Positions 1 to 64,000 of a stretch of DNA of 64,000 nt are shown one piece after another. A program made the translations under genes and the position numbers. The stretch is from Acidimicrobiales bacterium (GTDB lineage: Bacteria > Actinomycetota > Acidimicrobiia > Acidimicrobiales > Bin134), in the NCBI GenBank assembly GCA_965208785.1, contig OZ242356.1, positions 1,538,929 through 1,602,928 of the forward strand. Direction: 5' to 3'. A model generated the notes under the pieces. That model was given only the letters and a program-made list of their open reading frames with translations, had not been told where the DNA came from and did no database searches. The first letter of the stretch is position 1. Every line of letters starts with the position of its first letter.

Positions 1-405
1 ACCGATATCCGCGACGTAGACCCCGCCAGCATCGGTGCTCCGTTCGATTTGGTAACCGCCGATGTGTCGTTCATTTCTCTGACTTCGGTTGTGGAATGCC
101 TGGCCGAGCTGGCCGCGCCAAGCGCACCCGTAGTGGTGTTGGTCAAACCCCAATTCGAAGTCGGGCGAAAACAGGCCAGCCGGGGCCGGGGCGTCATCCG
201 CGACCCCGAGTTATGGCAGGCTGCGCTCGATCGGGTGCTGGATACGGCGACCTCTGCGAGTCTTGCCCCCCAAGCCGCCGCTCCGTCAGCGCTGAAAGGC
301 GCACAGGGAAACGTGGAGTTCTTCCTGCACCTTGAGAAAGGCGGCACCCCCGCCCCGGTGGATTCCGCCCATGTGGTCTCCCAAATTGTCACCCAAGAGG
401 AATAA
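1..405 (+). CDS. tlyA: TlyA-family rRNA 2'-O-methyltransferase, C-terminal part (5' end outside window)
   Basis: Frame 1 is open from nt 1 to TAA 403-405. The segment ADVSFISL...VVLVKPQFE...GNVEFFLHL looks like the TlyA/FtsJ-fold C-terminus. The order tlyA-nadK-recN is conserved in actinobacteria. Confidence 0.75.
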   Translation, partial: TDIRDVDPASIGAPFDLVTADVSFISLTSVVECLAELAAPSAPVVVLVKPQFEVGRKQASRGRGVIRDPELWQAALDRVLDTATSASLAPQAAAPSALKGAQGNVEFFLHLEKGGTPAPVDSAHVVSQIVTQEE

Positions 406-467
406 CCTGACCGCAGTGGCATCCGCTGCTGAGCTTCCCCCCAACACCAAGAGCCGGTGGCTGATGA

Positions 468-693
468 ATGAAGAAGCAGGCCTTGATCAGGCTTCTGCGC
501 GGGATTGCGAGAGACAGGGGAGTCAATCTGCATTTGTTGGCGGCAGGGACGGCACGAAGTCTGGCAATCCGGGGAGGAGCGGCTAGTGATTCCCAGTCAT
601 ACGGAAATCGATGAGCACACTGCGAGGGCTATATTGAAAAAGGCACAGGAATCGTTCGGGAGCAGCAATGGCAGACATTCCAACCCCCGATAG
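468..693 (+). pseudogene. hicA: HicA-family toxin, apparently split by a 1-nt frameshift near nt 540
   Basis: ATG 468 in frame 3 gives MKKQALIRLLRGIARDRGVNLHLL. Frame 1 from ~541 gives RQGRHEVWQSGEERLVIPSHTEIDEHTARAILKKAQ (HicA GxH...P.H.EI....IlK pattern). Neither frame alone makes a full HicA. It overlaps hicB by 26 nt, as in hicAB operons. Confidence 0.5.
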
Positions 694-928
694 TACGTTC
701 AGGGTGGTTGCCCGAGAAGGTGACGAATGGTGGGGCATCCAAGTGCGGAAACTGGATTGGGTATTCTCCCAAGTCCGCCGCCTCCAGGATGCAGAGGAGG
801 CTGTTCAGGATGCCATAGCCGCCTATTTCGATGTGCCGGTCAGCGAAGTGGGTCCCATTGTGATCGACGAGGTGATTGCTGCTGGCACGAGCTTTTTCCC
901 GAACGGCGTCCAGCCAGTTGCGACATAG
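668..928 (+). CDS. hicB: HicB-like antitoxin (N-terminal RNase-H-like fold type)
   Basis: 86-aa ORF starting at ATG 668. FRVVAREGDEWWGIQVRKLDWVFSQVRRLQDAEEAVQDAIAAY resembles the HicB pattern (y.v..e.dg.w.a.vp.l.g..sqg.tleEA...a.eAI). It sits directly downstream of hicA. Confidence 0.6.
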   Translation: MADIPTPDSTFRVVAREGDEWWGIQVRKLDWVFSQVRRLQDAEEAVQDAIAAYFDVPVSEVGPIVIDEVIAAGTSFFPNGVQPVAT

Positions 929-932
929 CTCT

Positions 933-1775
933 ATGGCCGCAATCGCCTTCTTCGTTCACGCTGACCGGTCGGAAGCCCTCAAGCTTGCGGCTGAACTCGT
1001 TGGCCGTTTGGACGGCGACGGTCATGAAATCCGGCTGCTGCCTGAGTCGGCTGAGGCGGTGGACCGCTCCGACCTGGCCCATCTCGACGACCGCATTGGC
1101 GAGAAGCTGGACTTGGCCGTGAGCTTGGGCGGCGACGGGTCCATGCTCCGAGCGGTGACCGCGGTGGCCGACGACGGGGTGCCGGTTCTCGGGGTCAACT
1201 ACGGCTCATTGGGCTATCTGACCGGGATCGAGCCGGATTCGGCCTCAGAGGCAGTCGAGCAGTTCCTAGCCGGGAACTACATCATCGAGGAGCGCATACG
1301 GCTGCACTGTCGACTGGGCAACGGCAGCGAGGTGAGCGCTCTCAACGAGGCCATCGTGGAGAAGGTGGACAGCGGTAGAACTGTCAATCTGGCCGTTCAC
1401 ATCGATGGGGAGTTCTTCACCAGCTACGCCGCCGATGGGCTGATCGCGGCCACTCCTACCGGCTCCACCGCCTACTCCCTGTCGGCGGGCGGACCCATCT
1501 TGGCTCCAACCATGAATGCGGTGATCCTCACCCCGGTGGCCCCCCACACGCTGTTCGACCGCAGCCTGGTACTGCTGCCCGATAGCGAACTAGTCATCGA
1601 GGTGTTGGGCGATCGTCCGGCCGCAGTGGCGGTGGACGGCCGTTCGCTGGGCGAGCTGGGCGAAGGGGGCTCGCTGACGGTCTCGGTTTCTGATCAGCCC
1701 GCACGCCTCGTCACCCTCGGCCAGCGAGGCTTCCACCAAGCCCTCAAGTCGTCCTTCGGCTTGTCCGACCGCTGA
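933..1775 (+). CDS. nadK: NAD(+) kinase
   Basis: GGDGSMLRA motif and the TPTGSTAYSLSAGGPI motif. ATG 933 (MAAIAFFVH) lies just after the hicB stop. The track start at 876 is probably too far upstream. Confidence 0.9.
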   Translation: MAAIAFFVHADRSEALKLAAELVGRLDGDGHEIRLLPESAEAVDRSDLAHLDDRIGEKLDLAVSLGGDGSMLRAVTAVADDGVPVLGVNYGSLGYLTGIEPDSASEAVEQFLAGNYIIEERIRLHCRLGNGSEVSALNEAIVEKVDSGRTVNLAVHIDGEFFTSYAADGLIAATPTGSTAYSLSAGGPILAPTMNAVILTPVAPHTLFDRSLVLLPDSELVIEVLGDRPAAVAVDGRSLGELGEGGSLTVSVSDQPARLVTLGQRGFHQALKSSFGLSDR

Positions 1776-1850
1776 CGGGATGAGGACACCAAGCGTGAGC
1801 GTGAGCGGACCCGTCTCAAGTCGTCCTTCGGCTTGTCCGACCGCTGACGG
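1743..1850. repeat. Perfect 36-bp direct repeat (1743-1778 and 1815-1850) around a 36-bp spacer; duplicates the nadK 3' end including its stop codon
   Basis: ctcaagtcgtccttcggcttgtccgaccgctgacgg occurs twice, 72 nt apart and in the same reading frame as nadK. Confidence 0.95.
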
Positions 1851-1862
1851 TGGCCCGAGGCA

Positions 1863-3440
1863 GTGCTGACTGAGCTGGCCGTAGAGAACCTGGGGGTGAT
1901 CGAGCGGCTCAATCTGGTGTTGGGAGCGGGCATGACTGCGCTGACCGGCGAGACCGGGGCGGGAAAGACCCTGGTGGTGACGGCAGTCGACCTGCTCCTG
2001 GGCGGCCGGGCCGACCCAGCGTTGGTGCGGTTCGGGGCCGGCGAGGCCGTCGTCGAGGGCCGGTTCGACCACGAGGGGGAGGAGGTGGTGCTTCGCAGGG
2101 TGGTGCCTGCCGACGGGCGGGCTCGGGCCTATGTCGACGGCCGGCTAGCGTCGGCCGCCACTCTGGCCGAGCTGGGTGCAGAACTGGTGGACCTGCACGG
2201 TCAGCACGACCACCAGTCGCTGTTGCGCCGGGTTCACCAACGGGCCGCGCTGGATCGATTCGGCGGCGTGGACTTGGCCCCGCTTGTGGAGGCTCGGGCC
2301 GCGTTGGCCGACCTGAACCGCCGACGGGCCGAGCTGGGGGGCGACGAGAGATCCCGGGCTCGGGAGATCGAGCTCTGCCGATTCCAGCTAGCCGAGCTGA
2401 ATGAGGCCGGCCTGGAGAACCCCGACGAGGATGAGGTGCTCAAAGGCGAAGAGGCGGTGCTGGCCGACGCTGCCTCCAGCCGGGACGCGGCCCGACAGGC
2501 GGCGATGTCTCTGGGCGCCGATGGCGCGGTGGGGGCTGGGTTGGCCCAGATGGCCGCCGCCGTGGAGAACCGTCCGCCGCTGGAGGGCCAGCATGAGCGG
2601 CTGGTCAACTTGGTGGCCGAGGTTGGAGACCTGTCAACCGAGCTGCGCCGCGCCGCCGAATCCATTGACGAGAATCCGGCCCGACTGGCCGAGGTCCGCC
2701 AGCGCCGGGAGCTGTTGGTTGATCTGCGCCGCAAGTATGGGGAGACCGTGGCCGAGGTCATGGAGTTCCATCGCGATCTGTCTGACCGCCTCGCGGAGCT
2801 GGAGGACTTCGACCGCTTGGCCAAAGACCTCGACGGGGAGCTAGATCGCCGCACCGCGGCGGTGGCTGAAGCCGGTGCCGAAGTGGGTGCGGCTCGGCGG
2901 CAGGCGGCCCACGCGCTGGGCGAAGAGGTGACCGCCAACCTGCGGGAGCTGGCCATGGCCCGAGCCGAGGTGCAGGTGGCGGTGGGCGACGACCCCGGAG
3001 ACGACGTGGACTTCTTGCTGGCCGCCAACAGCGGGGCCCCCGGCCTGCCTCTGGTGTCGGCTGCATCCGGGGGGGAGCTGGCCAGGGTCATGCTGGCCCT
3101 GCGCTTGGTGGTCAGCGCCGGGCCTCCGGTGCTGGTGTTCGACGAGGTGGACGCCGGCATTGGCGGCCAGGTGGCCCAGACCGTGGGCCGGGCGCTGTCG
3201 CGCCTCACCGCCGATCACCAGGTGTTGGTGGTTACCCACCTGCCCCAGGTGGCAGCGTGTGCCGACTGTCAGGTGAGCGTCGTCAAGCACGACGACGGGG
3301 CATCCACAGCCGTGACCGCCGAGTCCTTGGAAGGCGAGGACCGCGTGATCGAGCTGTCCCGGATGCTGTCCGGCTCGCCCGACAGCCAGAGCGCCCGCCG
3401 CCACGCCTCCGAACTTCTTAAGATGTCCCAGGGTGGCTGA
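1863..3440 (+). CDS. recN: DNA repair protein RecN
   Basis: N-terminal Walker A GETGAGKT, long coiled-coil middle region, C-terminal SGGELARVMLAL signature, ~525 aa. GTG start. Confidence 0.95.
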   Translation: MLTELAVENLGVIERLNLVLGAGMTALTGETGAGKTLVVTAVDLLLGGRADPALVRFGAGEAVVEGRFDHEGEEVVLRRVVPADGRARAYVDGRLASAATLAELGAELVDLHGQHDHQSLLRRVHQRAALDRFGGVDLAPLVEARAALADLNRRRAELGGDERSRAREIELCRFQLAELNEAGLENPDEDEVLKGEEAVLADAASSRDAARQAAMSLGADGAVGAGLAQMAAAVENRPPLEGQHERLVNLVAEVGDLSTELRRAAESIDENPARLAEVRQRRELLVDLRRKYGETVAEVMEFHRDLSDRLAELEDFDRLAKDLDGELDRRTAAVAEAGAEVGAARRQAAHALGEEVTANLRELAMARAEVQVAVGDDPGDDVDFLLAANSGAPGLPLVSAASGGELARVMLALRLVVSAGPPVLVFDEVDAGIGGQVAQTVGRALSRLTADHQVLVVTHLPQVAACADCQVSVVKHDDGASTAVTAESLEGEDRVIELSRMLSGSPDSQSARRHASELLKMSQGG

Positions 3441-3473
3441 CGGTCCACCAGTTGTCGCTCTTCCCCGCTAAGC

Positions 3474-5180
3474 TTGGCAGGCGTGACCAAACACATCTTT
3501 GTCACAGGCGGGGTGGCGAGTTCGCTGGGCAAAGGGCTTACGGCCGCATCACTGGGACGCTTGCTCAAGCAGCGGGGTCTGCGGGTGACCATGCAGAAGC
3601 TCGACCCCTACATCAACGTGGACCCGGGCACCATGAACCCCTTCGAGCACGGCGAGGTGTTCGTCACCGACGACGGCGGGGAGACCGATCTGGATCTCGG
3701 CCACTACGAGCGGTTCATCGACGAGAACCTCACCAAGCTCTCCAACGCCACCACCGGCTCCATCTACTCGTCGGTCATCGCCGCCGAGCGCCAAGGCGAG
3801 TATCTGGGCAAGACGGTTCAGGTGATCCCCCACGTCACCAACGAGATCAAGAACCGCATTGCAAGTTTGGTGTCCGACGATATCGATGTGGTCATCACCG
3901 AGATCGGCGGGACCGTGGGCGACATCGAGATCCTCCCCTTCCTGGAGGCGATACGCCAGATTCGCTTGGACGTGGGACGGGGCAACGTGTGCTATGTCCA
4001 CGTCACCCTGGTGCCCTTCATCGGCCCGACCGGCGAGCAGAAGACCAAGCCCACCCAGCACTCGGTTACCGAGCTCCGCAGCCGGGGGGTTCAGCCCGAT
4101 GCCATCGTGTGTCGCAGCGAGTCGCCCATCTCCGACGAGTTGAAGCGAAAGATCTCCAGCCTTTGCGACGTGGACGTGTCGGCAGTGGTCAACGCGGCCG
4201 ACGCCGAGAGCATCTACGAGATCCCCCTGGTGCTCCACGATGAGGGCCTCGACCGGGTGGTCTGCGACATTCTGCGCTTGAGCCCTTCCGAGCCCGATCT
4301 GTCGGATTGGCAGTGGCTGAACCAGCGAATCGAAATGGCCCAGCGCAGTGTGCGCATCGGCTTGATCGGAAAGTATGTAACCCTCCAAGACGCCTATCTG
4401 TCGGTGGTGGAGGCGCTGAACCACGCCGCCATTCATCAGGGTGCGTCGGTGGAGATCGAGTGGATCCAGGCCGAGAGCGTGGAGGGGCTGATGGTCGACA
4501 GCCTGCTGAGCGGGCTGGACGGCATCGTGATCCCCGGCGGCTTCGGCGAGCGGGGCATCGAGGGCAAGATCAACGCCGCCTCCTATTCCCGTGAGAACGG
4601 CATTCCTTGTCTGGGCCTGTGCCTGGGACTCCAGGTGATGACCATCGACTACGCCCGCAACGCGTTGGGCCTGGCCAATGCCCATTCCAGTGAGTTCGAC
4701 CCCAGCACACCGTGGCCGGTGATCGACCTTATGGAGGCGCAGCGCGGCATCACCGACAAGGGCGGCACCATGCGGCTGGGGGCGTGCCTGGCCAAGCTAC
4801 GACCGGGCACCCAGGTGGCCGAGGCGTACGGCGCTGAAGTGGTGTCGGAGCGCCACCGCCACCGCTACGAGTTCAATCCCAAGCTCCGCAGCCGCTTCGA
4901 GGGCACCGACTTTGTGCTCGCCGGGGAGTCGCCCGACGGCCTCTTGGTGGAGTTCATCGAACTGGACAACCACCCATGGTGGGTGGGAACCCAGGCTCAT
5001 CCCGAGTTCAAGAGCCGTCCCGATCGGCCCGCTCCGCTGTTCTGCGGTTTGGTGAAGGCCGCGTTGGATCGCCGAGAGGGAGGAATGACCGCCGATGACG
5101 CTGCTCCTGCCCTTTCGGAGGCAGGGGATTCAGAGCAGGTCGAGGCGGTTGCTGACACCTCGTCCGCAGTCCGCCGTTGA
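3474..5180 (+). CDS. pyrG: CTP synthase
   Basis: [18 protein letters not shown]-terminus and a glutaminase domain with GLCLGLQ. The start is TTG 3474 or in-frame GTG 3483. Confidence 0.95.
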
Positions 5181-5195
5181 GAGGCAGCGAGGGCG

Positions 5196-5741
5196 GTGAG
5201 CATCGGCATGGGCTTCACCCCGGTTGGAGAGTGCCAAGAGTGGCAAGGTCGGGTGGTGTCCCTGAGCGTTGCCGAGATCAGGGCACCCGACGGCTCGGTC
5301 TATGAGCGGGAGATCATCCGCCATCCCGGAGCTGCGGTTATCGTGCCTCTCGACGGCCAAGAAGTCATCATGATCCGCCAGTATCGAGCTGCGGTCAATC
5401 GGGAGATGCTGGAGATCCCCGCCGGGAAGCTGGACAGCCACGATGAGCCTCCCGAGCTCACCGCGCGGCGGGAGATGGAAGAGGAGATCGGCAAACAAGC
5501 CGGCCGTCTTGAGCTGTTGGCCGTGTTCCACAACTCTCCGGGGTTCTGCGACGAGATCACCCACTGTTATCTGGCCACCGAGTTGACCGACGCCGACCGC
5601 CGTCCCCACGGCATCGAGGAGGAGCACATGGCCATCGAGCGCATCAAGCTGGCCGATGTGCCCGATCTCGTGGCCTCCGGCGAGCTGATCGACGCCAAGT
5701 CCATCGTCGGCCTTATGCTGGCCCGCGAGCGTCTGAGGTGA
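5196..5741 (+). CDS. NUDIX hydrolase (ADP-ribose pyrophosphatase-like)
   Basis: Nudix box GKLDSHDEPPELTARREMEEEIG. It holds the conserved position between pyrG and xerD. Confidence 0.85.
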   Translation: MSIGMGFTPVGECQEWQGRVVSLSVAEIRAPDGSVYEREIIRHPGAAVIVPLDGQEVIMIRQYRAAVNREMLEIPAGKLDSHDEPPELTARREMEEEIGKQAGRLELLAVFHNSPGFCDEITHCYLATELTDADRRPHGIEEEHMAIERIKLADVPDLVASGELIDAKSIVGLMLARERLR

Positions 5742-6658
5742 GCGCAGGAAACGGGGTCGAGGAGTTCTTGGATTGGCTGGTGCTGGAGCGGGGCCGCGCC
5801 CCCAGCACCCGTGAGGCCTATCGCCGGGACTTGAGCGGCTATTGCGAGGTCTTGGTCGCCCGGGGGCGCAGTGCCGAGACGGCCAACGAGGAAGATGTCT
5901 TGGCGCATTTGCGCCAACTGCAAAGCCGGGGAATGGCCCCGGCGTCTATAAGGAGAACGATGACCGCGGTGCGGACGTTTCACCAGTTTCTCGTGGTAGA
6001 CGGCTTGCGGGACGACGACCCTTGTTCCCATGTGGAAATTCCCAGGGTGCCCGCCAGTGTTCCGGGGGCGCTGAGTGAGGCCGAAGTGGATGCCATCTTG
6101 GACGCGGTGAACGGCAGCGACCGGGTATCGCGGCGAGACAGGGCCATGTTGGAGGTGCTCTATGGCACAGGAATGCGCATAAGCGAGCTGGTTGGGATGT
6201 CGCTGAGCGATGTGGACATGGCCGAGTCCCTCGTGCGGGTCTTAGGCAAGGGGCAAAGGGAACGGATTCTGCCGGTGGGCCGATGCGCTCAAGAGGCGCT
6301 GGCCGCGTGGCTGGTCCACGCCGGGCGAGGGGAGATGGAGCCCGAGCGCTGGGCATCCCAGCATGACCAGGAAGCGGTTTGGATCAACCAGCGGGGACGG
6401 CGCCTGTCGCGACAGGGTGCCTGGAGTGTGGTGAAGAAGAGGGCTCAGCAGGCAGCGCTGGGCGCCAAAGTCACCCCCCATGTGTTCCGCCACTCCTGTG
6501 CCACCCACATGCTGGACCATGGGGCCGACATCCGGGCGGTGCAAGAGCTCTTGGGCCATGCCTCCATCAGCACCACGCAGGTGTACACCATGGTGTCCAA
6601 GGAGAAGCTCTGGGAGGTTTATCGGGCTGCCCACCCGCGGGCGACGCTCAGCCGGTGA
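5738..6658 (+). CDS. xerD: Tyrosine recombinase XerD
   Basis: SAM-like N-terminal domain plus catalytic motifs HVFRHSCATHML and LGHASISTTQVYT. Overlaps the nudix stop by 4 nt. Confidence 0.85.
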   Translation: MSAGNGVEEFLDWLVLERGRAPSTREAYRRDLSGYCEVLVARGRSAETANEEDVLAHLRQLQSRGMAPASIRRTMTAVRTFHQFLVVDGLRDDDPCSHVEIPRVPASVPGALSEAEVDAILDAVNGSDRVSRRDRAMLEVLYGTGMRISELVGMSLSDVDMAESLVRVLGKGQRERILPVGRCAQEALAAWLVHAGRGEMEPERWASQHDQEAVWINQRGRRLSRQGAWSVVKKRAQQAALGAKVTPHVFRHSCATHMLDHGADIRAVQELLGHASISTTQVYTMVSKEKLWEVYRAAHPRATLSR

Positions 6659-7113
6659 TCCATCTGGTTCGGCGCTTCTTCCAGGCCCTTCTCGATCAGG
6701 GCCCTGATGCCGCCGAAGAGGATTGGCTGGTTGGCCTGTTGAGCGAGCGGGAGGCGGCCCTATACGCCCAGATGAGCGAAGCTGACCGCAGCCACGCGCT
6801 GCGGTCGGCCCGATGTCCCGCGCTGGCTGACGATGCCCAGCGGGTGGCCGCGGCTCTTCACGACGTTGGGAAGATCCGGGCTGGTCTGGGGACGGGGGCC
6901 CGAGTGGTCGCAACCGTGGTAGGGGCCGTTCTACCCGGTCTTTTGAAAGGCCGGTGGGCCGATTATCAGGATCATCCTCGCCTGGGGGCGGAGATGCTGC
7001 GAGACGCCGGCAGCGCCGAGCTCGCGGTGGTTTGGGCTGCGGAGCACCACCTGCCCCTTGCCGGATCCTCCCTGCCCCGCGAAGTGGTCGCCGCGCTGGC
7101 TGCTGCTGACTAA
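6655..7113 (+). CDS. HD-domain protein
   Basis: AAALHDVGK (HD motif) and a downstream HP...AAEHH. GTG 6655 overlaps the xerD stop (GTGA). The upstream part of track ORF 6379-7113 overlaps xerD and is not credible. Confidence 0.6.
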   Translation: MIHLVRRFFQALLDQGPDAAEEDWLVGLLSEREAALYAQMSEADRSHALRSARCPALADDAQRVAAALHDVGKIRAGLGTGARVVATVVGAVLPGLLKGRWADYQDHPRLGAEMLRDAGSAELAVVWAAEHHLPLAGSSLPREVVAALAAAD

Positions 7114-7131
7114 TCGGAAGCCGGTAGGCTT

Positions 7132-8340
7132 TTGCCCGTGCCCACCGAGATTCCCAAGATCATCAGCGTGGACGACCACTTGGTGGAGCCCGCCCACCTG
7201 TGGCAGAGCTGGCTGCCGGAGCGGTTCAAGGAGCGGGGCCCGCGGGTGGAGCGCCGCCGGGTGGGGCCCATCACCTACATCGGCGGGCCCAAGATGTACA
7301 CCTACGAGCTTGACGTGGAAGACGGGCCGTGGGGCGACGTGTGGTTCTACGAGGACCTCGTCTATCCCAACAAGCGCCATGTGGCCGCAGTGGGCTTCGA
7401 CCGCGACGACATGGAGGCCGTGCCGATCACCTTCGACGAGATGCGCCCGGGGTGCTACGAGCCCAAAGCCCGGGTAGAGGACATGGAGATGAACCATGTG
7501 GAGGCGTCGCTGTCGTTCCCGACGTTCCCCCGGTTCTGCGGCCAGACCTTCTTGGAGGCCGATGACAAGGAGATGGCCCTGGCCTGCGTGCAGGCTTACA
7601 ACGACTTCATGATCGAGGAGTGGTGCGGCGACTCCAACGGCGCGCTCATCCCCTTGGCCATCATCCCGCTTTGGGATGTGGAGCTGGCCAGAGCCGAGGT
7701 GGAGCGCAACGCGGCCCGGGGCTGCCATGCGGTGTGCTTCAGCGAGATCGCCCCCAATTTGGGCCTGCCCAGCATCCACACCGACTACTGGGATCCGTTC
7801 TTCGCCGCCTGCCAGGACACCGCCACCGCGGTGTGCATGCACATCGGCTCATCGTCGGTGATGCCCGCCGCCTCCCCCGACGCTCCGCCGGCGGTGGCGG
7901 CCTCGCTCAGCTTCAACAACGCCATCGCTTCGATGAGCGACTTCTTGTTCTCCGGGGTGCTTGTTCGGTTCCCCAGGCTGAAGCTGGCCTACTCCGAGGG
8001 CCAGATCGGGTGGATCCCCTACATCTTGGAGCGCTGCGACGACGTCTGGAGCGAGCACCGGGCCTGGGGCGGGGTGAGGGACACGATTCCCGAGCCGCCG
8101 TCCACCTACTACTACCGCCAGATCTACGGCTGCTTCTTCCGCGACAACCACGGATTGAAGTCTCTCGACGAGGTGGGCGTGGACAACGTGACCTTCGAGA
8201 CCGACTACCCCCACACCGACACCACATGGCCCCACACCAAGAAGGCGGCCGAAGACATGATGGGCCACCTCCCCCCCGATGTGGTCCACAAGCTGGTGCG
8301 GGGCAACGCCGCCCGCCTCCTCAACCTCGACATCGACTGA
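7132..8340 (+). CDS. Amidohydrolase-2 family metal-dependent hydrolase
   Basis: N-terminal ISVDDHLVEP and C-terminal FETDYPHTD motifs typical of the ACMSD/amidohydrolase_2 family. 402 aa. Confidence 0.75.
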   Translation: MPVPTEIPKIISVDDHLVEPAHLWQSWLPERFKERGPRVERRRVGPITYIGGPKMYTYELDVEDGPWGDVWFYEDLVYPNKRHVAAVGFDRDDMEAVPITFDEMRPGCYEPKARVEDMEMNHVEASLSFPTFPRFCGQTFLEADDKEMALACVQAYNDFMIEEWCGDSNGALIPLAIIPLWDVELARAEVERNAARGCHAVCFSEIAPNLGLPSIHTDYWDPFFAACQDTATAVCMHIGSSSVMPAASPDAPPAVAASLSFNNAIASMSDFLFSGVLVRFPRLKLAYSEGQIGWIPYILERCDDVWSEHRAWGGVRDTIPEPPSTYYYRQIYGCFFRDNHGLKSLDEVGVDNVTFETDYPHTDTTWPHTKKAAEDMMGHLPPDVVHKLVRGNAARLLNLDID

Positions 8341-8351
8341 TTCCCAATCGA

Positions 8352-8369
8352 CAGACTGCGGTCAGTCTG
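8352..8369. terminator. Short hairpin (7-bp stem cagactg/cagtctg, 4-nt loop) between convergent genes
   Basis: Inverted repeat read directly in the 21-nt gap between the amidohydrolase and kgd. It overlaps the kgd stop codon. No T-run follows. Confidence 0.3.
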
Positions 8370-11300
8370 AGGCCCTAAACGACGCAAAGGTCCGAGCAAT
8401 GAGCTCAGACTGTTCTTGGGTGTGTACGGCGGCGCTGCCGGTGGCTGGGCTGGATGACTCGCTGCGGCTTGCTCTGAGGATGTCGCAGCGGTCGCCGAAG
8501 GCGTCGTGGAGGTGCCCCTTCGCGTAGTTCCACGGCCCCATGTTCTGCGGCTCCTCCTGGAGCCAGACGATCTTTGCAGCCTTGGGGTAGTGGGCGAGGG
8601 CCTCGGCCAGGGCACTGGCTGGCCAGGGATAGAGCTGCTCGACCCGCAGAACGGCGGCGGGTGCCCCTATCTGGTTTCGCTGCGCAATGGCCTCGTGGCA
8701 GATCTTGCCGCTGGCCAGAACAACCCCGGTGGCCTGCTCCGGCCCAGGACCGCCCGTGTCGCCTAGAACCGGCTTGAACCAGCCGCCGGTCAGATCGGCC
8801 ACCGGCGACCGGGCGTCGCGGTGGCGCAACAGAGACTTCGGGGTGAACAGCACCAGCGGTTTGCGGGTGGAGCGCTTGGCCTGGTCTCGGAGCAAATGGA
8901 AGTACTGGGCCGCGCAGGACAGGTTGGCCACCCGGATGTTGTTCTCTGCCGCCGATTGGAGGAAGCGCTCTATTCGCCCCGAAGAGTGCTCCGGGCCCTG
9001 GCCCTCGAAGCCGTGGGGCAAGAGCATTACCAGTCCTGAGTGCTGGCTCCACTTGTCCTCGGCCGACACCACGAACTGGTCGATGATGATCTGCGCGCCG
9101 TTTACGAAGTCTCCGAACTGCGCCTCCCAGAGCACCAGTGCGCTCGGATCGCCCACCGAGTAGCCGTACTCGAAGCCCAAAGCGGCGTACTCCGACAGCA
9201 GCGAGTCGTACACCCACAGCCTGGCGTCGCCGCGGGCCAAGCCCGCCAGAGGGCAGTGCTCCCGGGCCGTCTGGTTGCACACCAGGGTGCTGTGGCGGTG
9301 CGAGAAAGTTCCCCGCCGGGAGTCCTGGCCGGCCAGTCGAATCGACACGCCCTCGTCGAGCAGAGTGCCGAAGGCCATCGCCTCGGCCAGCCCCCAGTCC
9401 ACCAGGCCCTCAGCCATCATGGCGTCGCGGGCCTCGAATTGGCGGGCCAGCTTGGGGTGCAGCACGAACCCGTCGGGCACCGATGTCAGCGCGTCGAAAA
9501 CCCGCTTCAACTGGCGTTCTGACACGCCGGTGTCCACTGGCGAAGAGACATGGGGAGCGGGGTCGGCAAGCCCCGCCGAGATCGACAGGTGGAGCTCCCG
9601 TTTGCCTGCTGTCTCGAGCCCGGCGGACTCGCCCGGGCTCTTGTCAGCCGCCTGGTCGCGGGTTTCTTCCAGCGCCTCTTGGAGCTTGGCCCGAAATTGG
9701 TCCATGGCCTGCTCGGCCACTTCGAGCGTGATGTCCCCGCGCTTCACCAGCGACTCCACATAGAGCTTTCGCACGGAGCGGTGGTCCTCGATTCGCCGGT
9801 ACATCTCCGGCTGGGTGTAGCTGGGGTCGTCGGCTTCGTTGTGCCCCTGGCGCCGGTAGCACCACATGTCGATCACCACATCCTTGTGGAAGTGGTTGCG
9901 GTAGGCCAGCGCCCAGTGGGCCACCCGGGCGCAGGCCTCGGGGTCGTCGCCGTTGACGTGGAAGATGGGGGCTTGGATCATCTTCGCCACATCGGTGCAG
10001 TAGTAGCTGGAGCGCGCCGACTCCGCAGTGGTGGTGAACCCCACCTGGTTGTTCACCACCAGGTGTACGGTGCCCCCGGTTCGGTAGCCCTGGATCAGCG
10101 ACAGATTCAAGGTTTCGCTGACCACTCCCTGGCCGGCGAAGGCGGCGTCGCCGTGTACCAGCACCGGCAGCACGGGGTAGCGATCGTCATCGTTGGCCGC
10201 CTGGCCCCGGACCAGCCCGCTGACCGGGCTGTGCTCTTCCTGGCCCCGGACGAGGTGGTCCAGGCGGGCTCGGACCATTCCCTCCACCACCGGGTTCACC
10301 GCCTCCAGATGAGACGGGTTGGCGGCCAGCTCCACGGCGATGCGGTTGCCGGACGAGCTCTCGAATTCCGAGGTCATCCCCAGGTGGTACTTAACGTCGC
10401 CCGACCCCTGCGTGGACGACTCGTCCAGATTTCCCTCAAACTCGCTGAAGAGCTGGTCGTAGTGCTTGCCCACGATGTTCACCAGAACGTTGAGCCGCCC
10501 CCGGTGGGCCATGCCCATGATGGCCGAGGCCATGCCCAAGTCGGCTGCCTTGCCCAGCACGGCGTCGAGGACAACGATGGCGCTCTCGGCCCCCTCGACC
10601 CCGAACCGCTTCTGACCCACGTACTTGGTGTCCAAGAACCGCTCCAGCGCTTCGGCCGCGTTCAGCCGATCCAGTATGTGGAGCTTCTCGTCGAGCCCCG
10701 TAGGGGTGCCCATCGCCTCCACTTGCGCCTGAATCCACTGCTTCTCGTCGGGATCTTGGATGTGCATGTACTCCACGCCCACCGTGCGGCAGTAGGCGTT
10801 GCGGAGCACATGCAGGATCTCGCCCAGAGGCATCTTGCCGTCGGGCTGGCCCAGCTCGATGCCGCCCAGCCCGGTGGTGAGGAACTCCCGGTCGAGATCC
10901 CAGATGGTGAGGCCGTAGGTGGCCGGGTCTAGCTCGGAGTGCATCTCGGGCTCGCTGGCCGAGAGCGGGTCGAGATCGGCGATGAGGTGGCCCCGCACCC
11001 GGTGCATGTTGATGAGCGCGTTCACCTGCATCTGCTTGGTGATCACGGCCTGCTCCCGGTTGAGGGGCAAGATGTCGGGTCGCCAGCGCACGGCCTCGTA
11101 GGGCACGCCCACCGCCCGGAAGATGTCCTCGTAGAAGTTGTGCTTGCCCAGCAGCAGGTCGTTGACCGCCCCCAGGAACATCCCCGACTCGGCGCCTTGG
11201 ATGATGCGGTGGTCGTAGGTGGACGACAAAGTGATCACCTTCGACACCCCCAGATCGGCCAGCGTGCGGGAGTCCGCGGCCTGATAGGCGGTGGGGTAGT

Positions 11301-12063
11301 CGATGGTGCCCACACCGACGATCACTCCCTGGCCGGGCATGAGCCGGGGCACCGACTGAACGGTGCCCAGGGTGCCGGGGTTGGTGATGCTGACGGTGAC
11401 GCCCGCGAAGTCGTCGGGGCTCAGATCGTTGCTGCGCACCTTGCGGACCATGGTGTCGTAGAGCTCGACGAAGTTGGGAAAGTCCAGCGTGTCGGCCTCT
11501 GAGATGCACGGCACCAGAAGCGAGCGGGATCCGTTGGCCCTCTCCACGTCCACGGCGATGCCCAGGCCGATGTGGGGGTGGCGCACCACCCGGGGACCGC
11601 TGTCGGTGTCGACGAAGGTGGAGTTCATCGCCGGCATGTGATGGGCGATGGACTGCACCACGGCGTAGGCGATCAGGTGGGTGTAGGACACCTTGCGCCC
11701 GTCGGTGCGCCTGAGGTAGCCGTTGACGATCTGGCGGTTGACGTCGAGCAGCTTGGCCGGGATCTCCCGGAAGCTGGTGGCGGTGGGGATGGCCAGGCTC
11801 GCCTCCATATTGAGGGCAATGCGAGCCGCCGCTCCCCGCAGCGGATTCCCCGGCGCCGGCTCGGGCGCCTCAGCCGGCTCGGGCGTCGGGCGGCTCTGGA
11901 CTGCGGGGGCGGCTGGATCGGGCAAGACGCGGTCGGGGCGGTAGTCGGAGAAGAAGTCCTGCCAGCTCTCGCTCACTGCTGCGGGGTCGGCCAGGTACTG
12001 GCGGTGCATCTCGTCCACCAGCCAGGCGTTCTGGCCGACTATCGACTCGGTGTCTGGGGTCAT
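8362..12063 (-). CDS. kgd: Multifunctional 2-oxoglutarate decarboxylase/dehydrogenase E1 with fused E2-like acyltransferase segment (Kgd type)
   Basis: 1233 aa. The N-terminal region has a succinyltransferase-like DHRIIQGAESG motif, followed by the ThDP-dependent E1 core. This architecture is typical of actinobacterial Kgd/OdhA. Confidence 0.95.
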   Translation of the reverse strand: MTPDTESIVGQNAWLVDEMHRQYLADPAAVSESWQDFFSDYRPDRVLPDPAAPAVQSRPTPEPAEAPEPAPGNPLRGAAARIALNMEASLAIPTATSFREIPAKLLDVNRQIVNGYLRRTDGRKVSYTHLIAYAVVQSIAHHMPAMNSTFVDTDSGPRVVRHPHIGLGIAVDVERANGSRSLLVPCISEADTLDFPNFVELYDTMVRKVRSNDLSPDDFAGVTVSITNPGTLGTVQSVPRLMPGQGVIVGVGTIDYPTAYQAADSRTLADLGVSKVITLSSTYDHRIIQGAESGMFLGAVNDLLLGKHNFYEDIFRAVGVPYEAVRWRPDILPLNREQAVITKQMQVNALINMHRVRGHLIADLDPLSASEPEMHSELDPATYGLTIWDLDREFLTTGLGGIELGQPDGKMPLGEILHVLRNAYCRTVGVEYMHIQDPDEKQWIQAQVEAMGTPTGLDEKLHILDRLNAAEALERFLDTKYVGQKRFGVEGAESAIVVLDAVLGKAADLGMASAIMGMAHRGRLNVLVNIVGKHYDQLFSEFEGNLDESSTQGSGDVKYHLGMTSEFESSSGNRIAVELAANPSHLEAVNPVVEGMVRARLDHLVRGQEEHSPVSGLVRGQAANDDDRYPVLPVLVHGDAAFAGQGVVSETLNLSLIQGYRTGGTVHLVVNNQVGFTTTAESARSSYYCTDVAKMIQAPIFHVNGDDPEACARVAHWALAYRNHFHKDVVIDMWCYRRQGHNEADDPSYTQPEMYRRIEDHRSVRKLYVESLVKRGDITLEVAEQAMDQFRAKLQEALEETRDQAADKSPGESAGLETAGKRELHLSISAGLADPAPHVSSPVDTGVSERQLKRVFDALTSVPDGFVLHPKLARQFEARDAMMAEGLVDWGLAEAMAFGTLLDEGVSIRLAGQDSRRGTFSHRHSTLVCNQTAREHCPLAGLARGDARLWVYDSLLSEYAALGFEYGYSVGDPSALVLWEAQFGDFVNGAQIIIDQFVVSAEDKWSQHSGLVMLLPHGFEGQGPEHSSGRIERFLQSAAENNIRVANLSCAAQYFHLLRDQAKRSTRKPLVLFTPKSLLRHRDARSPVADLTGGWFKPVLGDTGGPGPEQATGVVLASGKICHEAIAQRNQIGAPAAVLRVEQLYPWPASALAEALAHYPKAAKIVWLQEEPQNMGPWNYAKGHLHDAFGDRCDILRASRSESSSPATGSAAVHTQEQSELIARTFASFRASD

Positions 12064-12104
12064 GGGGAGAGTCTACGAACTTTGGGGCCACTAAGGTTCT
12101 GCGG

Positions 12105-12908
12105 GTGCGGTTGGCCACCTGGAATGTGAACTCCCTGAACGCCCGCATGCCCCGAGTCCAAGAGTGGCTGGAGCTGGCCGACCCCGATGTGGTGTGCATG
12201 CAGGAGACCAAGCTGGCCGACGAGGCTTTTCCCGGCCTGGCTTTCGAGTCGATGGGCTACGAGTGGGTCCACCACGGTGAGGGAAGGTGGAACGGGGTGG
12301 CCATTTTGAGCCGGGTGGGCTTGGCCGACCCCCACGACGGGTTCGCCGATGGACGCGAGGCCGATCCCGATGCCCGCATCGTGTGGGCCACCTGTGCCGG
12401 GGTGCGCGTGGCCAGCGCCTACATTCCCAACGGGCGGGAGCTGGGCCACGACCACTATCACTACAAGCTCAACTGGCTGAGCCGGCTCCGGTCTCATCTG
12501 GAGGCCAACGCCGATGCCGGGGCGCCGGTGGTGGTGGCCGGAGACTTCAACGTGGCCCCGGCCGACAACGACGTGTGGGACATCGCCGCCTTTGAGGGGC
12601 TCACCCATGTGAGCGGGCCCGAGCGCGAGGCATTCGCCTCGCTGGTGGACTGGGGCCTGGTCGACGTGTTCCGCCGGCGGTGGCCCGACGACGGCCTCTA
12701 CACCTTCTGGGACTATCAGGCGGGCCGGTTCCACAAGCGCCAGGGAATGCGCATCGACATGGTGATGGCCACCGAGCCGCTGGCTGAGCGGGTGGCCGCA
12801 GTGCTCATGGACCGCAACGCCCGCAAGGGGGAGAAGCCGTCGGACCACGCCCCGGTGGTGGTGGACTTCGAGTGGGATGAGGCGCCGGGGGCCGGCAGGG
12901 GAGCATGA
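12105..12908 (+). CDS. xthA: Exodeoxyribonuclease III
   Basis: MRLATWNVNSLNAR...VCMQETK...DHAPVVVDF, the EEP-family Xth signature. Confidence 0.9.
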   Translation: MRLATWNVNSLNARMPRVQEWLELADPDVVCMQETKLADEAFPGLAFESMGYEWVHHGEGRWNGVAILSRVGLADPHDGFADGREADPDARIVWATCAGVRVASAYIPNGRELGHDHYHYKLNWLSRLRSHLEANADAGAPVVVAGDFNVAPADNDVWDIAAFEGLTHVSGPEREAFASLVDWGLVDVFRRRWPDDGLYTFWDYQAGRFHKRQGMRIDMVMATEPLAERVAAVLMDRNARKGEKPSDHAPVVVDFEWDEAPGAGRGA

Positions 12909-12942
12909 GGATGGGGTGGGCAGTTCGGGCGGGCGGGGCGTG

Positions 12943-15114
12943 ATGGGGGGGTGGTCGACTCTGGCCGCCGCTGATCCGGCGGGCCACGGCCACGACCTGC
13001 TGGTCTTTTGGGTGAACATCCTGGTGCTGGTGGCCGTCTCCCACCTCTTCGGCCTGGTGATGAGAAGAATGGGGATGCCCTCGGTGGTGGGAGCGCTGCT
13101 GGCCGGGCTGGTGCTGGGGCCGTCGGTGTTCGGGGTGGTGTGGAAGTCGGGCTTCGAGTGGTTCTTGCCGGAGATCGGCCAGGGTGTGCAATGGAGCCTG
13201 CTGGCGGGGGTCAGCTGGGTGGGGGTGGCCTTGTTGCTGGTGGTGACCGGGTTCGAGACCGACTTGGGGCTCATCACCAAGCTGGGGAGGTCCGCGCTGC
13301 TGGTGACCGCGGGCAGCCTGGTGGTGCCGCTGATCGGCGGCGTCGTGGTCGGGCTGCTGCTGCCGTCCCTGTTCTTGGGCGAGGATGCCGAGCGGCTCAC
13401 GTTCACGCTGTTCGTGGCGTTGGCGCTCGCCGTGTCGTCTCTGGCGGTGGTGGCCAAGATCCTGAGCGAACTGGGGCTTATGCGCCGGGACTTCGGCCAG
13501 ATAACCGTGGCCGCGGGCATGGCCAACGATGTGATCGGCTGGATCATGCTGGGCGTGTTCACCGGTCTGGCCACCTCGGGCGGAGTGTCGGCCGGGCAGG
13601 TGTTGTCCACGCTGGGGGGGATTGCGGCCTTCGGGGTGTTGGCGCTGACAGTGGGCCAGCGGCTGGTGGACCTGCTGTTGCGGCAAGTGCGGCGCACCGG
13701 GGGCAGCCTGACCGCGGCACTGGCCGTGGCCATGGTGACCATGCTGGGATTCGGAGTGGCCACCGAGTGGCTGAAGGTGGAAGCGGTGCTGGGGGCGTTT
13801 GTGGCCGGGGTGGTGCTGCACCGGTCCCGGTTCCAGCACGAGGACACCATTCACCACTTGGAGGGTATGACCAACGCCCTGTTCGCGCCGGTTTTCTTCG
13901 CCACCGCCGGTTTGCAGGTGGATCTCCGCTTGCTGAACGACGCCGAGGCCCTTTGGTGGGCAGTGGTCGTGCTCGCGGTGGCCATCGTTTTCAAGTTTGC
14001 CGGGGCCTACGGCGGCGCCCGCCTCGCCGGCCGCACCCACCGGGCGGGGCTGGCCCTGGGCGCGGGGCTGAACGCACGGGGGACGCTGGAGATAGTCATC
14101 GCCACGGTGGGGTTAAGCGTCGGGGTGTTCAGCCCTACCGCCTTCGCGGTGATCGTGCTGGTGCCGGTGCTCACCTCCCTGTTCGCCTCGGCCACGCTGC
14201 GAGGGGTGGTGAACAACTGGCAGGGGACTCCCGATGAGCAGGAGCGGCTGGGCCGGGAGCAGGCGCTGAGCCGCAATCTGGTGGTGCGAACCTCACGGCT
14301 CCTGCTGCCCAGCCGGGGCGGCCCGGAGTCCATCGCCGCCGCCCAGGTTCTGCACTTCGCCTGGCCGATTGAAGCCGGGGCCACGGTGCTCACGGTGGGC
14401 GGCCGAGACGCCGAGGCCGACATCACGCCGCTGCGCAACGTGCTTCACGACCGGGCCTTGGAGCACCGACGGGTGCGCGGGGAAGACCCGGTTCGCGCCA
14501 TCATCGACGAGAGTCGGCTGGGGTTCGGCGTTATCGGGCTGGGTGCTCAGGATTACGCCGACACCATGCAGGTGATCTCGCCTCTGGTGGACGGGGTCTT
14601 GTCGGAGAGCCCCATCCCGGTGGTGGTGGTGCGCCGGGCGAGAAACCTGGACCGGCCTCTGCCGGGTGCATACAGCCGGGCGGTGGTGCCGGTGACCGGA
14701 AGTCCGGTGTCGCGGGCCGCCCAGGAGGTTGCCTTCAACCTCAGCGCCCAGCTCGGCACCGAACTGCACCTCACCCACGTCAACACCGTCAGGAGCGAGC
14801 CCGCCGTGTTGCCATCGCTGCTCAGCCGCCGGATGATCGCCCGCAGCAGCAGCATCGTCGGGGTGCAGATGGTGGCCCAGGCCGAGACGCTCGCCGTTGA
14901 GCTGGGGGCGACAACCCAGACGGTGGTCATGGACGGCGCCTCGCCGGCCGATGAGATATTGAAGCTGGCGCGAGACATTGAGGCCGATCTTGTGGTTATG
15001 GGCGCCAACCTCCGCCGGGTTGGAGACCGCCCGTTTTTGGGCCACCGTGTGGAGCAGGTGCTCCGAGACTGCGACGCCACCGTGGTGGTGGTGCTCATCC
15101 CATTCGACCTCTAG
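12943..15114 (+). CDS. CPA2-family cation:proton antiporter fused to C-terminal tandem universal-stress-protein domains
   Basis: About 12 hydrophobic helices (Kef/NapA-like) followed by two USP-like modules (VVPVTGS...DLVVMG). ATG 12943 avoids overlap with xthA. Confidence 0.8.
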   Translation: MGGWSTLAAADPAGHGHDLLVFWVNILVLVAVSHLFGLVMRRMGMPSVVGALLAGLVLGPSVFGVVWKSGFEWFLPEIGQGVQWSLLAGVSWVGVALLLVVTGFETDLGLITKLGRSALLVTAGSLVVPLIGGVVVGLLLPSLFLGEDAERLTFTLFVALALAVSSLAVVAKILSELGLMRRDFGQITVAAGMANDVIGWIMLGVFTGLATSGGVSAGQVLSTLGGIAAFGVLALTVGQRLVDLLLRQVRRTGGSLTAALAVAMVTMLGFGVATEWLKVEAVLGAFVAGVVLHRSRFQHEDTIHHLEGMTNALFAPVFFATAGLQVDLRLLNDAEALWWAVVVLAVAIVFKFAGAYGGARLAGRTHRAGLALGAGLNARGTLEIVIATVGLSVGVFSPTAFAVIVLVPVLTSLFASATLRGVVNNWQGTPDEQERLGREQALSRNLVVRTSRLLLPSRGGPESIAAAQVLHFAWPIEAGATVLTVGGRDAEADITPLRNVLHDRALEHRRVRGEDPVRAIIDESRLGFGVIGLGAQDYADTMQVISPLVDGVLSESPIPVVVVRRARNLDRPLPGAYSRAVVPVTGSPVSRAAQEVAFNLSAQLGTELHLTHVNTVRSEPAVLPSLLSRRMIARSSSIVGVQMVAQAETLAVELGATTQTVVMDGASPADEILKLARDIEADLVVMGANLRRVGDRPFLGHRVEQVLRDCDATVVVVLIPFDL

Positions 15115-15123
15115 CGGTGCGTC

Positions 15124-15198
15124 GTGGGGTGTGTTGCGGCACATCGCTGGCCCTAAGGGAGTTCAGACAGCGCTGAGGACGGCGTGCAGGTATGGCGA
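15124..15198. repeat. Left copy of a 75-bp direct repeat (74/75 identical to 16979-17053)
   Basis: Aligned base by base, with a single mismatch (15186 G versus 17041 T). It carries a fossil copy of the helicase 3' end (SPYLHAVLSAV-stop) 9 nt after the antiporter stop. Confidence 0.95.
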
Positions 15199-15200
15199 GG

Positions 15201-15236
15201 GGGAGGGTGAACTCCACCGGTGGAGTTCACCCTCCC
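15201..15236. repeat. Perfect 36-bp palindrome (two 18-nt arms, no loop) at the inner edge of the left repeat
   Basis: gggagggtgaactccacc / ggtggagttcaccctccc are exact reverse complements. The palindrome contains the DUF4411 stop codon (15227-15229). Confidence 0.95.
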
Positions 15237-15715
15237 AAGACGAATCGTGCTCTCTCTGCCCGCAGCATCTCGTAGGGATTGACGAATTTGACTCCTGTCC
15301 CAATGCAGGCATTGGGAATCTTGATCTTCTTTGGTGATGGGCTAAACACCTCATGCGTCACCACGACATGGTCGTGCGCATGGGCTTGGGCCACGAGGTA
15401 ATAGTCGGCAACTTGCAAAAACGTCGCGACCCCCGCCGGTTCATAGCTTTGGCCGTTCGCCCAGCTGCTCACAACGGTCAGGCTGGGCACAACCTCGGTA
15501 TCCGGAGAAAGAAACAACCCAGGCCTCTGTCTGGCCCATTCTGCGAGTTCATCGTCCACGGCCTGGATTTCGTTACCCACTCTCTCGATGCTGAAGACTC
15601 TGCCCAAAGCATTCTGCTGAACGAGCCAGTCCCAGAACGCGGGGCAGAATTCGAATCCATAGTGGAGGTTCTTCGCTTGGATAAAGACGTTGGCGTCAAG
15701 AAGGTACGTCGTCAT
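15227..15715 (-). CDS. DUF4411-family PIN-like nuclease (putative toxin)
   Basis: 162 aa. YLLDANVFIQAKNLHYGFEFCPAFWDWL at the N-terminus is the pattern I recognise for DUF4411. The start overlaps the upstream gene's stop (ATGA). Confidence 0.75.
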   Translation of the reverse strand: MTTYLLDANVFIQAKNLHYGFEFCPAFWDWLVQQNALGRVFSIERVGNEIQAVDDELAEWARQRPGLFLSPDTEVVPSLTVVSSWANGQSYEPAGVATFLQVADYYLVAQAHAHDHVVVTHEVFSPSPKKIKIPNACIGTGVKFVNPYEMLRAERARFVLGG

Positions 15716-16902
15716 ATCACTCCAAGACGCTGGCTCAGTTCATTGAATGTGGATTGCTTCTTGAAGCCGAGCATCTTGAAAGCGTCTGTATAGAGTGTCT
15801 GCCCCTCAAGAGTGCTGGCGATGACCGAGCGAGCGAACAACTTGGATATCCTGATGGGTTGTGTGTTGTAGAAATTGCCCCCCTCGCCTCCTTTGTCGAT
15901 CAGATCAAAGACGCGATCGAGTTCGGCTCGGTACGAACTTCGATACTCGTTCCAATCAAGGTACCCGGCTTCAAATACCCTCCGCAGCACCACAAGAGTG
16001 CTTGATTTGAAGCGACGCGCTAGTCGATCAAGTTCATCAGTCAGGTCGGCATGGACATCAAACACCGAACGCAGCGTCTCTAAAGGCACTAGGACTTCTC
16101 CGGCAACGCGGTTGCACCAGCGCTCCACCTCATTCGTCGATTGCGTTCCGAGATCTGCATCAGAAAGGGCGCTTTCACCAAGCCAGATATGGGCCAATTC
16201 GTGGGCAAGAGTGAATATCTGTGCCGCTCTTGTGTCTGATCCGTTGACAAAGACCAGAGGTGCCAGCGAGTCGACAAGCGCAAATCCTCTGAACTCTTCA
16301 GGATCCAGCTTGCGGTGGGTATTGCTTCCTACCACACCGCTGACCATGACCAGCACTCCGATTTCCTCGGCCTGGTCTCTCAGGTAGGCAAATGCGTCAG
16401 CCCAACTCGGTCCTCGCATGTCGATCTGAAAGGAGAGTGCTGCTGTGATCTCAGCACCTGCCTTCGCGGGTGGAACGGCAGTAGTTATCGAGCCAACCTG
16501 GGAAACCTGGTGGATTCCAATGCTGTGAGCATAGTCGCGGTACCAGTCCTGTCGCTGCTGGCATTGGTAGATGGTGTCCAGAAGATCAGGACTCGGTCGA
16601 CTGACAGACCTATCACCGATAGTACGGAAGTCGGGTATGGGCACCCCGTCCTCTGGTGGCGTCTGCAAGAAGAAGAAGCCAACCGGCGTGCGGGTCGCCC
16701 TCGCGAAATTCTCTAGTTGCTTCAAGGTGGGAGCCATCTCACGAGACTCCCATTTGGGCAACTTGGGAAACTTGCTCGCGAGCTTCTCATCGTCAAGGCC
16801 AGAGCGCTCGCAGGCCCATGTCAACAAAGCGGGGTTAACGTCAACCCGAACTGTCACGCCTATCCATCCCTGCTCATGATTCGGAGGGGGCGAACGCACC
16901 AT
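15712..16902 (-). CDS. XRE-type HTH fused to ImmA/IrrE (COG2856, DUF955) zinc metallopeptidase
   Basis: HELAHIWLGE (HExxH) in the centre. The N-terminal ~70 aa look HTH-like (APTLKQLENFARATRTPVGFFFL). The true start may be a GTG ~45 nt downstream of 16902. Confidence 0.8.
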   Translation of the reverse strand: MVRSPPPNHEQGWIGVTVRVDVNPALLTWACERSGLDDEKLASKFPKLPKWESREMAPTLKQLENFARATRTPVGFFFLQTPPEDGVPIPDFRTIGDRSVSRPSPDLLDTIYQCQQRQDWYRDYAHSIGIHQVSQVGSITTAVPPAKAGAEITAALSFQIDMRGPSWADAFAYLRDQAEEIGVLVMVSGVVGSNTHRKLDPEEFRGFALVDSLAPLVFVNGSDTRAAQIFTLAHELAHIWLGESALSDADLGTQSTNEVERWCNRVAGEVLVPLETLRSVFDVHADLTDELDRLARRFKSSTLVVLRRVFEAGYLDWNEYRSSYRAELDRVFDLIDKGGEGGNFYNTQPIRISKLFARSVIASTLEGQTLYTDAFKMLGFKKQSTFNELSQRLGVI

Positions 16903-16978
16903 TTCCTTGCCCCAATCACAAAACCATATCTCCCCACAACCGAAGTTCTAGCCCAATGCTCATGAACAATCATGGCTA

Positions 16979-17053
16979 GTGGGGTGTGTTGCGGCACATC
17001 GCTGGCCCTAAGGGAGTTCAGACAGCGCTGAGGACGGCGTTCAGGTATGGCGA
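16979..17053. repeat. Right copy of the 75-bp direct repeat
   Basis: Covers the last 11 codons plus stop of the helicase gene (17018-17053) and 39 nt downstream of it. Confidence 0.95.
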
Positions 17054-18469
17054 AGGAGAGCGGGCCGAGGTCCGGTCTCCGAAGGCCCGCTCTGAGGCCC
17101 AGTGGCAGTGCAGTTCTCGCTTGGCCCTGGTGATGGCCACGTAGAGCAGACGCCGCTCCTCGGCGACCTCGGCCGCCGTCTGTGCCCGGCTGATGGGCAC
17201 CAGTCCCTGCTCCATGCCGGCCAGATGCACGATGGGCCACTCCAGCCCCTTGGCCGCATGAAACGTGGACACATCCACCGCGTCGGCAACGCTGGGCCGG
17301 GCTGCTCCGGCGCCATGCTCGGTGCGGTGGGAGTCGATGCGAACTCGACAGGGGATCTGCGCTTTGCCCAGCGCAGTGGCCAGCACTGCGATTTGGGCAT
17401 TGGTGCGGGCCAGCACGGCCATCGACGACCATGCCGTCTCGGGGCCCTTGGCGTCGCGCAGGGCTCGAGCTATGGCCAGCGCCTCGTCGAAGTCGTCGGC
17501 ATGGGTGCTCACCGTGGGCCGGGGACCGTCGAGGCTGTGGGCGGTCAGCGAGGCCGACCCCGCCGGCAGCACCGCCCGGCCCGCGGCCAGGATCTGCGGG
17601 CTGGAGCGGTAGTTGTCCACCAGGTCGAGCACCGCGGCATCGGGCAACCAGTCGGTGAACCGCTCGATGTATTCGGAGTCCGCGCCGTTCCATCCGTAGA
17701 TCGCCTGATTGGGATCGCCCACCGCGCACAGGTCGTTGCGGTCGCCCAGCCAGGCTCGGAGCAACTCGAACTGGAGCCGGTTCACGTCCTGGAACTCGTC
17801 GACGAACAGGTGTCGGCAGCTCCAGCGGCGGGCCTCGGCGTATTCGGGGTCGTCGGTCAAGTCCCTCAGGGCCAAGATCAGCAGGTCGTCGAAGTCCACC
17901 ACCCGCCGTTTGGCCTTCTCGCGCTCGTAGTGCTGGTAGACGTCGGCGACGGCGGCATGGTTCATTGCCGTCCAGCGGCCGAAACCGGCAGCCTTTTCGC
18001 GATAGTCGTCGGGGGTGAGGCGGTGCGCCTTGGACCATTCGATTTCGGCCACCGCATCTTGCACCTCGGCCTTGGCCAGACGCAGTCCTGCTTGTTTGGC
18101 CGACCGGGCGACCAGGCCTCGCTTGTCTTGCACTATTTCTGGCGGCCTGACCCCTCCCTCGGCCCAGCGGGTGCGCAACTGGGCATAGGCCGTGCTGTGA
18201 AAGGTGCCCGCTTTCACCGAGCTCCGCAGCCCCAGCCCGGCCAGGCGCTCGCGAAGTTCGTCGGCCGCCTTGCGGGTGAACGTGATTGCCAGGGTGCGCT
18301 TGGGGTCGATGGCGCCGATGCCGGACTGATAGGCGATCCGACGGGTGAGCACCCTGGTCTTGCCGGTGCCTGCCCCGGCGCGGATGCACAGCGGCGTCCC
18401 CGGGGATTCCACCGCGGCCCGCTGCCGCTCGTTCAGCCCCTCCATCACTGGCTCCAAAACCCTCACCAC
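17018..18469 (-). CDS. Short UvrD/PcrA-like superfamily-1 helicase
   Basis: Walker A AGAGTGKT, motif II LFVDEFQDVN, C-terminal UvrD_C-like VSTFHAAKGLEWPIV and LLYVAITRAK. At 483 aa (or 475 aa from ATG 18445) it is far shorter than canonical UvrD. Confidence 0.85.
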   Translation of the reverse strand: MVRVLEPVMEGLNERQRAAVESPGTPLCIRAGAGTGKTRVLTRRIAYQSGIGAIDPKRTLAITFTRKAADELRERLAGLGLRSSVKAGTFHSTAYAQLRTRWAEGGVRPPEIVQDKRGLVARSAKQAGLRLAKAEVQDAVAEIEWSKAHRLTPDDYREKAAGFGRWTAMNHAAVADVYQHYEREKAKRRVVDFDDLLILALRDLTDDPEYAEARRWSCRHLFVDEFQDVNRLQFELLRAWLGDRNDLCAVGDPNQAIYGWNGADSEYIERFTDWLPDAAVLDLVDNYRSSPQILAAGRAVLPAGSASLTAHSLDGPRPTVSTHADDFDEALAIARALRDAKGPETAWSSMAVLARTNAQIAVLATALGKAQIPCRVRIDSHRTEHGAGAARPSVADAVDVSTFHAAKGLEWPIVHLAGMEQGLVPISRAQTAAEVAEERRLLYVAITRAKRELHCHWASERAFGDRTSARSPSPYLNAVLSAV

Positions 18470-18478
18470 CCCAACCTA

Positions 18479-18578
18479 CCGACACCGGTGACAATTGCGA
18501 GGTTCCCTGAATGGGCGTCCAATATCGTCTCTGATCTTGCGAATCCGACACCGGTGACAATTGCGAGGTTCCCTGAAT
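18479..18578. repeat. Perfect 34-bp direct repeat (18479-18512 and 18545-18578, period 66) upstream of the helicase start
   Basis: ccgacaccggtgacaattgcgaggttccctgaat occurs twice. On the coding (minus) strand each copy contains TTGTCACCGGTG. Confidence 0.95.
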
Positions 18579-18589
18579 CCCATCTGAAT

Positions 18590-19867
18590 TCAAGCTGCGC
18601 TGAGCAGTAGGGGTTCGCGGACTCCTAGGGCTCCGGGTGGGGGTTTGTTGTGGTATCCGGTTTGGCAGCAGCTATCGGGGTCGGGGCTGAAGGGGTCGGG
18701 GTCGAGCATGGGTTGGAGCTCGTATTTACCGGTGTTGGGGCATCTGACGACTTTCCAGTTTCGGTCGTGGATGTCGTGGTGGCAGGCGGTGCAGACCAGT
18801 ACGAGGTTGTCGATGCTGGTGGGTCCGCCCCTCTGCCAGGGCACGATGTGGTGGGCTTCGCACCATACGGCGGACTTGCCGCAGCCGATGCAGTGCTTGT
18901 CGCGGATTATGAGCGCGGCCCGCTGTGCTTCGGTGGCCGAGCGGGCGTTGCGGCCCACGTCGAGGGTCTGGAACTTGGTGTCGAAGATGCTGGGCAAGAT
19001 GTCGGCGTCGCAGGCGAGGCGTAAGGTTTCTGCTTTGGTGAGGGGGGTTCCGTCGAGCAGTCGGGCATCGGCGATCTGCTGGTTGATCAGGTCCCAGTTG
19101 GCGGTCAGGATCAGCTTGGCGCCTTGTGGGCGCCGGTTCTCGGCCTCGGCGCAGACTAGGTGTTCCAGGGCGTCGGCCATCCGCTGGGCGAACGTGGTAT
19201 CCGCGGATCCGTCTTGGTTGGAGCGGATTCTGCGTTCCTCGGCGGCCAAGGCGGCTTCGAGCCTGTTGCCTGCCTCGGGATCGAAACGTCCGTACACGTC
19301 GTACATGCCATCTTGTGATGACTTGCGGATGGCGAAGTTGCGCTTTTGGAGTTGCCGGTCCCTCAAAGACCTGCCGCCGTCGGCGGCCTGTTCGATTTGC
19401 TGGTCGCGCACCGTGCGGGCGAACTGCCCGAAGTCTTCGGTCTTGGCCGCCTCTACCAGAGCGGTCTCGTCCACCGGCCCCTCGGAGGCGGCTCGGGCGA
19501 TCAGCCTGGCGTGGTCGGCGGGTATCTCGCCGGCTTGCAGCGCCTCGGCCGTTGCCTCTGCTTTGGATAGCCGCTGGGCGTCGAGCAGCTCCTTGCGGGC
19601 CTGGCTGTTGGATGCGCCCAGGGTTTCCACGGCGGCTTGGCGGGCCGCGCCCTGGCCTGATCGCTCGGACAGCGCCAGCAGCGTCTTGGCTTTCAAGGCC
19701 GAAATGGCCGATGCGGCCCGGCCCAAGACTACGAGGCGCTGAGACAAATCAGACTCGGACAGCGCCGCCAGATCCACCGCGGGAACGCATACCGCAGCCC
19801 CGCACCCAGCATTCCCGCCGGCCGCAGCGCCACTGCTGTTGCCCCTGGTAGAAGACCCTAAATCCAT
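18590..19867 (-). CDS. DUF222/HNH endonuclease (13E12-repeat-like)
   Basis: C-terminal HNH motif CIGCGKSAVWCEAHHIVPWQRGGPTSIDNLVLVCTACHHDIH. The long alpha-helical N-terminal region is as in actinobacterial DUF222 proteins. ATG 19867 (MDLGSS) is preferred over TTG 19897. Confidence 0.85.
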   Translation of the reverse strand: MDLGSSTRGNSSGAAAGGNAGCGAAVCVPAVDLAALSESDLSQRLVVLGRAASAISALKAKTLLALSERSGQGAARQAAVETLGASNSQARKELLDAQRLSKAEATAEALQAGEIPADHARLIARAASEGPVDETALVEAAKTEDFGQFARTVRDQQIEQAADGGRSLRDRQLQKRNFAIRKSSQDGMYDVYGRFDPEAGNRLEAALAAEERRIRSNQDGSADTTFAQRMADALEHLVCAEAENRRPQGAKLILTANWDLINQQIADARLLDGTPLTKAETLRLACDADILPSIFDTKFQTLDVGRNARSATEAQRAALIIRDKHCIGCGKSAVWCEAHHIVPWQRGGPTSIDNLVLVCTACHHDIHDRNWKVVRCPNTGKYELQPMLDPDPFSPDPDSCCQTGYHNKPPPGALGVREPLLLSAA

Positions 19868-19930
19868 GTATGTAACCCTACACCTCACCGGTGACAACTA
19901 CCCCCCGAACAAGCCCGTCCAGCCGCACTA

Positions 19931-19963
19931 TTTCCGAAAAAATCTGGAAATTCTTTTCGGAAA
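19931..19963. terminator. AT-rich hairpin (10-bp stem tttccgaaaa/ttttcggaaa, 13-nt loop)
   Basis: Inverted repeat read directly. It lies between the Type ISP fragment and the HNH gene in an unusually AT-rich 60-nt stretch. Confidence 0.35.
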
Positions 19964-19977
19964 ACCGGCAAGCAGCT

Positions 19978-20661
19978 TCAGTGGGGTGGGGGCAGTGAGG
20001 GTGGGAGGCTGTTGACGGTTCGGGCGGTCTCGGCGGAGATGTGGGTGAGGCGGCGGAGGTGTCGGATGAGGTTGAAGGGCTCGTCGGCCCAGGCGTGCCA
20101 GCCGTTGGGGTTGTCGGTGATGCCGCTGGGCTTGTCGTGTTTGTGGCGGAGGCTGTCGATGGCCCAGTCGAGTGGTGTGCGGCCCGACACGGTGTATTCG
20201 TGAGCCTCCCCGGGAATGTCGATGAGCAGGCAGCGGGGGTTTATCTCCAACGTTGAGCGGTCGGTTTCCTTGCCGTGTTTGGCCCATCGCATCTTCTTGT
20301 CGATGCGGTAGGCGGCGGGGTCGGCTTCGCCCTCGTCGGGCTGGCCGTCCACCAGGCAGACCACGGGGTGCTCGTCGGCGGTCTCGTAGTTGACGTGCGG
20401 GTCCGTGAGCGCCCGGCCCGCGGCCCTGAACGCCTCGAAGTCGGGGGCAAGTGGCACCCTGGGCAGGTTGCGCTGCAAGTCGTGCTGGTATCGCTCCCGC
20501 CAGTCGGGGGCGTGCATCACGCCGTAGAGGTACTCCCAGATGTCGTCTTTGGCGATGTGGCTGCCGTGGCGGGCATGGAACTGCTCCAGGCACCAGTCGG
20601 TGATGTTGTCGGCGTCGGCGGGTTCGGCAATGTCAAGCCCAAGCTTCAGGGTGTCGGTCAT
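19978..20661 (-). pseudogene. Stand-alone C-terminal fragment of a Type ISP / YeeA-like restriction-modification enzyme
   Basis: IWEYLYGVMHAPDWRERYQHDLQRNLPRVPL...AGRAL matches the conserved C-terminal region of Type ISP/N6-methylase fusions, which are normally over 900 aa. Only 227 aa remain, with their own AGGAGG and ATG. Confidence 0.6.
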
Positions 20662-20681
20662 CGGGGCCTCCTAAGTTGGGG

Positions 20682-20960
20682 TTACTGGCGATAGCGAGTG
20701 GCAACCCGGCCGGCAGGGTCCAACGCGTGCAGGTCGGGCAAGAGGTCAATCGCTAGCGCAGCGAACCGGGTGCGGTTCGATGGGCTGCTCAACAGGACCG
20801 CCTCTGCCGGGGGACGGCTCTGGTCTGCTGGCCCGGCCCCATCAAGTGCAGATCGGGCAGCAGCCCCGCCGCCAGCACCCCGAAGATCGCCATATTCAAC
20901 GGCCCTGATATCAAGATTGTTGAGGTGTTTCTGACTCTTCGCGATGGTTTGGGCTGGGTT
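20682..20960 (-). pseudogene. Degenerate, out-of-frame fragments of the same Type ISP gene (two diverged copies of the F..LA..LPDLH motif) plus the decayed transposase tail
   Basis: Minus-strand frames read RFAALAIDLLPDLHALDPAGRVATRY (stop 20682-20684) and IFGVLAAGLLPDLHLMGPGQQTRAVP ~100 nt upstream in another frame. No usable start codon is present. Confidence 0.35.
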
Positions 20961-22100
20961 TCAAGCAGCATGGGGTGGTCGCTGGCCGGTCGGGGTTGGG
21001 GGGCGGCCGGGGTGCTGGGCGATGGGGCACAGGGCCGTGAACCGGCGGGTGTGGTTGGCGCGCGTCTCTGAGCCGTTGTCGGAGGTCGCCAAAAGCAGCG
21101 GCGCGTCCTGGCCGTCGGGGAGTTCGGCGTCGGGGTCGGCGAGGCGGTCTGCGGGGTCGTCGGTGAGGGGCCCCTCGTTTTGCAGCGCGCGGGTGAACAG
21201 GATCCGCGCGGCGACCGTGTCGGGGCTTGGGGCGAGGTGGGCGGCGGCCCATTTTGGGGACACGGCATCGACTATGGCGTAGGCCCGGCGGGCTGTCGTG
21301 CAGCGCCCGAGCTGGGAGGCGTCCCAGCACCACAGCTGGTTCGGCCGCCATTCGCACCAGTCCGGCCGAGGCGCCTTGGGCCTGGGAGCAGGACGGGGCT
21401 CTCCTTTGGGCGCGAGGCCGTGGCGTGCCAGAGCGCGGTCCGCCGTCGAGGGCGACACCCACACCCGCTGTTCGCAGGACCCGCGGTGGGCGAGCCTGCG
21501 GTGCGAGCGGTCTGTGTCGCCCCACTCTTCGAACAGCGCCAAAACCTCGGCCTCCTCCCGCTCCAAGATCCCGTGGACCGGGTTCCCGCCCGGGCGGGCG
21601 TCGTCGAGGCGGCCCCCGGCACGGCGCTGCTGCCAGCGCCGCACCCGGGACCGGTCGATCCCCAAAGCGCCGCAAACCCGGCCCAGCGTCCACCCGGCGT
21701 CAACAGCGCCGCCGACCAGCCCCAACAACGCCGCCTCGGCGGCCCCGCCGGCACGGGAGGGGACAGGGCCGCTCATCCCCAACGCGATTCTCCCCGCAGA
21801 ACCGCCAGCTCCACCGCCAGCTCGACCACCGTGGACTGGAGCCGCCCCCGCCCCGGCGCGCAAAGCCGCCGCCCCCGACGCCTCCTCGCGGGACCGGCGC
21901 GGCCGGCCCGGGACCGGCGCGGCCGGCCCGGCCCCGACGCCTTCAACGCCGCAACAGCCCCATCGCGGGCCACCGCCCGCAACCGGGCAAGCACCGACCG
22001 GCCCCGCCCCCGCCCCCGCCGCCGCGCCGGCCTGGGAGATCTCCCCCGACAGCACCCCCACCCACAAGTCGTACTCCTGCTCCGCCGAAAGAACCCTCAT
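20961..22100 (-). mobile_element. DDE (rve integrase-core) transposase with N-terminal HTH regions, C-terminally degraded (IS remnant)
   Basis: NQLWCWDASQL (first D) and LLATSDNGSE (second D). The ORF then stops at GRPPTPTGQ, just before the expected catalytic E. The likely start is M at 22100 (MRVLSAEQEYDLW). No terminal inverted repeats were identified. Confidence 0.65.
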
Positions 22101-22155
22101 CGGCCTTCGCCGGCCAGAACCCATCGCCGACAGCCCCCAAAACCAAGACCAGCAA

Positions 22156-22169
22156 CCCCCCCCCCCCCC
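22156..22169. repeat. Homopolymer C14
   Basis: Counted directly. It lies in the divergent region between the transposase and the giant surface-protein gene. Confidence 0.95.
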
Positions 22170-22352
22170 ACACACACGCGCTCTGAGAAAACCCGGAAAC
22201 CGTCGCGCGAAATCAGACGCAACACACGAAACCCCGCGCAACTTCGTGGGGTGTTGGCGGGGATCGGCGGGGCTGTGTTGCTTGTGCTGGGGCGGGCGGC
22301 GGGGCTATTGTGTGGCTGTTCAGTGTTGCCCGGCGGTTTTCGAGGAGGCGGG

Positions 22353-27428
<5,076 letters not shown>

Positions 27429-27629
27429 CACCACACCAGTGATGGGTGAACCCCGGCCGGCGCCCTCAACCACCTACTGCAATCCCCCCAACACAAAACG
27501 TTTGCGATAACCGATCGAATCCCGCGGTCCAGACCACGCGGCAGGAATCGCGTATCCATGCGCTCTTCTTTGAGCCTCCGCTGACACGCGGGGTGGGGGT
27601 GGGGTGAGGGGGTTGGCTCTTGTGGGAGG

Positions 27630-27989
27630 ATGGCGGCGATGGTTGCGGTGTCGCGGGAGCGGTTCGAGGAGTTGGTGGCCCGGGCGCTGGACGAGATTCC
27701 CGACGATCTGGGCGAGCTGATGGAGAACGTGGCGGTGCTGGTGGAGGACGAGGGCGAGGATTCCGATGTCTGGGGGCTGTACGACGGGGTGCCGCTCACC
27801 GAGCGAGGCGACTACGGCGGAGGAGAGATGGTGCTGCCCGACCGCATCTACATCTACCGGCTTCCCATCTGCCAGGGATGCGGCACTGAGGCCGAGGTAG
27901 TGGAGGAAGTGCGCGTCACCGTCATCCACGAGGTTGCCCACCACTTCGGCATCGACGACGACCGCCTCGACGAGCTCGGCTGGGCCTGA
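27630..27989 (+). CDS. Small zincin-like metallopeptidase family protein
   Basis: 119 aa with VIHEVAHHFGIDDDRLDELGW (HExxH plus the conserved C-terminal tail of the minimal zincin/DUF1025-type family). Confidence 0.8.
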   Translation: MAAMVAVSRERFEELVARALDEIPDDLGELMENVAVLVEDEGEDSDVWGLYDGVPLTERGDYGGGEMVLPDRIYIYRLPICQGCGTEAEVVEEVRVTVIHEVAHHFGIDDDRLDELGWA

Positions 27990-28062
27990 GGAGGGCTCTT
28001 GGGCTGACCGGCTCGGATAAAACGCGGGTACTGTCCCAGCGGTGAAGACCTCAGGAGGCAGC

Positions 28063-29199
28063 ATGGGACCGCTCAAGGGTATTCGCGTGGTGGAGATCGC
28101 CGGTATCGGTCCGGGGCCGTTCGCGGCCATGATGCTGGCTGATCTGGGTGCTGATGTGGTGCGAGTCGACCGGGCCGACCGGGTTCGCGACGAGGTTCCC
28201 GACACCCCCCATCCCGATCTTTTGAACCGGGGCCGACGCAGCGTGGGCATCGACCTCAAACACCCCGATGGGCCAGAAATCGTGTTGAGTCTGGCGGAGG
28301 GCGCCGACGGGCTGATCGAGGGATTCCGCCCTGGTGTGGCCGAGCGCCTGGGCATCGGCCCCGACGAGTGTCTGGCCCGCAACCCCAAGCTTGTGTACGG
28401 GCGCATGACCGGTTGGGGACAGGACGGCCCCTATTCGTCGATGGCCGGCCATGACATCAACTACATCGCGCTGTCGGGAGTGCTGGGGGCGATCGGCCGG
28501 GAGGGGGAGGCGCCGGTGCCTCCGATGAACGTGGCCGGCGACTTCGGCGGAGGCGGGATGCTGTTGGCCCTCGGGATGCTGGCCGCCATGCTGGAGGCCC
28601 GCACTTCGGGCCGGGGACAGGTGGTGGACGCATCCATGGTGGAGGGTTCTGCCCTGCTCATCACCATGATCTACGGGATGCGCGCCATGGGAGCGTGGGG
28701 GGAGCGGGGCACCAATCTCTTGGACACCGGCGCCTGGTTCTACGACGTCTACGAGTGCGCCGACGGCGAGTACATCTCGCTGGGCGCCCTGGAGCCCCAG
28801 TTCTTCGCCGAGATGGTGGCAAAGACGGGCATCGACGCCGAGGGCATCGACCAGAACGACCGCGCCGCCTGGCCGGAGATGCGAACCCGCCTGGCCGAGG
28901 CGGTCAAAGCCAAGACTCGTGACGAGTGGTGCGAGATCCTCGACGGATCCGACGCCTGCTTCGCCCCGGTTCTCAGCCTGGCCGAGGCCCCGGGGCATCC
29001 CCACAATGAGGCCCGAGGCACGTTTGTGGATGTGGGCGGCGCCCTCCAGCCCGCCCCCGCTCCTCGCTTCAGCCGCACCCCGGCCGAGATCGCCCGTCCC
29101 TCCCCCCACCCCGGCCAGCACACCGCCGAGGCGCTGGCCGACTGGGGTTTCGACGCTGCCGCGGTGGTCGCCCTGCAAGAATCGGGGGTTGTCAAGTAA
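28063..29199 (+). CDS. Family III CoA-transferase (CaiB/BaiF; alpha-methylacyl-CoA racemase-like)
   Basis: GPLKGIRVVEIAGIGPGPFAAMMLADLGADVVRVDR N-terminus. ATG 28063 is preceded by AGGAGG. Confidence 0.85.
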   Translation: MGPLKGIRVVEIAGIGPGPFAAMMLADLGADVVRVDRADRVRDEVPDTPHPDLLNRGRRSVGIDLKHPDGPEIVLSLAEGADGLIEGFRPGVAERLGIGPDECLARNPKLVYGRMTGWGQDGPYSSMAGHDINYIALSGVLGAIGREGEAPVPPMNVAGDFGGGGMLLALGMLAAMLEARTSGRGQVVDASMVEGSALLITMIYGMRAMGAWGERGTNLLDTGAWFYDVYECADGEYISLGALEPQFFAEMVAKTGIDAEGIDQNDRAAWPEMRTRLAEAVKAKTRDEWCEILDGSDACFAPVLSLAEAPGHPHNEARGTFVDVGGALQPAPAPRFSRTPAEIARPSPHPGQHTAEALADWGFDAAAVVALQESGVVK

Positions 29200-29999
29200 T
29201 GGCAACCATGGTGAATTTCCACGCCCATCCCGATGATGAGGCCATCGCCACCTCGGGCACCATGATGAAGGCGGCCGACGACGGCCACCGGGTGGTGCTG
29301 GTGGTGGCCACCAAGGGGGAGCAGGGCGAACCGGTGCCCGGAGCGCTCAGCCCGGGGGAGACGCTGGGAGAGCGCCGAGCAGCAGAGACCCTGGAGGCGG
29401 CGAAGATCATCGGCGCCCACCGGGTGGAGTTCTTGGGCTACGAGGATTCGGGCATGGCCGGCGAGGGGTCCAACAACAATCCCGCCAGCTTCTGGCAGGC
29501 CGACTTTGAAGAGGCGGTGGAGCGGTTGGCCCGCATCCTGGCCGAGGAGTCCGCCGACGTTCTCACCGTGTACGACGACCACGGAGGCTACGGACACCCC
29601 GACCACATCCAAGTTCACCGGGTGGGGGTGGGTGCGGCTCGCAAAGCCGGAGTCGAAAGGGTGTTCTACGCCACCATGAACCGCACCCAGATCCTGCGGC
29701 AGATGGCCGAGGTGGAGTCTTTCGCCGAGGCGATGGAGGACATCGATGTCGAAGGGGCTGAGCGGATCAGAGACGAGGAGTTCGGCACCGAGGAGGCGGA
29801 CATCACCCACGCGGTGGACGTGAGCGCGTATTTGGAGCGCAAGCGGGTCGCCATGCTGGCCCACGCCAGCCAGATCACCGCCGACTCCTTCTTCGGAACC
29901 ATGACCGACGAGCAGTTCGCCGACGCGTTCGGCACCGAGTGGTTTGTGGCCCCCGGACCGCCGCGCACCGGCGACTTCGCCACCGACCTTTTCGGGTGA
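29199..29999 (+). CDS. PIG-L/LmbE-family deacetylase
   Basis: AHPDDE motif near the N-terminus and HPDH in the middle. The start overlaps the preceding stop (TAATG). Confidence 0.8.
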   Translation: MATMVNFHAHPDDEAIATSGTMMKAADDGHRVVLVVATKGEQGEPVPGALSPGETLGERRAAETLEAAKIIGAHRVEFLGYEDSGMAGEGSNNNPASFWQADFEEAVERLARILAEESADVLTVYDDHGGYGHPDHIQVHRVGVGAARKAGVERVFYATMNRTQILRQMAEVESFAEAMEDIDVEGAERIRDEEFGTEEADITHAVDVSAYLERKRVAMLAHASQITADSFFGTMTDEQFADAFGTEWFVAPGPPRTGDFATDLFG

Positions 30000-30382
30000 G
30001 CGCGGGTTCGGGCCTGTTGGCCGCGTCGCTGGCCGGCTTCCACGACTGGTTCTCCTGGGTGGTGATGCTGGCAAACGCCGCCGCCGGGGGATGGGCTCTG
30101 GGCGCCCACTTTCGACCGAAGTTGCGCGGCTGGCCGCTGTGGGCGTTTATCGCCGCAGCTCAATGCACCATCTTCGCCCAGGTGATCGTGGGCGTTGTGT
30201 ACGAAAACCGCTCGGGAGCCGATCCCGGAGACTTGCACCGCCTCTACGGCTTCGCGGCCATTGCCGCTGTGGCCATCGTCTACGCCTATCGAATGCAGTT
30301 CGCCCACCGACGCGAGCTCCTCTACGCCGGCGGCAGCCTCTTCCTGTCCGGCCTGGCCATCCGGGCCATGATCCTCAGCTAG
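29996..30382 (+). CDS. Integral membrane protein (4 predicted helices), function unknown
   Basis: GTG 29996 overlaps the PIG-L stop (GTGA). Hydrophobic segments run throughout. Confidence 0.5.
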   Translation: MSAGSGLLAASLAGFHDWFSWVVMLANAAAGGWALGAHFRPKLRGWPLWAFIAAAQCTIFAQVIVGVVYENRSGADPGDLHRLYGFAAIAAVAIVYAYRMQFAHRRELLYAGGSLFLSGLAIRAMILS

Positions 30383-30401
30383 CCGATGACCCCCAGGCGC
30401 C

Positions 30402-30638
30402 TCAGAGGTTTACGACGGGGCAGGTCAGGGTCCTCGTGATGCCGTCGACCATCTGGATCTGGCTCACCACCAGGCGGCCGAGCTGGTCCATGGATTCGGC
30501 CTCGGCTTTGGCGATCACATCGTATGGGCCGGTCATGATCTCAGAGATCACCACGCCATCGATGTCGCGGATGGCCTCGGCCACCTGACGGGCCTTGTCC
30601 ATTTCGGTTTGGATCAAAACATATGAGCTGACACCCAC
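30402..30638 (-). CDS. Stand-alone Lrp/AsnC-type ligand-binding (RAM) domain protein
   Basis: 78 aa. YVLIQTEMDKARQVAEAIRDIDGVVISEIMTGPYDVIAKAEAES fits the AsnC_trans_reg/RAM pattern. Confidence 0.7.
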   Translation of the reverse strand: MGVSSYVLIQTEMDKARQVAEAIRDIDGVVISEIMTGPYDVIAKAEAESMDQLGRLVVSQIQMVDGITRTLTCPVVNL

Positions 30639-30730
30639 GTGACTGCACCTCCGGTCGGTTGTCCCGCATCGTACTCAAAGCCGCGCTCGAATGGGCTAGC
30701 GAGCCAGGCGAAGCGCAATGATTTAGGCCG

Positions 30731-32302
30731 ATGAACCGTGCCCCCGCCAATCCGTATCTAGCCGACTCCTCCTACGCCATTGCCCATGGGCGGTGCGACC
30801 AGCAGGACAATGTGCCCTGGCGGGGGCCAGAGGGCCCCACTGAGGTGCTCGATGAGGTGCTTGACCTCCAGTACGCCTGGCTCGGCCCCTGCCATTTCGG
30901 CCACCTGACGTCGGGGCCCTATCCCGACGGCCGAAGGGTGGTGTGGAGCAACGGGCGCCAGAACATCGCCAAGCTCGACTACGACACCCTCGAGGTGCTG
31001 GCCGACCACGAGATCGTGGGTGGGGAAGGTCGCACTCCCATCGAAGAGTTGGAGGTCAATTTGCTCGGCCTCGACAAGAAGGACGGCTGGGATGCCGTCG
31101 AACACGCCATCGAGCTTTCGATGAAGTTCATGACCGGCATCGACGGGGTCTATGCGCTGCTGGATTGCGACCACACCCTGTTCCTGGGCCGCAAAGACCA
31201 CGCGGTGGCCTACGTGGAGACCGATCCCTCCGATCCGGCGTCGCCCATTGCGGAGCGGGACCGATGGAACAAGCCCGACCACATCGAGGGCTTCTTCGTG
31301 GGGATGAACATGACCTTCGACGGCAAGCTGGTGATGTCCACCGACCACGGCTGGATCGTGGTGCTCGAGCGCGACTTCAGCGCCTATCACGCCCTTCAGA
31401 TCGCCGGAGGCGCCGAGGTCGCCGCCGAGTACTGCGAGCGGCGGGCTGCGGAGCGGGGCAACACCGGCTACGGCTGGGTTCGCACCAGCATCTGCGTCGA
31501 CAGCGACAACGCCATCTACGTGTCGTCCAACGACCACCACCACAAGCTGCGCTGGACGGGCGCCGAGCTCACCGATGATCCTGCCCGCGGCTGCTGGACG
31601 GCGCCCTATCGCAACGGTGGCGGCTACGGCTCGGGCACCACGCCGTCGCTCATGGGCTTCGGCCCCGACGAGGACAAGTTCGTGGTTATCGGCGACGGCG
31701 ACGAGGTGGTGAACATCACCCTGCTGTGGCGCGACGAGATTCCCGAAGACTGGGAGCAGTTGCCCGACGCCCCCGACCGCCGCATCGCCGGCATCGGGCC
31801 GGCCAACATGGGCAATCCCGATCTGGCCGAGATCAAGACCGAGCAGTCGATCACCGTATCGGGATACGGGGCCATGACGGTGAACAACGAGCCGGCCTCG
31901 ATCCCCGACGGTTTTCCCGCTCAGGCGGCCCGGATGCTGTGCTTCATGCTCGGCCACAAGCCGGAGTACCAGCCCCGCGGCCTCCACAAATACGAGTGGG
32001 ATCCGGCGGCCCGGGAGCTGAAGCCGGCGTGGGTCAACCTCGACATCTCCTCCCCGAACTCGGTGCCCTTCGTGGCCGAGGAGAGCGGGCTGGTCTACAC
32101 CTGCGGGGTCCGCAATGGGCGCTGGACGATCGAGGCCGCCGACTGGGCCACCGGGGAGTCGCAGTTTCACTACGCACTGGGCGGCTCCAAGTTCAACACC
32201 ATCGGCGCGGGGGTGACGGTGGACGACGACGGCCGGCTGCTGTTCGGCTCGATGTACGGCAAGACCCGCATCCTGAGAGGTCCAGGGAAGACCCCGAGCT
32301 GA
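30731..32302 (+). CDS. Hypothetical 523-aa protein, no signal peptide, no family recognised
   Basis: Long ORF whose antisense partner (30758-32671) is compositionally implausible. Coding is supported by ORF length and amino-acid composition only. Confidence 0.55.
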   Translation: MNRAPANPYLADSSYAIAHGRCDQQDNVPWRGPEGPTEVLDEVLDLQYAWLGPCHFGHLTSGPYPDGRRVVWSNGRQNIAKLDYDTLEVLADHEIVGGEGRTPIEELEVNLLGLDKKDGWDAVEHAIELSMKFMTGIDGVYALLDCDHTLFLGRKDHAVAYVETDPSDPASPIAERDRWNKPDHIEGFFVGMNMTFDGKLVMSTDHGWIVVLERDFSAYHALQIAGGAEVAAEYCERRAAERGNTGYGWVRTSICVDSDNAIYVSSNDHHHKLRWTGAELTDDPARGCWTAPYRNGGGYGSGTTPSLMGFGPDEDKFVVIGDGDEVVNITLLWRDEIPEDWEQLPDAPDRRIAGIGPANMGNPDLAEIKTEQSITVSGYGAMTVNNEPASIPDGFPAQAARMLCFMLGHKPEYQPRGLHKYEWDPAARELKPAWVNLDISSPNSVPFVAEESGLVYTCGVRNGRWTIEAADWATGESQFHYALGGSKFNTIGAGVTVDDDGRLLFGSMYGKTRILRGPGKTPS

Positions 32303-32326
32303 GAGCACCCCGCTATCGTCCACATC

Positions 32327-33343
32327 ATGGCAACGGTGTTGGTGACCGGGGGAGCGGGCTACATCGGAAGCCACACGTGTGTCGCCCTCTTGGAAGCCGG
32401 CTGGGAGGTTGCCGTTCTGGACAGCTTGGAGAACTCTTCGAGTGCCGCGGTCGAAGCCGTCGCCGAAATCGCCGGCCGCGGCGTTCGCCTCGATGTGGGC
32501 GATTGCCGGGACGAGTCCGCCGTGGAGAAGGTGATCGCCGAGGTGGACCCCGACGCGGTGCTGCACTTCGCGGGTCTCAAGTCGGTGCCCGACTCGGTGG
32601 CTGATCCCCTCCGGTATTACCGCCACAATCTGGAGTCTGCCGCCGTGCTCTTGGCGGCGATGGAGCGCCATGGAGTGCGCCGCATCGTGTTCTCCTCATC
32701 GGCCACGGTCTACGGGCTTCCCGATGAGCTGCCGGTGTCAGAAGCGGCGAAAACCCGACCGGCCAACCCCTACGGATGGACCAAGCTGATGATCGAGCAG
32801 ATGATCGCCGACGTGGTTCGCTCTGACCCTCGCTGGTCGGCATCGCTGCTCCGCTATTTCAACCCCGTGGGCGCCCATCCGAGCGGATTGATCGGAGAAG
32901 ACCCCGAAGGGGTGCCTGGGAATCTGATGCCCTACCTGCTTCAAGTGGCGGTGGGCCGCCGTCCAATGCTGCCGTTATACGGCACCGACTATCCCACTCC
33001 CGACGGCACCGCGTTGCGGGACTACATCCATGTGATGGATTTGGCCGAAGGCCACCTGGCTGCCCTGGAAGCCCTGGAGTCGTCAACCGGGCAGGTTCAC
33101 ATCTGCAACTTGGGCACCGGCCGGGCCGCCTCGGTGCGAGAAGTGATCGCGGCAATGCGGGAGGCCACCGGCCATCTGTTGCCGTGCGAGGAGCTCGAGC
33201 GGCGCCCCGGCGACGTCCCCGAGCTGTGGGCTGATCCCAGCAGGGCCCGCTCCGAGTTGGGATGGTCGACCACCCGGACGCTGGCTGAGATGTGTCGAGA
33301 CGGCTGGGCCTGGCAGTCGAAGAATCCGCAGGGCTTTGGCTAG
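32327..33343 (+). CDS. galE: UDP-glucose 4-epimerase
   Basis: VTGGAGYIGSH Rossmann motif and the YGWTK (YxxxK) catalytic motif. 338 aa. Confidence 0.9.
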   Translation: MATVLVTGGAGYIGSHTCVALLEAGWEVAVLDSLENSSSAAVEAVAEIAGRGVRLDVGDCRDESAVEKVIAEVDPDAVLHFAGLKSVPDSVADPLRYYRHNLESAAVLLAAMERHGVRRIVFSSSATVYGLPDELPVSEAAKTRPANPYGWTKLMIEQMIADVVRSDPRWSASLLRYFNPVGAHPSGLIGEDPEGVPGNLMPYLLQVAVGRRPMLPLYGTDYPTPDGTALRDYIHVMDLAEGHLAALEALESSTGQVHICNLGTGRAASVREVIAAMREATGHLLPCEELERRPGDVPELWADPSRARSELGWSTTRTLAEMCRDGWAWQSKNPQGFG

Positions 33344-34998
33344 AGCATCGCCTTGATGCCCAAGGCGGCGTAATCCTGGTCCTCGAAGTTCTGGCGGAAC
33401 AGGTCGCGCAGTCGGACCGCAGCCTGGTCATAGGCTTCGGGATCGCTCCAGGTGTTGCGGGGGTTGAGCACCTCGTCGGGAACGCCGGGGCACGACTCGG
33501 GTATCCTCAGCCCCAGAATGGGGAGCCCGACGGTGTCGGCGGTGTCGAAGTAGCCGCTGAGGGCGGCGTCGAGCAGCGCACGAGTGTGGGCGATGGACAT
33601 CCGGGCGCCCACTCCGTAGGGGCCTCCCGACCAGCCGGTGTTCAGCAGGATGCACCGGGCCGAGTGGGCGTCCATGCGACTGGCTAGGAGCTCGGCATAC
33701 ACCGATGGCCTGTGCGACATGAACGGCGCGCCGAAACAGGCGCTGAACGTGGCCTGCGGCTCCACCACGCCCACCTCGGTGCCGGCCAGCTTGGCGGTGA
33801 AGCCCATCACGAAGTGGTACATCACCTCGTCGCGGTCGAGGATCGACACCGGGGGCAGCACACCGAAGGCATCGGCGGTCAACAGCACGATCGTGCTGGG
33901 GTGAGGCCCTCTGGCGCCGGGCGCCAAATGGGGGTTGCAGGAGAGAGGATAGGCGAAGCGGGTGTTCTCGGTGATGGAGTTGTCGGCGAGGTCGAGCTCT
34001 TGGGGGTCGGTGTCGGCCAGGTTCCTGCCGGCCAGGGCGGGGACGTTCTCGATGAGGGTGCCCTTCTTCGACAGGGCCGCGGCGATGATCGGCTCGGCGC
34101 TCTTGTCCAGGTCGATGAGCTTGGCGTAGCAGCCGTCCTCGAAGTTGGCGATCCCCGACTCGGTCCACACGTGCTCGTCGTCTCCGATCAGGCTGCGGTC
34201 GGGATCGGCCGACAGGGTGGTCTTCCCGGTGCCGGACAGGCCGAACAAGATGGCGCTGTTGCCGTAGTCGTCCACGTTGGCCGAGCAGTGCATGGTGAGC
34301 TGCTTGGCGTCGGGCAGAACGAAGTTCATCACGGTGAACATGGTCTTCTTCACCACGCCGCAGTAGTCGGCCCGCCCGAGCACCAGCCCCAGCCGGTTGC
34401 GCAGGTCCATGATGACGGCCCGGTCGGTGCGAGTGCCGTCGCGGTCGGGGTCGCACCGGAAGCTGGGCGCGTTGATCATGGTCCAGCCGACGGACTCGCG
34501 GTCGGCGTCGTCGCGCACCCGTTTGGGGAACATGATGTTGGCGAAGTAGGCGTGGGTGGCGTACTCGCTGACCAGCCGATAGGGGATGGCGAACTCCGGG
34601 TCCCAGCCGCAGAACACATCGGCGGTGTACAGCGTGGCCTGCCGCTCATTCAGATGGGCCAGCACCCTCTCCAAGAGTCCCGAGTAGTGGTCTCCGTCCA
34701 GCTTGCTGAAATCCGCCTTCCACCACACATCGTCCACCACCTCGGGCCAGGCCACGGCGAAAGTGTCCTGCACGGGCCGGCCGGTACACGTTGGATCGGA
34801 GTAGAAGATCAGCGGCCCTTCGGCGCCCAGCGCGGTGGCGAACGCCTTTTGGTCGTGCTCTCCGCCTTCGAGGCGGGTGCGGCCCCGGTCGCCCTCGATG
34901 GCGGCGGCGAACAGCTCGTCTTGGGTCAGCCCGGCCCGGACGTCCACCGAGTCCAAGCCGAAGCGGATGCGAAGCTGGTCGGCGACCGAGCGGCTCAC
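33340..34998 (-). CDS. pckA: Phosphoenolpyruvate carboxykinase (ATP)
   Basis: FGLSGTGKTTLS kinase-1a motif and IGDDEH. 553 aa from GTG 34998, which overlaps the upstream small ORF's stop (GTGA). The track ORF extends spuriously to 35400. Confidence 0.9.
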   Translation of the reverse strand: MSRSVADQLRIRFGLDSVDVRAGLTQDELFAAAIEGDRGRTRLEGGEHDQKAFATALGAEGPLIFYSDPTCTGRPVQDTFAVAWPEVVDDVWWKADFSKLDGDHYSGLLERVLAHLNERQATLYTADVFCGWDPEFAIPYRLVSEYATHAYFANIMFPKRVRDDADRESVGWTMINAPSFRCDPDRDGTRTDRAVIMDLRNRLGLVLGRADYCGVVKKTMFTVMNFVLPDAKQLTMHCSANVDDYGNSAILFGLSGTGKTTLSADPDRSLIGDDEHVWTESGIANFEDGCYAKLIDLDKSAEPIIAAALSKKGTLIENVPALAGRNLADTDPQELDLADNSITENTRFAYPLSCNPHLAPGARGPHPSTIVLLTADAFGVLPPVSILDRDEVMYHFVMGFTAKLAGTEVGVVEPQATFSACFGAPFMSHRPSVYAELLASRMDAHSARCILLNTGWSGGPYGVGARMSIAHTRALLDAALSGYFDTADTVGLPILGLRIPESCPGVPDEVLNPRNTWSDPEAYDQAAVRLRDLFRQNFEDQDYAALGIKAML

Positions 34999-35243
34999 GC
35001 GGGCTCCGAATCGCCGGCGGCGGTGAGAAACGATGGGGTGCCCATGTCCACCTCTGACCCCAACCGCAACCGGGTGGCCTGCCCTGCCGCGAGGTCGAAC
35101 AGCACCCGCTGGCCCTGGCGCAGCATCCGGAACACCGACCCTTCCAGCGCATCGGGTGCCAGATCGAATTCGGCCAGATCGGTGTCTCGCACGACAACGC
35201 CGAGGCCGGTCGCGGGATCGTACGCCTTGATCACACCCTGCAC
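34995..35243 (-). CDS. Small cold-shock-domain-like (OB-fold) protein
   Basis: 82 aa. MQGVIKAYDPATGLGVVVRD...LRQGQRVLFDL resembles the CSD pattern G.VKw....GfGFI...L..Gq.V.F. It is translationally coupled to pckA. Confidence 0.5.
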   Translation of the reverse strand: MQGVIKAYDPATGLGVVVRDTDLAEFDLAPDALEGSVFRMLRQGQRVLFDLAAGQATRLRLGSEVDMGTPSFLTAAGDSEPA

Positions 35244-35487
35244 GGGGACTCTTTCTGCCGGTGACCGGGGATAAGAGGGAGGGTAACGGCTGTTCTAGAC
35301 GGCTCGCGAGTCGGGGAGCACTTCCTGGCCGCCTGCTGACGCTTCGCTCGCTGGGTCTTCGGATCCCGTTGGCAGCGACCCGCCAAGTGGGTGGATCCAT
35401 TTCGGGATTCCCAGAACTTACCGCAGTAGGAAGTGTTGACGGACGGCAAGCTCTACCGGTGTTCTCACCGGCTTCCGCCGCCGTCTG

Positions 35488-36171
35488 GTGGCCCTGCTGG
35501 CTCTGGCGGTGCTCGCCGCGGGCCTATGGGTGGCGATGCCGGGCGCGTCGGCTCACGAGCCGGTGACCGAGACCTACCAGGAGCGGGTGGCGCCGTACAC
35601 CGAGTCCTACACGGTGCCGGTGCAGGTGGGCACTGATGCCTACCAGGTGCGAGTGGCCCCGTACACCGCCAGCCACACCTACTACACGACTGAGACCAGA
35701 ACTACCTGTGCCTATTTCGGGTGCGTCACGCTCGATGTCAGCGTTCCCCACACCGTGACCTGGCAGGTGTACAACTATGAGACCCGCACCCGCCCGGTGT
35801 ATGAGACCCAGACCCGCACCCGCGAGGTCTTCAACTACGAGACCCGCACACGCACCGTCCACGATCCCCACTACGAACCGCCGCCCTACCCAGAACCCTG
35901 CTGCCTCACCCCGGCCCCGCCAGTGGAACCGGGACCAGGCGACGGGGACGGGAACACCGGCGACGGGCTCTTCAACAAGGTGATCGAATCGATAGTCAAT
36001 GCCGCCGTGACTCTCTACACGGAGAGCCCCAATGTGATGACCGGCTACCAGGACAACTGTAGCCCGATGACCGGTCCCACCCTGGGTGCCATCGCTGACC
36101 AGACCCCGATTCCCGGCGCATCGGACGGGACCGACTACCTGGTCAACCACTACCAGGGCAACTACTGCTGA
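35488..36171 (+). CDS. Secreted repeat protein, function unknown
   Basis: Signal-like N-terminus (LLALAVLAAGLWVAMPGASA-HEP). Internal repeats are YQ.RVAPYT (x2) and (V/F)(Y/F)NYETRTR.V (x3). A Pro-rich linker is followed by a Cys-containing C-terminal domain. Confidence 0.55.
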   Translation: MALLALAVLAAGLWVAMPGASAHEPVTETYQERVAPYTESYTVPVQVGTDAYQVRVAPYTASHTYYTTETRTTCAYFGCVTLDVSVPHTVTWQVYNYETRTRPVYETQTRTREVFNYETRTRTVHDPHYEPPPYPEPCCLTPAPPVEPGPGDGDGNTGDGLFNKVIESIVNAAVTLYTESPNVMTGYQDNCSPMTGPTLGAIADQTPIPGASDGTDYLVNHYQGNYC

Positions 36172-36231
36172 CCCTATACTGGGGCGATGTGACGATCAGC
36201 GACCAAGCGGGAGCTGGGGGCGTGCATCTTC

Positions 36232-36399
36232 ATGCTGGGTCCGGGGAGCATCGGGTTCTGGCTCGTGGTGCCCCTGCTCGACGCCCCCTGGCAGCAGTTG
36301 GCCGGGACCGCCTTCATGCTGCTGGCCCTTGCCGGGGCGGCGGCGTTCATCTGGCCCAAGCTGACGCTGAGGGCCATCCGGCGCACACTGGCGCGCTGA
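36232..36399 (+). CDS. Small two-helix membrane protein (55 aa; below the track's length cut-off)
   Basis: My own translation: MLGPGSIGFWLVVPLLDAPWQQLAGTAFMLLALAGAAAFIWPKLTLRAIRRTLAR. Its topology and basic tail resemble the three ORFs downstream. Confidence 0.35.
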   Translation: MLGPGSIGFWLVVPLLDAPWQQLAGTAFMLLALAGAAAFIWPKLTLRAIRRTLAR

Positions 36400-36548
36400 G
36401 CGAAGCACCGAGCCGGCCGGAGGGGGCTCCACGCCTTCTCCTACCGGGCCGGGCGCGGGCATCGTCATTTGGGCGGGCTGCACGGCAACCGGGTAGGCGT
36501 CCGGGCCGATCAATGGGGCAGCCGCCTGCCGAGGGGTAGGATCCGAGC

Positions 36549-36782
36549 ATGAAGGTGATTCTGCGCGGGGTGCTGCTGGGGCCGCTGCTGTCGGGGGCAT
36601 TCGAGGATGACCCGCGGATCAGGGAGGCCACGGCACTGGCGTACATCTTCGCCGGGGCGGCAGCCCACCTGATCGTTTGGGCTGCGGGGCTGCCCTTCCT
36701 ACTCGGCTGGGCGTTCCTGCCGCCCCTCTACTGCCTGCTGCACGGTGTCTGGCTCTGGCGGGAAAGCCGCACGGCCAGCTAG
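36549..36782 (+). CDS. Small two-helix membrane protein
   Basis: 77 aa with two hydrophobic segments (AYIFAGAAAHLIVWAAGLPFLLGWAFLPPLYCLL). Confidence 0.45.
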   Translation: MKVILRGVLLGPLLSGAFEDDPRIREATALAYIFAGAAAHLIVWAAGLPFLLGWAFLPPLYCLLHGVWLWRESRTAS

Positions 36783-36923
36783 TCAGCGCGGCGGCGGGCG
36801 TATCGGCGGCGAGCGGCGGCGCCGCTGCTGACACCGCTGCCGACAACGACAGTGCGGTGTTTACAGGTGTCGGTGCATCGGCAGGCGGTATTGCAGGCTC
36901 TGAGACTGTAGAAGTAGTCCAGG

Positions 36924-37136
36924 ATGCGGCAGGTTGTTGAGAGGATGAAGAACTGGGCCGGAACGAGAAGGACTTGGACTGCGTTCCTAGTCGTGGGGCC
37001 GGCGACCGCTATAGTCTGGGCGCTGGCAGAGCCATCTTTCTCTGGCTTCTGGGTTGCCTTGGGTATCGTGGGCGCTGCGGCAGTCTATGCGTTCGCCCGG
37101 CGTTTGTTCAGGCCAGCGGCGACCGAAGTTCACTGA
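36924..37136 (+). CDS. Small two-helix membrane protein
   Basis: 70 aa. TAFLVVGPATAIVWAL...GFWVALGIVGAAAVYAFARRLFRP. Alternative ATG at 36945. Confidence 0.45.
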   Translation: MRQVVERMKNWAGTRRTWTAFLVVGPATAIVWALAEPSFSGFWVALGIVGAAAVYAFARRLFRPAATEVH

Positions 37137-37154
37137 TTCCCGAACTGAAGTAAT

Positions 37155-37451
37155 TTGTCAGAGTGGATCAGAGTGAGATCTGAAGTTGAATGGGGTGACA
37201 GCACCCCGCCGAAAGTGCCCCGCTCTGTTTTGACTGTTTCATTGCTGGGGGCAGTCATTCTCGGTGTAAGTGGTTATGCCCTGGAGCAGTTTGCGGGCGT
37301 TCACTGGGTCGTTGTCATGCTCACCGGAGGAGCTCTCATTTATGCGGCGGGATGGCCCCTCACTCGGTTGCTGTATCGCGCGTTGGCTCGAAGCGAGGAG
37401 AGCCGTCGCGCCGTATTGAGGTACAAGCACGGGACACGCCGCTCCGTGTGA
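37155..37451 (+). CDS. Small two-helix membrane protein with basic tail
   Basis: 98 aa. VLTVSLLGAVILGVSGYAL...VHWVVVMLTGGALIYAAGWPLTRLLYRALAR. The local sequence is lower in GC. Confidence 0.45.
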   Translation: MSEWIRVRSEVEWGDSTPPKVPRSVLTVSLLGAVILGVSGYALEQFAGVHWVVVMLTGGALIYAAGWPLTRLLYRALARSEESRRAVLRYKHGTRRSV

Positions 37452-37472
37452 CATTCATGCTACATTTGTGGC

Positions 37473-37760
37473 ATGGGTAGGCAGCGGGTGAGCACGACGG
37501 TGGACAACGACTTGTTGGGTCGGGCGCGCCGTCTTGAGGAATGGCCGAATGACGCGGCGATGATGGATGCCGCGCTAGATGCTCTGGTTGGCCGGTATCG
37601 CGAAGCGGAGATCGACGCCGCGTACGAGGCGTACGATCGCTGTCCTCTTGATGAGCGGGATGAGTGGGGGGATTTGGCGTCCTTTCACGAGGCAAACCTC
37701 CTTCACCGCCAGGAGTTGTGGGCGGAAAACAGAGCACAGCTTGAGCCGAGCGCCGAATAG
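37473..37760 (+). CDS. mazE: Type II antitoxin (RHH/MazE-VapB-like) cognate to the downstream MazF
   Basis: The N-terminal VSTTVDNDLLGRARRL pattern is typical of small RHH-type antitoxins. The stop lies 2 nt before the mazF start. Confidence 0.6.
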   Translation: MGRQRVSTTVDNDLLGRARRLEEWPNDAAMMDAALDALVGRYREAEIDAAYEAYDRCPLDERDEWGDLASFHEANLLHRQELWAENRAQLEPSAE

Positions 37761-37762
37761 CG

Positions 37763-38089
37763 ATGCTTGGTCGTGTCCGGCGGGGCGAGGTTTGGTGGTG
37801 GGAGTCTCCCCATGCCGGGCAGCGCCCGGTGGTCGTTCTGTCTCGCAATGCCGCGTTGGATCGATTGAAGACCGCGATTGTCGCACCGTGTACGACGACT
37901 ATTCGGGGGCTGCCTACCGAGGTTGTGCTTGAGCCCGGCGACGATCCGGTGCCGGCCGTGTCGGCGGTCAACCTGGATTCTGTAGAGAATGCTCCGCTCA
38001 GTTTGTTGGTTCAGCGACTGGGCCGGTTGAGCGACGAGCGCATGCGCCAGATCTGCGGCGCCCTGGAAATTGCCGTCGCTTGTCAATGA
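37763..38089 (+). CDS. mazF: MazF/PemK-family endoribonuclease toxin
   Basis: RGEVWWW...RPVVVLSRN...VAPCTTTIRGLPTEVVL...SAVNLDSV....LGRLS, the PemK/MazF pattern. 108 aa. Confidence 0.8.
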   Translation: MLGRVRRGEVWWWESPHAGQRPVVVLSRNAALDRLKTAIVAPCTTTIRGLPTEVVLEPGDDPVPAVSAVNLDSVENAPLSLLVQRLGRLSDERMRQICGALEIAVACQ

Positions 38090-38196
38090 ATCTCGCCTGC
38101 TGACAATTGCCCAGAGGGGTTCTGAGAAGCTGGCTCCGCGAGGAGGTGGTGTTCGATGACCGCCCGTCAGCGCAGTCCTAACTACCATCGCGGGGC

Positions 38197-39867
38197 ATGA
38201 CGGCAGACCGTCTGGGTGCTGATGGGCTGAGGGCCACGATGGAGTGGTTCCGAGACGCTTTGGCCCTGCATCGAGACGTCATCAACCAGCTCAACGTGTA
38301 TCCGGTTCCCGACGGCGACACCGGCACCAACATGGCGCTCACCTTGGAAACGGTGGTGGCCGAGGTGGCCGCCGCCGGGGATCAGATGAGCGAGGTGTGC
38401 GGCGCCATCAGCCACGGTTCGCTCATGGGTGCCCGGGGCAACTCCGGTGTGATCCTGTCGCAGATACTGCGGGGCTTGGCCGAGGCGGTGGCCACCGCCG
38501 GACATGTTGATCCGCCGGTTTTGGCCGGCGCGCTGAGGCAGGCGTCGGCGGCGGCCGACGAGTCGGTGTCGGCCCCGGTGGAGGGGACCATCCTGACCGT
38601 GGTGCGCGACGTGGCGACCGCGGCTGCGGAGGCGGTTGATCAGGGCGTGGACGGCCTCATCCAAATGGTGGAGGGATGCCAGCGGGCGGGGCGGGCCTCG
38701 CTGGAGCGCACGCCCGAGCTGCTGCCCCAGCTGGCCCGGGCCAACGTGGTGGACGCCGGGGGAGCGGGATTTCTGCTGTTCCTGGATGCGCTGGCCACCG
38801 CGATGGACGGTCGGCCGCTGCCCGACCCGCCTCCAGTGGACCCCACGGCGGGGGTGGGTGCAGCCGTAGCCGGGGCCGATGACCCCCACGGGGTGGATGA
38901 CGGCGCCGGCGGCACCCGCTATGAGGTGATGTTCTTCTTGGAGGCCGAAGACGGCCGGATCGGCGAATTCCGCTCTGTATGGGAGGCCCTGGGCGATTCC
39001 ATCGTGGTGGTGGGCGGCGACGGCCTGTGGAACTGCCACATCCACAGCAACGACATCGGCGGCAGCATCGAGGCGGGCATCGGCGTCGGTCGTCCATTCG
39101 ACATACGGGTGACCGACTTGTTCGAGCAGGTTGAGCATGTCGAGTCGCTGACAGAGTCGGCAACGGCAACCGATGCCGGCGGGACGGTGAGCGTGGTCCA
39201 GGGGGCGCCGGTCCGCACCGCGGTGGTGGCGGTGTCGGTGGGAGCGGGCGTGCGCCGCCTCTTCGAATCTCTGGGGGTGCGGGCCATCATTGCCGGAGGC
39301 CAGACCATGAACCCCTCCACCGAGCACTTCGTGCGGGCTGTTGAGCAGCTTGAAGCCGACGAGGTGGTGATCTTGCCCAACAACAAGAACATCGTGGCGG
39401 TGGCCGAACGGGTGGACGACTGCATCGAGGCCGCGGTGCGGGTGGTCCCCACGAGGGGGATCGCCGAGGGGCTGGCCGCGTTGATGGCCTACGACCCGTC
39501 GGCCGGCGCCGATCAGAACCAGTCGGCCATGGCTGAGGCCACCGAAGACGTGGGAACCGGCGAGGTCACCCAGGCGGTGCGCGACACCGAGAGCGAGTTG
39601 GGGCCCATAGTCGCCGGCCAGTGGCTGGGACTGGATCGCCAGGGGTTGCGGGCAGCAGCCGAAAGCGCAGTCGGGGCGGCCACCGCGCTCTTGGCCGAGC
39701 TCGTCGACGACAGCCGCGAGCTGGTCACGGTAATCGCCGGTGCTGATGCGACGACTGCCGATGTCGAAGAACTGCTCGCCTGGCTGGGCGAGCATCATCC
39801 CGCAGTCGAGACAGAGGTACACGAGGGAGGCCAACCCCTTTATCCGTTCTATTTCGGGGTGGAATGA
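38197..39867 (+). CDS. yloV: DAK2-domain fusion protein YloV
   Basis: The N-terminal Dak2-like motif VYPVPDGDTGTNM and its conserved position immediately upstream of recG. Confidence 0.9.
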   Translation: MTADRLGADGLRATMEWFRDALALHRDVINQLNVYPVPDGDTGTNMALTLETVVAEVAAAGDQMSEVCGAISHGSLMGARGNSGVILSQILRGLAEAVATAGHVDPPVLAGALRQASAAADESVSAPVEGTILTVVRDVATAAAEAVDQGVDGLIQMVEGCQRAGRASLERTPELLPQLARANVVDAGGAGFLLFLDALATAMDGRPLPDPPPVDPTAGVGAAVAGADDPHGVDDGAGGTRYEVMFFLEAEDGRIGEFRSVWEALGDSIVVVGGDGLWNCHIHSNDIGGSIEAGIGVGRPFDIRVTDLFEQVEHVESLTESATATDAGGTVSVVQGAPVRTAVVAVSVGAGVRRLFESLGVRAIIAGGQTMNPSTEHFVRAVEQLEADEVVILPNNKNIVAVAERVDDCIEAAVRVVPTRGIAEGLAALMAYDPSAGADQNQSAMAEATEDVGTGEVTQAVRDTESELGPIVAGQWLGLDRQGLRAAAESAVGAATALLAELVDDSRELVTVIAGADATTADVEELLAWLGEHHPAVETEVHEGGQPLYPFYFGVE

Positions 39868-42005
39868 CCGGCACTCGTCGGCCTCCTCTCACCATGGCCG
39901 ACTTCCACGCCATGAATGTGGAAATGCTGGGCGGTGTGGGCTCAGCCAAGGCCAAGGCGCTGGCTGCGGTGGAGGTGGAGTCAGTGCTCGACCTGTTGAC
40001 CTATTACCCCCGCCGCTACATCGACCGGACCAACCAAGCGGCGATCAGCGATTTGGAAGACGGCGTGGAGGCCATGGTGATGGCCCGGGTGGACAGCGTG
40101 TTCTCCAAGAAGCTCAGGGGCAGCCGCTCAATGGTCGCCGTGGGGGTAAGCGACCAGACCGGGCGGCTGCGGCTGGTGTTCTTCAACCAGCCGTGGCGGG
40201 ACCGCCAGCTCTCCCAGGGCCAGGAGGTGGTGGTGTTCGGGAAGCTGGACCGCTACCGGGGCCAGCATCAGATGACCAACCCCATTGTGGATTTGGTGGG
40301 CGACGAGACCGGGCGCATCGTGCCGGTGTACCCCCAGTCGGGCAAGGCCGGGCTTCAGACCCGGGAGATAAGGCGGTGGGTGGACGAAGCGCTGAGGCGC
40401 TCAGAGCAGCGGGGCATCAGCGACCCGGTCCCCGAGCCCCTGCGGCGGCTTCACAATTTGATCGGACGCCACGAGGCCATCGACGGCATCCATCGCCCGG
40501 AGTCCATGGACGCCCAGTACACCGCCCGGAATCGCCTGGTGTTCGATGAGCTGCTTCGGCTCCAGCTCAAGCTGATCATGCGCAAACGTGCAGTGGAGCA
40601 GTCCGCAGTGGGCATCGGCCACGACACCAGCGGGGAGCTGGTCGGGCGGTTCACCAGATCTCTGGGGTTTCCCCTGACGGGAGCCCAGCGCCGGGTGATC
40701 GGCGAGGTGGTGGCCGACATGGCCCGGCCGGTGCCGATGCACCGCCTTTTGCAGGGCGACGTGGGGGCAGGCAAGACAGTGGTCGCGGTGGCCGCGATGC
40801 TCACCGCGGTGCAGGGAGGCCATCAGGGCGCGCTGATGGCGCCCACCGAGGTGCTGGCCACCCAGCACCATTTGGGGGTCCGGGCTCTGCTTGACGGGCT
40901 GGCCGTGCCCGCGTCCGATTCGCTGTTGGCCGAGCGGCCCCTGCGGGTGGCGCTGCTCACCCATCAAACTGGCGGCGCTGAGCGGACCCAGATAAACGCC
41001 TCGCTGGCCTCGGGGGAGATCGACATCGTGATCGGCACCCATGCCCTTATTCAAGAAGGCGTGGACTTCTCCTCGCTCGGGGTCGTGGTGGTGGACGAGC
41101 AGCACCGCTTCGGCGTGGAGCAGCGGGCTGCGCTCCGCGACAAGGGATCGAGGGCTGTGTCGCCCGACGTGCTGGTGATGACCGCCACTCCCATCCCCCG
41201 AACTGCGGCCATGACCGTGTACGGCGACCTGGACGTGTCCACGCTGGATGAGATGCCCCCGGGGCGAACCCCGATTGCCACCCGATGGGCCCAGACCATG
41301 CCCGAAGAAGCCGAGGTGTGGGAGCAGGTCAGGGCCGAAGTGGAGCGGGGCCGACAGGCATATGTGGTGTGCCCGTTGATCGAGGAGTCCGACAGCATCG
41401 AGGCCCGGTCGGTCACCGAGACCTACGAGCGCCTTCAGGCCCATGAGCTGGCCGGGCTGCGGGTTGGGCTGCTGCACGGCCGGCTCTCCCCTGCTGAGAA
41501 GGAGTCGGTGATGGATCTGTTCCGAAACGGGGCCATCGACGTGCTGGTGGCCACCACCGTGATCGAGGTTGGGGTGGACGTGCCCAATGCCACGATCATG
41601 GTGATCGTGGACGCCGACCGGTTCGGCATCGCGCAGCTTCACCAGCTCAGAGGCCGGGTGGGTCGGGGCGACCAGGAGTCTGCGTGCTGCCTGTTGTCCT
41701 CCGACGCGGTGGGGATCGCCGCCGAGCGGCTTCGGGCTTTGGTGGAGACCACCGACGGGTTCGAGCTGGCCGAGGCCGATTTGGAACTGCGGGGGGAGGG
41801 CACCATCTTGGGCGAGCGCCAAAAGGGCCGAAGCGACTTGCAGCTTGCCTCCCTGCGCCGGGACAAGGATTGGGTGGTGTGGGCCCGTCAAGCCGCCGGG
41901 GAGATGCTGGATGCCGACCCCCACCTCCAACAGCACGCCGAGCTGCGGGCGGAAGTGGATCTGCTGCTGGTGGATGACGATGCCGACTACCTCATGAAGA
42001 GCTGA
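39864..42005 (+). CDS. recG: ATP-dependent DNA helicase RecG
   Basis: Wedge domain followed by helicase motifs GDVGAGKT and VVDEQHRFGV, with a conserved C-terminal RGxGxxxGxxQSG-like segment. The start overlaps the yloV stop (ATGA). Confidence 0.95.
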   Translation: MTGTRRPPLTMADFHAMNVEMLGGVGSAKAKALAAVEVESVLDLLTYYPRRYIDRTNQAAISDLEDGVEAMVMARVDSVFSKKLRGSRSMVAVGVSDQTGRLRLVFFNQPWRDRQLSQGQEVVVFGKLDRYRGQHQMTNPIVDLVGDETGRIVPVYPQSGKAGLQTREIRRWVDEALRRSEQRGISDPVPEPLRRLHNLIGRHEAIDGIHRPESMDAQYTARNRLVFDELLRLQLKLIMRKRAVEQSAVGIGHDTSGELVGRFTRSLGFPLTGAQRRVIGEVVADMARPVPMHRLLQGDVGAGKTVVAVAAMLTAVQGGHQGALMAPTEVLATQHHLGVRALLDGLAVPASDSLLAERPLRVALLTHQTGGAERTQINASLASGEIDIVIGTHALIQEGVDFSSLGVVVVDEQHRFGVEQRAALRDKGSRAVSPDVLVMTATPIPRTAAMTVYGDLDVSTLDEMPPGRTPIATRWAQTMPEEAEVWEQVRAEVERGRQAYVVCPLIEESDSIEARSVTETYERLQAHELAGLRVGLLHGRLSPAEKESVMDLFRNGAIDVLVATTVIEVGVDVPNATIMVIVDADRFGIAQLHQLRGRVGRGDQESACCLLSSDAVGIAAERLRALVETTDGFELAEADLELRGEGTILGERQKGRSDLQLASLRRDKDWVVWARQAAGEMLDADPHLQQHAELRAEVDLLLVDDDADYLMKS

Positions 42006-42021
42006 CACCCTGGGAGGCGGC

Positions 42022-42654
42022 GTGTTGGAAATTGTGCGAATGGGCCTGGAGAGGAGGGAGCAGATCGCGGCCGTCTGGGCTGATGCCTTCGAGCCAGATC
42101 CGCTGATGAGATGGGTGTTCCCGGATGACTCCACCCGAGTGACGTCGTTGAGGAGGTGGTGGGGATTCTCACTGGACCATCAGCCCCCCGGCGCCGAGCT
42201 CCACGGAACCAGGGCCGACGGCTGTGCCGCCTACTGGCAGCCGCCCCAGAACGCTGCGGACTCGTCAGCGGAACCCGATGGGGCCGGTGGCGGCGAGTCG
42301 GATGGGCGAAAGGCGTTTGTCGCCCTGATGGCCGACCTGCTGGGCGATCTGGCGCCGTCTCGGATGGAGGCCCTGGGCACGATGCATCAGGCCCGCCTGG
42401 CCGAGCCCCACTGGTATCTGGCGGTGCTGGGCACGTCGCCCGGCCAGCAGGGCCGGGGGCTGGGCAGCAAGGTGCTGGCGCCGATGCTGGAGCGCTGCGA
42501 CCGGGTCGGCATGCTTGCCTATCTGGAGTCCAGCAATCCGGCCAATGTGGGCTTTTATCGGCGCCACGGCTTCGAGCCGCACGACGAGTTCGTCTTGGGC
42601 GACGGGGTGCTCATCACCCCGATGTCCCGAGTGCCCCAGTCTCCAGGGGGCTGA
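42022..42654 (+). CDS. GNAT-family N-acetyltransferase
   Basis: QGRGLGSKVL (the Q/RxxGxG/A acetyl-CoA motif) and a C-terminal YRRHGF. Confidence 0.7.
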   Translation: MLEIVRMGLERREQIAAVWADAFEPDPLMRWVFPDDSTRVTSLRRWWGFSLDHQPPGAELHGTRADGCAAYWQPPQNAADSSAEPDGAGGGESDGRKAFVALMADLLGDLAPSRMEALGTMHQARLAEPHWYLAVLGTSPGQQGRGLGSKVLAPMLERCDRVGMLAYLESSNPANVGFYRRHGFEPHDEFVLGDGVLITPMSRVPQSPGG

Positions 42655-42660
42655 GCTGCT

Positions 42661-43185
42661 GTGTCGCTGCGGATCGTTGCCGGGGAGGCCCGGGGCCGTC
42701 GGCTGATGGCCCCGGAGGGCATGGACGTGCGTCCTTCCACCAGCAGGGTTCGAGAGGCGGTGTTCAACTCGCTGCACAGCCTGGGCCGGCTGGAGGGCGC
42801 CGACGTCTTGGACCTGTTCGCCGGAACGGGGGCGCTGGGGTTGGAAGCCCTGTCGCGGGGTGCGGACTCGGCCACGTTTGTGGAGTGCGCGCCCCCGGCG
42901 CTGGCCGCGTTGAGGGCCAACATCGACGCGGTGGGCTTCGACCGCCGCTGCCGGGTCGTGCCCGGCGACGTCATGGCGGAGCTGCCCCGGCTGAGCGGCG
43001 ACTACGGCGTGGCACTGTGCGATCCGCCCTACCGGTTCGACGCCTGGCCCGATCTTTTGGCCCGAATCCCCGCAGAAGTGCTGGTGGCCGAGTCTGGTCA
43101 GGCCGTGGTTCTCGGCCCCGAATGGGATGTCGTCAAACAGCAGCGCTACGCGGGTACCGTTGTGGTGATCGCCTGCCGGCGCTAG
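42661..43185 (+). CDS. rsmD: 16S rRNA (guanine966-N2)-methyltransferase
   Basis: LRIVAGEARGRRL...RPSTSRVREAVFN...DLFAGTGALGLEALSRGA...DPPY. Confidence 0.85.
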   Translation: MSLRIVAGEARGRRLMAPEGMDVRPSTSRVREAVFNSLHSLGRLEGADVLDLFAGTGALGLEALSRGADSATFVECAPPALAALRANIDAVGFDRRCRVVPGDVMAELPRLSGDYGVALCDPPYRFDAWPDLLARIPAEVLVAESGQAVVLGPEWDVVKQQRYAGTVVVIACRR

Positions 43186-43212
43186 CAACGACAGACCACA
43201 GGAGTATCCCCG

Positions 43213-43692
43213 GTGACGCGTGTCCTGTTTCCCGGATCGTTCGATCCCATACACAACGGGCATATGGAGATCGTGGAGACCGCGGCGCGCCTGTTCGAAG
43301 AAGTAATCGTGGCTGCGGTACACAACCCCCAGAAGACTCCGCTGTTCGAGCTGGGTGAGCGTCAGGCGATTTTGGACGAGTGCTTTGCCCACCTGCCCAA
43401 TGTGCGGACCACCGAGTTCGCCGGCTTGGTGGTGGATCTGGCCAAGAAAGAGGGGGTCGATTTCATCGTCAAAGGCCTCCGGGCGGTTTCCGATTTCGAG
43501 AACGAGCTCCAGATGGCCCAGATGAACCTGGCCATTTCCGGGGTCCATACGCTGTTCATCCCCTCAGCCAGCAAGCATTCGTTCTTGGCTTCCAAGCTGA
43601 TCCGGGAGCTGGCCCGATTCGGGCAGCAGATTGACTCCATGGTCCCCTTACCGGTGGCCAAACGACTTATCGAGAGGTATCGAGATGACTGA
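43213..43692 (+). CDS. coaD: Pantetheine-phosphate adenylyltransferase
   Basis: FPGSFDPIHNGHMEIV (HxGH), RAVSDFE and ISSSLIRE-like (ASKLIRELA) motifs. Confidence 0.9.
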   Translation: MTRVLFPGSFDPIHNGHMEIVETAARLFEEVIVAAVHNPQKTPLFELGERQAILDECFAHLPNVRTTEFAGLVVDLAKKEGVDFIVKGLRAVSDFENELQMAQMNLAISGVHTLFIPSASKHSFLASKLIRELARFGQQIDSMVPLPVAKRLIERYRDD

Positions 43693-44275
43693 CGCCGATC
43701 GCAATACCACCGCAACCCACCACTCGGTGGCCGGGACGTTCGTGGACCCCGAGTTCGATCTTCTGCTGCGGCGGGCAATCGAGCTGGTGGACGCGGCCCG
43801 TCCCATGCCGCTGTCGGCATCCTCCATGATCAACAAGGACGAGATCTTGGAACTGCTTCAGAACTGCTTGAACCGGCTGCCCGAGGAGATCCGGGCCGCC
43901 CGCTGGCTGCTGAAGGAGCGAGAGGATTTCCTGAAGAGGGTCCACCGGGAGGGAGACGAGATATTGGTGGCCGCCCGATCGCAGGCTGAGACGATGGTGC
44001 AGCGCACGGAGGTGGTCAAGGCGGCCGAACAGCGGGCCCGGCGCATGGTGGAGGAAGCCGAAGCCACTGCCCGCAGGCTGCGGCATGAAACCGAGGACTA
44101 CTGCGACACCAAGCTGGGAAGCTTCGAGAACGCCCTTGAGCGGATCCTGAACACGGTGAAGGAGGCCCGGACTCGGCTTCAAGGCGACCCGCTGGCCGAT
44201 CTGGTTCGGGCTTACGGCCCCGAGCCGGAACCGGCGCCCGACGATGGCTTCTTCGATCAGGACACATCAAGCTGA
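43685..44275 (+). CDS. Coiled-coil protein (ATP-synthase-b/DivIVA-like), function unknown
   Basis: ATG 43685 overlaps the coaD stop. The charged heptad-like sequence is LKEREDFLKRVHREGDEILVAARSQAETMVQRTEVVKAAEQRARRMVEEAE. It holds the conserved slot between coaD and yceD. Confidence 0.5.
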   Translation: MTDADRNTTATHHSVAGTFVDPEFDLLLRRAIELVDAARPMPLSASSMINKDEILELLQNCLNRLPEEIRAARWLLKEREDFLKRVHREGDEILVAARSQAETMVQRTEVVKAAEQRARRMVEEAEATARRLRHETEDYCDTKLGSFENALERILNTVKEARTRLQGDPLADLVRAYGPEPEPAPDDGFFDQDTSS

Positions 44276-44310
44276 TCTTCGAGAGGAGAGGCTGTGACGA
44301 GCAAGCTGCC

Positions 44311-44808
44311 ATGACAAGCGATCTGAAGGTGCCGGTTGCGGAACTGCTGCGCCGACCCGGCTCGCTCCGCGAGCTCTCGGTTCACGTTGACGTCGATGGC
44401 TGGGCCAACTCTGATGCCGCGGTTCACGGTCCGGTTGGCATCCAACTCCAACTGGAGTCGATCATCAGCGGACTGGAGGTAACCGGCTCACTGGAAGCAG
44501 GTTGGCGCGGCTCGTGCCGGAGGTGCTTGGAGCCCGTTGAGCAGACTGTGCGGCAGGACCTGCGTGAGATATTCAGCACCGCCCCGGCCGATGAGGAGAC
44601 TTACCCGATACAAAACGGTGAAGTAGACCTGACCCCCATGGTTCGCGACTGCCTGGTGCTCGCCCTGCCCATTGCCCCGCTCTGCTCTGAGGAATGCGTC
44701 GGGCCGGCACCCGATGCCTATCCCATGAACCAGCCTGAGCCTTCTCCCGAAGACCGTCCCAGAGACCCCCGCTGGGCTGCGTTAGACGCGCTGCGCGCCG
44801 GCAAGTAG
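44311..44808 (+). CDS. yceD: YceD/DUF177 family protein (large ribosomal subunit accumulation)
   Basis: Internal CRRCLEPV and C-terminal DPRWAAL motifs. Located immediately upstream of rpmF. Confidence 0.8.
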   Translation: MTSDLKVPVAELLRRPGSLRELSVHVDVDGWANSDAAVHGPVGIQLQLESIISGLEVTGSLEAGWRGSCRRCLEPVEQTVRQDLREIFSTAPADEETYPIQNGEVDLTPMVRDCLVLALPIAPLCSEECVGPAPDAYPMNQPEPSPEDRPRDPRWAALDALRAGK

Positions 44809-44878
44809 ATTTGTTCGTTGCGTTCGCGCCGCCTCTGATCAGGGCGCGGCATTCTTCCTCAACGTGTAGGACTGTGCG

Positions 44879-45058
44879 ATGGCTGTACCCAAGAAGAAGA
44901 CATCCAAGGCCAAAGGCCGCAGCCGCCGGGCATCGGCTTGGCGCCTGGCCGCTCCGGCGCAAAGCACCTGCCCTCGGTGCGGGGCGCCCAAGCGGCCGCA
45001 CCGGGTTTGCAGGGAATGCGGCTGGTATGCAGGTCGTGAAGCCGTTGAGGTGGCCTAG
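44879..45058 (+). CDS. rpmF: 50S ribosomal protein L32
   Basis: My own translation: [59 protein letters not shown] (59 aa, zinc-ribbon CxxC...CxxC). It is below the track's length cut-off. Confidence 0.9.
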
Positions 45059-45097
45059 GCCGCTCTGCCCAGACCTCTCGAAGGGCGCCTTTCGGAA

Positions 45098-46087
45098 TTG
45101 CTTCCGGTTGCAGTAGACGCAATGGGGGGCGACGATGCCCCTCGGTCGGTGATCGCCGGGGCCCGACTCGCCGCCGAGCGGGGCATTCCCGTGCTTTTGG
45201 TGGGCCAGCCCGAGCGGCTTGGCGAGGGCCGCGGCCTCGAGGTGGTTCCCGCGTCGCAGGTGATCGAGATGGGCGCCGAGGCGGCGGCCAGCGTGCGGAA
45301 GATGAAGGACTCTTCTGTGGTGCGGGCCGCCGAAGCGGTGCGCGACCGACGGGCCTCGGCCATGGTCAGCGCCGGCAACACCGGAGCGGCCATGGCGGCA
45401 TCGCTGCTCAAGATGGGGCGAATCCGGGGAGTGGCCCGCCCGGCCATTGCCACGCCGATAATTGTGCCCGGCCGGGCTTGGCCCAACGTGATGCTGGATG
45501 CGGGGGCCAACACGGAGTGCAGCGCCGAGTGGCTGGTGCAGTTCGCCCAAATGGGCGCGGTGTACTGCCACGACCGGTGGGGGGTTCAAAAGCCCCGGGT
45601 GGGGCTCTTGTCCAATGGGGAGGAGGCCGGCAAGGGCTCGCCCCTGGTCAAGCAGGCATTCGAGCTGCTGGGCGATCGGGATTGGCAGACTCGCACCGGC
45701 GCGGTGTTCGCGGGCAATGTGGAGGGGCGGGACTTGCTGGAAGACCTGGTGGATGTGATCGTCACCGACGGATTCACCGGGAATGTGGCCCTGAAAACAG
45801 CCGAAGGGGTGGCCAAGCAGTTGATCGCTGCGCTGTTGGGGGCGCTCGATTCCTCTGAGGAAGCTCGGGAGGGGGCCAGGCTCCTCGCCCCGGCACTGGC
45901 CCCGCTCTACGACGAGTTCAACCCCGACTCCGTGGGCGGCGCCATCCTCTTGGGGGTGAACGGCGTCAGCATCATCAGCCACGGTGCTTCGTCGCCAAAG
46001 GCGCTGGCCAACGCCATACAAGTGGCCCACGAGCTGGCTGAGCGCGACACCGTGGGCTCACTGCGCCGGATTCTGCGTACGGAGTAG
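45098..46087 (+). CDS. plsX: Phosphate acyltransferase PlsX
   Basis: VAVDAMGGDDAP N-terminus and GFTGNVALKTAEG motif. Confidence 0.9.
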   Translation: MLPVAVDAMGGDDAPRSVIAGARLAAERGIPVLLVGQPERLGEGRGLEVVPASQVIEMGAEAAASVRKMKDSSVVRAAEAVRDRRASAMVSAGNTGAAMAASLLKMGRIRGVARPAIATPIIVPGRAWPNVMLDAGANTECSAEWLVQFAQMGAVYCHDRWGVQKPRVGLLSNGEEAGKGSPLVKQAFELLGDRDWQTRTGAVFAGNVEGRDLLEDLVDVIVTDGFTGNVALKTAEGVAKQLIAALLGALDSSEEAREGARLLAPALAPLYDEFNPDSVGGAILLGVNGVSIISHGASSPKALANAIQVAHELAERDTVGSLRRILRTE

Positions 46088-46217
46088 CAGTACCCGCGGG
46101 CTTCTGGGCGCCCAGTGGTTAGGAACGAGAAAAAGCTGGCCTATACTCTTCGGGCGCCGTTTGCTGAACAGCCTCGGAGAAGCCGTGCCATCCGAAACCC
46201 ATGTTGAACAGAGCCCG

Positions 46218-46484
46218 ATGGATCGTGAGGAAGTGCTGTCCCTCGTCCGGGAGTGCCTGGCCGACATCTTGGAGATATCCCCCGACCGCATCACGGAAGG
46301 CCAGGCATTCTCCGATGACCTCGACGCTGATTCTCTTGCCCTTATCGAGCTGGTGGAAACCCTGGAAGAGGAGTTGAGCGAGAGGACGGTGGGGTTCAGC
46401 ATCGACGACGAGGATTTGGAGGATCTCAAGACGGTGCGCGATGCCGTCGACTACGTCCACGGCCGGCTGAGCCGAAGCTCCTGA
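46218..46484 (+). CDS. acpP: Acyl carrier protein
   Basis: DLDADSLALIELV (DSL phosphopantetheine site). ATG 46218 lies within track ORF 45984-46484. Confidence 0.85.
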   Translation: MDREEVLSLVRECLADILEISPDRITEGQAFSDDLDADSLALIELVETLEEELSERTVGFSIDDEDLEDLKTVRDAVDYVHGRLSRSS

Positions 46485-47182
46485 CTGCCGAAGCCGACTT
46501 CGCCGCGCTGGCCGAGCGCCTCGGCTACGCGTTCAAGCAGCCCAGCCTGCTTGTGGAGGCACTGACTCATCGTTCATGGTGCGCCGACCATGAGGGAGTA
46601 TCGTCCAACGAGCGGCTGGAGTTCCTGGGCGATGCCGTGCTGGCGTTGGCGGTGACCGACCACATTTATGCCGCCTACCCTGAAATGGCCGAGGGCCAGC
46701 TCGCCCCGCTGCGTGCCGAGGTGGTCCGAGCCGAAGCGCTGGCTGATCTCGCCGTTGAGCTTCGGGTGGGGGAGGCCCTGCGGCTTGGCCGTGGTGAAGA
46801 CGGATCCTGTGGCAGGGAAAAGCTGTCTATTCTCTCCGATGCCATGGAGGCGGTGATCGGCGCCGTCTACCTGGATGCTTCTTGGGAGGTGCTGGTTGAT
46901 CTGGTCGGGGAGTGGCTGGCCGACCGGATTGCCATTGCAGCCCAAGGTCCCGGCGTGCGGGACTTCAAGACCCGGTTGCAGGAGCACTGCGCTAGGAACA
47001 AGCAGGATGCGCCCGAGTATCGTCTTACCGGGAAGGGCCCTGACCACGAGAAGCGGTTTTTTGCCGTTGTTCATGTGGACGGCAAAGAGAGAGGACGAGG
47101 CGAGGGCAGATCGAAGAAGCAAGCAGAGCAGGCCGCGGCCGCCTCCGCTTTGCGAACCCTGACGACCGCAACCACCGGATGA
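46481..47182 (+). CDS. rnc: Ribonuclease III
   Basis: ERLEFLGDAVL signature plus a C-terminal dsRBD (KTRLQEHC...KKQAEQAAAASAL). Similarity to the RNase III N-terminus (LAERLGYAFKQPSLLVEALTHRSW) extends upstream of GTG 46553. The only upstream in-frame candidate is CTG 46481, which overlaps the acpP stop. Confidence 0.85.
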   Translation: MTAEADFAALAERLGYAFKQPSLLVEALTHRSWCADHEGVSSNERLEFLGDAVLALAVTDHIYAAYPEMAEGQLAPLRAEVVRAEALADLAVELRVGEALRLGRGEDGSCGREKLSILSDAMEAVIGAVYLDASWEVLVDLVGEWLADRIAIAAQGPGVRDFKTRLQEHCARNKQDAPEYRLTGKGPDHEKRFFAVVHVDGKERGRGEGRSKKQAEQAAAASALRTLTTATTG

Positions 47183-47222
47183 GCCTCATGACCCCGACGA
47201 CAGGAGCCGACCCATGATCGCC

Positions 47223-48059
47223 TTGCCGGAAGTCGAGACCATCCGACGCGATTTGGACAGAGAGCTGTCTGGTCTTCGCGTCAAGTCTGTGGAAGTCATG
47301 AACACCCAGGTGGCGAAGCGGTCAGGGGGGGCGAAGAAGTTCGCCGACCGTCTGGAGAAGGCGAAGATAACCGGTGTGCGCCGCCGTGGCCTGCACTTGA
47401 TCATGGGCATGGACAGCGAGGATGTGATCGTGGTCCATTTGGGAAGCGGCGGTCAGCTTCGGCGCCACGCCAACAGAGACCAGTTGGCGCCCGACACGGC
47501 GCTGTCCATCACTTTTACCAAGAGCGGCCAGCTTCGGCTTGTCGACGGGGTCGGCGACGCCGCGCTGTTCCTGGCCAGTGCCGAGAAGTTGGCCGAGGAG
47601 GTCCCCGAGCTGGAAGGACTGGGCATAGACCCTCTCGACCAGCCGGTGCCGTGGCGGATTTTCGGCCAGATTCTCTTGGCTCAGGATGCCAAGCTGAAGG
47701 CGGTGCTGACCGATGACCGGGTGGTGGTCGGACTGGGTGAGATGTACTCCGACGAGATCCTGTTCGCGGCCGGCCTGCGGTACGACCGCATGACCAACTC
47801 GTTGGGGCCCCAAGAGGTTCGCCGGCTGCACCGGGCGATGGTGGAGACCCTGCACGATGCGGCCAAGCATCGGGGCGCCACGCTGGAAGACGGGCTCTAC
47901 GCGGATGTACACGGTCAGCCGGGCGGCTATGAGGAGTACATCAACGTGTTCAAGCAGGCGGGAAAGAACGGGCGCCCCTGTCCCCGCTGCCACCGCCCGA
48001 TCCAGAAGTACCGCTTCCGCCGCCGCTGGACGTACTACTGCGAGCAGTGCCAGATATGA
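47223..48059 (+). CDS. mutM: Formamidopyrimidine-DNA glycosylase
   Basis: TTG 47223 yields M-PEVETIRR, placing the catalytic Pro at position 2. ATG 47214 would bury it. C-terminal zinc finger CPRCHRPI...YYCEQCQ. Confidence 0.85.
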   Translation: MPEVETIRRDLDRELSGLRVKSVEVMNTQVAKRSGGAKKFADRLEKAKITGVRRRGLHLIMGMDSEDVIVVHLGSGGQLRRHANRDQLAPDTALSITFTKSGQLRLVDGVGDAALFLASAEKLAEEVPELEGLGIDPLDQPVPWRIFGQILLAQDAKLKAVLTDDRVVVGLGEMYSDEILFAAGLRYDRMTNSLGPQEVRRLHRAMVETLHDAAKHRGATLEDGLYADVHGQPGGYEEYINVFKQAGKNGRPCPRCHRPIQKYRFRRRWTYYCEQCQI

Positions 48060-48151
48060 CCGCCATGGCCGTTGCGTTCGGTTGGATTTCGGTTGGATGA
48101 GGTGGGAGCAGTTCCGCTATTCGCGGCCCCCGGCTGGGTAGGGTCGAATGA

Positions 48152-51100
48152 GTGTTCTTGAAGGCGTTGACCCTCAAGGGGTTCAAATCCTTTGCCGATC
48201 CCACCACGCTGGTCTTCGAACCGGGCGTCACGGTGATTGTGGGCCCGAACGGCAGCGGCAAGTCCAACGTGGTGGATGCGGTGGCCTGGGCCTTGGGCGC
48301 CCAGGCACCCACTGCGGTGCGGTCGGCCAAGATGGACGATGTCATCTTCGCGGGAACCGCCTCCCGGCCGGGCCTGGGTCGGGCCGAGGTGTCGCTGAGC
48401 ATCGACAACAACGCCCGCATCCTGCCCATCGAGTTCGAAGAGGTCACCATCACCCGCACGCTGTTCCGCAGCGGGGACAGCACCTACGCCATCAACGGGG
48501 TGCCCTGTCGCCTGCTTGACATCCAAGAACTGCTGAGCGACACCGGCGTCGGCCGCCAACAGCATGTGATCGTCTCCCAGCGCCAGATCGAGGCAGTGTT
48601 GAGTGCCAGGCCCGAGGACCGCCGGGCGGTGATCGAGGAGGCCGCAGGCGTGCTGAAGTATCGCCGCCGCAAGGAGAAGTCCGAACGGCGGCTGGCGGCG
48701 ACCGAGGCCAACCTCACGCGGCTGTCCGATGTGGTGCGGGAGATCCGCCGCCAGCTTCGGCCGCTGGAGCGCCAAGCAGAGGCTGCTCGCCGCCACGGGG
48801 GCCTGCTGGCTGAGTTGAGCAGCCTTCGCCGGTATCTGGCTGGACAGGAGATACAGCAGTTTCGCCGCCGGGTTGGCCAGCTCACCCAGGACCAGGCCGC
48901 GAATCGCCGGGAGATGCAGCAGCTCTCATCGCGGGTAGAGGCATTGGACCGAGACCTGGCCGCGGCCGAAGCTCGGCTGTCAGCCGCAGATGGCCAGGAC
49001 ATCGGCGAGGCTCTGATGCGGTTCGAAGGGCTCAACGAGCGCCTTCGGGGCTTGGATGCGCTGTTGTCGGAGCGGCGTCTGCGCTTGCAGCGCGACCGCA
49101 GCGCCGGAGTGGACGAAGACGTGGTGGCCACGCTGGAAGCCGAGTCAAACCGACTGGGCCGGGAGTTGGACGAGGTGGAGGCCGAGTCGGCCGCCTTGGC
49201 GCCCGACGCCGCCGAGGTTGCCGATGCCGAACAGCAGCTCGAGCAGCTCCGGCTGTCGTTCGATGAGCAGTGGGGTGGCCAAGCCCTGCCTGCTTCCGGG
49301 TCGGATGCCCCCCGGTTGAGGGGTGAGATGAGGGCATTGGAGGCATCGATCCTGCGAGACCAGGCCGAGGCAGACCGGCTGGGCCGGAGCCTGGGGGATT
49401 TGGAGTCGCGCCGCCAGGAGTCGGTTGAGGCGTTGGACCGGGCATGGGCTGAGGCCGCTGATGCCGAGACGGCCCACGAGATTCGCCGGCAGGAGCTCGC
49501 GGTCGCCGAGCAGCGATGCGAAAAGGCCCGGGAAGAACGGGAGCGGGCGAGGGCCGATCGTGCCGATGCCGGCGGAGACCACAAGGCGTGGGAGGCACGG
49601 CGAGAGGCGCTTTCGTTGGCGCTGGACGAGGCACGCGACCGATCCGGTGCTCAGCGGCTGGCCGGCATCGAGGGCGTGGTCGGCACCCTGCTGGAGGTTG
49701 TGGACATAGACCGGGGCTGGGAGGCGGCCTTTGAAGCAGCGGCCGGGGAAGCGGTGGCCGCGGTGGTGGCCACCGACACCGAGGTCGCCATGCGGGCCAT
49801 CGCCACGCTCGAGGCCGACAGCGTTGGCGGTGCGGTGCTGGCGTTGGGCGGGTCGGGAGCGCATCCTTCGGTGCCGGCCCTGGGCGCGATGGGTGCGCCG
49901 ATGCCGGCGCCGGCGGCCGGCGATCCCCTTCGTCCCCATGTGCGCTCTTCGATGGCCGGCGTGGATCGCCTGCTGGATGCCTTGGTGGGCCGGGTCGGGG
50001 TGGTGGACACCAGCGAGCAGGCGGCGGCGGCAGCAGTCGCCGATCCGTCCGCAGTGGTTGTCACCCGCCGGGGTGACCGGTTTTCGCCGTGGGGTTGGAG
50101 GGTTGGCGTCCGCCATTCTGGGGCCACGAAGGGATTGCTCGAGGAGGCTGAGCGGGAGTCGGCCCGGGCAGCCCAACGGGCTGACGCCGCGGAGCGCGAA
50201 CAGCGCTTGGCAGACGGCCGGCTGGAGCAGGCAGTGCAGGACGCGGACGGTGCTCGACAAGCCGCTCAGGCGCAGGCTGGAGCGGTGTCCAGCGCCCGGA
50301 GTCGGGCGGATGCGGAGGGTCGGAGGCTGCGGGACACTGAGGTGGAGATCGCCGCACTCGGCCCCCGCCGGGGCGAATTGGAGAACAAGATCGCCGAAGA
50401 TCGCCGTCGGGCTGGCGATTTGCGCCAAGAGCTGCCCCAGCACGAAGCCCGGGAGGCGGAGGAGCTTGAGCACGCCGAGAGCATGAGTCGAGCCCGCGAC
50501 GATCTGTCGCAGCGGTCGCAGGCGGTGAGCAGCCGTCGCTCCGATCTCCGGATAAAGGCTGCTGGGCTGGAGGAGAGGCGCCGTTTGCTGGCCGCTCAGC
50601 GCGGCGATGTCGAGCGGCGGCTGAGTCGGATGGCTGAAGCCCGCGTTGAGGCTGCATCCCGTCGAGAGGCCCTTGACATGCGCCTGGCTGTTGTCGACGA
50701 GCTGGCCGACTGGGCGGCCGGCAGGCTTGAAGCGGTGGGCGAGAAGCTTGAAGACCTGCGCCGTCGGCGGGCTGAGGAATCGCAAGCGGCTGCCGCGGCT
50801 GCTCGACAGCTTGAGGACCTGCGAGGCCAGCGGGCTCAAGCAGAGGCCAGGCTGGGGCACTGCCAGGAGCGGGACCGCAGCGCGGAGATCGAGTTGGCTG
50901 AGGCGGGCATCAGGCTGGAGGCCTCGATCGACCGCTGCCGTCGGGAGTTGGACTGCGAACCCGGTGAAGCAGCATCTGCCGAATGCCCGCCCCTGGCGCC
51001 GGGCGTCGCCCCCGTCGACCGGATAAGGGCATTGGAGCAAGAGCTGCGCATCATGGGGCCGGTGAACCCGTTGGCGTTGGATGAGTACGAGGCTCTGTTG

Positions 51101-51682
51101 GAGCGCCACGACTTCACGCAAGGCCAGATTGACGACATCCGCCAGAGTCGCCGGGAGCTCCGCAAGGTGATCCGCAAGATCGACGAGGAGATTGTGAGCG
51201 TGTTCTCGGCCGCGTTTGCCGATGTGGAGCGCAACTTCGCCGGTCTGTTCCAGACGCTGTTTCCCGGCGGCGAGGGCAGGTTGCGGCTCACCCAACCCGA
51301 TGCGCTGCTCGACGCCGGAGTGGAGATCGAGGCCCGGCCATCGGGCAAGAACATCCGACGCCTGAGCCTCTTGTCGGGAGGGGAGCGCTCCCTCACCGCG
51401 CTCGCCTTTCTGTTCGCGGTGTTCCGCAGCCGACCGTCGCCGTTCTATGTCATGGACGAGGTGGAGGCTGCGCTCGACGACATAAATCTGCACCGCTTTC
51501 TCCATCTCGTCGACGAGTTTCGTGCCGATGCCCAACTGCTGATCGTGAGCCACCAGAAGCGCACCATGGAGGCAGCCGACTGCCTCTACGGCGTGTCGAT
51601 GAAGCCGGGGGGAAGCTCCAAGGTGCTTTCCGAGAGAGTGGTGGTAGCCTCGGCGCCGAAGGTACTTCTCGAACAGAGCTGA
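48152..51682 (+). CDS. smc: Chromosome partition protein SMC
   Basis: FLKALTLKGFKSFA...GPNGSGKSN head, long coiled coils, a hinge, and the C-terminal LSGGERSLTALAFLFA signature. 1176 aa. Confidence 0.95.
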   Translation: MFLKALTLKGFKSFADPTTLVFEPGVTVIVGPNGSGKSNVVDAVAWALGAQAPTAVRSAKMDDVIFAGTASRPGLGRAEVSLSIDNNARILPIEFEEVTITRTLFRSGDSTYAINGVPCRLLDIQELLSDTGVGRQQHVIVSQRQIEAVLSARPEDRRAVIEEAAGVLKYRRRKEKSERRLAATEANLTRLSDVVREIRRQLRPLERQAEAARRHGGLLAELSSLRRYLAGQEIQQFRRRVGQLTQDQAANRREMQQLSSRVEALDRDLAAAEARLSAADGQDIGEALMRFEGLNERLRGLDALLSERRLRLQRDRSAGVDEDVVATLEAESNRLGRELDEVEAESAALAPDAAEVADAEQQLEQLRLSFDEQWGGQALPASGSDAPRLRGEMRALEASILRDQAEADRLGRSLGDLESRRQESVEALDRAWAEAADAETAHEIRRQELAVAEQRCEKAREERERARADRADAGGDHKAWEARREALSLALDEARDRSGAQRLAGIEGVVGTLLEVVDIDRGWEAAFEAAAGEAVAAVVATDTEVAMRAIATLEADSVGGAVLALGGSGAHPSVPALGAMGAPMPAPAAGDPLRPHVRSSMAGVDRLLDALVGRVGVVDTSEQAAAAAVADPSAVVVTRRGDRFSPWGWRVGVRHSGATKGLLEEAERESARAAQRADAAEREQRLADGRLEQAVQDADGARQAAQAQAGAVSSARSRADAEGRRLRDTEVEIAALGPRRGELENKIAEDRRRAGDLRQELPQHEAREAEELEHAESMSRARDDLSQRSQAVSSRRSDLRIKAAGLEERRRLLAAQRGDVERRLSRMAEARVEAASRREALDMRLAVVDELADWAAGRLEAVGEKLEDLRRRRAEESQAAAAAARQLEDLRGQRAQAEARLGHCQERDRSAEIELAEAGIRLEASIDRCRRELDCEPGEAASAECPPLAPGVAPVDRIRALEQELRIMGPVNPLALDEYEALLERHDFTQGQIDDIRQSRRELRKVIRKIDEEIVSVFSAAFADVERNFAGLFQTLFPGGEGRLRLTQPDALLDAGVEIEARPSGKNIRRLSLLSGGERSLTALAFLFAVFRSRPSPFYVMDEVEAALDDINLHRFLHLVDEFRADAQLLIVSHQKRTMEAADCLYGVSMKPGGSSKVLSERVVVASAPKVLLEQS

Positions 51683-51698
51683 GGACTCAGCGCACACG

Positions 51699-53114
51699 AT
51701 GAGCAACGAGCCCGACGATCCCCGGTCGGAGTGGGATCCCCTAGGGTGGGAACTGGAAGGCCCAGCCGAGCAATCCAGCGACTTGCCGGTGCCCCGCGCG
51801 GTGGAAGTCACCGCTTGGGCGCCGCCCGAGCCGCCACCGCCCCCCCCTCGAAATCCCTCTGCATCCATGTTGGCGGCATCGGTTCTGCTGGCCGTTTTCG
51901 GGCTGGTGGGCATCGGCATCGGTGTCGGCAGCGTCTTCTTCAACCAAGACGCCCCTCCCCCCGAGGTTGTGGTGGTCTCCGGGCCGCAAGTGGTGAGCGC
52001 CCCTCCAGGCCAGGCGCCGGCTATCCAAGCCCCGCTGGTTGTGCCGCCCGCGGTTCAGTTGCCATCGGATCAACCCACCGGTTCGGTGGTTCCCATCGAT
52101 CCCGTTGTGGAGGTGGCCCGCGCCGTCATCCCCTCGGTGGTGCTCATCGAGGCGATCGCCGATGGGCAGGAATCCGATATTCCCGAATTGGATCCGCCGG
52201 AAACAGGCCCCGAGGGCGAGCTTCCGCCCGGGAATGAACAGGGGCCACCCGCAGAACTACCTGATGGCCTTGAGGATCGGCCAAGGATCATAGGACAGGG
52301 GTCGGGGATCATCTACGACATCTCCGGCCACATCCTCACCAATGCCCATGTAGTCGGTGAGGCCGAGGCGGTGAGGGTGCAGTTTGCCGACGGCACCCGG
52401 GCCGAGGGCACGGTGGTGGGCGCCGCACCGGCTATCGATGTCGCCTTGGTGAAGGTTGACACCGACAGGGCGCTCACGCCGGCAGTGTTCGCCGACCGGT
52501 CAACCATCGAGGTGGGGCAGCTTGCAGTGGCGGTGGGCAGCCCCTTCGGGTTGCAGCAGTCGGTTACCTCGGGAATTGTCAGCGCCGTCGGACGGGCGGT
52601 TCGAGAGGGAAGGGGCGACGGCGCCTTTGTCGAGATGATCCAAACCGATGCGCCCATCAACCCCGGCAATTCGGGTGGCGCCTTGGCCAACCGCTTCGGC
52701 CAGGTCATCGGCATGAACACCCTGATCCAAACCGACGGTTCGCTAGGCAACATCGGTTTGGGCTTCGCCATCCCCTCTGACATCGCCTTGAACATCGCCC
52801 AGCGCATCTTGGCTGGGGGGAGCACGGAGCTGGGTTTTCTCGGCGTTTCGGGGACCGATCCGGAGATGGGCCATCCCGGCGCCCTGGTACTGGAGGTGCA
52901 TGACGACACTCCCGCCGATCGTGCCGGGTTGCAGGTTGGCGACTTGATCGTGCTCATCGACGACGAGGTGGTGTCGACGTTCACCGAACTGGCCGCCAAG
53001 GTTCAGTTCCGGGCACCGGGGACCGAGGTGGAATTGGAGGTGGTGCGCGACGACGAGCACATCGCGCTCACCGTGGTCATTGGTGCTCTGCCCGACCAGG
53101 AGCCTGAGGAATAG
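51699..53114 (+). CDS. htrA: Membrane-anchored HtrA/DegP-type trypsin-like serine protease with PDZ domain
   Basis: One TM helix after a Pro-rich N-terminus. Catalytic motifs TNAHVV and TDAPINPGNSGGAL. The C-terminal PDZ includes GLQVGDLIVLID. Confidence 0.85.
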   Translation: MSNEPDDPRSEWDPLGWELEGPAEQSSDLPVPRAVEVTAWAPPEPPPPPPRNPSASMLAASVLLAVFGLVGIGIGVGSVFFNQDAPPPEVVVVSGPQVVSAPPGQAPAIQAPLVVPPAVQLPSDQPTGSVVPIDPVVEVARAVIPSVVLIEAIADGQESDIPELDPPETGPEGELPPGNEQGPPAELPDGLEDRPRIIGQGSGIIYDISGHILTNAHVVGEAEAVRVQFADGTRAEGTVVGAAPAIDVALVKVDTDRALTPAVFADRSTIEVGQLAVAVGSPFGLQQSVTSGIVSAVGRAVREGRGDGAFVEMIQTDAPINPGNSGGALANRFGQVIGMNTLIQTDGSLGNIGLGFAIPSDIALNIAQRILAGGSTELGFLGVSGTDPEMGHPGALVLEVHDDTPADRAGLQVGDLIVLIDDEVVSTFTELAAKVQFRAPGTEVELEVVRDDEHIALTVVIGALPDQEPEE

Positions 53115-54202
53115 TGGTGCTGCGCCGTCGGCGAAAAAGGAATGGGCAGGCAATTGCTGAGCCGGAAGCCGAACTTCCTGTTGGATCGGAGGTTGGTTCG
53201 GCACCAGTTGGCGAGCAGAACGAGTCTGAGCCGGAAACCGAACTTCCTGTTGGATCGGAGGTTGGTTCGGCACCAGTTGGCGAGCAGAACGAGTCTGAGC
53301 CGGAAACCGAGAGGGCCAGCTTCCGGAACCGGCTGGCCACGGCACGGGGCACGTTCTCGGGGTTTCTGGCGTCGGTGGCCTCCCGGGGAGTCGACGAAGC
53401 CACCTGGGAGGAGTTGGAAGACGCCTTGGTGCTGGCTGATGCCGGTGTCGGCACTGCGGCCTCCGTTTTGGATCGGTTGAAGGAACGGGCAAAAGCCGAC
53501 AAGATCACCGATCCCGAGGCGCTGGTGGCCATGCTCAAATCCCAGTTGGCTGAGAACCTCGGAGGTCGTGATCTGGAATTGGGCACCGACGGCAGTCCTG
53601 CTGTGTGGCTGTTCGTGGGCGTGAACGGGGTGGGGAAGACCACCACCATCGGCAAGCTGGCTGCTCGGGAGGTGCGCTCCGGGCGAAAGGTGGTGCTGGC
53701 GGCGGGCGACACTTTTCGAGCGGCGGCAGCCGAGCAGCTGGGCATGTGGGCCGACCGGTCGGGCGCCGAGTTGATTCGGGGTGCTGAGGGTGCCGATCCC
53801 AGCTCGGTCATCTACGACGCCATCGAGCATGCCGCGTCGGCAGGAGTGCCGCTGGTCATGGCCGACACCGCTGGTCGCCTGCATTCTCGCACCAACCTTA
53901 TGGACGAGCTGGCCAAGATCTACCGGGTGGCCGGCAAAGGGCCGGGCAGGGTCGCCGAGGTGCTGTTGGTAATCGACGCCACCACCGGCCAGAACGGCCT
54001 CGCCCAGGCCCGCCGGTTCACCGAGTCGGCGGAGCTGACCGGCGTCGTGCTCACCAAGCTCGACGGGTCGGCCAAGGGCGGCATTGTGATGGCAGTGCAG
54101 AATGAGCTGGACATCCCGGTGAAGTTGGTGGGCCTCGGGGAGGGGCTCGACGACCTGGTGGAATTCGATGCCGCCGAGTTCGCCGAAGCCCTTCTCGCCT
54201 AA
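53114..54202 (+). CDS. ftsY: Signal recognition particle receptor FtsY
   Basis: Acidic repeat N-terminus followed by an NG domain with GVNGVGKTTTIGKLA, DTAGR and TKLDGSAKGG. Confidence 0.9.
   Translation: MVLRRRRKRNGQAIAEPEAELPVGSEVGSAPVGEQNESEPETELPVGSEVGSAPVGEQNESEPETERASFRNRLATARGTFSGFLASVASRGVDEATWEELEDALVLADAGVGTAASVLDRLKERAKADKITDPEALVAMLKSQLAENLGGRDLELGTDGSPAVWLFVGVNGVGKTTTIGKLAAREVRSGRKVVLAAGDTFRAAAAEQLGMWADRSGAELIRGAEGADPSSVIYDAIEHAASAGVPLVMADTAGRLHSRTNLMDELAKIYRVAGKGPGRVAEVLLVIDATTGQNGLAQARRFTESAELTGVVLTKLDGSAKGGIVMAVQNELDIPVKLVGLGEGLDDLVEFDAAEFAEALLA
53159..53310 (+). repeat. In-frame 69-bp tandem repeat, 2.2 copies (68/69 identity), in the FtsY acidic N-terminal region
   Basis: Units start at 53159, 53228 and 53297 and encode EPE(A/T)ELPVGSEVGSAPVGEQNES. 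Confidence 0.95.
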
Positions 54203-54249
54203 CCTGTCGATGCTCGAAATCCAAGCTGGGCCACTAGGCTAGGCAGCCC

Positions 54250-55728
54250 ATGTTCGACACGCTGAGCAATCGGTTCGAGGGCATCTTCAAGCGTTTGCGC
54301 GGCTTGGGGACACTGCGGGAGGGCGATGTCGACGAGGTGCTGCGGGAGATCCGCCTCGCCCTGCTCGATGCCGACGTCAACCTCCACGTGGTCCGCGGCT
54401 TCCAGGACAGAGTCCGCGAGCGGTGCGTGGGCGCCGAGGTCCACAAGGCGCTGGATCCAGTCCAGCAGGTGATCAAGTTCGTCCACGAGGAGCTGGTTGC
54501 CACCCTGGGCGGCGAGACCCTGGAGATATCCCATCCGGCCAAACCCCCCACGGTGGTGCTGTTGGCCGGGCTTCAGGGCTCGGGCAAGACCACCAACGCG
54601 GCCAAGCTGGCCTCCTGGTTCAAGCAGCAGGGCCGCAACCCCATGCTGGTGGGCGCCGATTTGCAGCGTCCGGCAGCGGTAGAGCAGCTCCGCACCCTTG
54701 GCGCGGCCATCGGGGTTCCGGTGTTCAGCGAGCCATCCGATCCGATTGCCGCGGCCAAGCGCGGTGTGGCCGAGGCCGCGGCCTCCGGCCGGGATGTGGT
54801 TGTCTGCGACACCGCCGGGCGGCTGGCCATCGACGACGAGATGATGGAGCAGGTCGGGCGGATATCCGATGCCATCGAGCCCCACTACACCTTCTTGGTG
54901 GTCGATGCCATGACCGGCCAGGACGCGGTGGCCACGGCCCAGTCGTTTCATGCCGTTCTCGAACTCGACGGGGTGATCCTCACCAAGGTGGACGGGGACG
55001 CCCGGGGGGGCGCGGCGCTGTCGGTGAAAGAGGTGGTGGGCCGGCCGATCGCCTTCTCCTCCACCGGCGAGAAGATCGACGAGTTCGAGTTGTTCCACCC
55101 CGACCGGGTGGCCAGCCGGATTCTCGGCATGGGCGATGTGCTCACCCTCATCGAGAAGGCCGAGCAGGTGTACGAGGAGGCCGAGGCGGAAGCGGCCGCG
55201 GCCAAGCTGCTGGAGGGCGAGTTCACGCTGGAGGACTTCTTGGAGCAGATGCGCCAGCTCAAGAAGATGGGCTCGCTCCAAAACCTGGTGGGGATGCTCC
55301 CCGGCGCCACCCCCGAGTTGCGCGAAGCTGAGATCGAAGACGAGCAGATCGCCCAAGTGGAGGCCATCATCTGCTCGATGACCCCACAAGAGCGGGCTGC
55401 CCCCCGCATCATCGACGGCTCTCGCCGTCAGCGGATCGCCGCCGGTTCGGGCACCCGCCCCTCTGAGGTCTCCCAGCTTCTGCGGCAGTTCAGCGAAGTC
55501 CAGCGGATGATGAAGAGAATGGGCGGCGGCAAGGGGCCCGGCGCCGGTCGAAAGAAGTCCAAGAAGGGCCGAAGGGGAAGTCGGGTGACTCCGCCGGGCG
55601 GCCGGCAGAGGGGAAGTCGGGTGACTCCGCCGGGCGGCGGGCAGGGAAAGCCGGGAAAGCCGGGAAAGCCCAAGCTGGCTTTGCCGGGCTTGGAAGACGG
55701 TCCGTTCGATCTCTCCTCCCTGAGGTAG
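54250..55728 (+). CDS. ffh: Signal recognition particle protein Ffh
   Basis: GLQGSGKTTNAAKLA, DTAGR and TKVDGDARGGAALS motifs, a Met-rich M domain, and a basic repeat tail. Confidence 0.95.
   Translation: MFDTLSNRFEGIFKRLRGLGTLREGDVDEVLREIRLALLDADVNLHVVRGFQDRVRERCVGAEVHKALDPVQQVIKFVHEELVATLGGETLEISHPAKPPTVVLLAGLQGSGKTTNAAKLASWFKQQGRNPMLVGADLQRPAAVEQLRTLGAAIGVPVFSEPSDPIAAAKRGVAEAAASGRDVVVCDTAGRLAIDDEMMEQVGRISDAIEPHYTFLVVDAMTGQDAVATAQSFHAVLELDGVILTKVDGDARGGAALSVKEVVGRPIAFSSTGEKIDEFELFHPDRVASRILGMGDVLTLIEKAEQVYEEAEAEAAAAKLLEGEFTLEDFLEQMRQLKKMGSLQNLVGMLPGATPELREAEIEDEQIAQVEAIICSMTPQERAAPRIIDGSRRQRIAAGSGTRPSEVSQLLRQFSEVQRMMKRMGGGKGPGAGRKKSKKGRRGSRVTPPGGRQRGSRVTPPGGGQGKPGKPGKPKLALPGLEDGPFDLSSLR
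55574..55645 (+). repeat. In-frame 36-bp tandem duplication in the Ffh C-terminal tail
   Basis: A 29-nt perfect core at 55574-55602 and 55610-55638 encodes GSRVTPPGG(R/G)Q(R/G) twice. Confidence 0.95.
55644..55670 (+). repeat. (gggaaagcc)x3 microsatellite encoding GKPGKPGKP
   Basis: Three perfect 9-nt units read directly. Confidence 0.95.
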
Positions 55729-55866
55729 CCCGCAGGGATTTTCGGCGGGTAGAGTTTCCCTGTTCCGGCGGCTGGCGCCGGTTCGTGCCTGCACGGGTAC
55801 TGATGAGGGGCCGATTGGGCTTAGGACGACCAATGGACCCGAGATGACAGAAGGGCTGACTGGCTC

Positions 55867-56232
55867 GTGGCAGTAAGACTCCGGCTGATGCGGATGGGCA
55901 AGAAGAAGCAGCCCACCTACCGCGTGGTGGCCGCTGATTCCCGCAAGGCCCGCAATGGGCGGTTCATCGAGATCTTGGGCACCTACAACCCACGCCAGGA
56001 GCCGTCGCTGATTGAAATCGACAACGAGCGAGCGCTGCACTGGCTGCGCCATGGCGCCCAGCCGAGCGATCGAGTGCAAAAGCTCCTGGTCATCTCCGGG
56101 GCGTGGGCGGAGTTCACCGGTGGTGGAGGGCCGGCCCCGGTGGCCGATCAGCGCCCTGCGGTAGTGACCACGGCCGCCTCAGCCGAAGACCTAGAGCAAG
56201 ACATCGAGAAAATCGAGGGTGGAGAATCATGA
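55867..56232 (+). CDS. rpsP: 30S ribosomal protein S16 with C-terminal extension
   Basis: AVRLRLMRMGKKKQPTYRVVAADSRKARNGRFIEILGTYNP. GTG start. Confidence 0.9.
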   Translation: MAVRLRLMRMGKKKQPTYRVVAADSRKARNGRFIEILGTYNPRQEPSLIEIDNERALHWLRHGAQPSDRVQKLLVISGAWAEFTGGGGPAPVADQRPAVVTTAASAEDLEQDIEKIEGGES

Positions 56233-56564
56233 GCGACGCCGACTTGGGCTTTGAAGACGAGGAGTACGAGGACAGCGACTACGACGATGATTTCGACGAG
56301 CACGGCGACATCAACACCATCGAGGTTCCAACTGCCCGCAATGTTCTGGAATATCTGGTGAAGTCGGTGGTGGAGAACCCCGACGAGGTAAAGATCGAGG
56401 TGGTAGAGCGACAGGGGTCGGTGGCGCTGGAGGTGACGGTGGCCGAAGGCGACATGGGCCGGGTGATCGGCCGCCGCGGTCGAGTCGCCAACTCGATCCG
56501 CACCATCGTGCGGGCCGCAGCCAGCAAAGACGGCAGCTTCGTCGACGTCGAGTTTGTCGACTGA
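56229..56564 (+). CDS. KH-domain RNA-binding protein (YlqC-like) with acidic N-terminal extension
   Basis: GRVIGRRGRVANSIRTIV is a KH GxxG motif. ATG 56229 overlaps the rpsP stop (ATGA). Confidence 0.8.
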   Translation: MSDADLGFEDEEYEDSDYDDDFDEHGDINTIEVPTARNVLEYLVKSVVENPDEVKIEVVERQGSVALEVTVAEGDMGRVIGRRGRVANSIRTIVRAAASKDGSFVDVEFVD

Positions 56565-57051
56565 CCGTTCGAGAGCGCCGAGCGTGCCTCCTCTGCTGGA
56601 GGTCGGCCGTATCGACCGGGCTCATGGAATCCGGGGGGAGACGGTGGTCACACTGTGGACCAATCGCTCCGAGCGGCTTGAGGCTGGGTCGGTGCTCTGC
56701 GCCGAATCTGGTTCGCTCACGGTGGTCGAGGCTCGAGCCTTCCAACGGCGCTGGATTGTGCGGTTCGCCGAGGTCGGCGACCGGAGCATGGCTGAATCCC
56801 TGCGGGGGCAAGTGCTCAGGGCCGAGCCCATCTCCGATCCCGACGAGCTGTGGGTCCATGACCTGATCGGGATGATGGTGCGCGAGGCCGATGGCACGGA
56901 AAGGGGCCGGGTTGAGGCGGTGCAGGCAAACCCGGCCAGCGATCTTCTGGTGTTGGAATCGGGGGCCCTTGTGCCCCTGGCCTTTCTGGTGGGGCAGGCG
57001 GAGGACCGCTTGATAGTGGAAGCGCCAGACGGCCTCTTCGACACCGTGTGA
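56554..57051 (+). CDS. rimM: Ribosome maturation factor RimM
   Basis: LLEVGRIDRAHGIRGE N-terminus and a PRC-barrel C-terminus. The start is TTG 56554 or GTG 56584. Confidence 0.85.
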   Translation: MSTDRSRAPSVPPLLEVGRIDRAHGIRGETVVTLWTNRSERLEAGSVLCAESGSLTVVEARAFQRRWIVRFAEVGDRSMAESLRGQVLRAEPISDPDELWVHDLIGMMVREADGTERGRVEAVQANPASDLLVLESGALVPLAFLVGQAEDRLIVEAPDGLFDTV

Positions 57052-57058
57052 GGAGCAC

Positions 57059-57781
57059 ATGAGAGTCGACGTCTTCACCATTTTTCCCTCGATGCTCGAG
57101 GCGTTCTTGGACTGCGGGGTGATCGGAAGGTCGATTGAGCAGGGCTTGGTGTCGGTGCGGGTCCACGATCTAAGAATGGGCGCGGGCGATCCCCACCGCT
57201 CAGTAGACGATTCGCCTTTTGGGGGCGGTGCGGGGATGGTGATGATGCCAGAGCCTTTGTTCAACGCCGTTGAACAGGAGGATCACCCGCGGCCTCTTTT
57301 TCTGCTGGGTCCCGGTGGACGCCGATTCGATCAGGCCACTGCCCGGGAATTGACCGAGGCAGACGGGTTCTCCTTGCTGTGCGGCCGCTATGAGGGGGTG
57401 GATCAGCGAGTGGGGGACCACTTGGTCGACGGTGAGCTGTCGTTGGGAGATTTTGTCATGGCTGGCGGCGAAGTCGCAGCGATGGCGATCATCGAGGCTG
57501 TGGGAAGGCTGGTTCCCGGCGTTCTGGGCAACGAGATGTCGGCTGCCGAAGAGTCGTTCAGCGATGGTCTGTTGGAGTATCCCCACTACACCCGTCCTGC
57601 GGAGTTCCGGGGTTGGCCGGTACCCGAGGTGCTGCGTTCCGGCGATCATGGTCGTGTGGATCGCTGGCGAAGGGCTCAGTCGCTCGCCCGAACGGCGGCC
57701 TTGCGGCCCGACCTCATCGAAGCCCGCGGGGGCGTCACCGCCGAAGAGCGTGCCCTGCTGGAAGAGTTCGGCCTCGTCTGA
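57059..57781 (+). CDS. trmD: tRNA (guanine37-N1)-methyltransferase
   Basis: VDVFTIFP...GRYEGVDQR...SLGDFVMAGGE...LLEYPHYTRP. Confidence 0.9.
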   Translation: MRVDVFTIFPSMLEAFLDCGVIGRSIEQGLVSVRVHDLRMGAGDPHRSVDDSPFGGGAGMVMMPEPLFNAVEQEDHPRPLFLLGPGGRRFDQATARELTEADGFSLLCGRYEGVDQRVGDHLVDGELSLGDFVMAGGEVAAMAIIEAVGRLVPGVLGNEMSAAEESFSDGLLEYPHYTRPAEFRGWPVPEVLRSGDHGRVDRWRRAQSLARTAALRPDLIEARGGVTAEERALLEEFGLV

Positions 57782-57855
57782 TCAACGCGGGTATGATTGC
57801 CCCTTGCGCCCCTAGAGCCTGAGTTGGGCGCTGAAGTACTCACAAGAGGCGTGCT

Positions 57856-58200
57856 ATGAACCCCACCGACATCGTTGACCGCGGCACCAGGCGAACCGAC
57901 ATTCCGGAGTTCAGCCCGGGCGACACGGTGAAGGTGCATGTTCGCGTGGTGGAGGGCAGCCGCGAGCGGGTTCAGGTTTTCGAGGGTGTGGTCATCCGCC
58001 GCCAGGGCAGCGGGATACGCGAGACCTTCACCGTTCGAAAAGTGAGTTTCGGGGTGGGAGTGGAGCGAACATTTCCGATCCATTCACCCATTATCGCCAA
58101 GGTGGAGGTTGGATCCCGCGGCGATGTACGCCGGGCCAAGCTCTATTACCTGCGCGATCGCATCGGCCGAGCTGCCCGCGTCAAGGAGAAGCGCTTCTAG
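57856..58200 (+). CDS. rplS: 50S ribosomal protein L19
   Basis: [33 protein letters not shown]...[14 protein letters not shown]. Confidence 0.95.
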
Positions 58201-58243
58201 GCGAGCTGTCAGCCCCCCGCGTCGAGGAGAAGCGCTTCTAGGC
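58175..58243. repeat. 28-bp direct repeat (27/28; 58175-58202 and 58216-58243, offset 41) duplicating the rplS 3' end including its stop codon
   Basis: cccgcgtc(a/g)aggagaagcgcttctaggc occurs twice, aligned base by base. Confidence 0.95.
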
Positions 58244-58275
58244 TAATTGTCGCTCCCCATGCTTATGGTGGAGGT

Positions 58276-58620
58276 ATGGCATACAAGCAGGCGTTGGGCC
58301 GTTGGGGAGAAGACCGAGTGGTCCGGTGGTATCGCCGCCATGGGTTCGAGGTTCTAGACCGCAACTGGCGGTCTCGACACGGCGAGTTGGATGTGATTGT
58401 GCGGCGTGGGTCTGTCGTTGCCGTGTGCGAGGTGAAGACCCGGTCGTCGAACGCGTTTGGTGCTCCAGCCGAGGCCGTCGGCTGGCAGAAGCAGCGGCGA
58501 ATTCGCCGGCTCGCCGCCCAGTGGCTGTCTGAGCAGGAGCACAGAGGGGTGGTGCAGCTCCGGTTTGACGTCGCCGAGGTGATGGGCCGAGAGCTCCGGG
58601 TCATCGAGTCGGCGTTTTAG
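58276..58620 (+). CDS. yraN: YraN-family (UPF0102) endonuclease-like protein
   Basis: G...GE......L...G..VL.RNWR...GELDVI.......V..EVK.R pattern, seen here as GEDRVVRWYRRHGFEVLDRNWRSRHGELDVIVRRGSVVAVCEVKTR. Confidence 0.8.
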   Translation: MAYKQALGRWGEDRVVRWYRRHGFEVLDRNWRSRHGELDVIVRRGSVVAVCEVKTRSSNAFGAPAEAVGWQKQRRIRRLAAQWLSEQEHRGVVQLRFDVAEVMGRELRVIESAF

Positions 58621-58627
58621 TCTGGCC

Positions 58628-58810
58628 TTAGCCCAGCACGGCCCACAGAATCAGTCCTATACACACCAGCAGGCCCGCGGCAACGTACCAGTAGTCAAAA
58701 GGCGTGCGTCGCTGCTTGCGTGTGGGATCAAAGCCGATATCCCAGTATGTTCCCACTGGTGGTGGCAAGGAAAGCCGTTGTTTCTGGACTGGCAGTTCTG
58801 GCCCTGGCAT
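58628..58810 (-). CDS. Possible small C-terminally anchored membrane protein
   Basis: 60-aa ORF ending in the hydrophobic helix YWYVAAGLLVCIGLILWAVLG. Its 5' part overlaps the cytochrome c gene start on the other strand, so the real start (if any) may be internal. Confidence 0.3.
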   Translation of the reverse strand: MPGPELPVQKQRLSLPPPVGTYWDIGFDPTRKQRRTPFDYWYVAAGLLVCIGLILWAVLG

Positions 58811-59124
58811 TTGCAGTCGCGTCCGGATGCGGATATGCCTCTTCTCCTGAGGTGGGGCAAGGGCCTGAAGGCACCCCTGATCCCGTGCTGGTATCCGGTC
58901 GGGCGGTGTACGCCGACCGGTGTTCGTCCTGCCACGACGCCGACGGCAGTGGGACCGGCGACGGCCCTCGGCTGAACCGGGGTCGGCTGTTGCGGGCGTA
59001 CTCAGACCCCGGCGGCGCCGTGGCGGTGGTTTCGAATGGTCGAGACCGGATGCCGGCTTTCGGCGGGCTGCTGACCGCGGATGAAATCGATGCGGTGCTC
59101 CGCTATATCAACGAGGTTCTCTGA
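58747..59124 (+). CDS. Class I c-type cytochrome, predicted lipoprotein
   Basis: Lipobox LAFAVASGC, heme motif CSSCH, distal RMPAF Met ligand. ATG 58747 (MFPLVVARK) is preferred over the track start at 58720. Confidence 0.75.
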   Translation: MFPLVVARKAVVSGLAVLALAFAVASGCGYASSPEVGQGPEGTPDPVLVSGRAVYADRCSSCHDADGSGTGDGPRLNRGRLLRAYSDPGGAVAVVSNGRDRMPAFGGLLTADEIDAVLRYINEVL

Positions 59125-59199
59125 CCAGGGGCACTTGTCACTGGCTTTCGCTATCAACGAGGTTCTCTGACCAGGGGCACTTGTCACTGGCTTTCGCTA
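59106..59199. repeat. Perfect 46-bp tandem duplication (59106-59151, 59152-59197) containing the cytochrome c last codons, stop codon and 27 nt of 3' flank
   Basis: tatcaacgaggttctctgaccaggggcacttgtcactggctttcgc occurs twice back to back, followed by ta. Confidence 0.95.
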
Positions 59200-59217
59200 A
59201 GGTCTCAAGACACGCTC

Positions 59218-60813
59218 GTGGCCGGCGCAATGGCCTCCTTCCAGGCACGAGGAGCCATCCTCGAGAAAGCACCATCCGTGCTCGCCACCATTCCCGCCTC
59301 CGTTCTCGCCGGCATCACCGGACATCCCGTTTCGGTTGAAGTCCACGTCTCTTCCGGCCTGCCCACCTTCACCGTCGTGGGCCTACCCGATGCCGCGTGC
59401 CGGGAGGCCAGAGATCGGGTTCGCGCCGCTTTGCTCTCCAGCGGTGTCGTTTGGCCCCCCGGCCGCATCACCGTCAACCTGGCGCCCTCGGGGATCCGAA
59501 AGGAGGGTCCGGGGCTCGACTTGGCCATCGCAATGGGCGTGATGGTTGCCGACGAGCAGCTGCCTGCTGAGGTCTTGGCCGGCGTGGCCTTTTTGGCCGA
59601 ACTGGGGCTAGACGGTCGCCTTCGGTCGGTGCCCGGCGTGCTGCCCCAGGTTCGCTGTCTGGATGCCGCCGCAGTGGTGGTGGCCCCGGAGAGCGCGGCA
59701 GAGGCTGCGTTGGCCAACGGCCCTGTGGTCCGGGCGCCGTCCACGCTGCGGAAACTTGTCTCCGCGCTGCGGGGCGAAGAGTGTTGGCCCGATCCACCCC
59801 GCGCCGGGTCGGAGAACCGGTTGGAAGAGGGTGTGGACCTGGCCGATGTGCGAGGCCAGCACATGGCCCGTTTGGGATTGGAAGTGGCCGCGGCAGGCGG
59901 ACACCACCTGCTGATGATCGGGCCTCCGGGCGCAGGGAAGACCATGTTGGCCCGGCGGCTGCCCGGGCTGCTTCCCCCGTTGGATGAGACCACCGCCATT
60001 GAGGTGACCATGGTGCATTCCGCCGTAGGCCTGGACCTGCCCACCTCAGGACTGATTCGCCGGAGTCCATGGCAGGCGCCTCACCACTCGGCTTCGATGG
60101 TCTCAATGGTGGGTGGCGGGAGCCAGACACTTCGGCCCGGTGCGATCAGCTGCGCCCATGGCGGCGTGCTGTTCTTGGACGAGATGGGAGAGTTCGCGCC
60201 CCAAGCGCTGGACGCGCTGCGCCAGCCGCTGGAGGAGGGGGTGATTCGAGTCAACCGGGCTACCGCGGTGGCCTCGTTTCCCGCCCGCTTCCTGTTGGTG
60301 GGGGCGATGAATCCCTGTCCATGCGGTGAGCTCGGGCAGCCGGGGATGTGCCGCTGCACCCCGGTGGCCCGACTGCGCTATGCCCGTCGGCTGAGCGGCC
60401 CGCTGCTCGACCGGTTCGATCTGAGAATCCATGTGGGGCGCCCGGAGGTCAGCGACTTGTTCGACGCCCCACCGGGGGAGTCTTCCGCTGCGGTCAGGCA
60501 GAGAGTTGATCGGGCACGAGCCATGGCCCGAGATCGGGGGGTGGTCTCCAACAGCGAACTGGGAGACGACGCGCTGGACCAACTCGCTCCCCTTGACCCA
60601 GAAGCCAAGAACCTGCTTGGCCGCTCCATCACGGAGGGTCGGCTTACCGCTCGAGGGTTCCAGCGGGTTCGCCGGGTTGCCCTCACGCTGGCCGATTTGG
60701 CCGAGCAGCCACCCCCCTTGAACGGGATGGTTGTCGCTCAAGCCCTGTTCATGCGCACGGAGCCGGTTACCGTCGCCCACGATCCCTGGAACTTCGCCAA
60801 TGTCGGGAGATGA
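59218..60813 (+). CDS. comM: YifB/ComM-family Mg-chelatase-like AAA+ ATPase
   Basis: Lon-protease-like N-terminal domain, then Walker A GPPGAGKTMLARRL, GVLFLDE and NPCPCG motifs. Confidence 0.9.
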   Translation: MAGAMASFQARGAILEKAPSVLATIPASVLAGITGHPVSVEVHVSSGLPTFTVVGLPDAACREARDRVRAALLSSGVVWPPGRITVNLAPSGIRKEGPGLDLAIAMGVMVADEQLPAEVLAGVAFLAELGLDGRLRSVPGVLPQVRCLDAAAVVVAPESAAEAALANGPVVRAPSTLRKLVSALRGEECWPDPPRAGSENRLEEGVDLADVRGQHMARLGLEVAAAGGHHLLMIGPPGAGKTMLARRLPGLLPPLDETTAIEVTMVHSAVGLDLPTSGLIRRSPWQAPHHSASMVSMVGGGSQTLRPGAISCAHGGVLFLDEMGEFAPQALDALRQPLEEGVIRVNRATAVASFPARFLLVGAMNPCPCGELGQPGMCRCTPVARLRYARRLSGPLLDRFDLRIHVGRPEVSDLFDAPPGESSAAVRQRVDRARAMARDRGVVSNSELGDDALDQLAPLDPEAKNLLGRSITEGRLTARGFQRVRRVALTLADLAEQPPPLNGMVVAQALFMRTEPVTVAHDPWNFANVGR

Positions 60814-62077
60814 GCTTTTGACCGGCGCCGGGGCGGTGCAGGCGCCCGAGGGATCGGTGCCATTTCAGGAGCAGTTCCCGTCTGCCAATGTCCAGGTTGC
60901 CAAAACGGCGCAAGGCCAAGTCCACCAGTGCTTCCGGGAGCTCCCGTCTGCCAATGTCCAGGCCGCGGGGGTGGGGGAGTTGCCGGTGGAGGCCTGGCTT
61001 GTGGCGTTGGCCTCTTTGTCTGCTGTGGGGCCGGCTCGGCTTCGCGCACTGCTCGCCATCGGGGGGCCGGCTGAAGTGTGGGCCAGCATCCATGGCCCAC
61101 CATCACCCGAGGTTGCCCGAGTGGCCGGGAAGCAAGACTTGTACGAGCAGTGGCGCCGTACTGCTGTCGGTCTCGATGTTGCCCAGTTGTGGTTGCAGCA
61201 CCGCGAGCATGGCATTGGCGTGGCAGCCCTGGGCGCTCCCGGATATCCGCCCGCATTGTCGGACGATTTGGATCCGCCCGCGGTGGTGTTCCACAAAGGG
61301 GATCCTCAGGTGGTCGGCGGCCCCCGTGTGGCCATCGTCGGCACCCGACGCTGCACACGCTATGGCAGCGATGTGGCGTTCGAGTTGGGTCGGGACTTGG
61401 CATCCGCCGGGGTGGGCGTTGTCTCGGGTCTGGCCCTGGGAATCGATGCTGCTGCCCATGCCGGCGCTCTGGATGCAAAGGGCGCTCCGCCCATCGCGGT
61501 TGTGGGCAATGGAATGGACAAGGTGTATCCAGAGCGCAATCGGTCTCTGTGGCGGGCGGTTGCCGATCAGGGAGTGCTGTTGGGCGAGGCGCCCTTGGGG
61601 GCTCCTCCAGAGCGGTGGAGGTTTCCCGCTCGGAACCGGATCATCGCGGCCCTTGCCGACGTCGTTGTCGTGGTGGAGTCCCACGCTTCGGGAGGGGCGA
61701 TGCACACGGTGGCTGAGGCGGCTGATCGAGACAGGGCGGTTATGGCCGTTCCCGGACCGGTGCGAAGTTCGGCATCAGACGGCTGTTTCGACCTGTTGGC
61801 CGATGGCTGCGCCCCTTGCCGCGGTGCCGATGATGTGCTGCTGGCTCTGGGCATGTCAGGCGCCGAGGCCAGCGGCCTTGACGCCCGTACGAGCCCTGGC
61901 GCAATCGGCCAGCGGGTGTTGGATGCACTGGGCTGGCAGCCCGCCGATGCCGAGCAGATTCGTGTTCGCTCCGGGCTGGACATGCCCGATGTGGCCGGAG
62001 CGGTGGAAGGGCTGCGAGCCGCGGGCTGGGTGGCGGTCTCGGGGCGCTGGATCGAGCGGATAGGCGCTCCCCGATGA
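60800..62077 (+). CDS. dprA: DNA-processing protein DprA with extended N-terminus
   Basis: Rossmann-like core VAIVGTRRCTRYG...SGLALGIDAAAHAGAL...VESHASGGAMHTV. ATG 60800 overlaps the comM end by 14 nt. Confidence 0.85.
   Translation: MSGDELLTGAGAVQAPEGSVPFQEQFPSANVQVAKTAQGQVHQCFRELPSANVQAAGVGELPVEAWLVALASLSAVGPARLRALLAIGGPAEVWASIHGPPSPEVARVAGKQDLYEQWRRTAVGLDVAQLWLQHREHGIGVAALGAPGYPPALSDDLDPPAVVFHKGDPQVVGGPRVAIVGTRRCTRYGSDVAFELGRDLASAGVGVVSGLALGIDAAAHAGALDAKGAPPIAVVGNGMDKVYPERNRSLWRAVADQGVLLGEAPLGAPPERWRFPARNRIIAALADVVVVVESHASGGAMHTVAEAADRDRAVMAVPGPVRSSASDGCFDLLADGCAPCRGADDVLLALGMSGAEASGLDARTSPGAIGQRVLDALGWQPADAEQIRVRSGLDMPDVAGAVEGLRAAGWVAVSGRWIERIGAPR
60876..60962 (+). repeat. 21-bp perfect direct repeat (60876-60896, 60942-60962; period 66, in frame) in the DprA N-terminal extension
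   Basis: tcccgtctgccaatgtccagg occurs twice, encoding (F/L)PSANVQ twice. Confidence 0.95.
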
Positions 62078-62119
62078 GGCCGGCGCCGGAGTTGTGCTGC
62101 CCGTCGGTAGTCTTGAGCA

Positions 62120-63031
62120 TTGATGGGCTGGGATCTGGATGCCTTTGCTGACTCGGCTGCATCGGTCAGCCGGAACACCGCGGCGATGTATTGCCGAGAG
62201 GTGGCCGCGTTGGCCGAGTGGCTCGGGCAATCCAGCAGCGGTGCTTCTCCGGATTCGGTACACCATGCGGGTCCAGGCGAAGTCGACCTCCGTGCGATCC
62301 GGAGGTACTTGGCCCATTTGAGCACGCAGGGCTATGCCCGTAAGACGGTGGCCCGAAAGGCATCGTCGTTGCGCCGCTACTTCCGATGGGCTGAGCGCAC
62401 TGGCCGAGTTGCCGCCGACCCCACAGTGGGCGCCACGGTGCCGATCCGAGAGCGCCGACTGCCCCGGGTGCTGCGCTCCGAGGAGTTGGACACCCTGTTG
62501 GAGCAGCCGCGGGCGGCGGTGGTCGACGACAGCCGCGCTCGCTGCCAACGCGACATCGCAGTGTTGGAACTGCTGTACGGAAGCGGTCTTCGGGTCGGCG
62601 AGGTGTGCGCCATCCGCGCGGGGGACATCGATTGGGAGCGTCGGCGTCTCACGGTGAAGGGCAAGGGGTCGAAGCAGCGGATCGTGCCGCTGAGCGAGCC
62701 TGCCGCGGCCGCACTGCTGGAGTGGATGGCCGATGGCCGAGAGGAGATGGCCGACCCGTCAGTTGCCGGGGACGCGGTGTTCGTGAATCTGCGCGGCCGG
62801 CCGATGAACACCCAGGCCGTCCGTCGGCTCGTGGACCGTCGGGCCAGCGTCAAGACCAACCCCCATGCATTGCGCCACACTTTTGCCACCCACCTGCTCG
62901 ACGGCGGAGCCGACTTGAGGCAGGTGCAGGAGTTGTTGGGCCACACCGATCTGGGATCCACGCAGATATACACCCATGTCAGCCGGGAGCGGCTCCGCAG
63001 CGTGGTGGAGGACAGCCATCCTCGAGCTTGA
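62120..63031 (+). CDS. xerC: Tyrosine recombinase XerC
   Basis: HALRHTFATHLL and LGHTDLGSTQIYTHV catalytic motifs. It holds the conserved position after dprA. TTG 62120 or ATG 62123. Confidence 0.85.
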   Translation: MMGWDLDAFADSAASVSRNTAAMYCREVAALAEWLGQSSSGASPDSVHHAGPGEVDLRAIRRYLAHLSTQGYARKTVARKASSLRRYFRWAERTGRVAADPTVGATVPIRERRLPRVLRSEELDTLLEQPRAAVVDDSRARCQRDIAVLELLYGSGLRVGEVCAIRAGDIDWERRRLTVKGKGSKQRIVPLSEPAAAALLEWMADGREEMADPSVAGDAVFVNLRGRPMNTQAVRRLVDRRASVKTNPHALRHTFATHLLDGGADLRQVQELLGHTDLGSTQIYTHVSRERLRSVVEDSHPRA

Positions 63032-63034
63032 TTG

Positions 63035-63101
63035 CATCTTTTTGCTTCCCCTCCGGTCAAAGTTCTTATAGCATTTTTTTCTTCCCCTCCGGTCAAAGTT
63101 C
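63035..63101. repeat. T-rich direct repeat (perfect 21-nt core cttcccctccggtcaaagttc at 63045-63065 and 63081-63101; ~31 nt with one indel) between xerC and the M23 gene
   Basis: Read directly. Period 36. It is markedly AT-rich relative to its surroundings. Confidence 0.9.
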
Positions 63102-63114
63102 ATGAGGAAATGCC

Positions 63115-63675
63115 ATGGCATGGGGATTGCGGATTGGCTGGGTGGCCGTGGCTGGGCTGGCCCTTCTGGTCGGGCCGACGGTGCATGGGCAGACCCCGCC
63201 ACCAGTGGGCTTCCTTGTTCGGCAAGCGGAGGAGTCGAAGGATGCGCCCAAGGAGTACTCACCCCCGGTTGACGCAGAGGTGGTGGATCATTTTCGGCCT
63301 CCGGCCCATGTGGGAGCACCGGGAAATCGGGGCTTTGAGTACAGTCCCGAGCCCGGCCGGCCGGTGTGGGCCTCCGCAGATGGCGAGGTTGTGTTCGCCG
63401 GGGCGGTGGCGCACAACCGGTTTGTCACTGTGTACCACCGCGATGGGTTGCGTACTGCTTACGGCTATCTGGGTTGGATCGCGGTAGCGGAGGGCGACTG
63501 GGTGGAAGCCGGGCAGTTGCTGGGCACCACCACCCAGCGCTTCTTCTTCAGCGTGAGGGCAGGCGATGCGTATCTAGATCCGGGCTTGGTCATGACCGCT
63601 GGACGCGTTCGGCTGGTGCCTCATCGCGATCCCCCCGGCCGAAGTCGGCTTTCTGCTTATGGCAACGGAATGTGA
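63115..63675 (+). CDS. Secreted M23-family (LytM-like) metallopeptidase
   Basis: Signal-like N-terminus (IGWVAVAGLALLVGPTVHG-QT) and GFEYSPEPGRPVWASADGEVVFAG...VTVYHRDGLRTAYGYL, typical of the M23 core. Confidence 0.75.
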   Translation: MAWGLRIGWVAVAGLALLVGPTVHGQTPPPVGFLVRQAEESKDAPKEYSPPVDAEVVDHFRPPAHVGAPGNRGFEYSPEPGRPVWASADGEVVFAGAVAHNRFVTVYHRDGLRTAYGYLGWIAVAEGDWVEAGQLLGTTTQRFFFSVRAGDAYLDPGLVMTAGRVRLVPHRDPPGRSRLSAYGNGM

Positions 63676-63803
63676 AGCGGCTATCGTTTGAAGCGGCCTG
63701 GAAGCAGTTCCCGGCTGAAGACAATCACCGCCCGGGGCATCCCACGGTCGCCGTCAGGTGCTGACCCCGGGTTTCGCTGAACCGCTGGGAGAGGAGAATC
63801 ACC

Positions 63804-64000
63804 ATGGCGCCTGTCGTGACCATGCGTCAGCTGCTCGATGCCGGGGTCCACTTCGGACACCAGACCCGCCGATGGAATCCGAAGATGCAGCGTTTCATCT
63901 TCGGAGAGCGCAACGGCATCTACATCATCGATCTGACCCAGACCCTTGCCTACATTGAGGCGGCTTACACCTATGTGCGCGATCTGGTGGCCAAAGGCGG
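63804..64000 (+). CDS. rpsB: 30S ribosomal protein S2, N-terminal part (3' end outside window)
   Basis: My own translation from ATG 63804 (GAGGAG 8 nt upstream): [47 protein letters not shown]. It is absent from the track because no stop falls inside the window. Confidence 0.9.

Follow-up and report, generated by a model that had tools for sequence, protein, structure and literature searches.

The analysed window is a stretch of 64,000 nucleotides (contig OZ242356.1, positions 1,538,929 to 1,602,928) from a sponge-symbiont bacterium of 'Ca. Poriferisocius', whose complete genome of 3.54 Mb was recovered as a single-contig long-read metagenome-assembled genome (MAG; here G000). The original prediction had listed nine loci with direct duplications in this window, and all nine are present. 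Throughout, R-S-R denotes a repeat-unique-repeat structure, where R is the duplicated target copy and S the unique stretch between the copies, and TD denotes a two-copy tandem duplication:

1743–1850, plus strand: R-S-R at the nadK stop codon (R1 1743–1778; S 1779–1814, 36 bp, foreign; R2 1815–1850)
15124–17060, no strand assigned: direct repeats at the helicase end (15124–15205 and 16979–17060, 1855 bp apart) and the cassette between them
18479–18578, no strand assigned: R-S-R in the intergenic region upstream of the helicase gene (R 34 bp, 18479–18512 and 18545–18578; S 32 bp; offset 66; copies 100% identical)
53157–53310, plus strand: in-frame TD in the N-terminal region of ftsY (69 bp, 2.2 copies, 98% identical)
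55573–55670, plus strand: in-frame TD in the C-terminal tail of ffh (36 bp, two copies, then 9 bp, three copies)
58170–58251, plus strand: TD spanning the rplS stop codon (41 bp, two copies, 85% identical)
59106–59199, plus strand: TD at the end of the cytochrome c gene (46 bp, two copies, 100% identical)
60812–60972, plus strand: comM/dprA junction, 5' region of dprA (24-bp pair at 60873–60896 and 60939–60962, offset 66, S 42 bp)
63039–63101, no strand assigned: insertion of 36 bp in the xerC-M23 spacer (27-bp target duplicate plus 9 bp of filler; 27 bp, two copies, offset 36)

One R-S-R lies at the end of nadK, where the two 36-bp copies are 100% identical at an offset of 72: R1 contains the final codons of the gene and its TGA, and recN begins at 1863. 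This site (genome position 1540671) is exactly empty in G007, G022 and G001, which hold one R and no S, and G002 exhibits at its nadK stop an independent array of a 54-bp unit (2.4 copies) whose right boundary is the same as in G000. In case of the R-S-R upstream of the helicase gene, S has no further copy in the genome, and the flanks in relatives are too diverged for an empty-site comparison. The comM/dprA junction is longer in G000 than in relatives by about 126 nt, is carried by the conspecific assemblies and contains GCCAATGTC three times, an arrangement that suggests events nested at a single site. At the xerC-M23 spacer, G010 holds a single R and lacks the filler (implied overlap 27).

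The simple tandem duplications of the window can also be placed against relatives. The duplicated part of ftsY is a variable linker where relatives do not align, while the 36-bp unit of ffh is single-copy in G001, G007 and G022 and duplicated in four conspecific assemblies, which carry the adjoining 9-bp unit in 2 copies as against 3 in G000. The 41-bp unit of rplS is single in nine relatives and duplicated in all spanning conspecific contigs; this duplication is older. The 46-bp unit at the cytochrome c gene comprises the last 18 nt of the gene, the stop codon and 28 nt of the spacer with a conserved TTGTCA promoter-like box; it is single-copy in G010 and duplicated in conspecific assemblies, and no duplication was seen in the other eight relatives, in which the spacer is diverged.

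A scan of the whole genome (R of at least 24, offset of at most 110) recovered 68 TD, 42 R-S-R and 4 degenerate tandem duplications, about 110 small insertions in all, so that the pattern is not peculiar to the 64-kb window. Such loci are missing from 1.5 Mb of Markov-2 random sequence (0 found) and are much sparser in related genomes: per syntenic 400 kb, G000 holds 11–12 good R-S-R against 0–1 in each of six congeners, and 7 TD against 1–2, an apparent excess. The nine loci are thus a local sample of a genome-wide, lineage-specific pattern.

Assembly artefacts had been among the explanations first offered, and the single-contig MAG origin of the genome speaks for that reading. Ten events are covered by conspecific assemblies (ENA ERZ23495468, ERZ23495471 and ERZ23495530; GCA_028819295.1 and GCA_028820185.1; JGI 3300009928; Logan SRR10996925), and nine of these are present in every spanning contig and the tenth in 4 of 5. 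An error of long-read assembly or consensus has a practically negligible probability and was ruled out as a candidate by the recurrence of the same events in short-read assemblies made independently from different samples, at 99.2–99.8% identity. In 110 kb covered by conspecific contigs, no more than three differences came to light: the 9-bp unit (3 copies against 2), a 15-bp array and one 72-bp R-S-R, the last being exactly absent from one conspecific strain with the nearby sequence otherwise unchanged. Exact empty sites, with a single R and S missing, are also found in relatives for 1540671, 1729321, 1821337 (in G007), 1862629 and 1864807. R-S-R are real, precise insertions with the target duplicated. 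Copy-number polymorphism, which had been proposed as a check of a VNTR-like origin, is seen for the 9-bp unit and the 15-bp array, and nine other events are fixed. Slippage suits the simple TD (ftsY, ffh, cytochrome c and rplS). The units have no common consensus and in that sense are not MIRU-like; only the 9-bp and 15-bp units were seen to vary between strains.

What lies between the copies is, on sequence comparison, DNA foreign to this genome. Aligned to the genome, the S sequences yield no second copy, with the exception of one paralogous case, and three of them could be traced to chromosomal genes of congeners that are closer to S than the orthologs of G000 itself. The S of 1967857 is identical over 40/40 positions to a gene of G014, whereas the ortholog in G000 reaches about 72% across S and 77% across the 328 nt around it; a gene conserved across some 25 congeners matches the S of 1640612 at 88–94% (own ortholog about 79%); and G020 matches the S of 1821337 at 90%. 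The flanks of the three donors (CGG/TCC, GGC/AGC and CAC/GCT) have no common motif, no TTN and no shared PAM; the 15 array spacers, from which a native PAM might be read, found no match in any congener. In the case of 1967857, 16 of 19 nt are common to the donor flank and the boundary of the target, which suggests annealing rather than integrase chemistry at this junction; such homology occurs at only one of the three donors.

The lengths of the inserts are far from uniform and peak at 36 and 71–73 bp: the R-S-R peak at offsets of 71–73 holds 13 non-coding events with R of 33–38 and S of 34–38 (two exactly 36/36), and the non-coding TD peak at 36. A second sharp class of 8–10 events has an offset of 65–66 with R of about 33 and S of about 32, another lies near 59, and the distribution shows a sharp minimum near 32 bp and a trough at 67–70. 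R is mostly 32–38 (median 33–34; 33–38 in the class with offsets of 71–74), with 24–30 and 40–49 also seen. The length of S covers the range from 0 to 54 bp without a break, fillers of 2–20 bp included: S measures 35–38 bp in 11 of the 42 R-S-R, with further groups at about 31–32 and 25–30 and a tail to 10 bp. Among events of one class, a longer R goes with a shorter S at an unchanged sum (34/38, 36/36, 38/34).

The peaks at 36 and 71–73 agree in size with the genome's own CRISPR array, an agreement that the original prediction had not noted. The array has 16–17 repeats of 36 nt and 15 spacers of 36–38 nt. It is adjoined by an intact type I-G CRISPR-Cas system consisting of Cas3, GSU0053 and GSU0054 family proteins, a Cas4-Cas1 fusion (PF01930 plus PF01867, E 1.7e-92) and Cas2 (PF09827); Cas4/1 and Cas2 have their full length and match the congener proteins at 95–97% identity. 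We therefore favour, at somewhat less than an even chance, a combination of off-target spacer integration by Cas4/1-Cas2 for the R-S-R and ordinary slippage duplications for the TD, with Cas4/1-Cas2 as the leading but unproven candidate for the responsible enzyme. The type I-G adaptation complex (Cas4-Cas1 fusion and Cas2) would attach a fragment the size of a spacer at two positions staggered by about 36 bp, and gap filling would then duplicate the target as it does the repeat in a CRISPR array, leaving 20–40 bp of outside DNA (S) flanked by a target duplication of about 32–38 bp (R); simple TD of 30–100 bp would most likely stem from replication slippage. Among samples of six congeners, clean R-S-R were found only in Cas1-positive genomes (G051, 36/36; G022, 34/39; G048, 31/26), although the comparison of none in 0.8 Mb of the Cas1-negative G001 and G007 with three in 1.6 Mb of Cas1-positive congeners is not significant. 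Two more R-S-R with an offset of 71 lie 0.5–1.5 kb from CRISPR arrays in G046 and G017. The target sites are slightly more similar to leader plus repeat than matched non-coding sites are (mean 14.9 of 46 matches against 13.5; z = 3.0); they show no strong positional motif, and R has no hairpin bias (mean z -0.36).

Several observations count against off-target integration by the CRISPR machinery. Two CRISPR types were found in the genus, with periods of 72–76, and neither matches the classes at 65–66 or about 59; the trade-off between R and S at constant sum is not predicted by a fixed repeat ruler; and the fillers of 2–20 bp are too short for spacers. No locus carries two different spacers and no growth of a neo-array was seen, while G010, whose Cas4/1 is 95% identical and whose array has 66 repeats, has no R-S-R in 400 kb. 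The donors without a shared PAM, the junction at 1967857, the unbroken range of S lengths and the missing hairpin bias of R weigh in the same direction. Finally, the apparent TD excess in G000 hints that both kinds of event may share a cause outside CRISPR. Such a cause is offered by the main rival, template switching during replication (copy-choice or slippage) with captured DNA, by which all events would be made: a nascent strand slipping back 30–100 nt would yield a TD, a short exogenous single strand copied first (for example from natural transformation) before re-annealing upstream would yield an R-S-R, and a lineage-specific change in replication or repair would have raised the rate. One mechanism would then span the continuum of S as well as both excesses, and would account for the shared 16 of 19 nt exactly at the 1967857 junction, for donors without a shared PAM, for a 65–66 class unlike any CRISPR of the genus and for the lack of R-S-R in G010; chromosomal genes of congeners are also what transforming DNA would be expected to bring, and comM and dprA both lie in the window. 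We nevertheless hold it to be less likely than off-target integration: template switching predicts neither the sharp minimum near 32 bp nor the peaks at 36, 65–66 and 71–73 with the trough at 67–70, neither the near equality of R and S nor their coincidence with the 36/36–38 CRISPR unit. Moreover, two of the three donors lack junction homology, and the R-S-R beside arrays in two congeners would be coincidence.

The quantised lengths could also point to an enzyme other than Cas. A non-Cas integrase, transposase or nuclease making cuts staggered by about 33–36 bp, or by double this distance, would leave duplications, some of them with captured filler. The insert lengths fall into steps of 36, 65–66 and 71–73 however target and filler divide them, the events are lineage-specific, and some sites were hit more than once (the nadK stop in both G000 and G002, the tail of ffh in both G000 and G010, the nested comM/dprA events). 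However, no candidate enzyme was found, the inserts have no common ends or inverted repeats and the targets no strong motif; Ku is absent from the genome, which argues against end-joining of staggered breaks, since canonical end joining would not be available to reseal them after fill-in. We consider this quite improbable. Only a little more credible to us is an undescribed ruler-based insertion, independent of canonical CRISPR integration or loosely tied to it, in which the total length would be quantised at about 36, 65–66 and 71–73 bp, the division between duplicated target and foreign DNA would be free, and DNA of co-resident sister species would be logged at gene junctions.

The position of the insertions relative to genes is not random. 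A stop codon lies within R in 17 of 42 R-S-R (2.4% for random placement) and within the repeat in 15 of 68 TD (4%), which bears out the predicted enrichment at stop codons. Gene boundaries are spanned by 27 of 42 R-S-R against 12% by chance, and non-coding R-S-R divide 27:7 between boundary and intergenic positions against an expected ratio of about 1.2:1. R-S-R regenerate start codons and overlapping stop/start junctions as well, and the intragenic events are in frame in 6 of 8 R-S-R and 23 of 24 TD. Selection does filter these insertions, and the link to gene ends is largely survivorship, since the long target duplication rebuilds the gene end. Most insertions would be purged, and the survivors would be those whose duplicated target covers a stop, a start or an overlapping stop/start junction, so that both flanking genes stay intact, together with in-frame intragenic insertions; the repeats seem to re-create gene ends because selection leaves boundary-spanning and in-frame insertions. 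The suggestion that an insertion process regenerates gene 3' ends thus holds in its form for the R-S-R class, given the exact empty sites and the foreign S. Its notion of excision footprints does not, as R-S-R loci are the occupied sites, and what looked like targeting of 3' ends is largely survivorship, given the in-frame intragenic events and the rebuilt starts and junctions.

The same boundary enrichment, along with the presence of nine of the ten covered events in all conspecific contigs, could be taken to mean that the duplications are retained as useful 'stutters' (creating small relay reading frames, or tuning promoter spacing or translational coupling), a role suggested for MIRU-like repeats between cistrons. 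This appears very improbable to us, for usefulness accounts for retention and not for origin, leaves the foreign S and the size classes over, and sits poorly with the R-S-R missing from a conspecific strain that shows no other nearby difference and with units that, unlike MIRUs, share no sequence. MIRU/VNTR are sequence families with a common consensus and variable copy number. They resemble the loci described here as tandem repeats of 40–100 bp at actinobacterial gene junctions, often with the upstream stop and the start of the next gene; here, however, the units copy their own local sequence, units and inserts find no match elsewhere in the genome, there are mostly exactly two copies, and many loci have an unrelated foreign insert between them. 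Transposons and casposons also flank inserted DNA with direct target duplications, but these measure 2–15 bp around a defined element with ends and a transposase, whereas here the duplication is 24–49 bp and the inserts of 10–54 bp all differ; no S recurs, and no multi-copy element with conserved ends or inverted repeats was found among them. Short-patch double illegitimate and homology-facilitated illegitimate recombination of transforming DNA, described in Acinetobacter baylyi and Streptococcus, likewise bring short DNA of relatives into the chromosome with little or no homology, comparable to the one junction with 16/19 nt homeology, but replace or insert without a 32–38 bp target duplication or a preferred insert length, both of which are present here.

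The nearest likeness is to the neo-CRISPR loci of E. coli overexpressing Cas1-Cas2, in which off-target genomic integration is documented (Nivala, Shipman and Church, Nat Microbiol 2018, via PMC7054753, PMC11788318 and bioRxiv 10.1101/148544). As far as these accounts describe them, both comprise foreign DNA outside the array, here spacer-sized at part of the loci, a target duplication that is here mostly close to one repeat length, a precise empty site and an intact adaptation module. Differences from what is described there are the wild genome with dozens of fixed events and a type I-G system with a Cas4-Cas1 fusion, the 65–66 and about 59 classes, the very short fillers, the lack of a shared PAM, donors that are chromosomal genes of sister species, and no second spacer at any locus.

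The 1.8 kb cassette at the helicase end is a separate kind of event and not simply the occupied state of the gene-end process, as had been supposed: its flanking repeat is 82 bp long and only 96% identical (79/82), and congeners carry the cassette elsewhere without a detected flanking repeat. In G000 it comprises 1.77 kb with two genes on the minus strand (open reading frames 15227–15715 and 15712–16902), with the right 82-bp copy restoring the 3' end of the helicase. At 71–88% identity, the cassette core is also present in four congeners (G046, G053, G013 and G049), at other sites. A site-specific integrative element with att duplication does not fit, for direct repeats of at least 20 nt are missing around the cassettes of G046, G053 and G049; G013 exhibits an 85-nt repeat at one cassette end. 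In G001 and G010, which lack the cassette, the antiporter stop directly adjoins the helicase stop.

The nine loci put forward in the original prediction were all recovered at the predicted positions by Tandem Repeats Finder and a direct-repeat scan, and they were sorted into three forms: a repeat R (first copy R1), a unique insert S and the second repeat copy R2 (R-S-R, with lengths given as R/S); a two-copy tandem duplication (TD); and one large case.

Duplicated loci of the window; offset is the distance from the start of R1 to the start of R2.
nadK end: R-S-R, 36/36, offset 72
Helicase upstream region: R-S-R, 34/32, offset 66
dprA 5' region: R-S-R, 24/42, offset 66
ftsY: TD, 69 bp x2.2
ffh: TD, 36 bp x2 plus 9 bp x3
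rplS end: TD, 41 bp x2, 85% identity
Cytochrome c end: TD, 46 bp x2
xerC-M23 spacer: grouped with the TDs, offset 36, 27 bp duplicated plus 9 bp of filler
Helicase 3' end: large case, 82-bp repeat of 96% identity (79/82) enclosing 1.77 kb of cargo

A promoter-like pair, TTGTCA ... TA(t/a)GGT, lies 3' of the rplS and cytochrome c stop codons and is conserved in 9/9 relatives (window 58240-58262 and 59170-59215); its TTGTCA box is doubled by the 46-bp cytochrome c duplication in the source genome (G000). The organism is a sponge-associated member of the Acidimicrobiia from the 'Candidatus Poriferisocius' group, and its chromosome is complete (3,535,727 bp, 65.4% G+C). Scanning the whole genome for two-copy repeats with R of at least 24 bp and an offset of at most 110 returned 68 TDs, 42 R-S-R loci and 4 degenerate TDs, whilst 1.5 Mb of Markov-2 random sequence gave 0 loci: the repeat density thus exceeds the random control, as had been anticipated, and the pattern is genome-wide rather than confined to the window. 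Several candidate R-S-R loci were reclassified as degenerate TDs or coding repeats (1888261 in G000; an offset-71 locus in the congener G007; an offset-78 locus in the congener G001; 111-bp and 72-bp protein repeats).

That such loci might be assembly artefacts proved wrong, since the same events are present in independent short-read assemblies. These were found via exact-protein look-ups of genes adjoining the loci (look-ups with nadK and one other neighbouring gene returned no match) and comprise contigs from other samples at 99.2-99.8% identity: ENA ERZ23495468, ERZ23495471 and ERZ23495530, GCA_028819295.1, GCA_028820185.1, JGI 3300009928 and Logan runs. In about 110 kb of conspecific contigs 10/10 covered events were found, including ffh 36x2, rplS, cytochrome c and the R-S-R loci at genome positions 1620769, 1640612, 1726924, 1729321, 1862629 and 3372005; the dprA repeat, outside this ten-event catalogue, was likewise present in its spanning conspecific contigs. 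Comparison of strains for copy number, as initially proposed, revealed large differences only at repeats: the ffh 9-bp unit (3 vs 2 copies), one 15-bp array and one R-S-R. The array is a coding (AAKKP)n repeat within a 187-aa protein (genome 1,862,058-1,862,230), whose copy number differs from that of a conspecific contig. At 1640612, the 72-bp insertion is exactly missing from one contig (L280), which exhibits a single R and no S, and is carried by four other contigs, two of them with a substitution in R2. Presence in independent assemblies indicates that the events are real and mostly fixed in the species, with polymorphism in at least one case.

Comparison with related species shows what these loci looked like before duplication. 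The nadK flanks align there as two pieces, with a subject overlap of exactly 36 bp and a query skip of 36 bp, so that the site is empty there, holding a single R and lacking S. The same exact result was obtained for the R-S-R loci at 1729321, 1821337 (in G007), 1862629 and 1864807 and for the TDs at ffh, rplS, cytochrome c and xerC-M23. Judged from these alignments, the events are insertions specific to the G000 lineage. Across a syntenic 400 kb, G000 holds 11-12 good R-S-R loci vs 0-1 in each of six congeners; TDs with a period of at least 25 bp number 7 in G000, 2 in G010 and 1 in G001, the only two congeners scored by the same criteria. The empty-site test against other species failed at 1620769, 1640612 and 1726924, where 4/4 syntenic relatives carry 0.5-1.1 kb extra between the flanks, indicating that a larger rearrangement or a loss of genes in the G000 lineage took place at the sites of these three insertions. 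Three sites were hit repeatedly and independently: the nadK stop, the ffh tail and the comM/dprA junction. In the congener G002 the nadK stop bears its own 54-bp x2.4 array (contig L004, ~1950-2110), consisting of a 24-bp R and a 30-bp S with S repeated, and its right boundary is identical to that of the 36/36 insertion in G000. The recurrent event at the ffh tail is found in G010, and the comM/dprA junction of G000 contains 126 extra nt with three copies of GCCAATGTC.

The predicted enrichment at stop codons was evident genome-wide using genes called by a home-made codon-usage caller (2,935 genes, 86% coding): R includes a stop in 17/42 R-S-R loci and 15/68 TDs, against 2.4% and 4% under random placement, and a gene boundary is spanned by 27/42 and 24/68, respectively, against ~12%. 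Within genes, 6/8 R-S-R and 23/24 TD events are in frame. Many R contain an overlapping stop/start (ATGA), and after insertion at such loci the upstream gene is ended by R1 and the downstream gene started by R2. The gene-end pattern is largely the residue to be expected of purifying selection on insertions that carry a long target duplication; targeting in addition to selection is possible, the ratio of boundary to intergenic events among non-coding R-S-R loci being 27:7 vs ~1.2:1 expected. Slippage producing VNTR-like duplications, one origin suggested beforehand, is partly right, as the probable ordinary source of the TDs, but is not the whole explanation. An insertion process that regenerates gene 3' ends, the other, is borne out in form for the R-S-R loci by the exact empty sites and the foreign S, but not in its inclusion of the 1.8 kb cassette at the helicase 3' end.

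This cassette is regarded as a separate event, with a regenerated gene end as its only outcome in common with the small insertions. The antiporter and helicase stops adjoin directly in G001 and G010, and the cassette core occurs at other sites in four congeners (G046, G053, G013 and G049) with 71-88% identity. Flanking repeats were not detected in G046, G053 or G049; in G013 one end of the cassette bears an 85-nt repeat. The cassette could have originated by recombination with a donor allele. A perfect 36-nt palindrome, which matched its own reverse complement, lies at the junction of the left 82-bp repeat and the cargo (window 15201-15236).

When S was aligned against its own genome, as the original prediction had suggested, a second copy was found for 1/42 S, in a paralogous region, which rules out templated repair from elsewhere in the same genome. 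All S were then searched jointly against 40 species of the genus and matches followed up, giving three donors. The S of 1967857 shows 40/40 identity to a chromosomal gene of G014, while the G000 ortholog of this donor (at 196 kb) is ~72% identical over S and 77% across the surrounding 328 nt; a gene conserved across ~25 congeners matches the S of 1640612 with 88-94% identity, compared with ~79% for the G000 ortholog 79 kb away; and a gene of the congener G020 matches the S of 1821337 with 90% identity. The closer match of three S to congener genes indicates that S is DNA captured from other Poriferisocius species. The 15 genuine CRISPR array spacers of G000 had no congener match among the species of the genus. 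Two contigs of the G014 MAG, C182 and C261 (L176), are 98-99% identical to G000 and its other contigs ~74-90%; the bin is probably contaminated across species.

Insert lengths of non-coding events peak at 35-37 (10 events), 65-66 (8) and 71-73 (13), with a trough at 67-70 (1 event vs 5.4 expected if uniform). In the 71-74 class R measures 33-38 and S 34-38, and two of its loci are exactly 36/36. G000 possesses one type I-G CRISPR-Cas locus, complete and outside the window (genome 999,464-1,010,105; L001 9464-18739 and L002 1-1105), encoding Cas3, GSU0053 and GSU0054 family proteins, a Cas4-Cas1 fusion (Cas4/1) and Cas2; in its array, 36-nt repeats (ATTCGGGGGGTTATTGAACCCCCCCTTCATTGAAGC) alternate with 36-38-nt spacers. 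The last array repeat has degenerated and includes 18 consecutive C. Our best explanation, which we advance tentatively, is that ordinary slippage duplications are accompanied by off-target integration by Cas4/1-Cas2, with selection as a filter: the adaptation integrase would join a spacer at two staggered positions separated by the length of a repeat, gap repair would then duplicate the target and selection would remove most of the resulting insertions. The 71-74 class displays the footprint expected from such joining and repair. There are further hints in this direction. Clean R-S-R loci in congener samples were found only in Cas1-positive genomes (G051, 36/36; G022, 34/39; G048, 31/26), and two other offset-71 R-S-R loci, in G046 (L263 5477-5644) and G017 (L262 16270-16937), neighbour CRISPR arrays (within 0.5-1.5 kb) or lone repeat remnants. 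Beside its large array of the other repeat type, G017 carries an orphan type I-G mini-array of two repeats. Likeness of targets to leader plus repeat is slightly above that of matched sites (z = 3.0), and the absence of Ku fits as well. Such an off-target reaction is documented for E. coli in which Cas1-Cas2 was overexpressed (Nivala et al. 2018, cited after PMC7054753, PMC11788318, PMC6698737 and bioRxiv 10.1101/148544).

Several observations count against off-target integration. R and S lengths trade off with a constant sum, the shortest S measure 2-20 bp, and the three identified donors have no common PAM. CRISPR periods in the genus are 72-76 for both repeat types found, leaving the 65-66 and ~59 classes unexplained and ruling out a second type of 66-bp period as the source of the former. 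G010, whose array is large and whose Cas4/1 is 95% identical, yielded no R-S-R in 400 kb. No neo-array combining two different spacers was found, three-copy loci being tandem arrays of identical units; a possible exception, in degenerate form, is the comM/dprA junction. Targets showed no hairpin bias. At 1967857, donor flank and target boundary have 16/19 nt in common at the junction, which looks like annealing. Template switching, sometimes copying exogenous single-stranded DNA, is the main rival: it would bring TDs and R-S-R loci under one process but does not predict discrete sizes, and we consider it the less likely of the two. End joining of staggered breaks is weakened, as no Ku homologue (PF02735) was found in the whole genome and canonical non-homologous end joining hence appears absent. 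Defective Cas4/1 or Cas2 as a cause of promiscuity was ruled out, both being intact and unremarkable. Congeners that differ far more in their housekeeping genes have a Cas4/1 protein 95-96% identical to that of G000, a level of similarity that suggests that the cas operon has recently spread horizontally.

If off-target integration is the correct reading, this would be the first wild genome with dozens of fixed off-target spacer integrations; according to bioRxiv 10.1101/148544, whether such integration is common in nature is unclear, with circumstantial evidence only, for two species. It would allow a mutational cost of CRISPR adaptation that is otherwise hidden to be quantified, and would explain, through the long target duplications, how insertions persist where genes are closely packed; the insertions would furnish raw material for new CRISPR arrays and document DNA exchange among sister species sharing one sponge. 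If this reading is wrong, quantised insert lengths together with captured foreign DNA would point to an insertion mechanism so far undescribed. In practical terms, overlapping stops and starts are split by these loci, promoters are doubled and essential genes (ffh, ftsY) gain in-frame segments; annotation pipelines and strain-typing schemes for these symbionts should be prepared to meet them.

Event density is highest at 1.5-2.1 Mb, a region that includes the window and holds 14/30 R-S-R loci. Clustering at the replication terminus was ruled out, as this region is mid-replichore by GC skew. The cumulative skew, lowest at 0.31 Mb and highest at 2.81 Mb, fails to close, which makes the replichores look very unequal.

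Follow-up and report, generated by a model that had tools for sequence, protein, structure and literature searches.

A predicted VapBC52-type toxin-antitoxin cassette bracketed by a long duplication of a helicase gene 3' end in a sponge-associated actinobacterium

The window analysed here is a stretch of 64,000 nucleotides from a sponge-associated actinobacterium, an uncultured sponge symbiont. Its left chromosomal flank, relative to the feature of interest, is a gene for a Na+/H+ antiporter fused to a Usp domain (12877-15114, plus strand; Pfam Na_H_Exchanger 8e-50, Usp 1e-15), with a stop codon at 15112-15114. Convergent with it lies the gene for a UvrD-like helicase (17018-18469, minus strand; Pfam UvrD-helicase 2.6e-60, plus UvrD_C), a protein conserved across Acidimicrobiales. 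We found 350 relatives of this helicase, and the synteny is common to the closest 18, with an antiporter-helicase spacing of 0-67 nt in 17 of them and about 115 nt in the remaining one, L016. In the window the two genes are separated by a two-gene cassette, directly downstream of the helicase gene and co-oriented with it, that stands between direct repeats.

The repeat is 82 nt long (15124-15205 and 16979-17060), with 79 of 82 positions identical and the first 62 exact. This exact 62-nt string occurs twice in the 64-kb window and gave 0 matches in 100 shuffles. The original prediction had drawn a repeat of 75 bp at 74/75 identity, which is real and extends slightly further. The right copy supplies the functional helicase 3' end (the last 13 codons, rather than the 11 first counted, and the stop at 17018-20) and, as predicted, 39 nt of 3' flank. 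The left copy begins 9 nt past the antiporter stop and consists of 39 nt of intergenic sequence and a displaced, fossil helicase 3' end, whose reading frame closes in ...SPYLHAVLSAV against ...SPYLNAVLSAV in the real helicase. Between the copies are 1,773 nt holding two genes only, with a GC content of 0.52-0.57 against about 0.68 outside; the genes overlap by ATGA at 15712-15715. The position of the left copy, its fossil end, the AT-rich interior and the gene overlap had all been read correctly at the outset.

Both junctions between cassette and repeat have features of their own. On the left, a perfect 36-nt palindrome (15201-15236, minus strand; an inverted repeat, 100% complementary) provides the stop codon of the downstream cassette gene. 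It is terminator-like, without a U-tract, and has a fold energy of -32.7 kcal/mol; a terminator consensus scan did not call it. The palindrome is missing in L089-L091, which carry the cassette at a different locus and where the corresponding protein ends in ...RFVLGPSH before the stop; in that comparison the homology breaks off inside the last codons of the gene. On the right, 22 nt of filler (16957-16978), with no homology to L089-L091 or to the empty site described below, separate the repeat from the conserved part of the cassette. Homology to L089-L091 begins at 16956 and takes in a conserved leader (16903-16956, minus strand), including GATATGGT...GGGGCAAGGAAATG, which is a putative promoter/operator with ribosome-binding site; a sigma-70 consensus scan of the leader gave no match.

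The downstream cassette gene (15227-15715, minus strand) encodes a 162-aa PIN-like protein of the DUF4411 family. Membership in Pfam PF14367 was defined by a score above gathering over the full length of the model, and the protein scores 170.4 bits (E = 3.3e-50) against a cut-off of 23.5, with residues 4-158 matching profile positions 1-159 of 159. The acidic residues D7, E49, D104 and E122, like D55, show 98-100% conservation among 54 homologues; four negatively charged residues have been described for DUF4411, or VapC52-type, PIN-like proteins (Matelska 2017). The protein matches PDB chains 9vzy_D and 9vzz_A, deposited as 'DUF4411 family protein', at 1.6e-6, and no model matched it in PADLOC (RmrT included) or NCBIfam. 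The family and the PIN-like character named in the original prediction are upheld, but its description as a nuclease needs narrowing: homology to VapC52 makes the protein most likely a toxin acting as a tRNase rather than a DNA nuclease.

The upstream gene (15712-16902, minus strand) encodes a 396-aa protein with an IrrE/ImmA-type zinc-peptidase domain, the predicted Peptidase_M78 (PF06114, 3.1e-16). Its family profile matches chain 9vzy_A at 2.4e-26 over nearly the full length. The HExxH residues (H234/E235/H238) and E260, the downstream glutamate zinc ligand, do not vary among 24 family members; in the alignment they correspond to H216/H220/E245 of VapB52. An FR motif, F92-R93, which in VapB52 marks the autocleavage site between the N-terminal and middle domains, falls in a segment (P90-D91-F92-R93-T94) that aligns to RDFRR of 9vzy_A, and D91, R93 and T94 are invariant in the family alignment. 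The cysteine-switch residue of VapB52, the loop position C229 that occludes the zinc site, aligns to S247, a position at which serine is at least 90% conserved in this antitoxin family; the substitution suggests that the trigger of the antitoxin may differ from that of VapB52. The predicted HTH domain finds support in homology, since the N-terminus can be aligned with 9vzy_A, a chain deposited as 'HTH cro/C1-type domain-containing protein', but its Pfam signal is weak: the window protein has no Pfam HTH match at E<=1, and matches to HTH_3 in 13 of 24 family members and to HTH_31 in 4 of 24 are all weak (best 0.002-0.003). NCBIfam returned a weak antitox_spr1629 match only.

The two genes thus appear to form a toxin-antitoxin or anti-phage module of VapBC52 type, homologous to VapB52/VapC52 of Mycobacterium tuberculosis (Rv2514c/Rv2515c; structures PDB 9vzy/9vzz; PMC13273310). 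That system is a characterised ssDNA-triggered tRNase toxin-antitoxin pair that confers phage resistance (Singh et al. 2026, PMC13273310); growth inhibition and tRNA cleavage, neutralised by the partner, were demonstrated there for M. tuberculosis VapC52 alone (PMC13273310). The likeness covers the layout, an antitoxin of about 390 aa (N-terminal DNA-binding-like region, HExxH peptidase, HTH, C-terminal domain) followed by a DUF4411 PIN toxin of about 160 aa, and the conserved FR motif, zinc ligands and PIN acidic residues. The differences are the distance of the homology (profile E 2.4e-26 for the antitoxin, 1.6e-6 for the toxin), the change from C229 to S247, and the fact that this branch of the family is known from sequence. 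By analogy, the HTH/IrrE-peptidase protein would neutralise the DUF4411 toxin and, once triggered (in the M. tuberculosis homologue, by ssDNA), would probably cleave itself at the FR motif and so free the toxin. The pairing of ImmA and DUF4411 genes is kept in 78 of 82 loci. The addiction or anti-phage role originally proposed gains backing from this homology, and the newly characterised VapBC52 family extends to uncultured sponge symbionts. RosmerTA (RmrA/RmrT) and CapP/CapH resemble the module in that a zinc-peptidase and HTH protein controls a toxic or defence effector. The PADLOC matches of the antitoxin to RmrA (5e-14) and CapP (8e-12), however, span only about 110-120 residues of the peptidase region, and the RmrT model does not match the DUF4411 partner.

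One conspecific contig, L088, reached via a 99% homologue of the helicase, has the exact empty site, a single 82-nt copy between flanks 99.7% and 99.4% identical to those of the window. The right repeat copy equals this single copy at 82 of 82 positions. The left copy agrees with it over the first 62 positions and departs from it at 63, 76 and 79, so that the cassette-proximal positions 63-82 (15186-15205) hold three foreign variants. At background divergence, at least 3 mismatches in 20 nt have P = 3.7e-5, and their clustering at the cassette-proximal edge has P = 0.013, with the adjacent cassette undiverged. All 18 related species are empty as well, with a compact convergent junction and no repeat, the opposite of finding the genes at this locus in relatives without flanking repeats. 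A self-contained cassette was therefore inserted here by recombination at the helicase 3' end, as the original prediction held, although L088 could be a precise-excision revertant instead of a naive site. Exact-protein look-ups of the window helicase, xth and ImmA proteins found none on record, and scans of metagenome and viral contig collections with a degenerate 23-nt repeat pattern (attB/attL/attR/attP) gave no match; no circular junctions or further empty sites came from the contigs scanned.

The cassette is also found in other strains at this very site, with the same insertion point in every occupied strain. Identity there is 99.3-100% for the cassette but no more than 90-93% for the flanks; the window and L081 differ at 9 positions in the 1,773-nt cassette versus 289 in 3,567 nt of flanks (p=2e-40). 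In L081 and L082 identity drops at the inner edges of both repeats; L084 and L087 cover the left edge only. The cassette therefore spreads horizontally between lineages differing by 7-10%, and small defence or toxin-antitoxin modules can make such moves without integrases. An assembly artefact is excluded: the identical DUF4411 protein is present in seven independent assemblies, the cassette lies together with its two repeats on a single JGI contig (L082), and the arrangement is found again on an ENA contig of 448 kb (L081). Both repeat copies vary between strains at chromosomal, not cassette, rates, and they match within a strain: in the window and in L082, positions 1-62 are identical between the copies, strain-specific variants included. 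In L084 the DUF4411 is identical but the ImmA next to it has diverged (91.5%), a sign that the locus undergoes ordinary allelic recombination as well.

The arrangement recurs at unrelated targets. Bracketing repeats occur in 5 of 65 distant cassette relatives versus 0 of 277 pseudo-cassette controls (p=1.7e-4); the other 60 lack them. The five repeats measure 525, 191, 146, 134 and 44 nt, at 79-99.6% identity. Four of the five loci have only two genes between the repeats, while L134 has about 680 nt extra on each side, and gene order is constant (upstream repeat, ImmA, DUF4411, downstream repeat). Counting the window, none of six loci has an integrase between the repeats, the longest substrings common to the six sets of repeats are 5-11 nt, in our judgement no more than chance, and the family members compared do not have cassette ends in common. 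The original prediction asked whether homologous cassettes also duplicate gene 3' ends, and L144 is such a case: it has a 191-nt duplication (183 nt exact) at the 3' end of ychF, with empty sites in L175 and L176. There the downstream copy is followed by the ancestral tail AATGTTTAGTAAGG, and ychF itself has acquired the foreign but synonymous ending AACGTGTAGTCCGG. In both cases with an empty site, the window and L144, the cassette-proximal edge of one repeat holds foreign variants. At the other locus occupied in the closest relatives (L089-L091 and L171) no bracketing repeats were found and the cassette diverges in step with its flanks, from which we conclude that inheritance at that locus is vertical.

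Insertion with long target duplication is known for restriction-modification (R-M) gene units (Nobusato et al. 2000, Gene 259:99; Furuta, Abe & Kobayashi 2010, PMC2853133; review PMC3874152), so the architecture, for which the original prediction saw no integration mechanism, does have a precedent. Furuta et al. (2010) looked for duplications above 30 bp around inserts below 20 kb, with no integrase, transposase or tRNA and with a single copy in an empty site. The present locus has an 82-nt duplication, a two-gene insert of 1,773 nt, no tRNA gene in the 64-kb window and the empty site of L088; its cargo is a toxin-antitoxin pair, so that it has the R-M mode of insertion but lies outside the R-M set. 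Like the R-M insertions, it is a small addiction-type unit without mobility genes between long, variable direct repeats (from above 30 bp to hundreds), the repeat occurs once in a related empty site, and the three-way identities of upstream copy, downstream copy and target are imperfect. Repeats of R-M units likewise often span a start or stop codon, so that the target gene stays intact. The mechanism has been left open since 2000, with a double-strand break made by the cargo offered as an explanation (PMC2853133). R-M enzymes cut DNA, whereas the characterised homologue of the present cargo cuts tRNA, and that explanation therefore transfers poorly to this case. A mode of insertion documented yet unexplained for 25 years, and tied to DNA cutting by R-M systems, is thus met here with an RNase homologue as cargo; the literature searched contained no toxin-antitoxin example of it. 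The locus also adds population evidence beyond that for R-M units, namely spread across lineages 7-10% apart and a repeat edge with foreign variants. It offers an unusually complete natural series: an isogenic empty site, several strains that carry the cassette, the fall in identity at the repeats, their foreign edges and a second, independent case with its own empty site.

The best explanation, to which we give a probability of about 0.6, is that a VapBC52-type module was inserted with a long target duplication through a single crossover made by the host. The incoming DNA would have carried, alongside the two genes, the helicase 3' end with its flank as copied from a previous host; it was probably a circle that arose when the two repeats of an occupied site recombined. 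A single exchange by host homologous recombination between the carried copy and the chromosomal site would then have inserted the cassette, with the helicase gene left intact on one side and the fossil 3' end displaced to the other; the repeats could recombine once more and so delete the cassette precisely. Single-crossover entry of target-carrying DNA is suggested by the foreign edges and by the lack of a core motif and of conserved ends among the loci compared. The foreign 20 nt of the left copy and the diverged repeats of 44-525 nt at unrelated targets, again with no core, favour such homology-driven entry over a dedicated integrase. The likely cause would thereby shift from a nuclease in the cargo to the host's own homologous recombination, working on a target copy that the element brings with it, and the question becomes testable.

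Several observations count against the single-crossover model. The strain-specific variants matched within a strain do not suit one clonal element, and would need extra gene conversion or donors of the same lineage. A single clonal attP for all strains could not be fitted, because both repeat copies vary like chromosomal DNA, and this between-strain variation is only partly explained. A repeat of 82 nt is short for efficient RecA recombination. The model gives no account of the first duplication at a new locus. Also weighing against it are the 60 of 65 relatives without repeats, the lack of a circular junction or repeat-pattern match in the metagenome and viral contigs scanned, the allelic recombination seen in L084 and the chance that L088 is a revertant. 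We entertain only tentatively the broader proposal that VapBC52-type cassettes are recombinase-free, homology-guided mobile elements that carry a short copy of their own locus, excise as circles when their two repeats recombine, and re-enter the corresponding locus of other strains or species by one crossover, the duplication sparing the target gene. If it were true, insertion with long target duplication would be how addiction modules live in general, with no need for the cargo to cleave DNA, the mechanism of R-M units open since 2000 would be resolved, and an ssDNA-sensing antitoxin might couple release of the toxin to recombination or transfer intermediates.

It is unlikely that the cassette entered once, long ago, and that the allele then spread by homologous recombination in the flanks, with the repeats as a relic. 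The recombination breakpoint inside the cassette in L084, the divergence of the repeat copies between strains at chromosomal rates, and the vertically inherited, repeat-free cassettes of L089-L091 and L171 would all suit such a history. The window flanks, however, are isogenic with the empty-site strain up to the repeats, with 20 nt foreign; exchange in the flanks predicts scattered endpoints, whereas identity in L081 and L082 drops at the inner repeat edges; and one founding event leaves the repeats at five unrelated loci unexplained. The minimal mobile elements of Neisseria, reportedly described by Saunders and Snyder in 2002 as cassettes exchanged at a fixed site by homologous recombination, would be the model for this history. 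They are not known to duplicate their target, and exchange has its endpoints within the genes on either side. They share with the present cassette the absence of mobility genes, a fixed site between conserved genes and the use of host recombination, but here the target is duplicated and the endpoints coincide with the repeats. The term 'minimal mobile elements' is used in PMC8627216.

We also regard it as unlikely that a tyrosine or serine recombinase, encoded at some other place, integrated the cassette site-specifically, the cassette being an integrase-less, att-flanked remnant or hitchhiker of the CIME or pseudo-SCC kind and the repeat an attL/attR identity segment. Actinobacterial integrative elements commonly have identity segments of 40-110 bp, a gene 3' end is regenerated as in classical integrative elements, the foreign variants at one inner edge would fit attP-derived arms, and the insertion point is the same in all occupied strains. 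CIMEs (ICESt1/3 family) and pseudo-SCC elements at rlmH are att-flanked and lack a recombinase in cis, but they have a known cognate integrase and a fixed core and derive from larger elements. The cassette resembles them in its direct repeats at a gene 3' end, its lack of a cis recombinase and its potential removal via the repeats. Unlike them, it has targets and repeat lengths (44-525 nt) that are diverse, without a shared core or conserved ends. No integrase lies between the repeats at the six loci, five of which hold two genes only, and homology between cassette copies breaks off within the DUF4411 coding end. The helicase site in 18 related species and in 5 occupied or empty conspecific contigs shows no cognate integrase-bearing element, the 18 species carry no other element there either, and the scanned window ORFs include no recombinase besides a housekeeping XerD (5738-6658) and a weak rve remnant. 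The claim that the cassette carries no recombinase holds, then, whereas its corollary that it must be mobilised in trans is not required: the foreign 20 nt of the left copy, the diverged repeats and the missing core together favour homology-driven entry.

Duplication by fill-in, in which breaks staggered by 82 nt, or a replication template switch, would be followed by gap repair that copies the target, is very unlikely; the same idea was put forward as a hypothesis for R-M units. It would account for the first 62 nt being the same in both copies within a strain, with the strain's own variants, and for the near-perfect repeats of L144 (183 nt exact) and L134 (525 nt, 99.6%). The junction palindrome and filler resemble illegitimate joints, and in L016 the same antiporter-helicase intergenic site contains 35 nt in duplicate with a spacer of 29 nt. 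Fill-in is nevertheless opposed by the position (P=0.013) and number (P=3.7e-5) of the mismatches at the cassette-proximal edge, beside an undiverged cassette, by the ychF tail of L144, a synonymous foreign allele, and by the repeats of L142 (79%) and L139 (95% and 76%), too diverged for a copy made from the same molecule; the toxin's characterised homologue, moreover, cuts tRNA and not DNA. An ancestral arrangement lost in relatives, or a duplication made by an assembler, is effectively refuted: although precise loss via the repeats could occur and L088 alone does not prove direction, 18 of 18 related species have the compact convergent junction and no repeat, GC is 0.55 inside and 0.68 outside, the cassette is 99-100% identical across lineages 7-10% apart, and seven independent assemblies agree on copies that differ by fixed mismatches.

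Three further candidates were rejected. An IMEX or Xer-dif mechanism would draw on the XerD gene at 5738-6658, but this belongs to a housekeeping pyrG-NUDIX-xerD cluster; cumulative GC skew climbs steadily across the window without a turning point, and inspection of the repeat by eye revealed no dif-like motif. Inspection by eye likewise showed no attC-like site, as an integron cassette would have. For a transposon or MITE, the cassette ends lack terminal inverted repeats, and the duplications of 44-525 nt are variable, not short and fixed. Cassette relatives sit in islands of R-M and toxin-antitoxin genes; those in L172-L174 have no bracketing repeats, and the L144 relative, with its ychF duplication, remains the second case in which an empty site accompanies the repeat.

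The direct repeat is confirmed, at a length somewhat greater than the 75 bp of the original prediction: its copies, at 15124-15205 and 16979-17060, span 82 nt and are identical at 79 of 82 positions. Nucleotides 1-62 are exact between the copies and are found nowhere else in the window; by chance, no match would be expected. The right copy holds the 3' end of a UvrD-like helicase gene (minus strand, 17018-18469), namely its last 13 codons and stop codon plus 39 nt of 3' flank. The left copy begins 9 nt past the stop codon of the convergent Na+/H+ antiporter-Usp gene; it terminates a fossil reading frame. The 1,773 nt between them are also as AT-rich as claimed (GC 0.52-0.57 vs about 0.68 outside) and contain only two minus-strand genes, overlapping by ATGA, and no recombinase. 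Both family calls are upheld by HMM search, the products being a 396-aa protein with a Peptidase_M78/IrrE domain (3.1e-16) and a 162-aa DUF4411 protein (3.3e-50). A perfect 36-nt palindrome at the left junction (15201-15236, -32.7 kcal/mol) provides the DUF4411 stop codon. The window contains no tRNA gene, and its scanned ORFs include no recombinase beyond a weak, sub-threshold rve remnant at about 21-22 kb and a XerD-type tyrosine recombinase (5738-6658; TIGR02225, 329.6 bits), which lies in a conserved pyrG-NUDIX-xerD neighbourhood and is most likely a housekeeping protein. The cassette is real, and the first description of it was accurate.

The source of the window is close to 'Candidatus Poriferisocius' sponge MAGs (Acidimicrobiales). 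In all 18 of the closest species the gene order is CoA-transferase, helicase, then convergent antiporter, xth and kgd, and in all 18 the cassette and flanking repeat are absent from the helicase/antiporter junction, where the stop codons are separated by 0-67 nt in 17 species and by about 115 nt in the other (L016). The single-copy, cassette-free site expected of an inserted element was found in a conspecific NCBI contig, L088 (GCA_028820185.1), which is 99.7% identical to 10698-15205 and 99.4% identical to 16979-18722. Both alignments meet in one common 82-nt copy, so L088 represents the exact empty site; because it holds that single copy, the 39-nt flank within the repeat must be chromosomal. 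An assembly artefact, raised at the outset as a possible source of the duplication, is excluded: the DUF4411 protein is found unchanged in seven independent assemblies, the occupied site recurs in a 448-kb ENA contig (L081), and a JGI contig (L082) covers the cassette plus both repeats. The locus thus shows an insertion polymorphism with an 82-nt duplication; what the cassette is, and that it was inserted, can both be taken as near certain.

The peptidase family profile matches chain A of PDB entry 9vzy over nearly its full length (2.4e-26), and for the DUF4411 protein the matches are 9vzy chain D and 9vzz. Entry 9VZY belongs to a study of Mycobacterium tuberculosis VapBC52 (Rv2514c/Rv2515c) that reports crystal structures of the complex, in which antitoxin and toxin bind 1:2 (PMC13273310). 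The toxin VapC52, a DUF4411 PIN protein, cleaves tRNA in the variable or anticodon loop; single-stranded DNA switches on the IrrE-type peptidase, the antitoxin is cut at an FR motif, and the toxin is freed, and the system confers mycobacteriophage resistance on M. smegmatis (PMC13273310). The window antitoxin retains from VapB52 the FR motif (F92-R93), HExxH (H234/E235/H238) and E260, which is the third zinc ligand; its DUF4411 partner conserves the acidic PIN residues D7, E49, D104 and E122. The cysteine-switch residue of VapB52, however, is replaced by serine (S247), so regulation may differ from that of VapBC52. Pfam HTH models match peptidase-family members weakly, and PADLOC finds RmrA- and CapP-like peptidase regions in the window antitoxin. 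The pairing of DUF4411 with HTH-DUF955 was predicted to form a three-component toxin-antitoxin (TA) system (Matelska et al. 2017), and cassette relatives are located in type I restriction-modification (R-M) and TA islands. A TA or abortive-infection role for the cassette is therefore a prediction that homology supports well.

The family comparison covered 82 loci with a peptidase-gene homologue (54-87% identity). At 78 of them the next gene is DUF4411; three of the others are on contigs that end 1-130 nt past the ImmA gene, and the fourth, L135, has 518 nt there with no match. The question of whether such cassettes duplicate gene ends elsewhere has a positive answer: long direct repeats bracket the gene pair at 5 of the 61 loci having sufficient flank and at none of four extra loci from large contigs (5/65 in total), while control pseudo-cassettes of the same length, on the same and other contigs, gave 0/277 at 38 bits (Fisher p=1.7e-4). 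Refined by self-alignment, these repeats measure 525 nt (99.6% identity; L134, 4881-5405 and 7996-8519, the longest of the five), 191 nt (99%; L144), 146 nt (79%; L142), 134 nt (94.8%, plus another 75 nt at 76%; L139) and 44 nt (89%; L154). The order is fixed as upstream repeat, peptidase gene, DUF4411 gene, downstream repeat, with the two genes alone between the repeats at every locus except L134, which has about 680 nt extra per side. In L144 the repeat takes in the final 61 codons of ychF together with its stop, in L139 it includes the stop of a DUF1643 gene, and in L142 it extends over the RBS, start and N-terminus of a gene located downstream. The insertion therefore recurs, at targets that are unrelated and with repeats that vary in length and have often diverged. 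The L134 repeats also enclose a 204-aa ORF without a Pfam match, and GC on that contig (0.46-0.50) is much below that of its cassette (0.56).

Between strains, the cassette has moved independently of its flanks. Window and L081 share 93.2% identity in the antiporter gene and 89.9% in the helicase gene, vs 100% in the DUF4411 gene, 99.3% in the peptidase gene and 98.7% in the leader, amounting to 9 mismatches in the 1,773-nt cassette against 289 in 3,567 nt of flanks (p=2e-40). In L081 and L082 identity declines at both inner repeat edges; in L084 and L087, where the left edge is the sole one covered, it declines at that repeat. Horizontal spread thus has its boundaries at the repeats. L084 (JGI 3300009935, equivalent to 15716-16853) pairs a DUF4411 gene 99.8% identical to that of the window with a peptidase gene just 91.5% identical, a mosaic which indicates that ordinary recombination acts within the cassette too and which may stem from a swap of antitoxin alleles. 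A single old insertion that then spread by recombination in the flanks would be compatible with such exchange; next to boundaries at the repeats and recurrence at unrelated targets, we consider it improbable.

A site-specific recombinase acting in trans would suit a cassette that carries none, but we regard it as decidedly unlikely. The repeats of the six loci have no common core, their longest common words being 5-11 nt, and neither a motif nor a terminal inverted repeat is common to the cassette ends. The closest cassette relatives (L089-L091) occupy a different locus, flanked by an SDR gene and an S1-domain gene, have no repeats, and show flank divergence equal to cassette divergence. Their homology to the window is limited to 16956-15233, with a breakpoint within the last DUF4411 codons (...RFVLGG* in the window, ...RFVLGPSH* in the relatives), and this breakpoint and the palindrome look like illegitimate joints rather than defined element ends. 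The S1-domain gene/PcrA neighbourhood (L089-L091, L171, L174) seems to be a hotspot of variation among sponge Acidimicrobiia. Relatives L172-L174, about 72-73% identical, lie within defence/TA islands, where their neighbours include HsdR/M/S genes of type I R-M, HicAB, a Gp49/HTH pair and a Phd-PIN pair. In L016, the intergenic site that carries the cassette in the window (equivalent to about 15090-15125) has a 35-nt duplication (34/35 identical, 29-nt spacer) of the last 8 antiporter codons, stop and 5 nt, which may have been left by an earlier duplicating insertion or may mark the site as prone to such events. The palindrome, a 22-nt filler and the L016 duplication hint at illegitimate, break-associated events.

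True fill-in duplication would yield two copies of the recipient's own sequence, and the foreign edge of the left copy makes it very unlikely. The single copy in L088 is identical to the window right copy at 82/82 positions; it matches the left copy at 1-62, differs at 63, 76 and 79, and diverges from it totally beyond position 82. All three differences fall within the cassette-proximal 20 nt (P=0.013), and three in 20 nt has P=3.7e-5 at 0.3% background divergence. The DNA entering this lineage must therefore have carried a helicase-3'-end-like stretch of another allele, joined to the DUF4411 end. A complication is that between strains both repeat copies vary as chromosomal DNA does, and within a strain positions 1-62 agree between the copies; one clonal attP-like sequence cannot explain this unless gene conversion or same-lineage donors are invoked. 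L144 is a second, independent case of a foreign cassette-proximal edge on one copy. In its empty sites, L175 and L176 (95-96% identical), ychF passes through one 191-nt copy into the sequence 3' of the L144 downstream copy; the ancestral tail AATGTTTAGTAAGG is located there in L144, and ychF now terminates in AACGTGTAGTCCGG, a synonymous foreign tail. Beside this cassette, L144 has a second indel relative to L176, an extra 525 nt 3' of the ychF site (5562-6087 vs 1368-1371) that includes a 184-aa ORF without a Pfam match.

We therefore favor, with a probability of roughly 0.6, a VapBC52-type module entering by homology-driven crossover with the target copy; the recombination route itself stands at about even odds. 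The incoming DNA would bear a homologous piece of the target locus taken from a previous host, most simply on a circle formed by recombination between repeats, and would enter through a single host-mediated homologous crossover; precise loss via the same repeats should also be possible. Insertion with long target duplication, recognized by empty-site comparison, is known for R-M units, whose repeats often covered start or stop codons (Nobusato et al. 2000; Furuta et al. 2010, PMC2853133); the authors left the mechanism open and suggested R-M DNA breakage as a common factor (PMC2853133). The window cassette agrees with these insertions in each operational feature, except that its cargo is not an R-M system, and the literature searched yielded no report of this insertion mode for a TA module. 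Integrase-less, att-flanked CIMEs and pseudo-SCC, and the minimal mobile elements of Neisseria, are partly alike, but each fails a tested feature. The parts of the cassette are thus of known kinds, a VapBC52-type TA system and long-target-duplication insertion, rather than a new category; what it adds is a further, well-documented example that is informative on mechanism.

A second insertion, of about 9.1 kb (18497-27622), lies on the opposite side of the helicase; in L001, homologues of 18301-18496 and 27623-28299 are separated by just 57 nt. It contains a DUF222-HNH endonuclease gene (18590-19897), a Type ISP C-terminal-domain fragment (19978-20661), a weakly matching rve/HTH transposase remnant (20961-22241) and an ORF of 2,082 aa (21180-27428) in which the runs of proline are very long. 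No direct repeat was found to bracket it. L088 shares at least its first 226 nt. Two perfect 34-nt copies, 66 nt apart (18479-18512 and 18545-18578), lie in the spacer that separates the HNH gene from the start of the helicase, and L088 has this pair as well.
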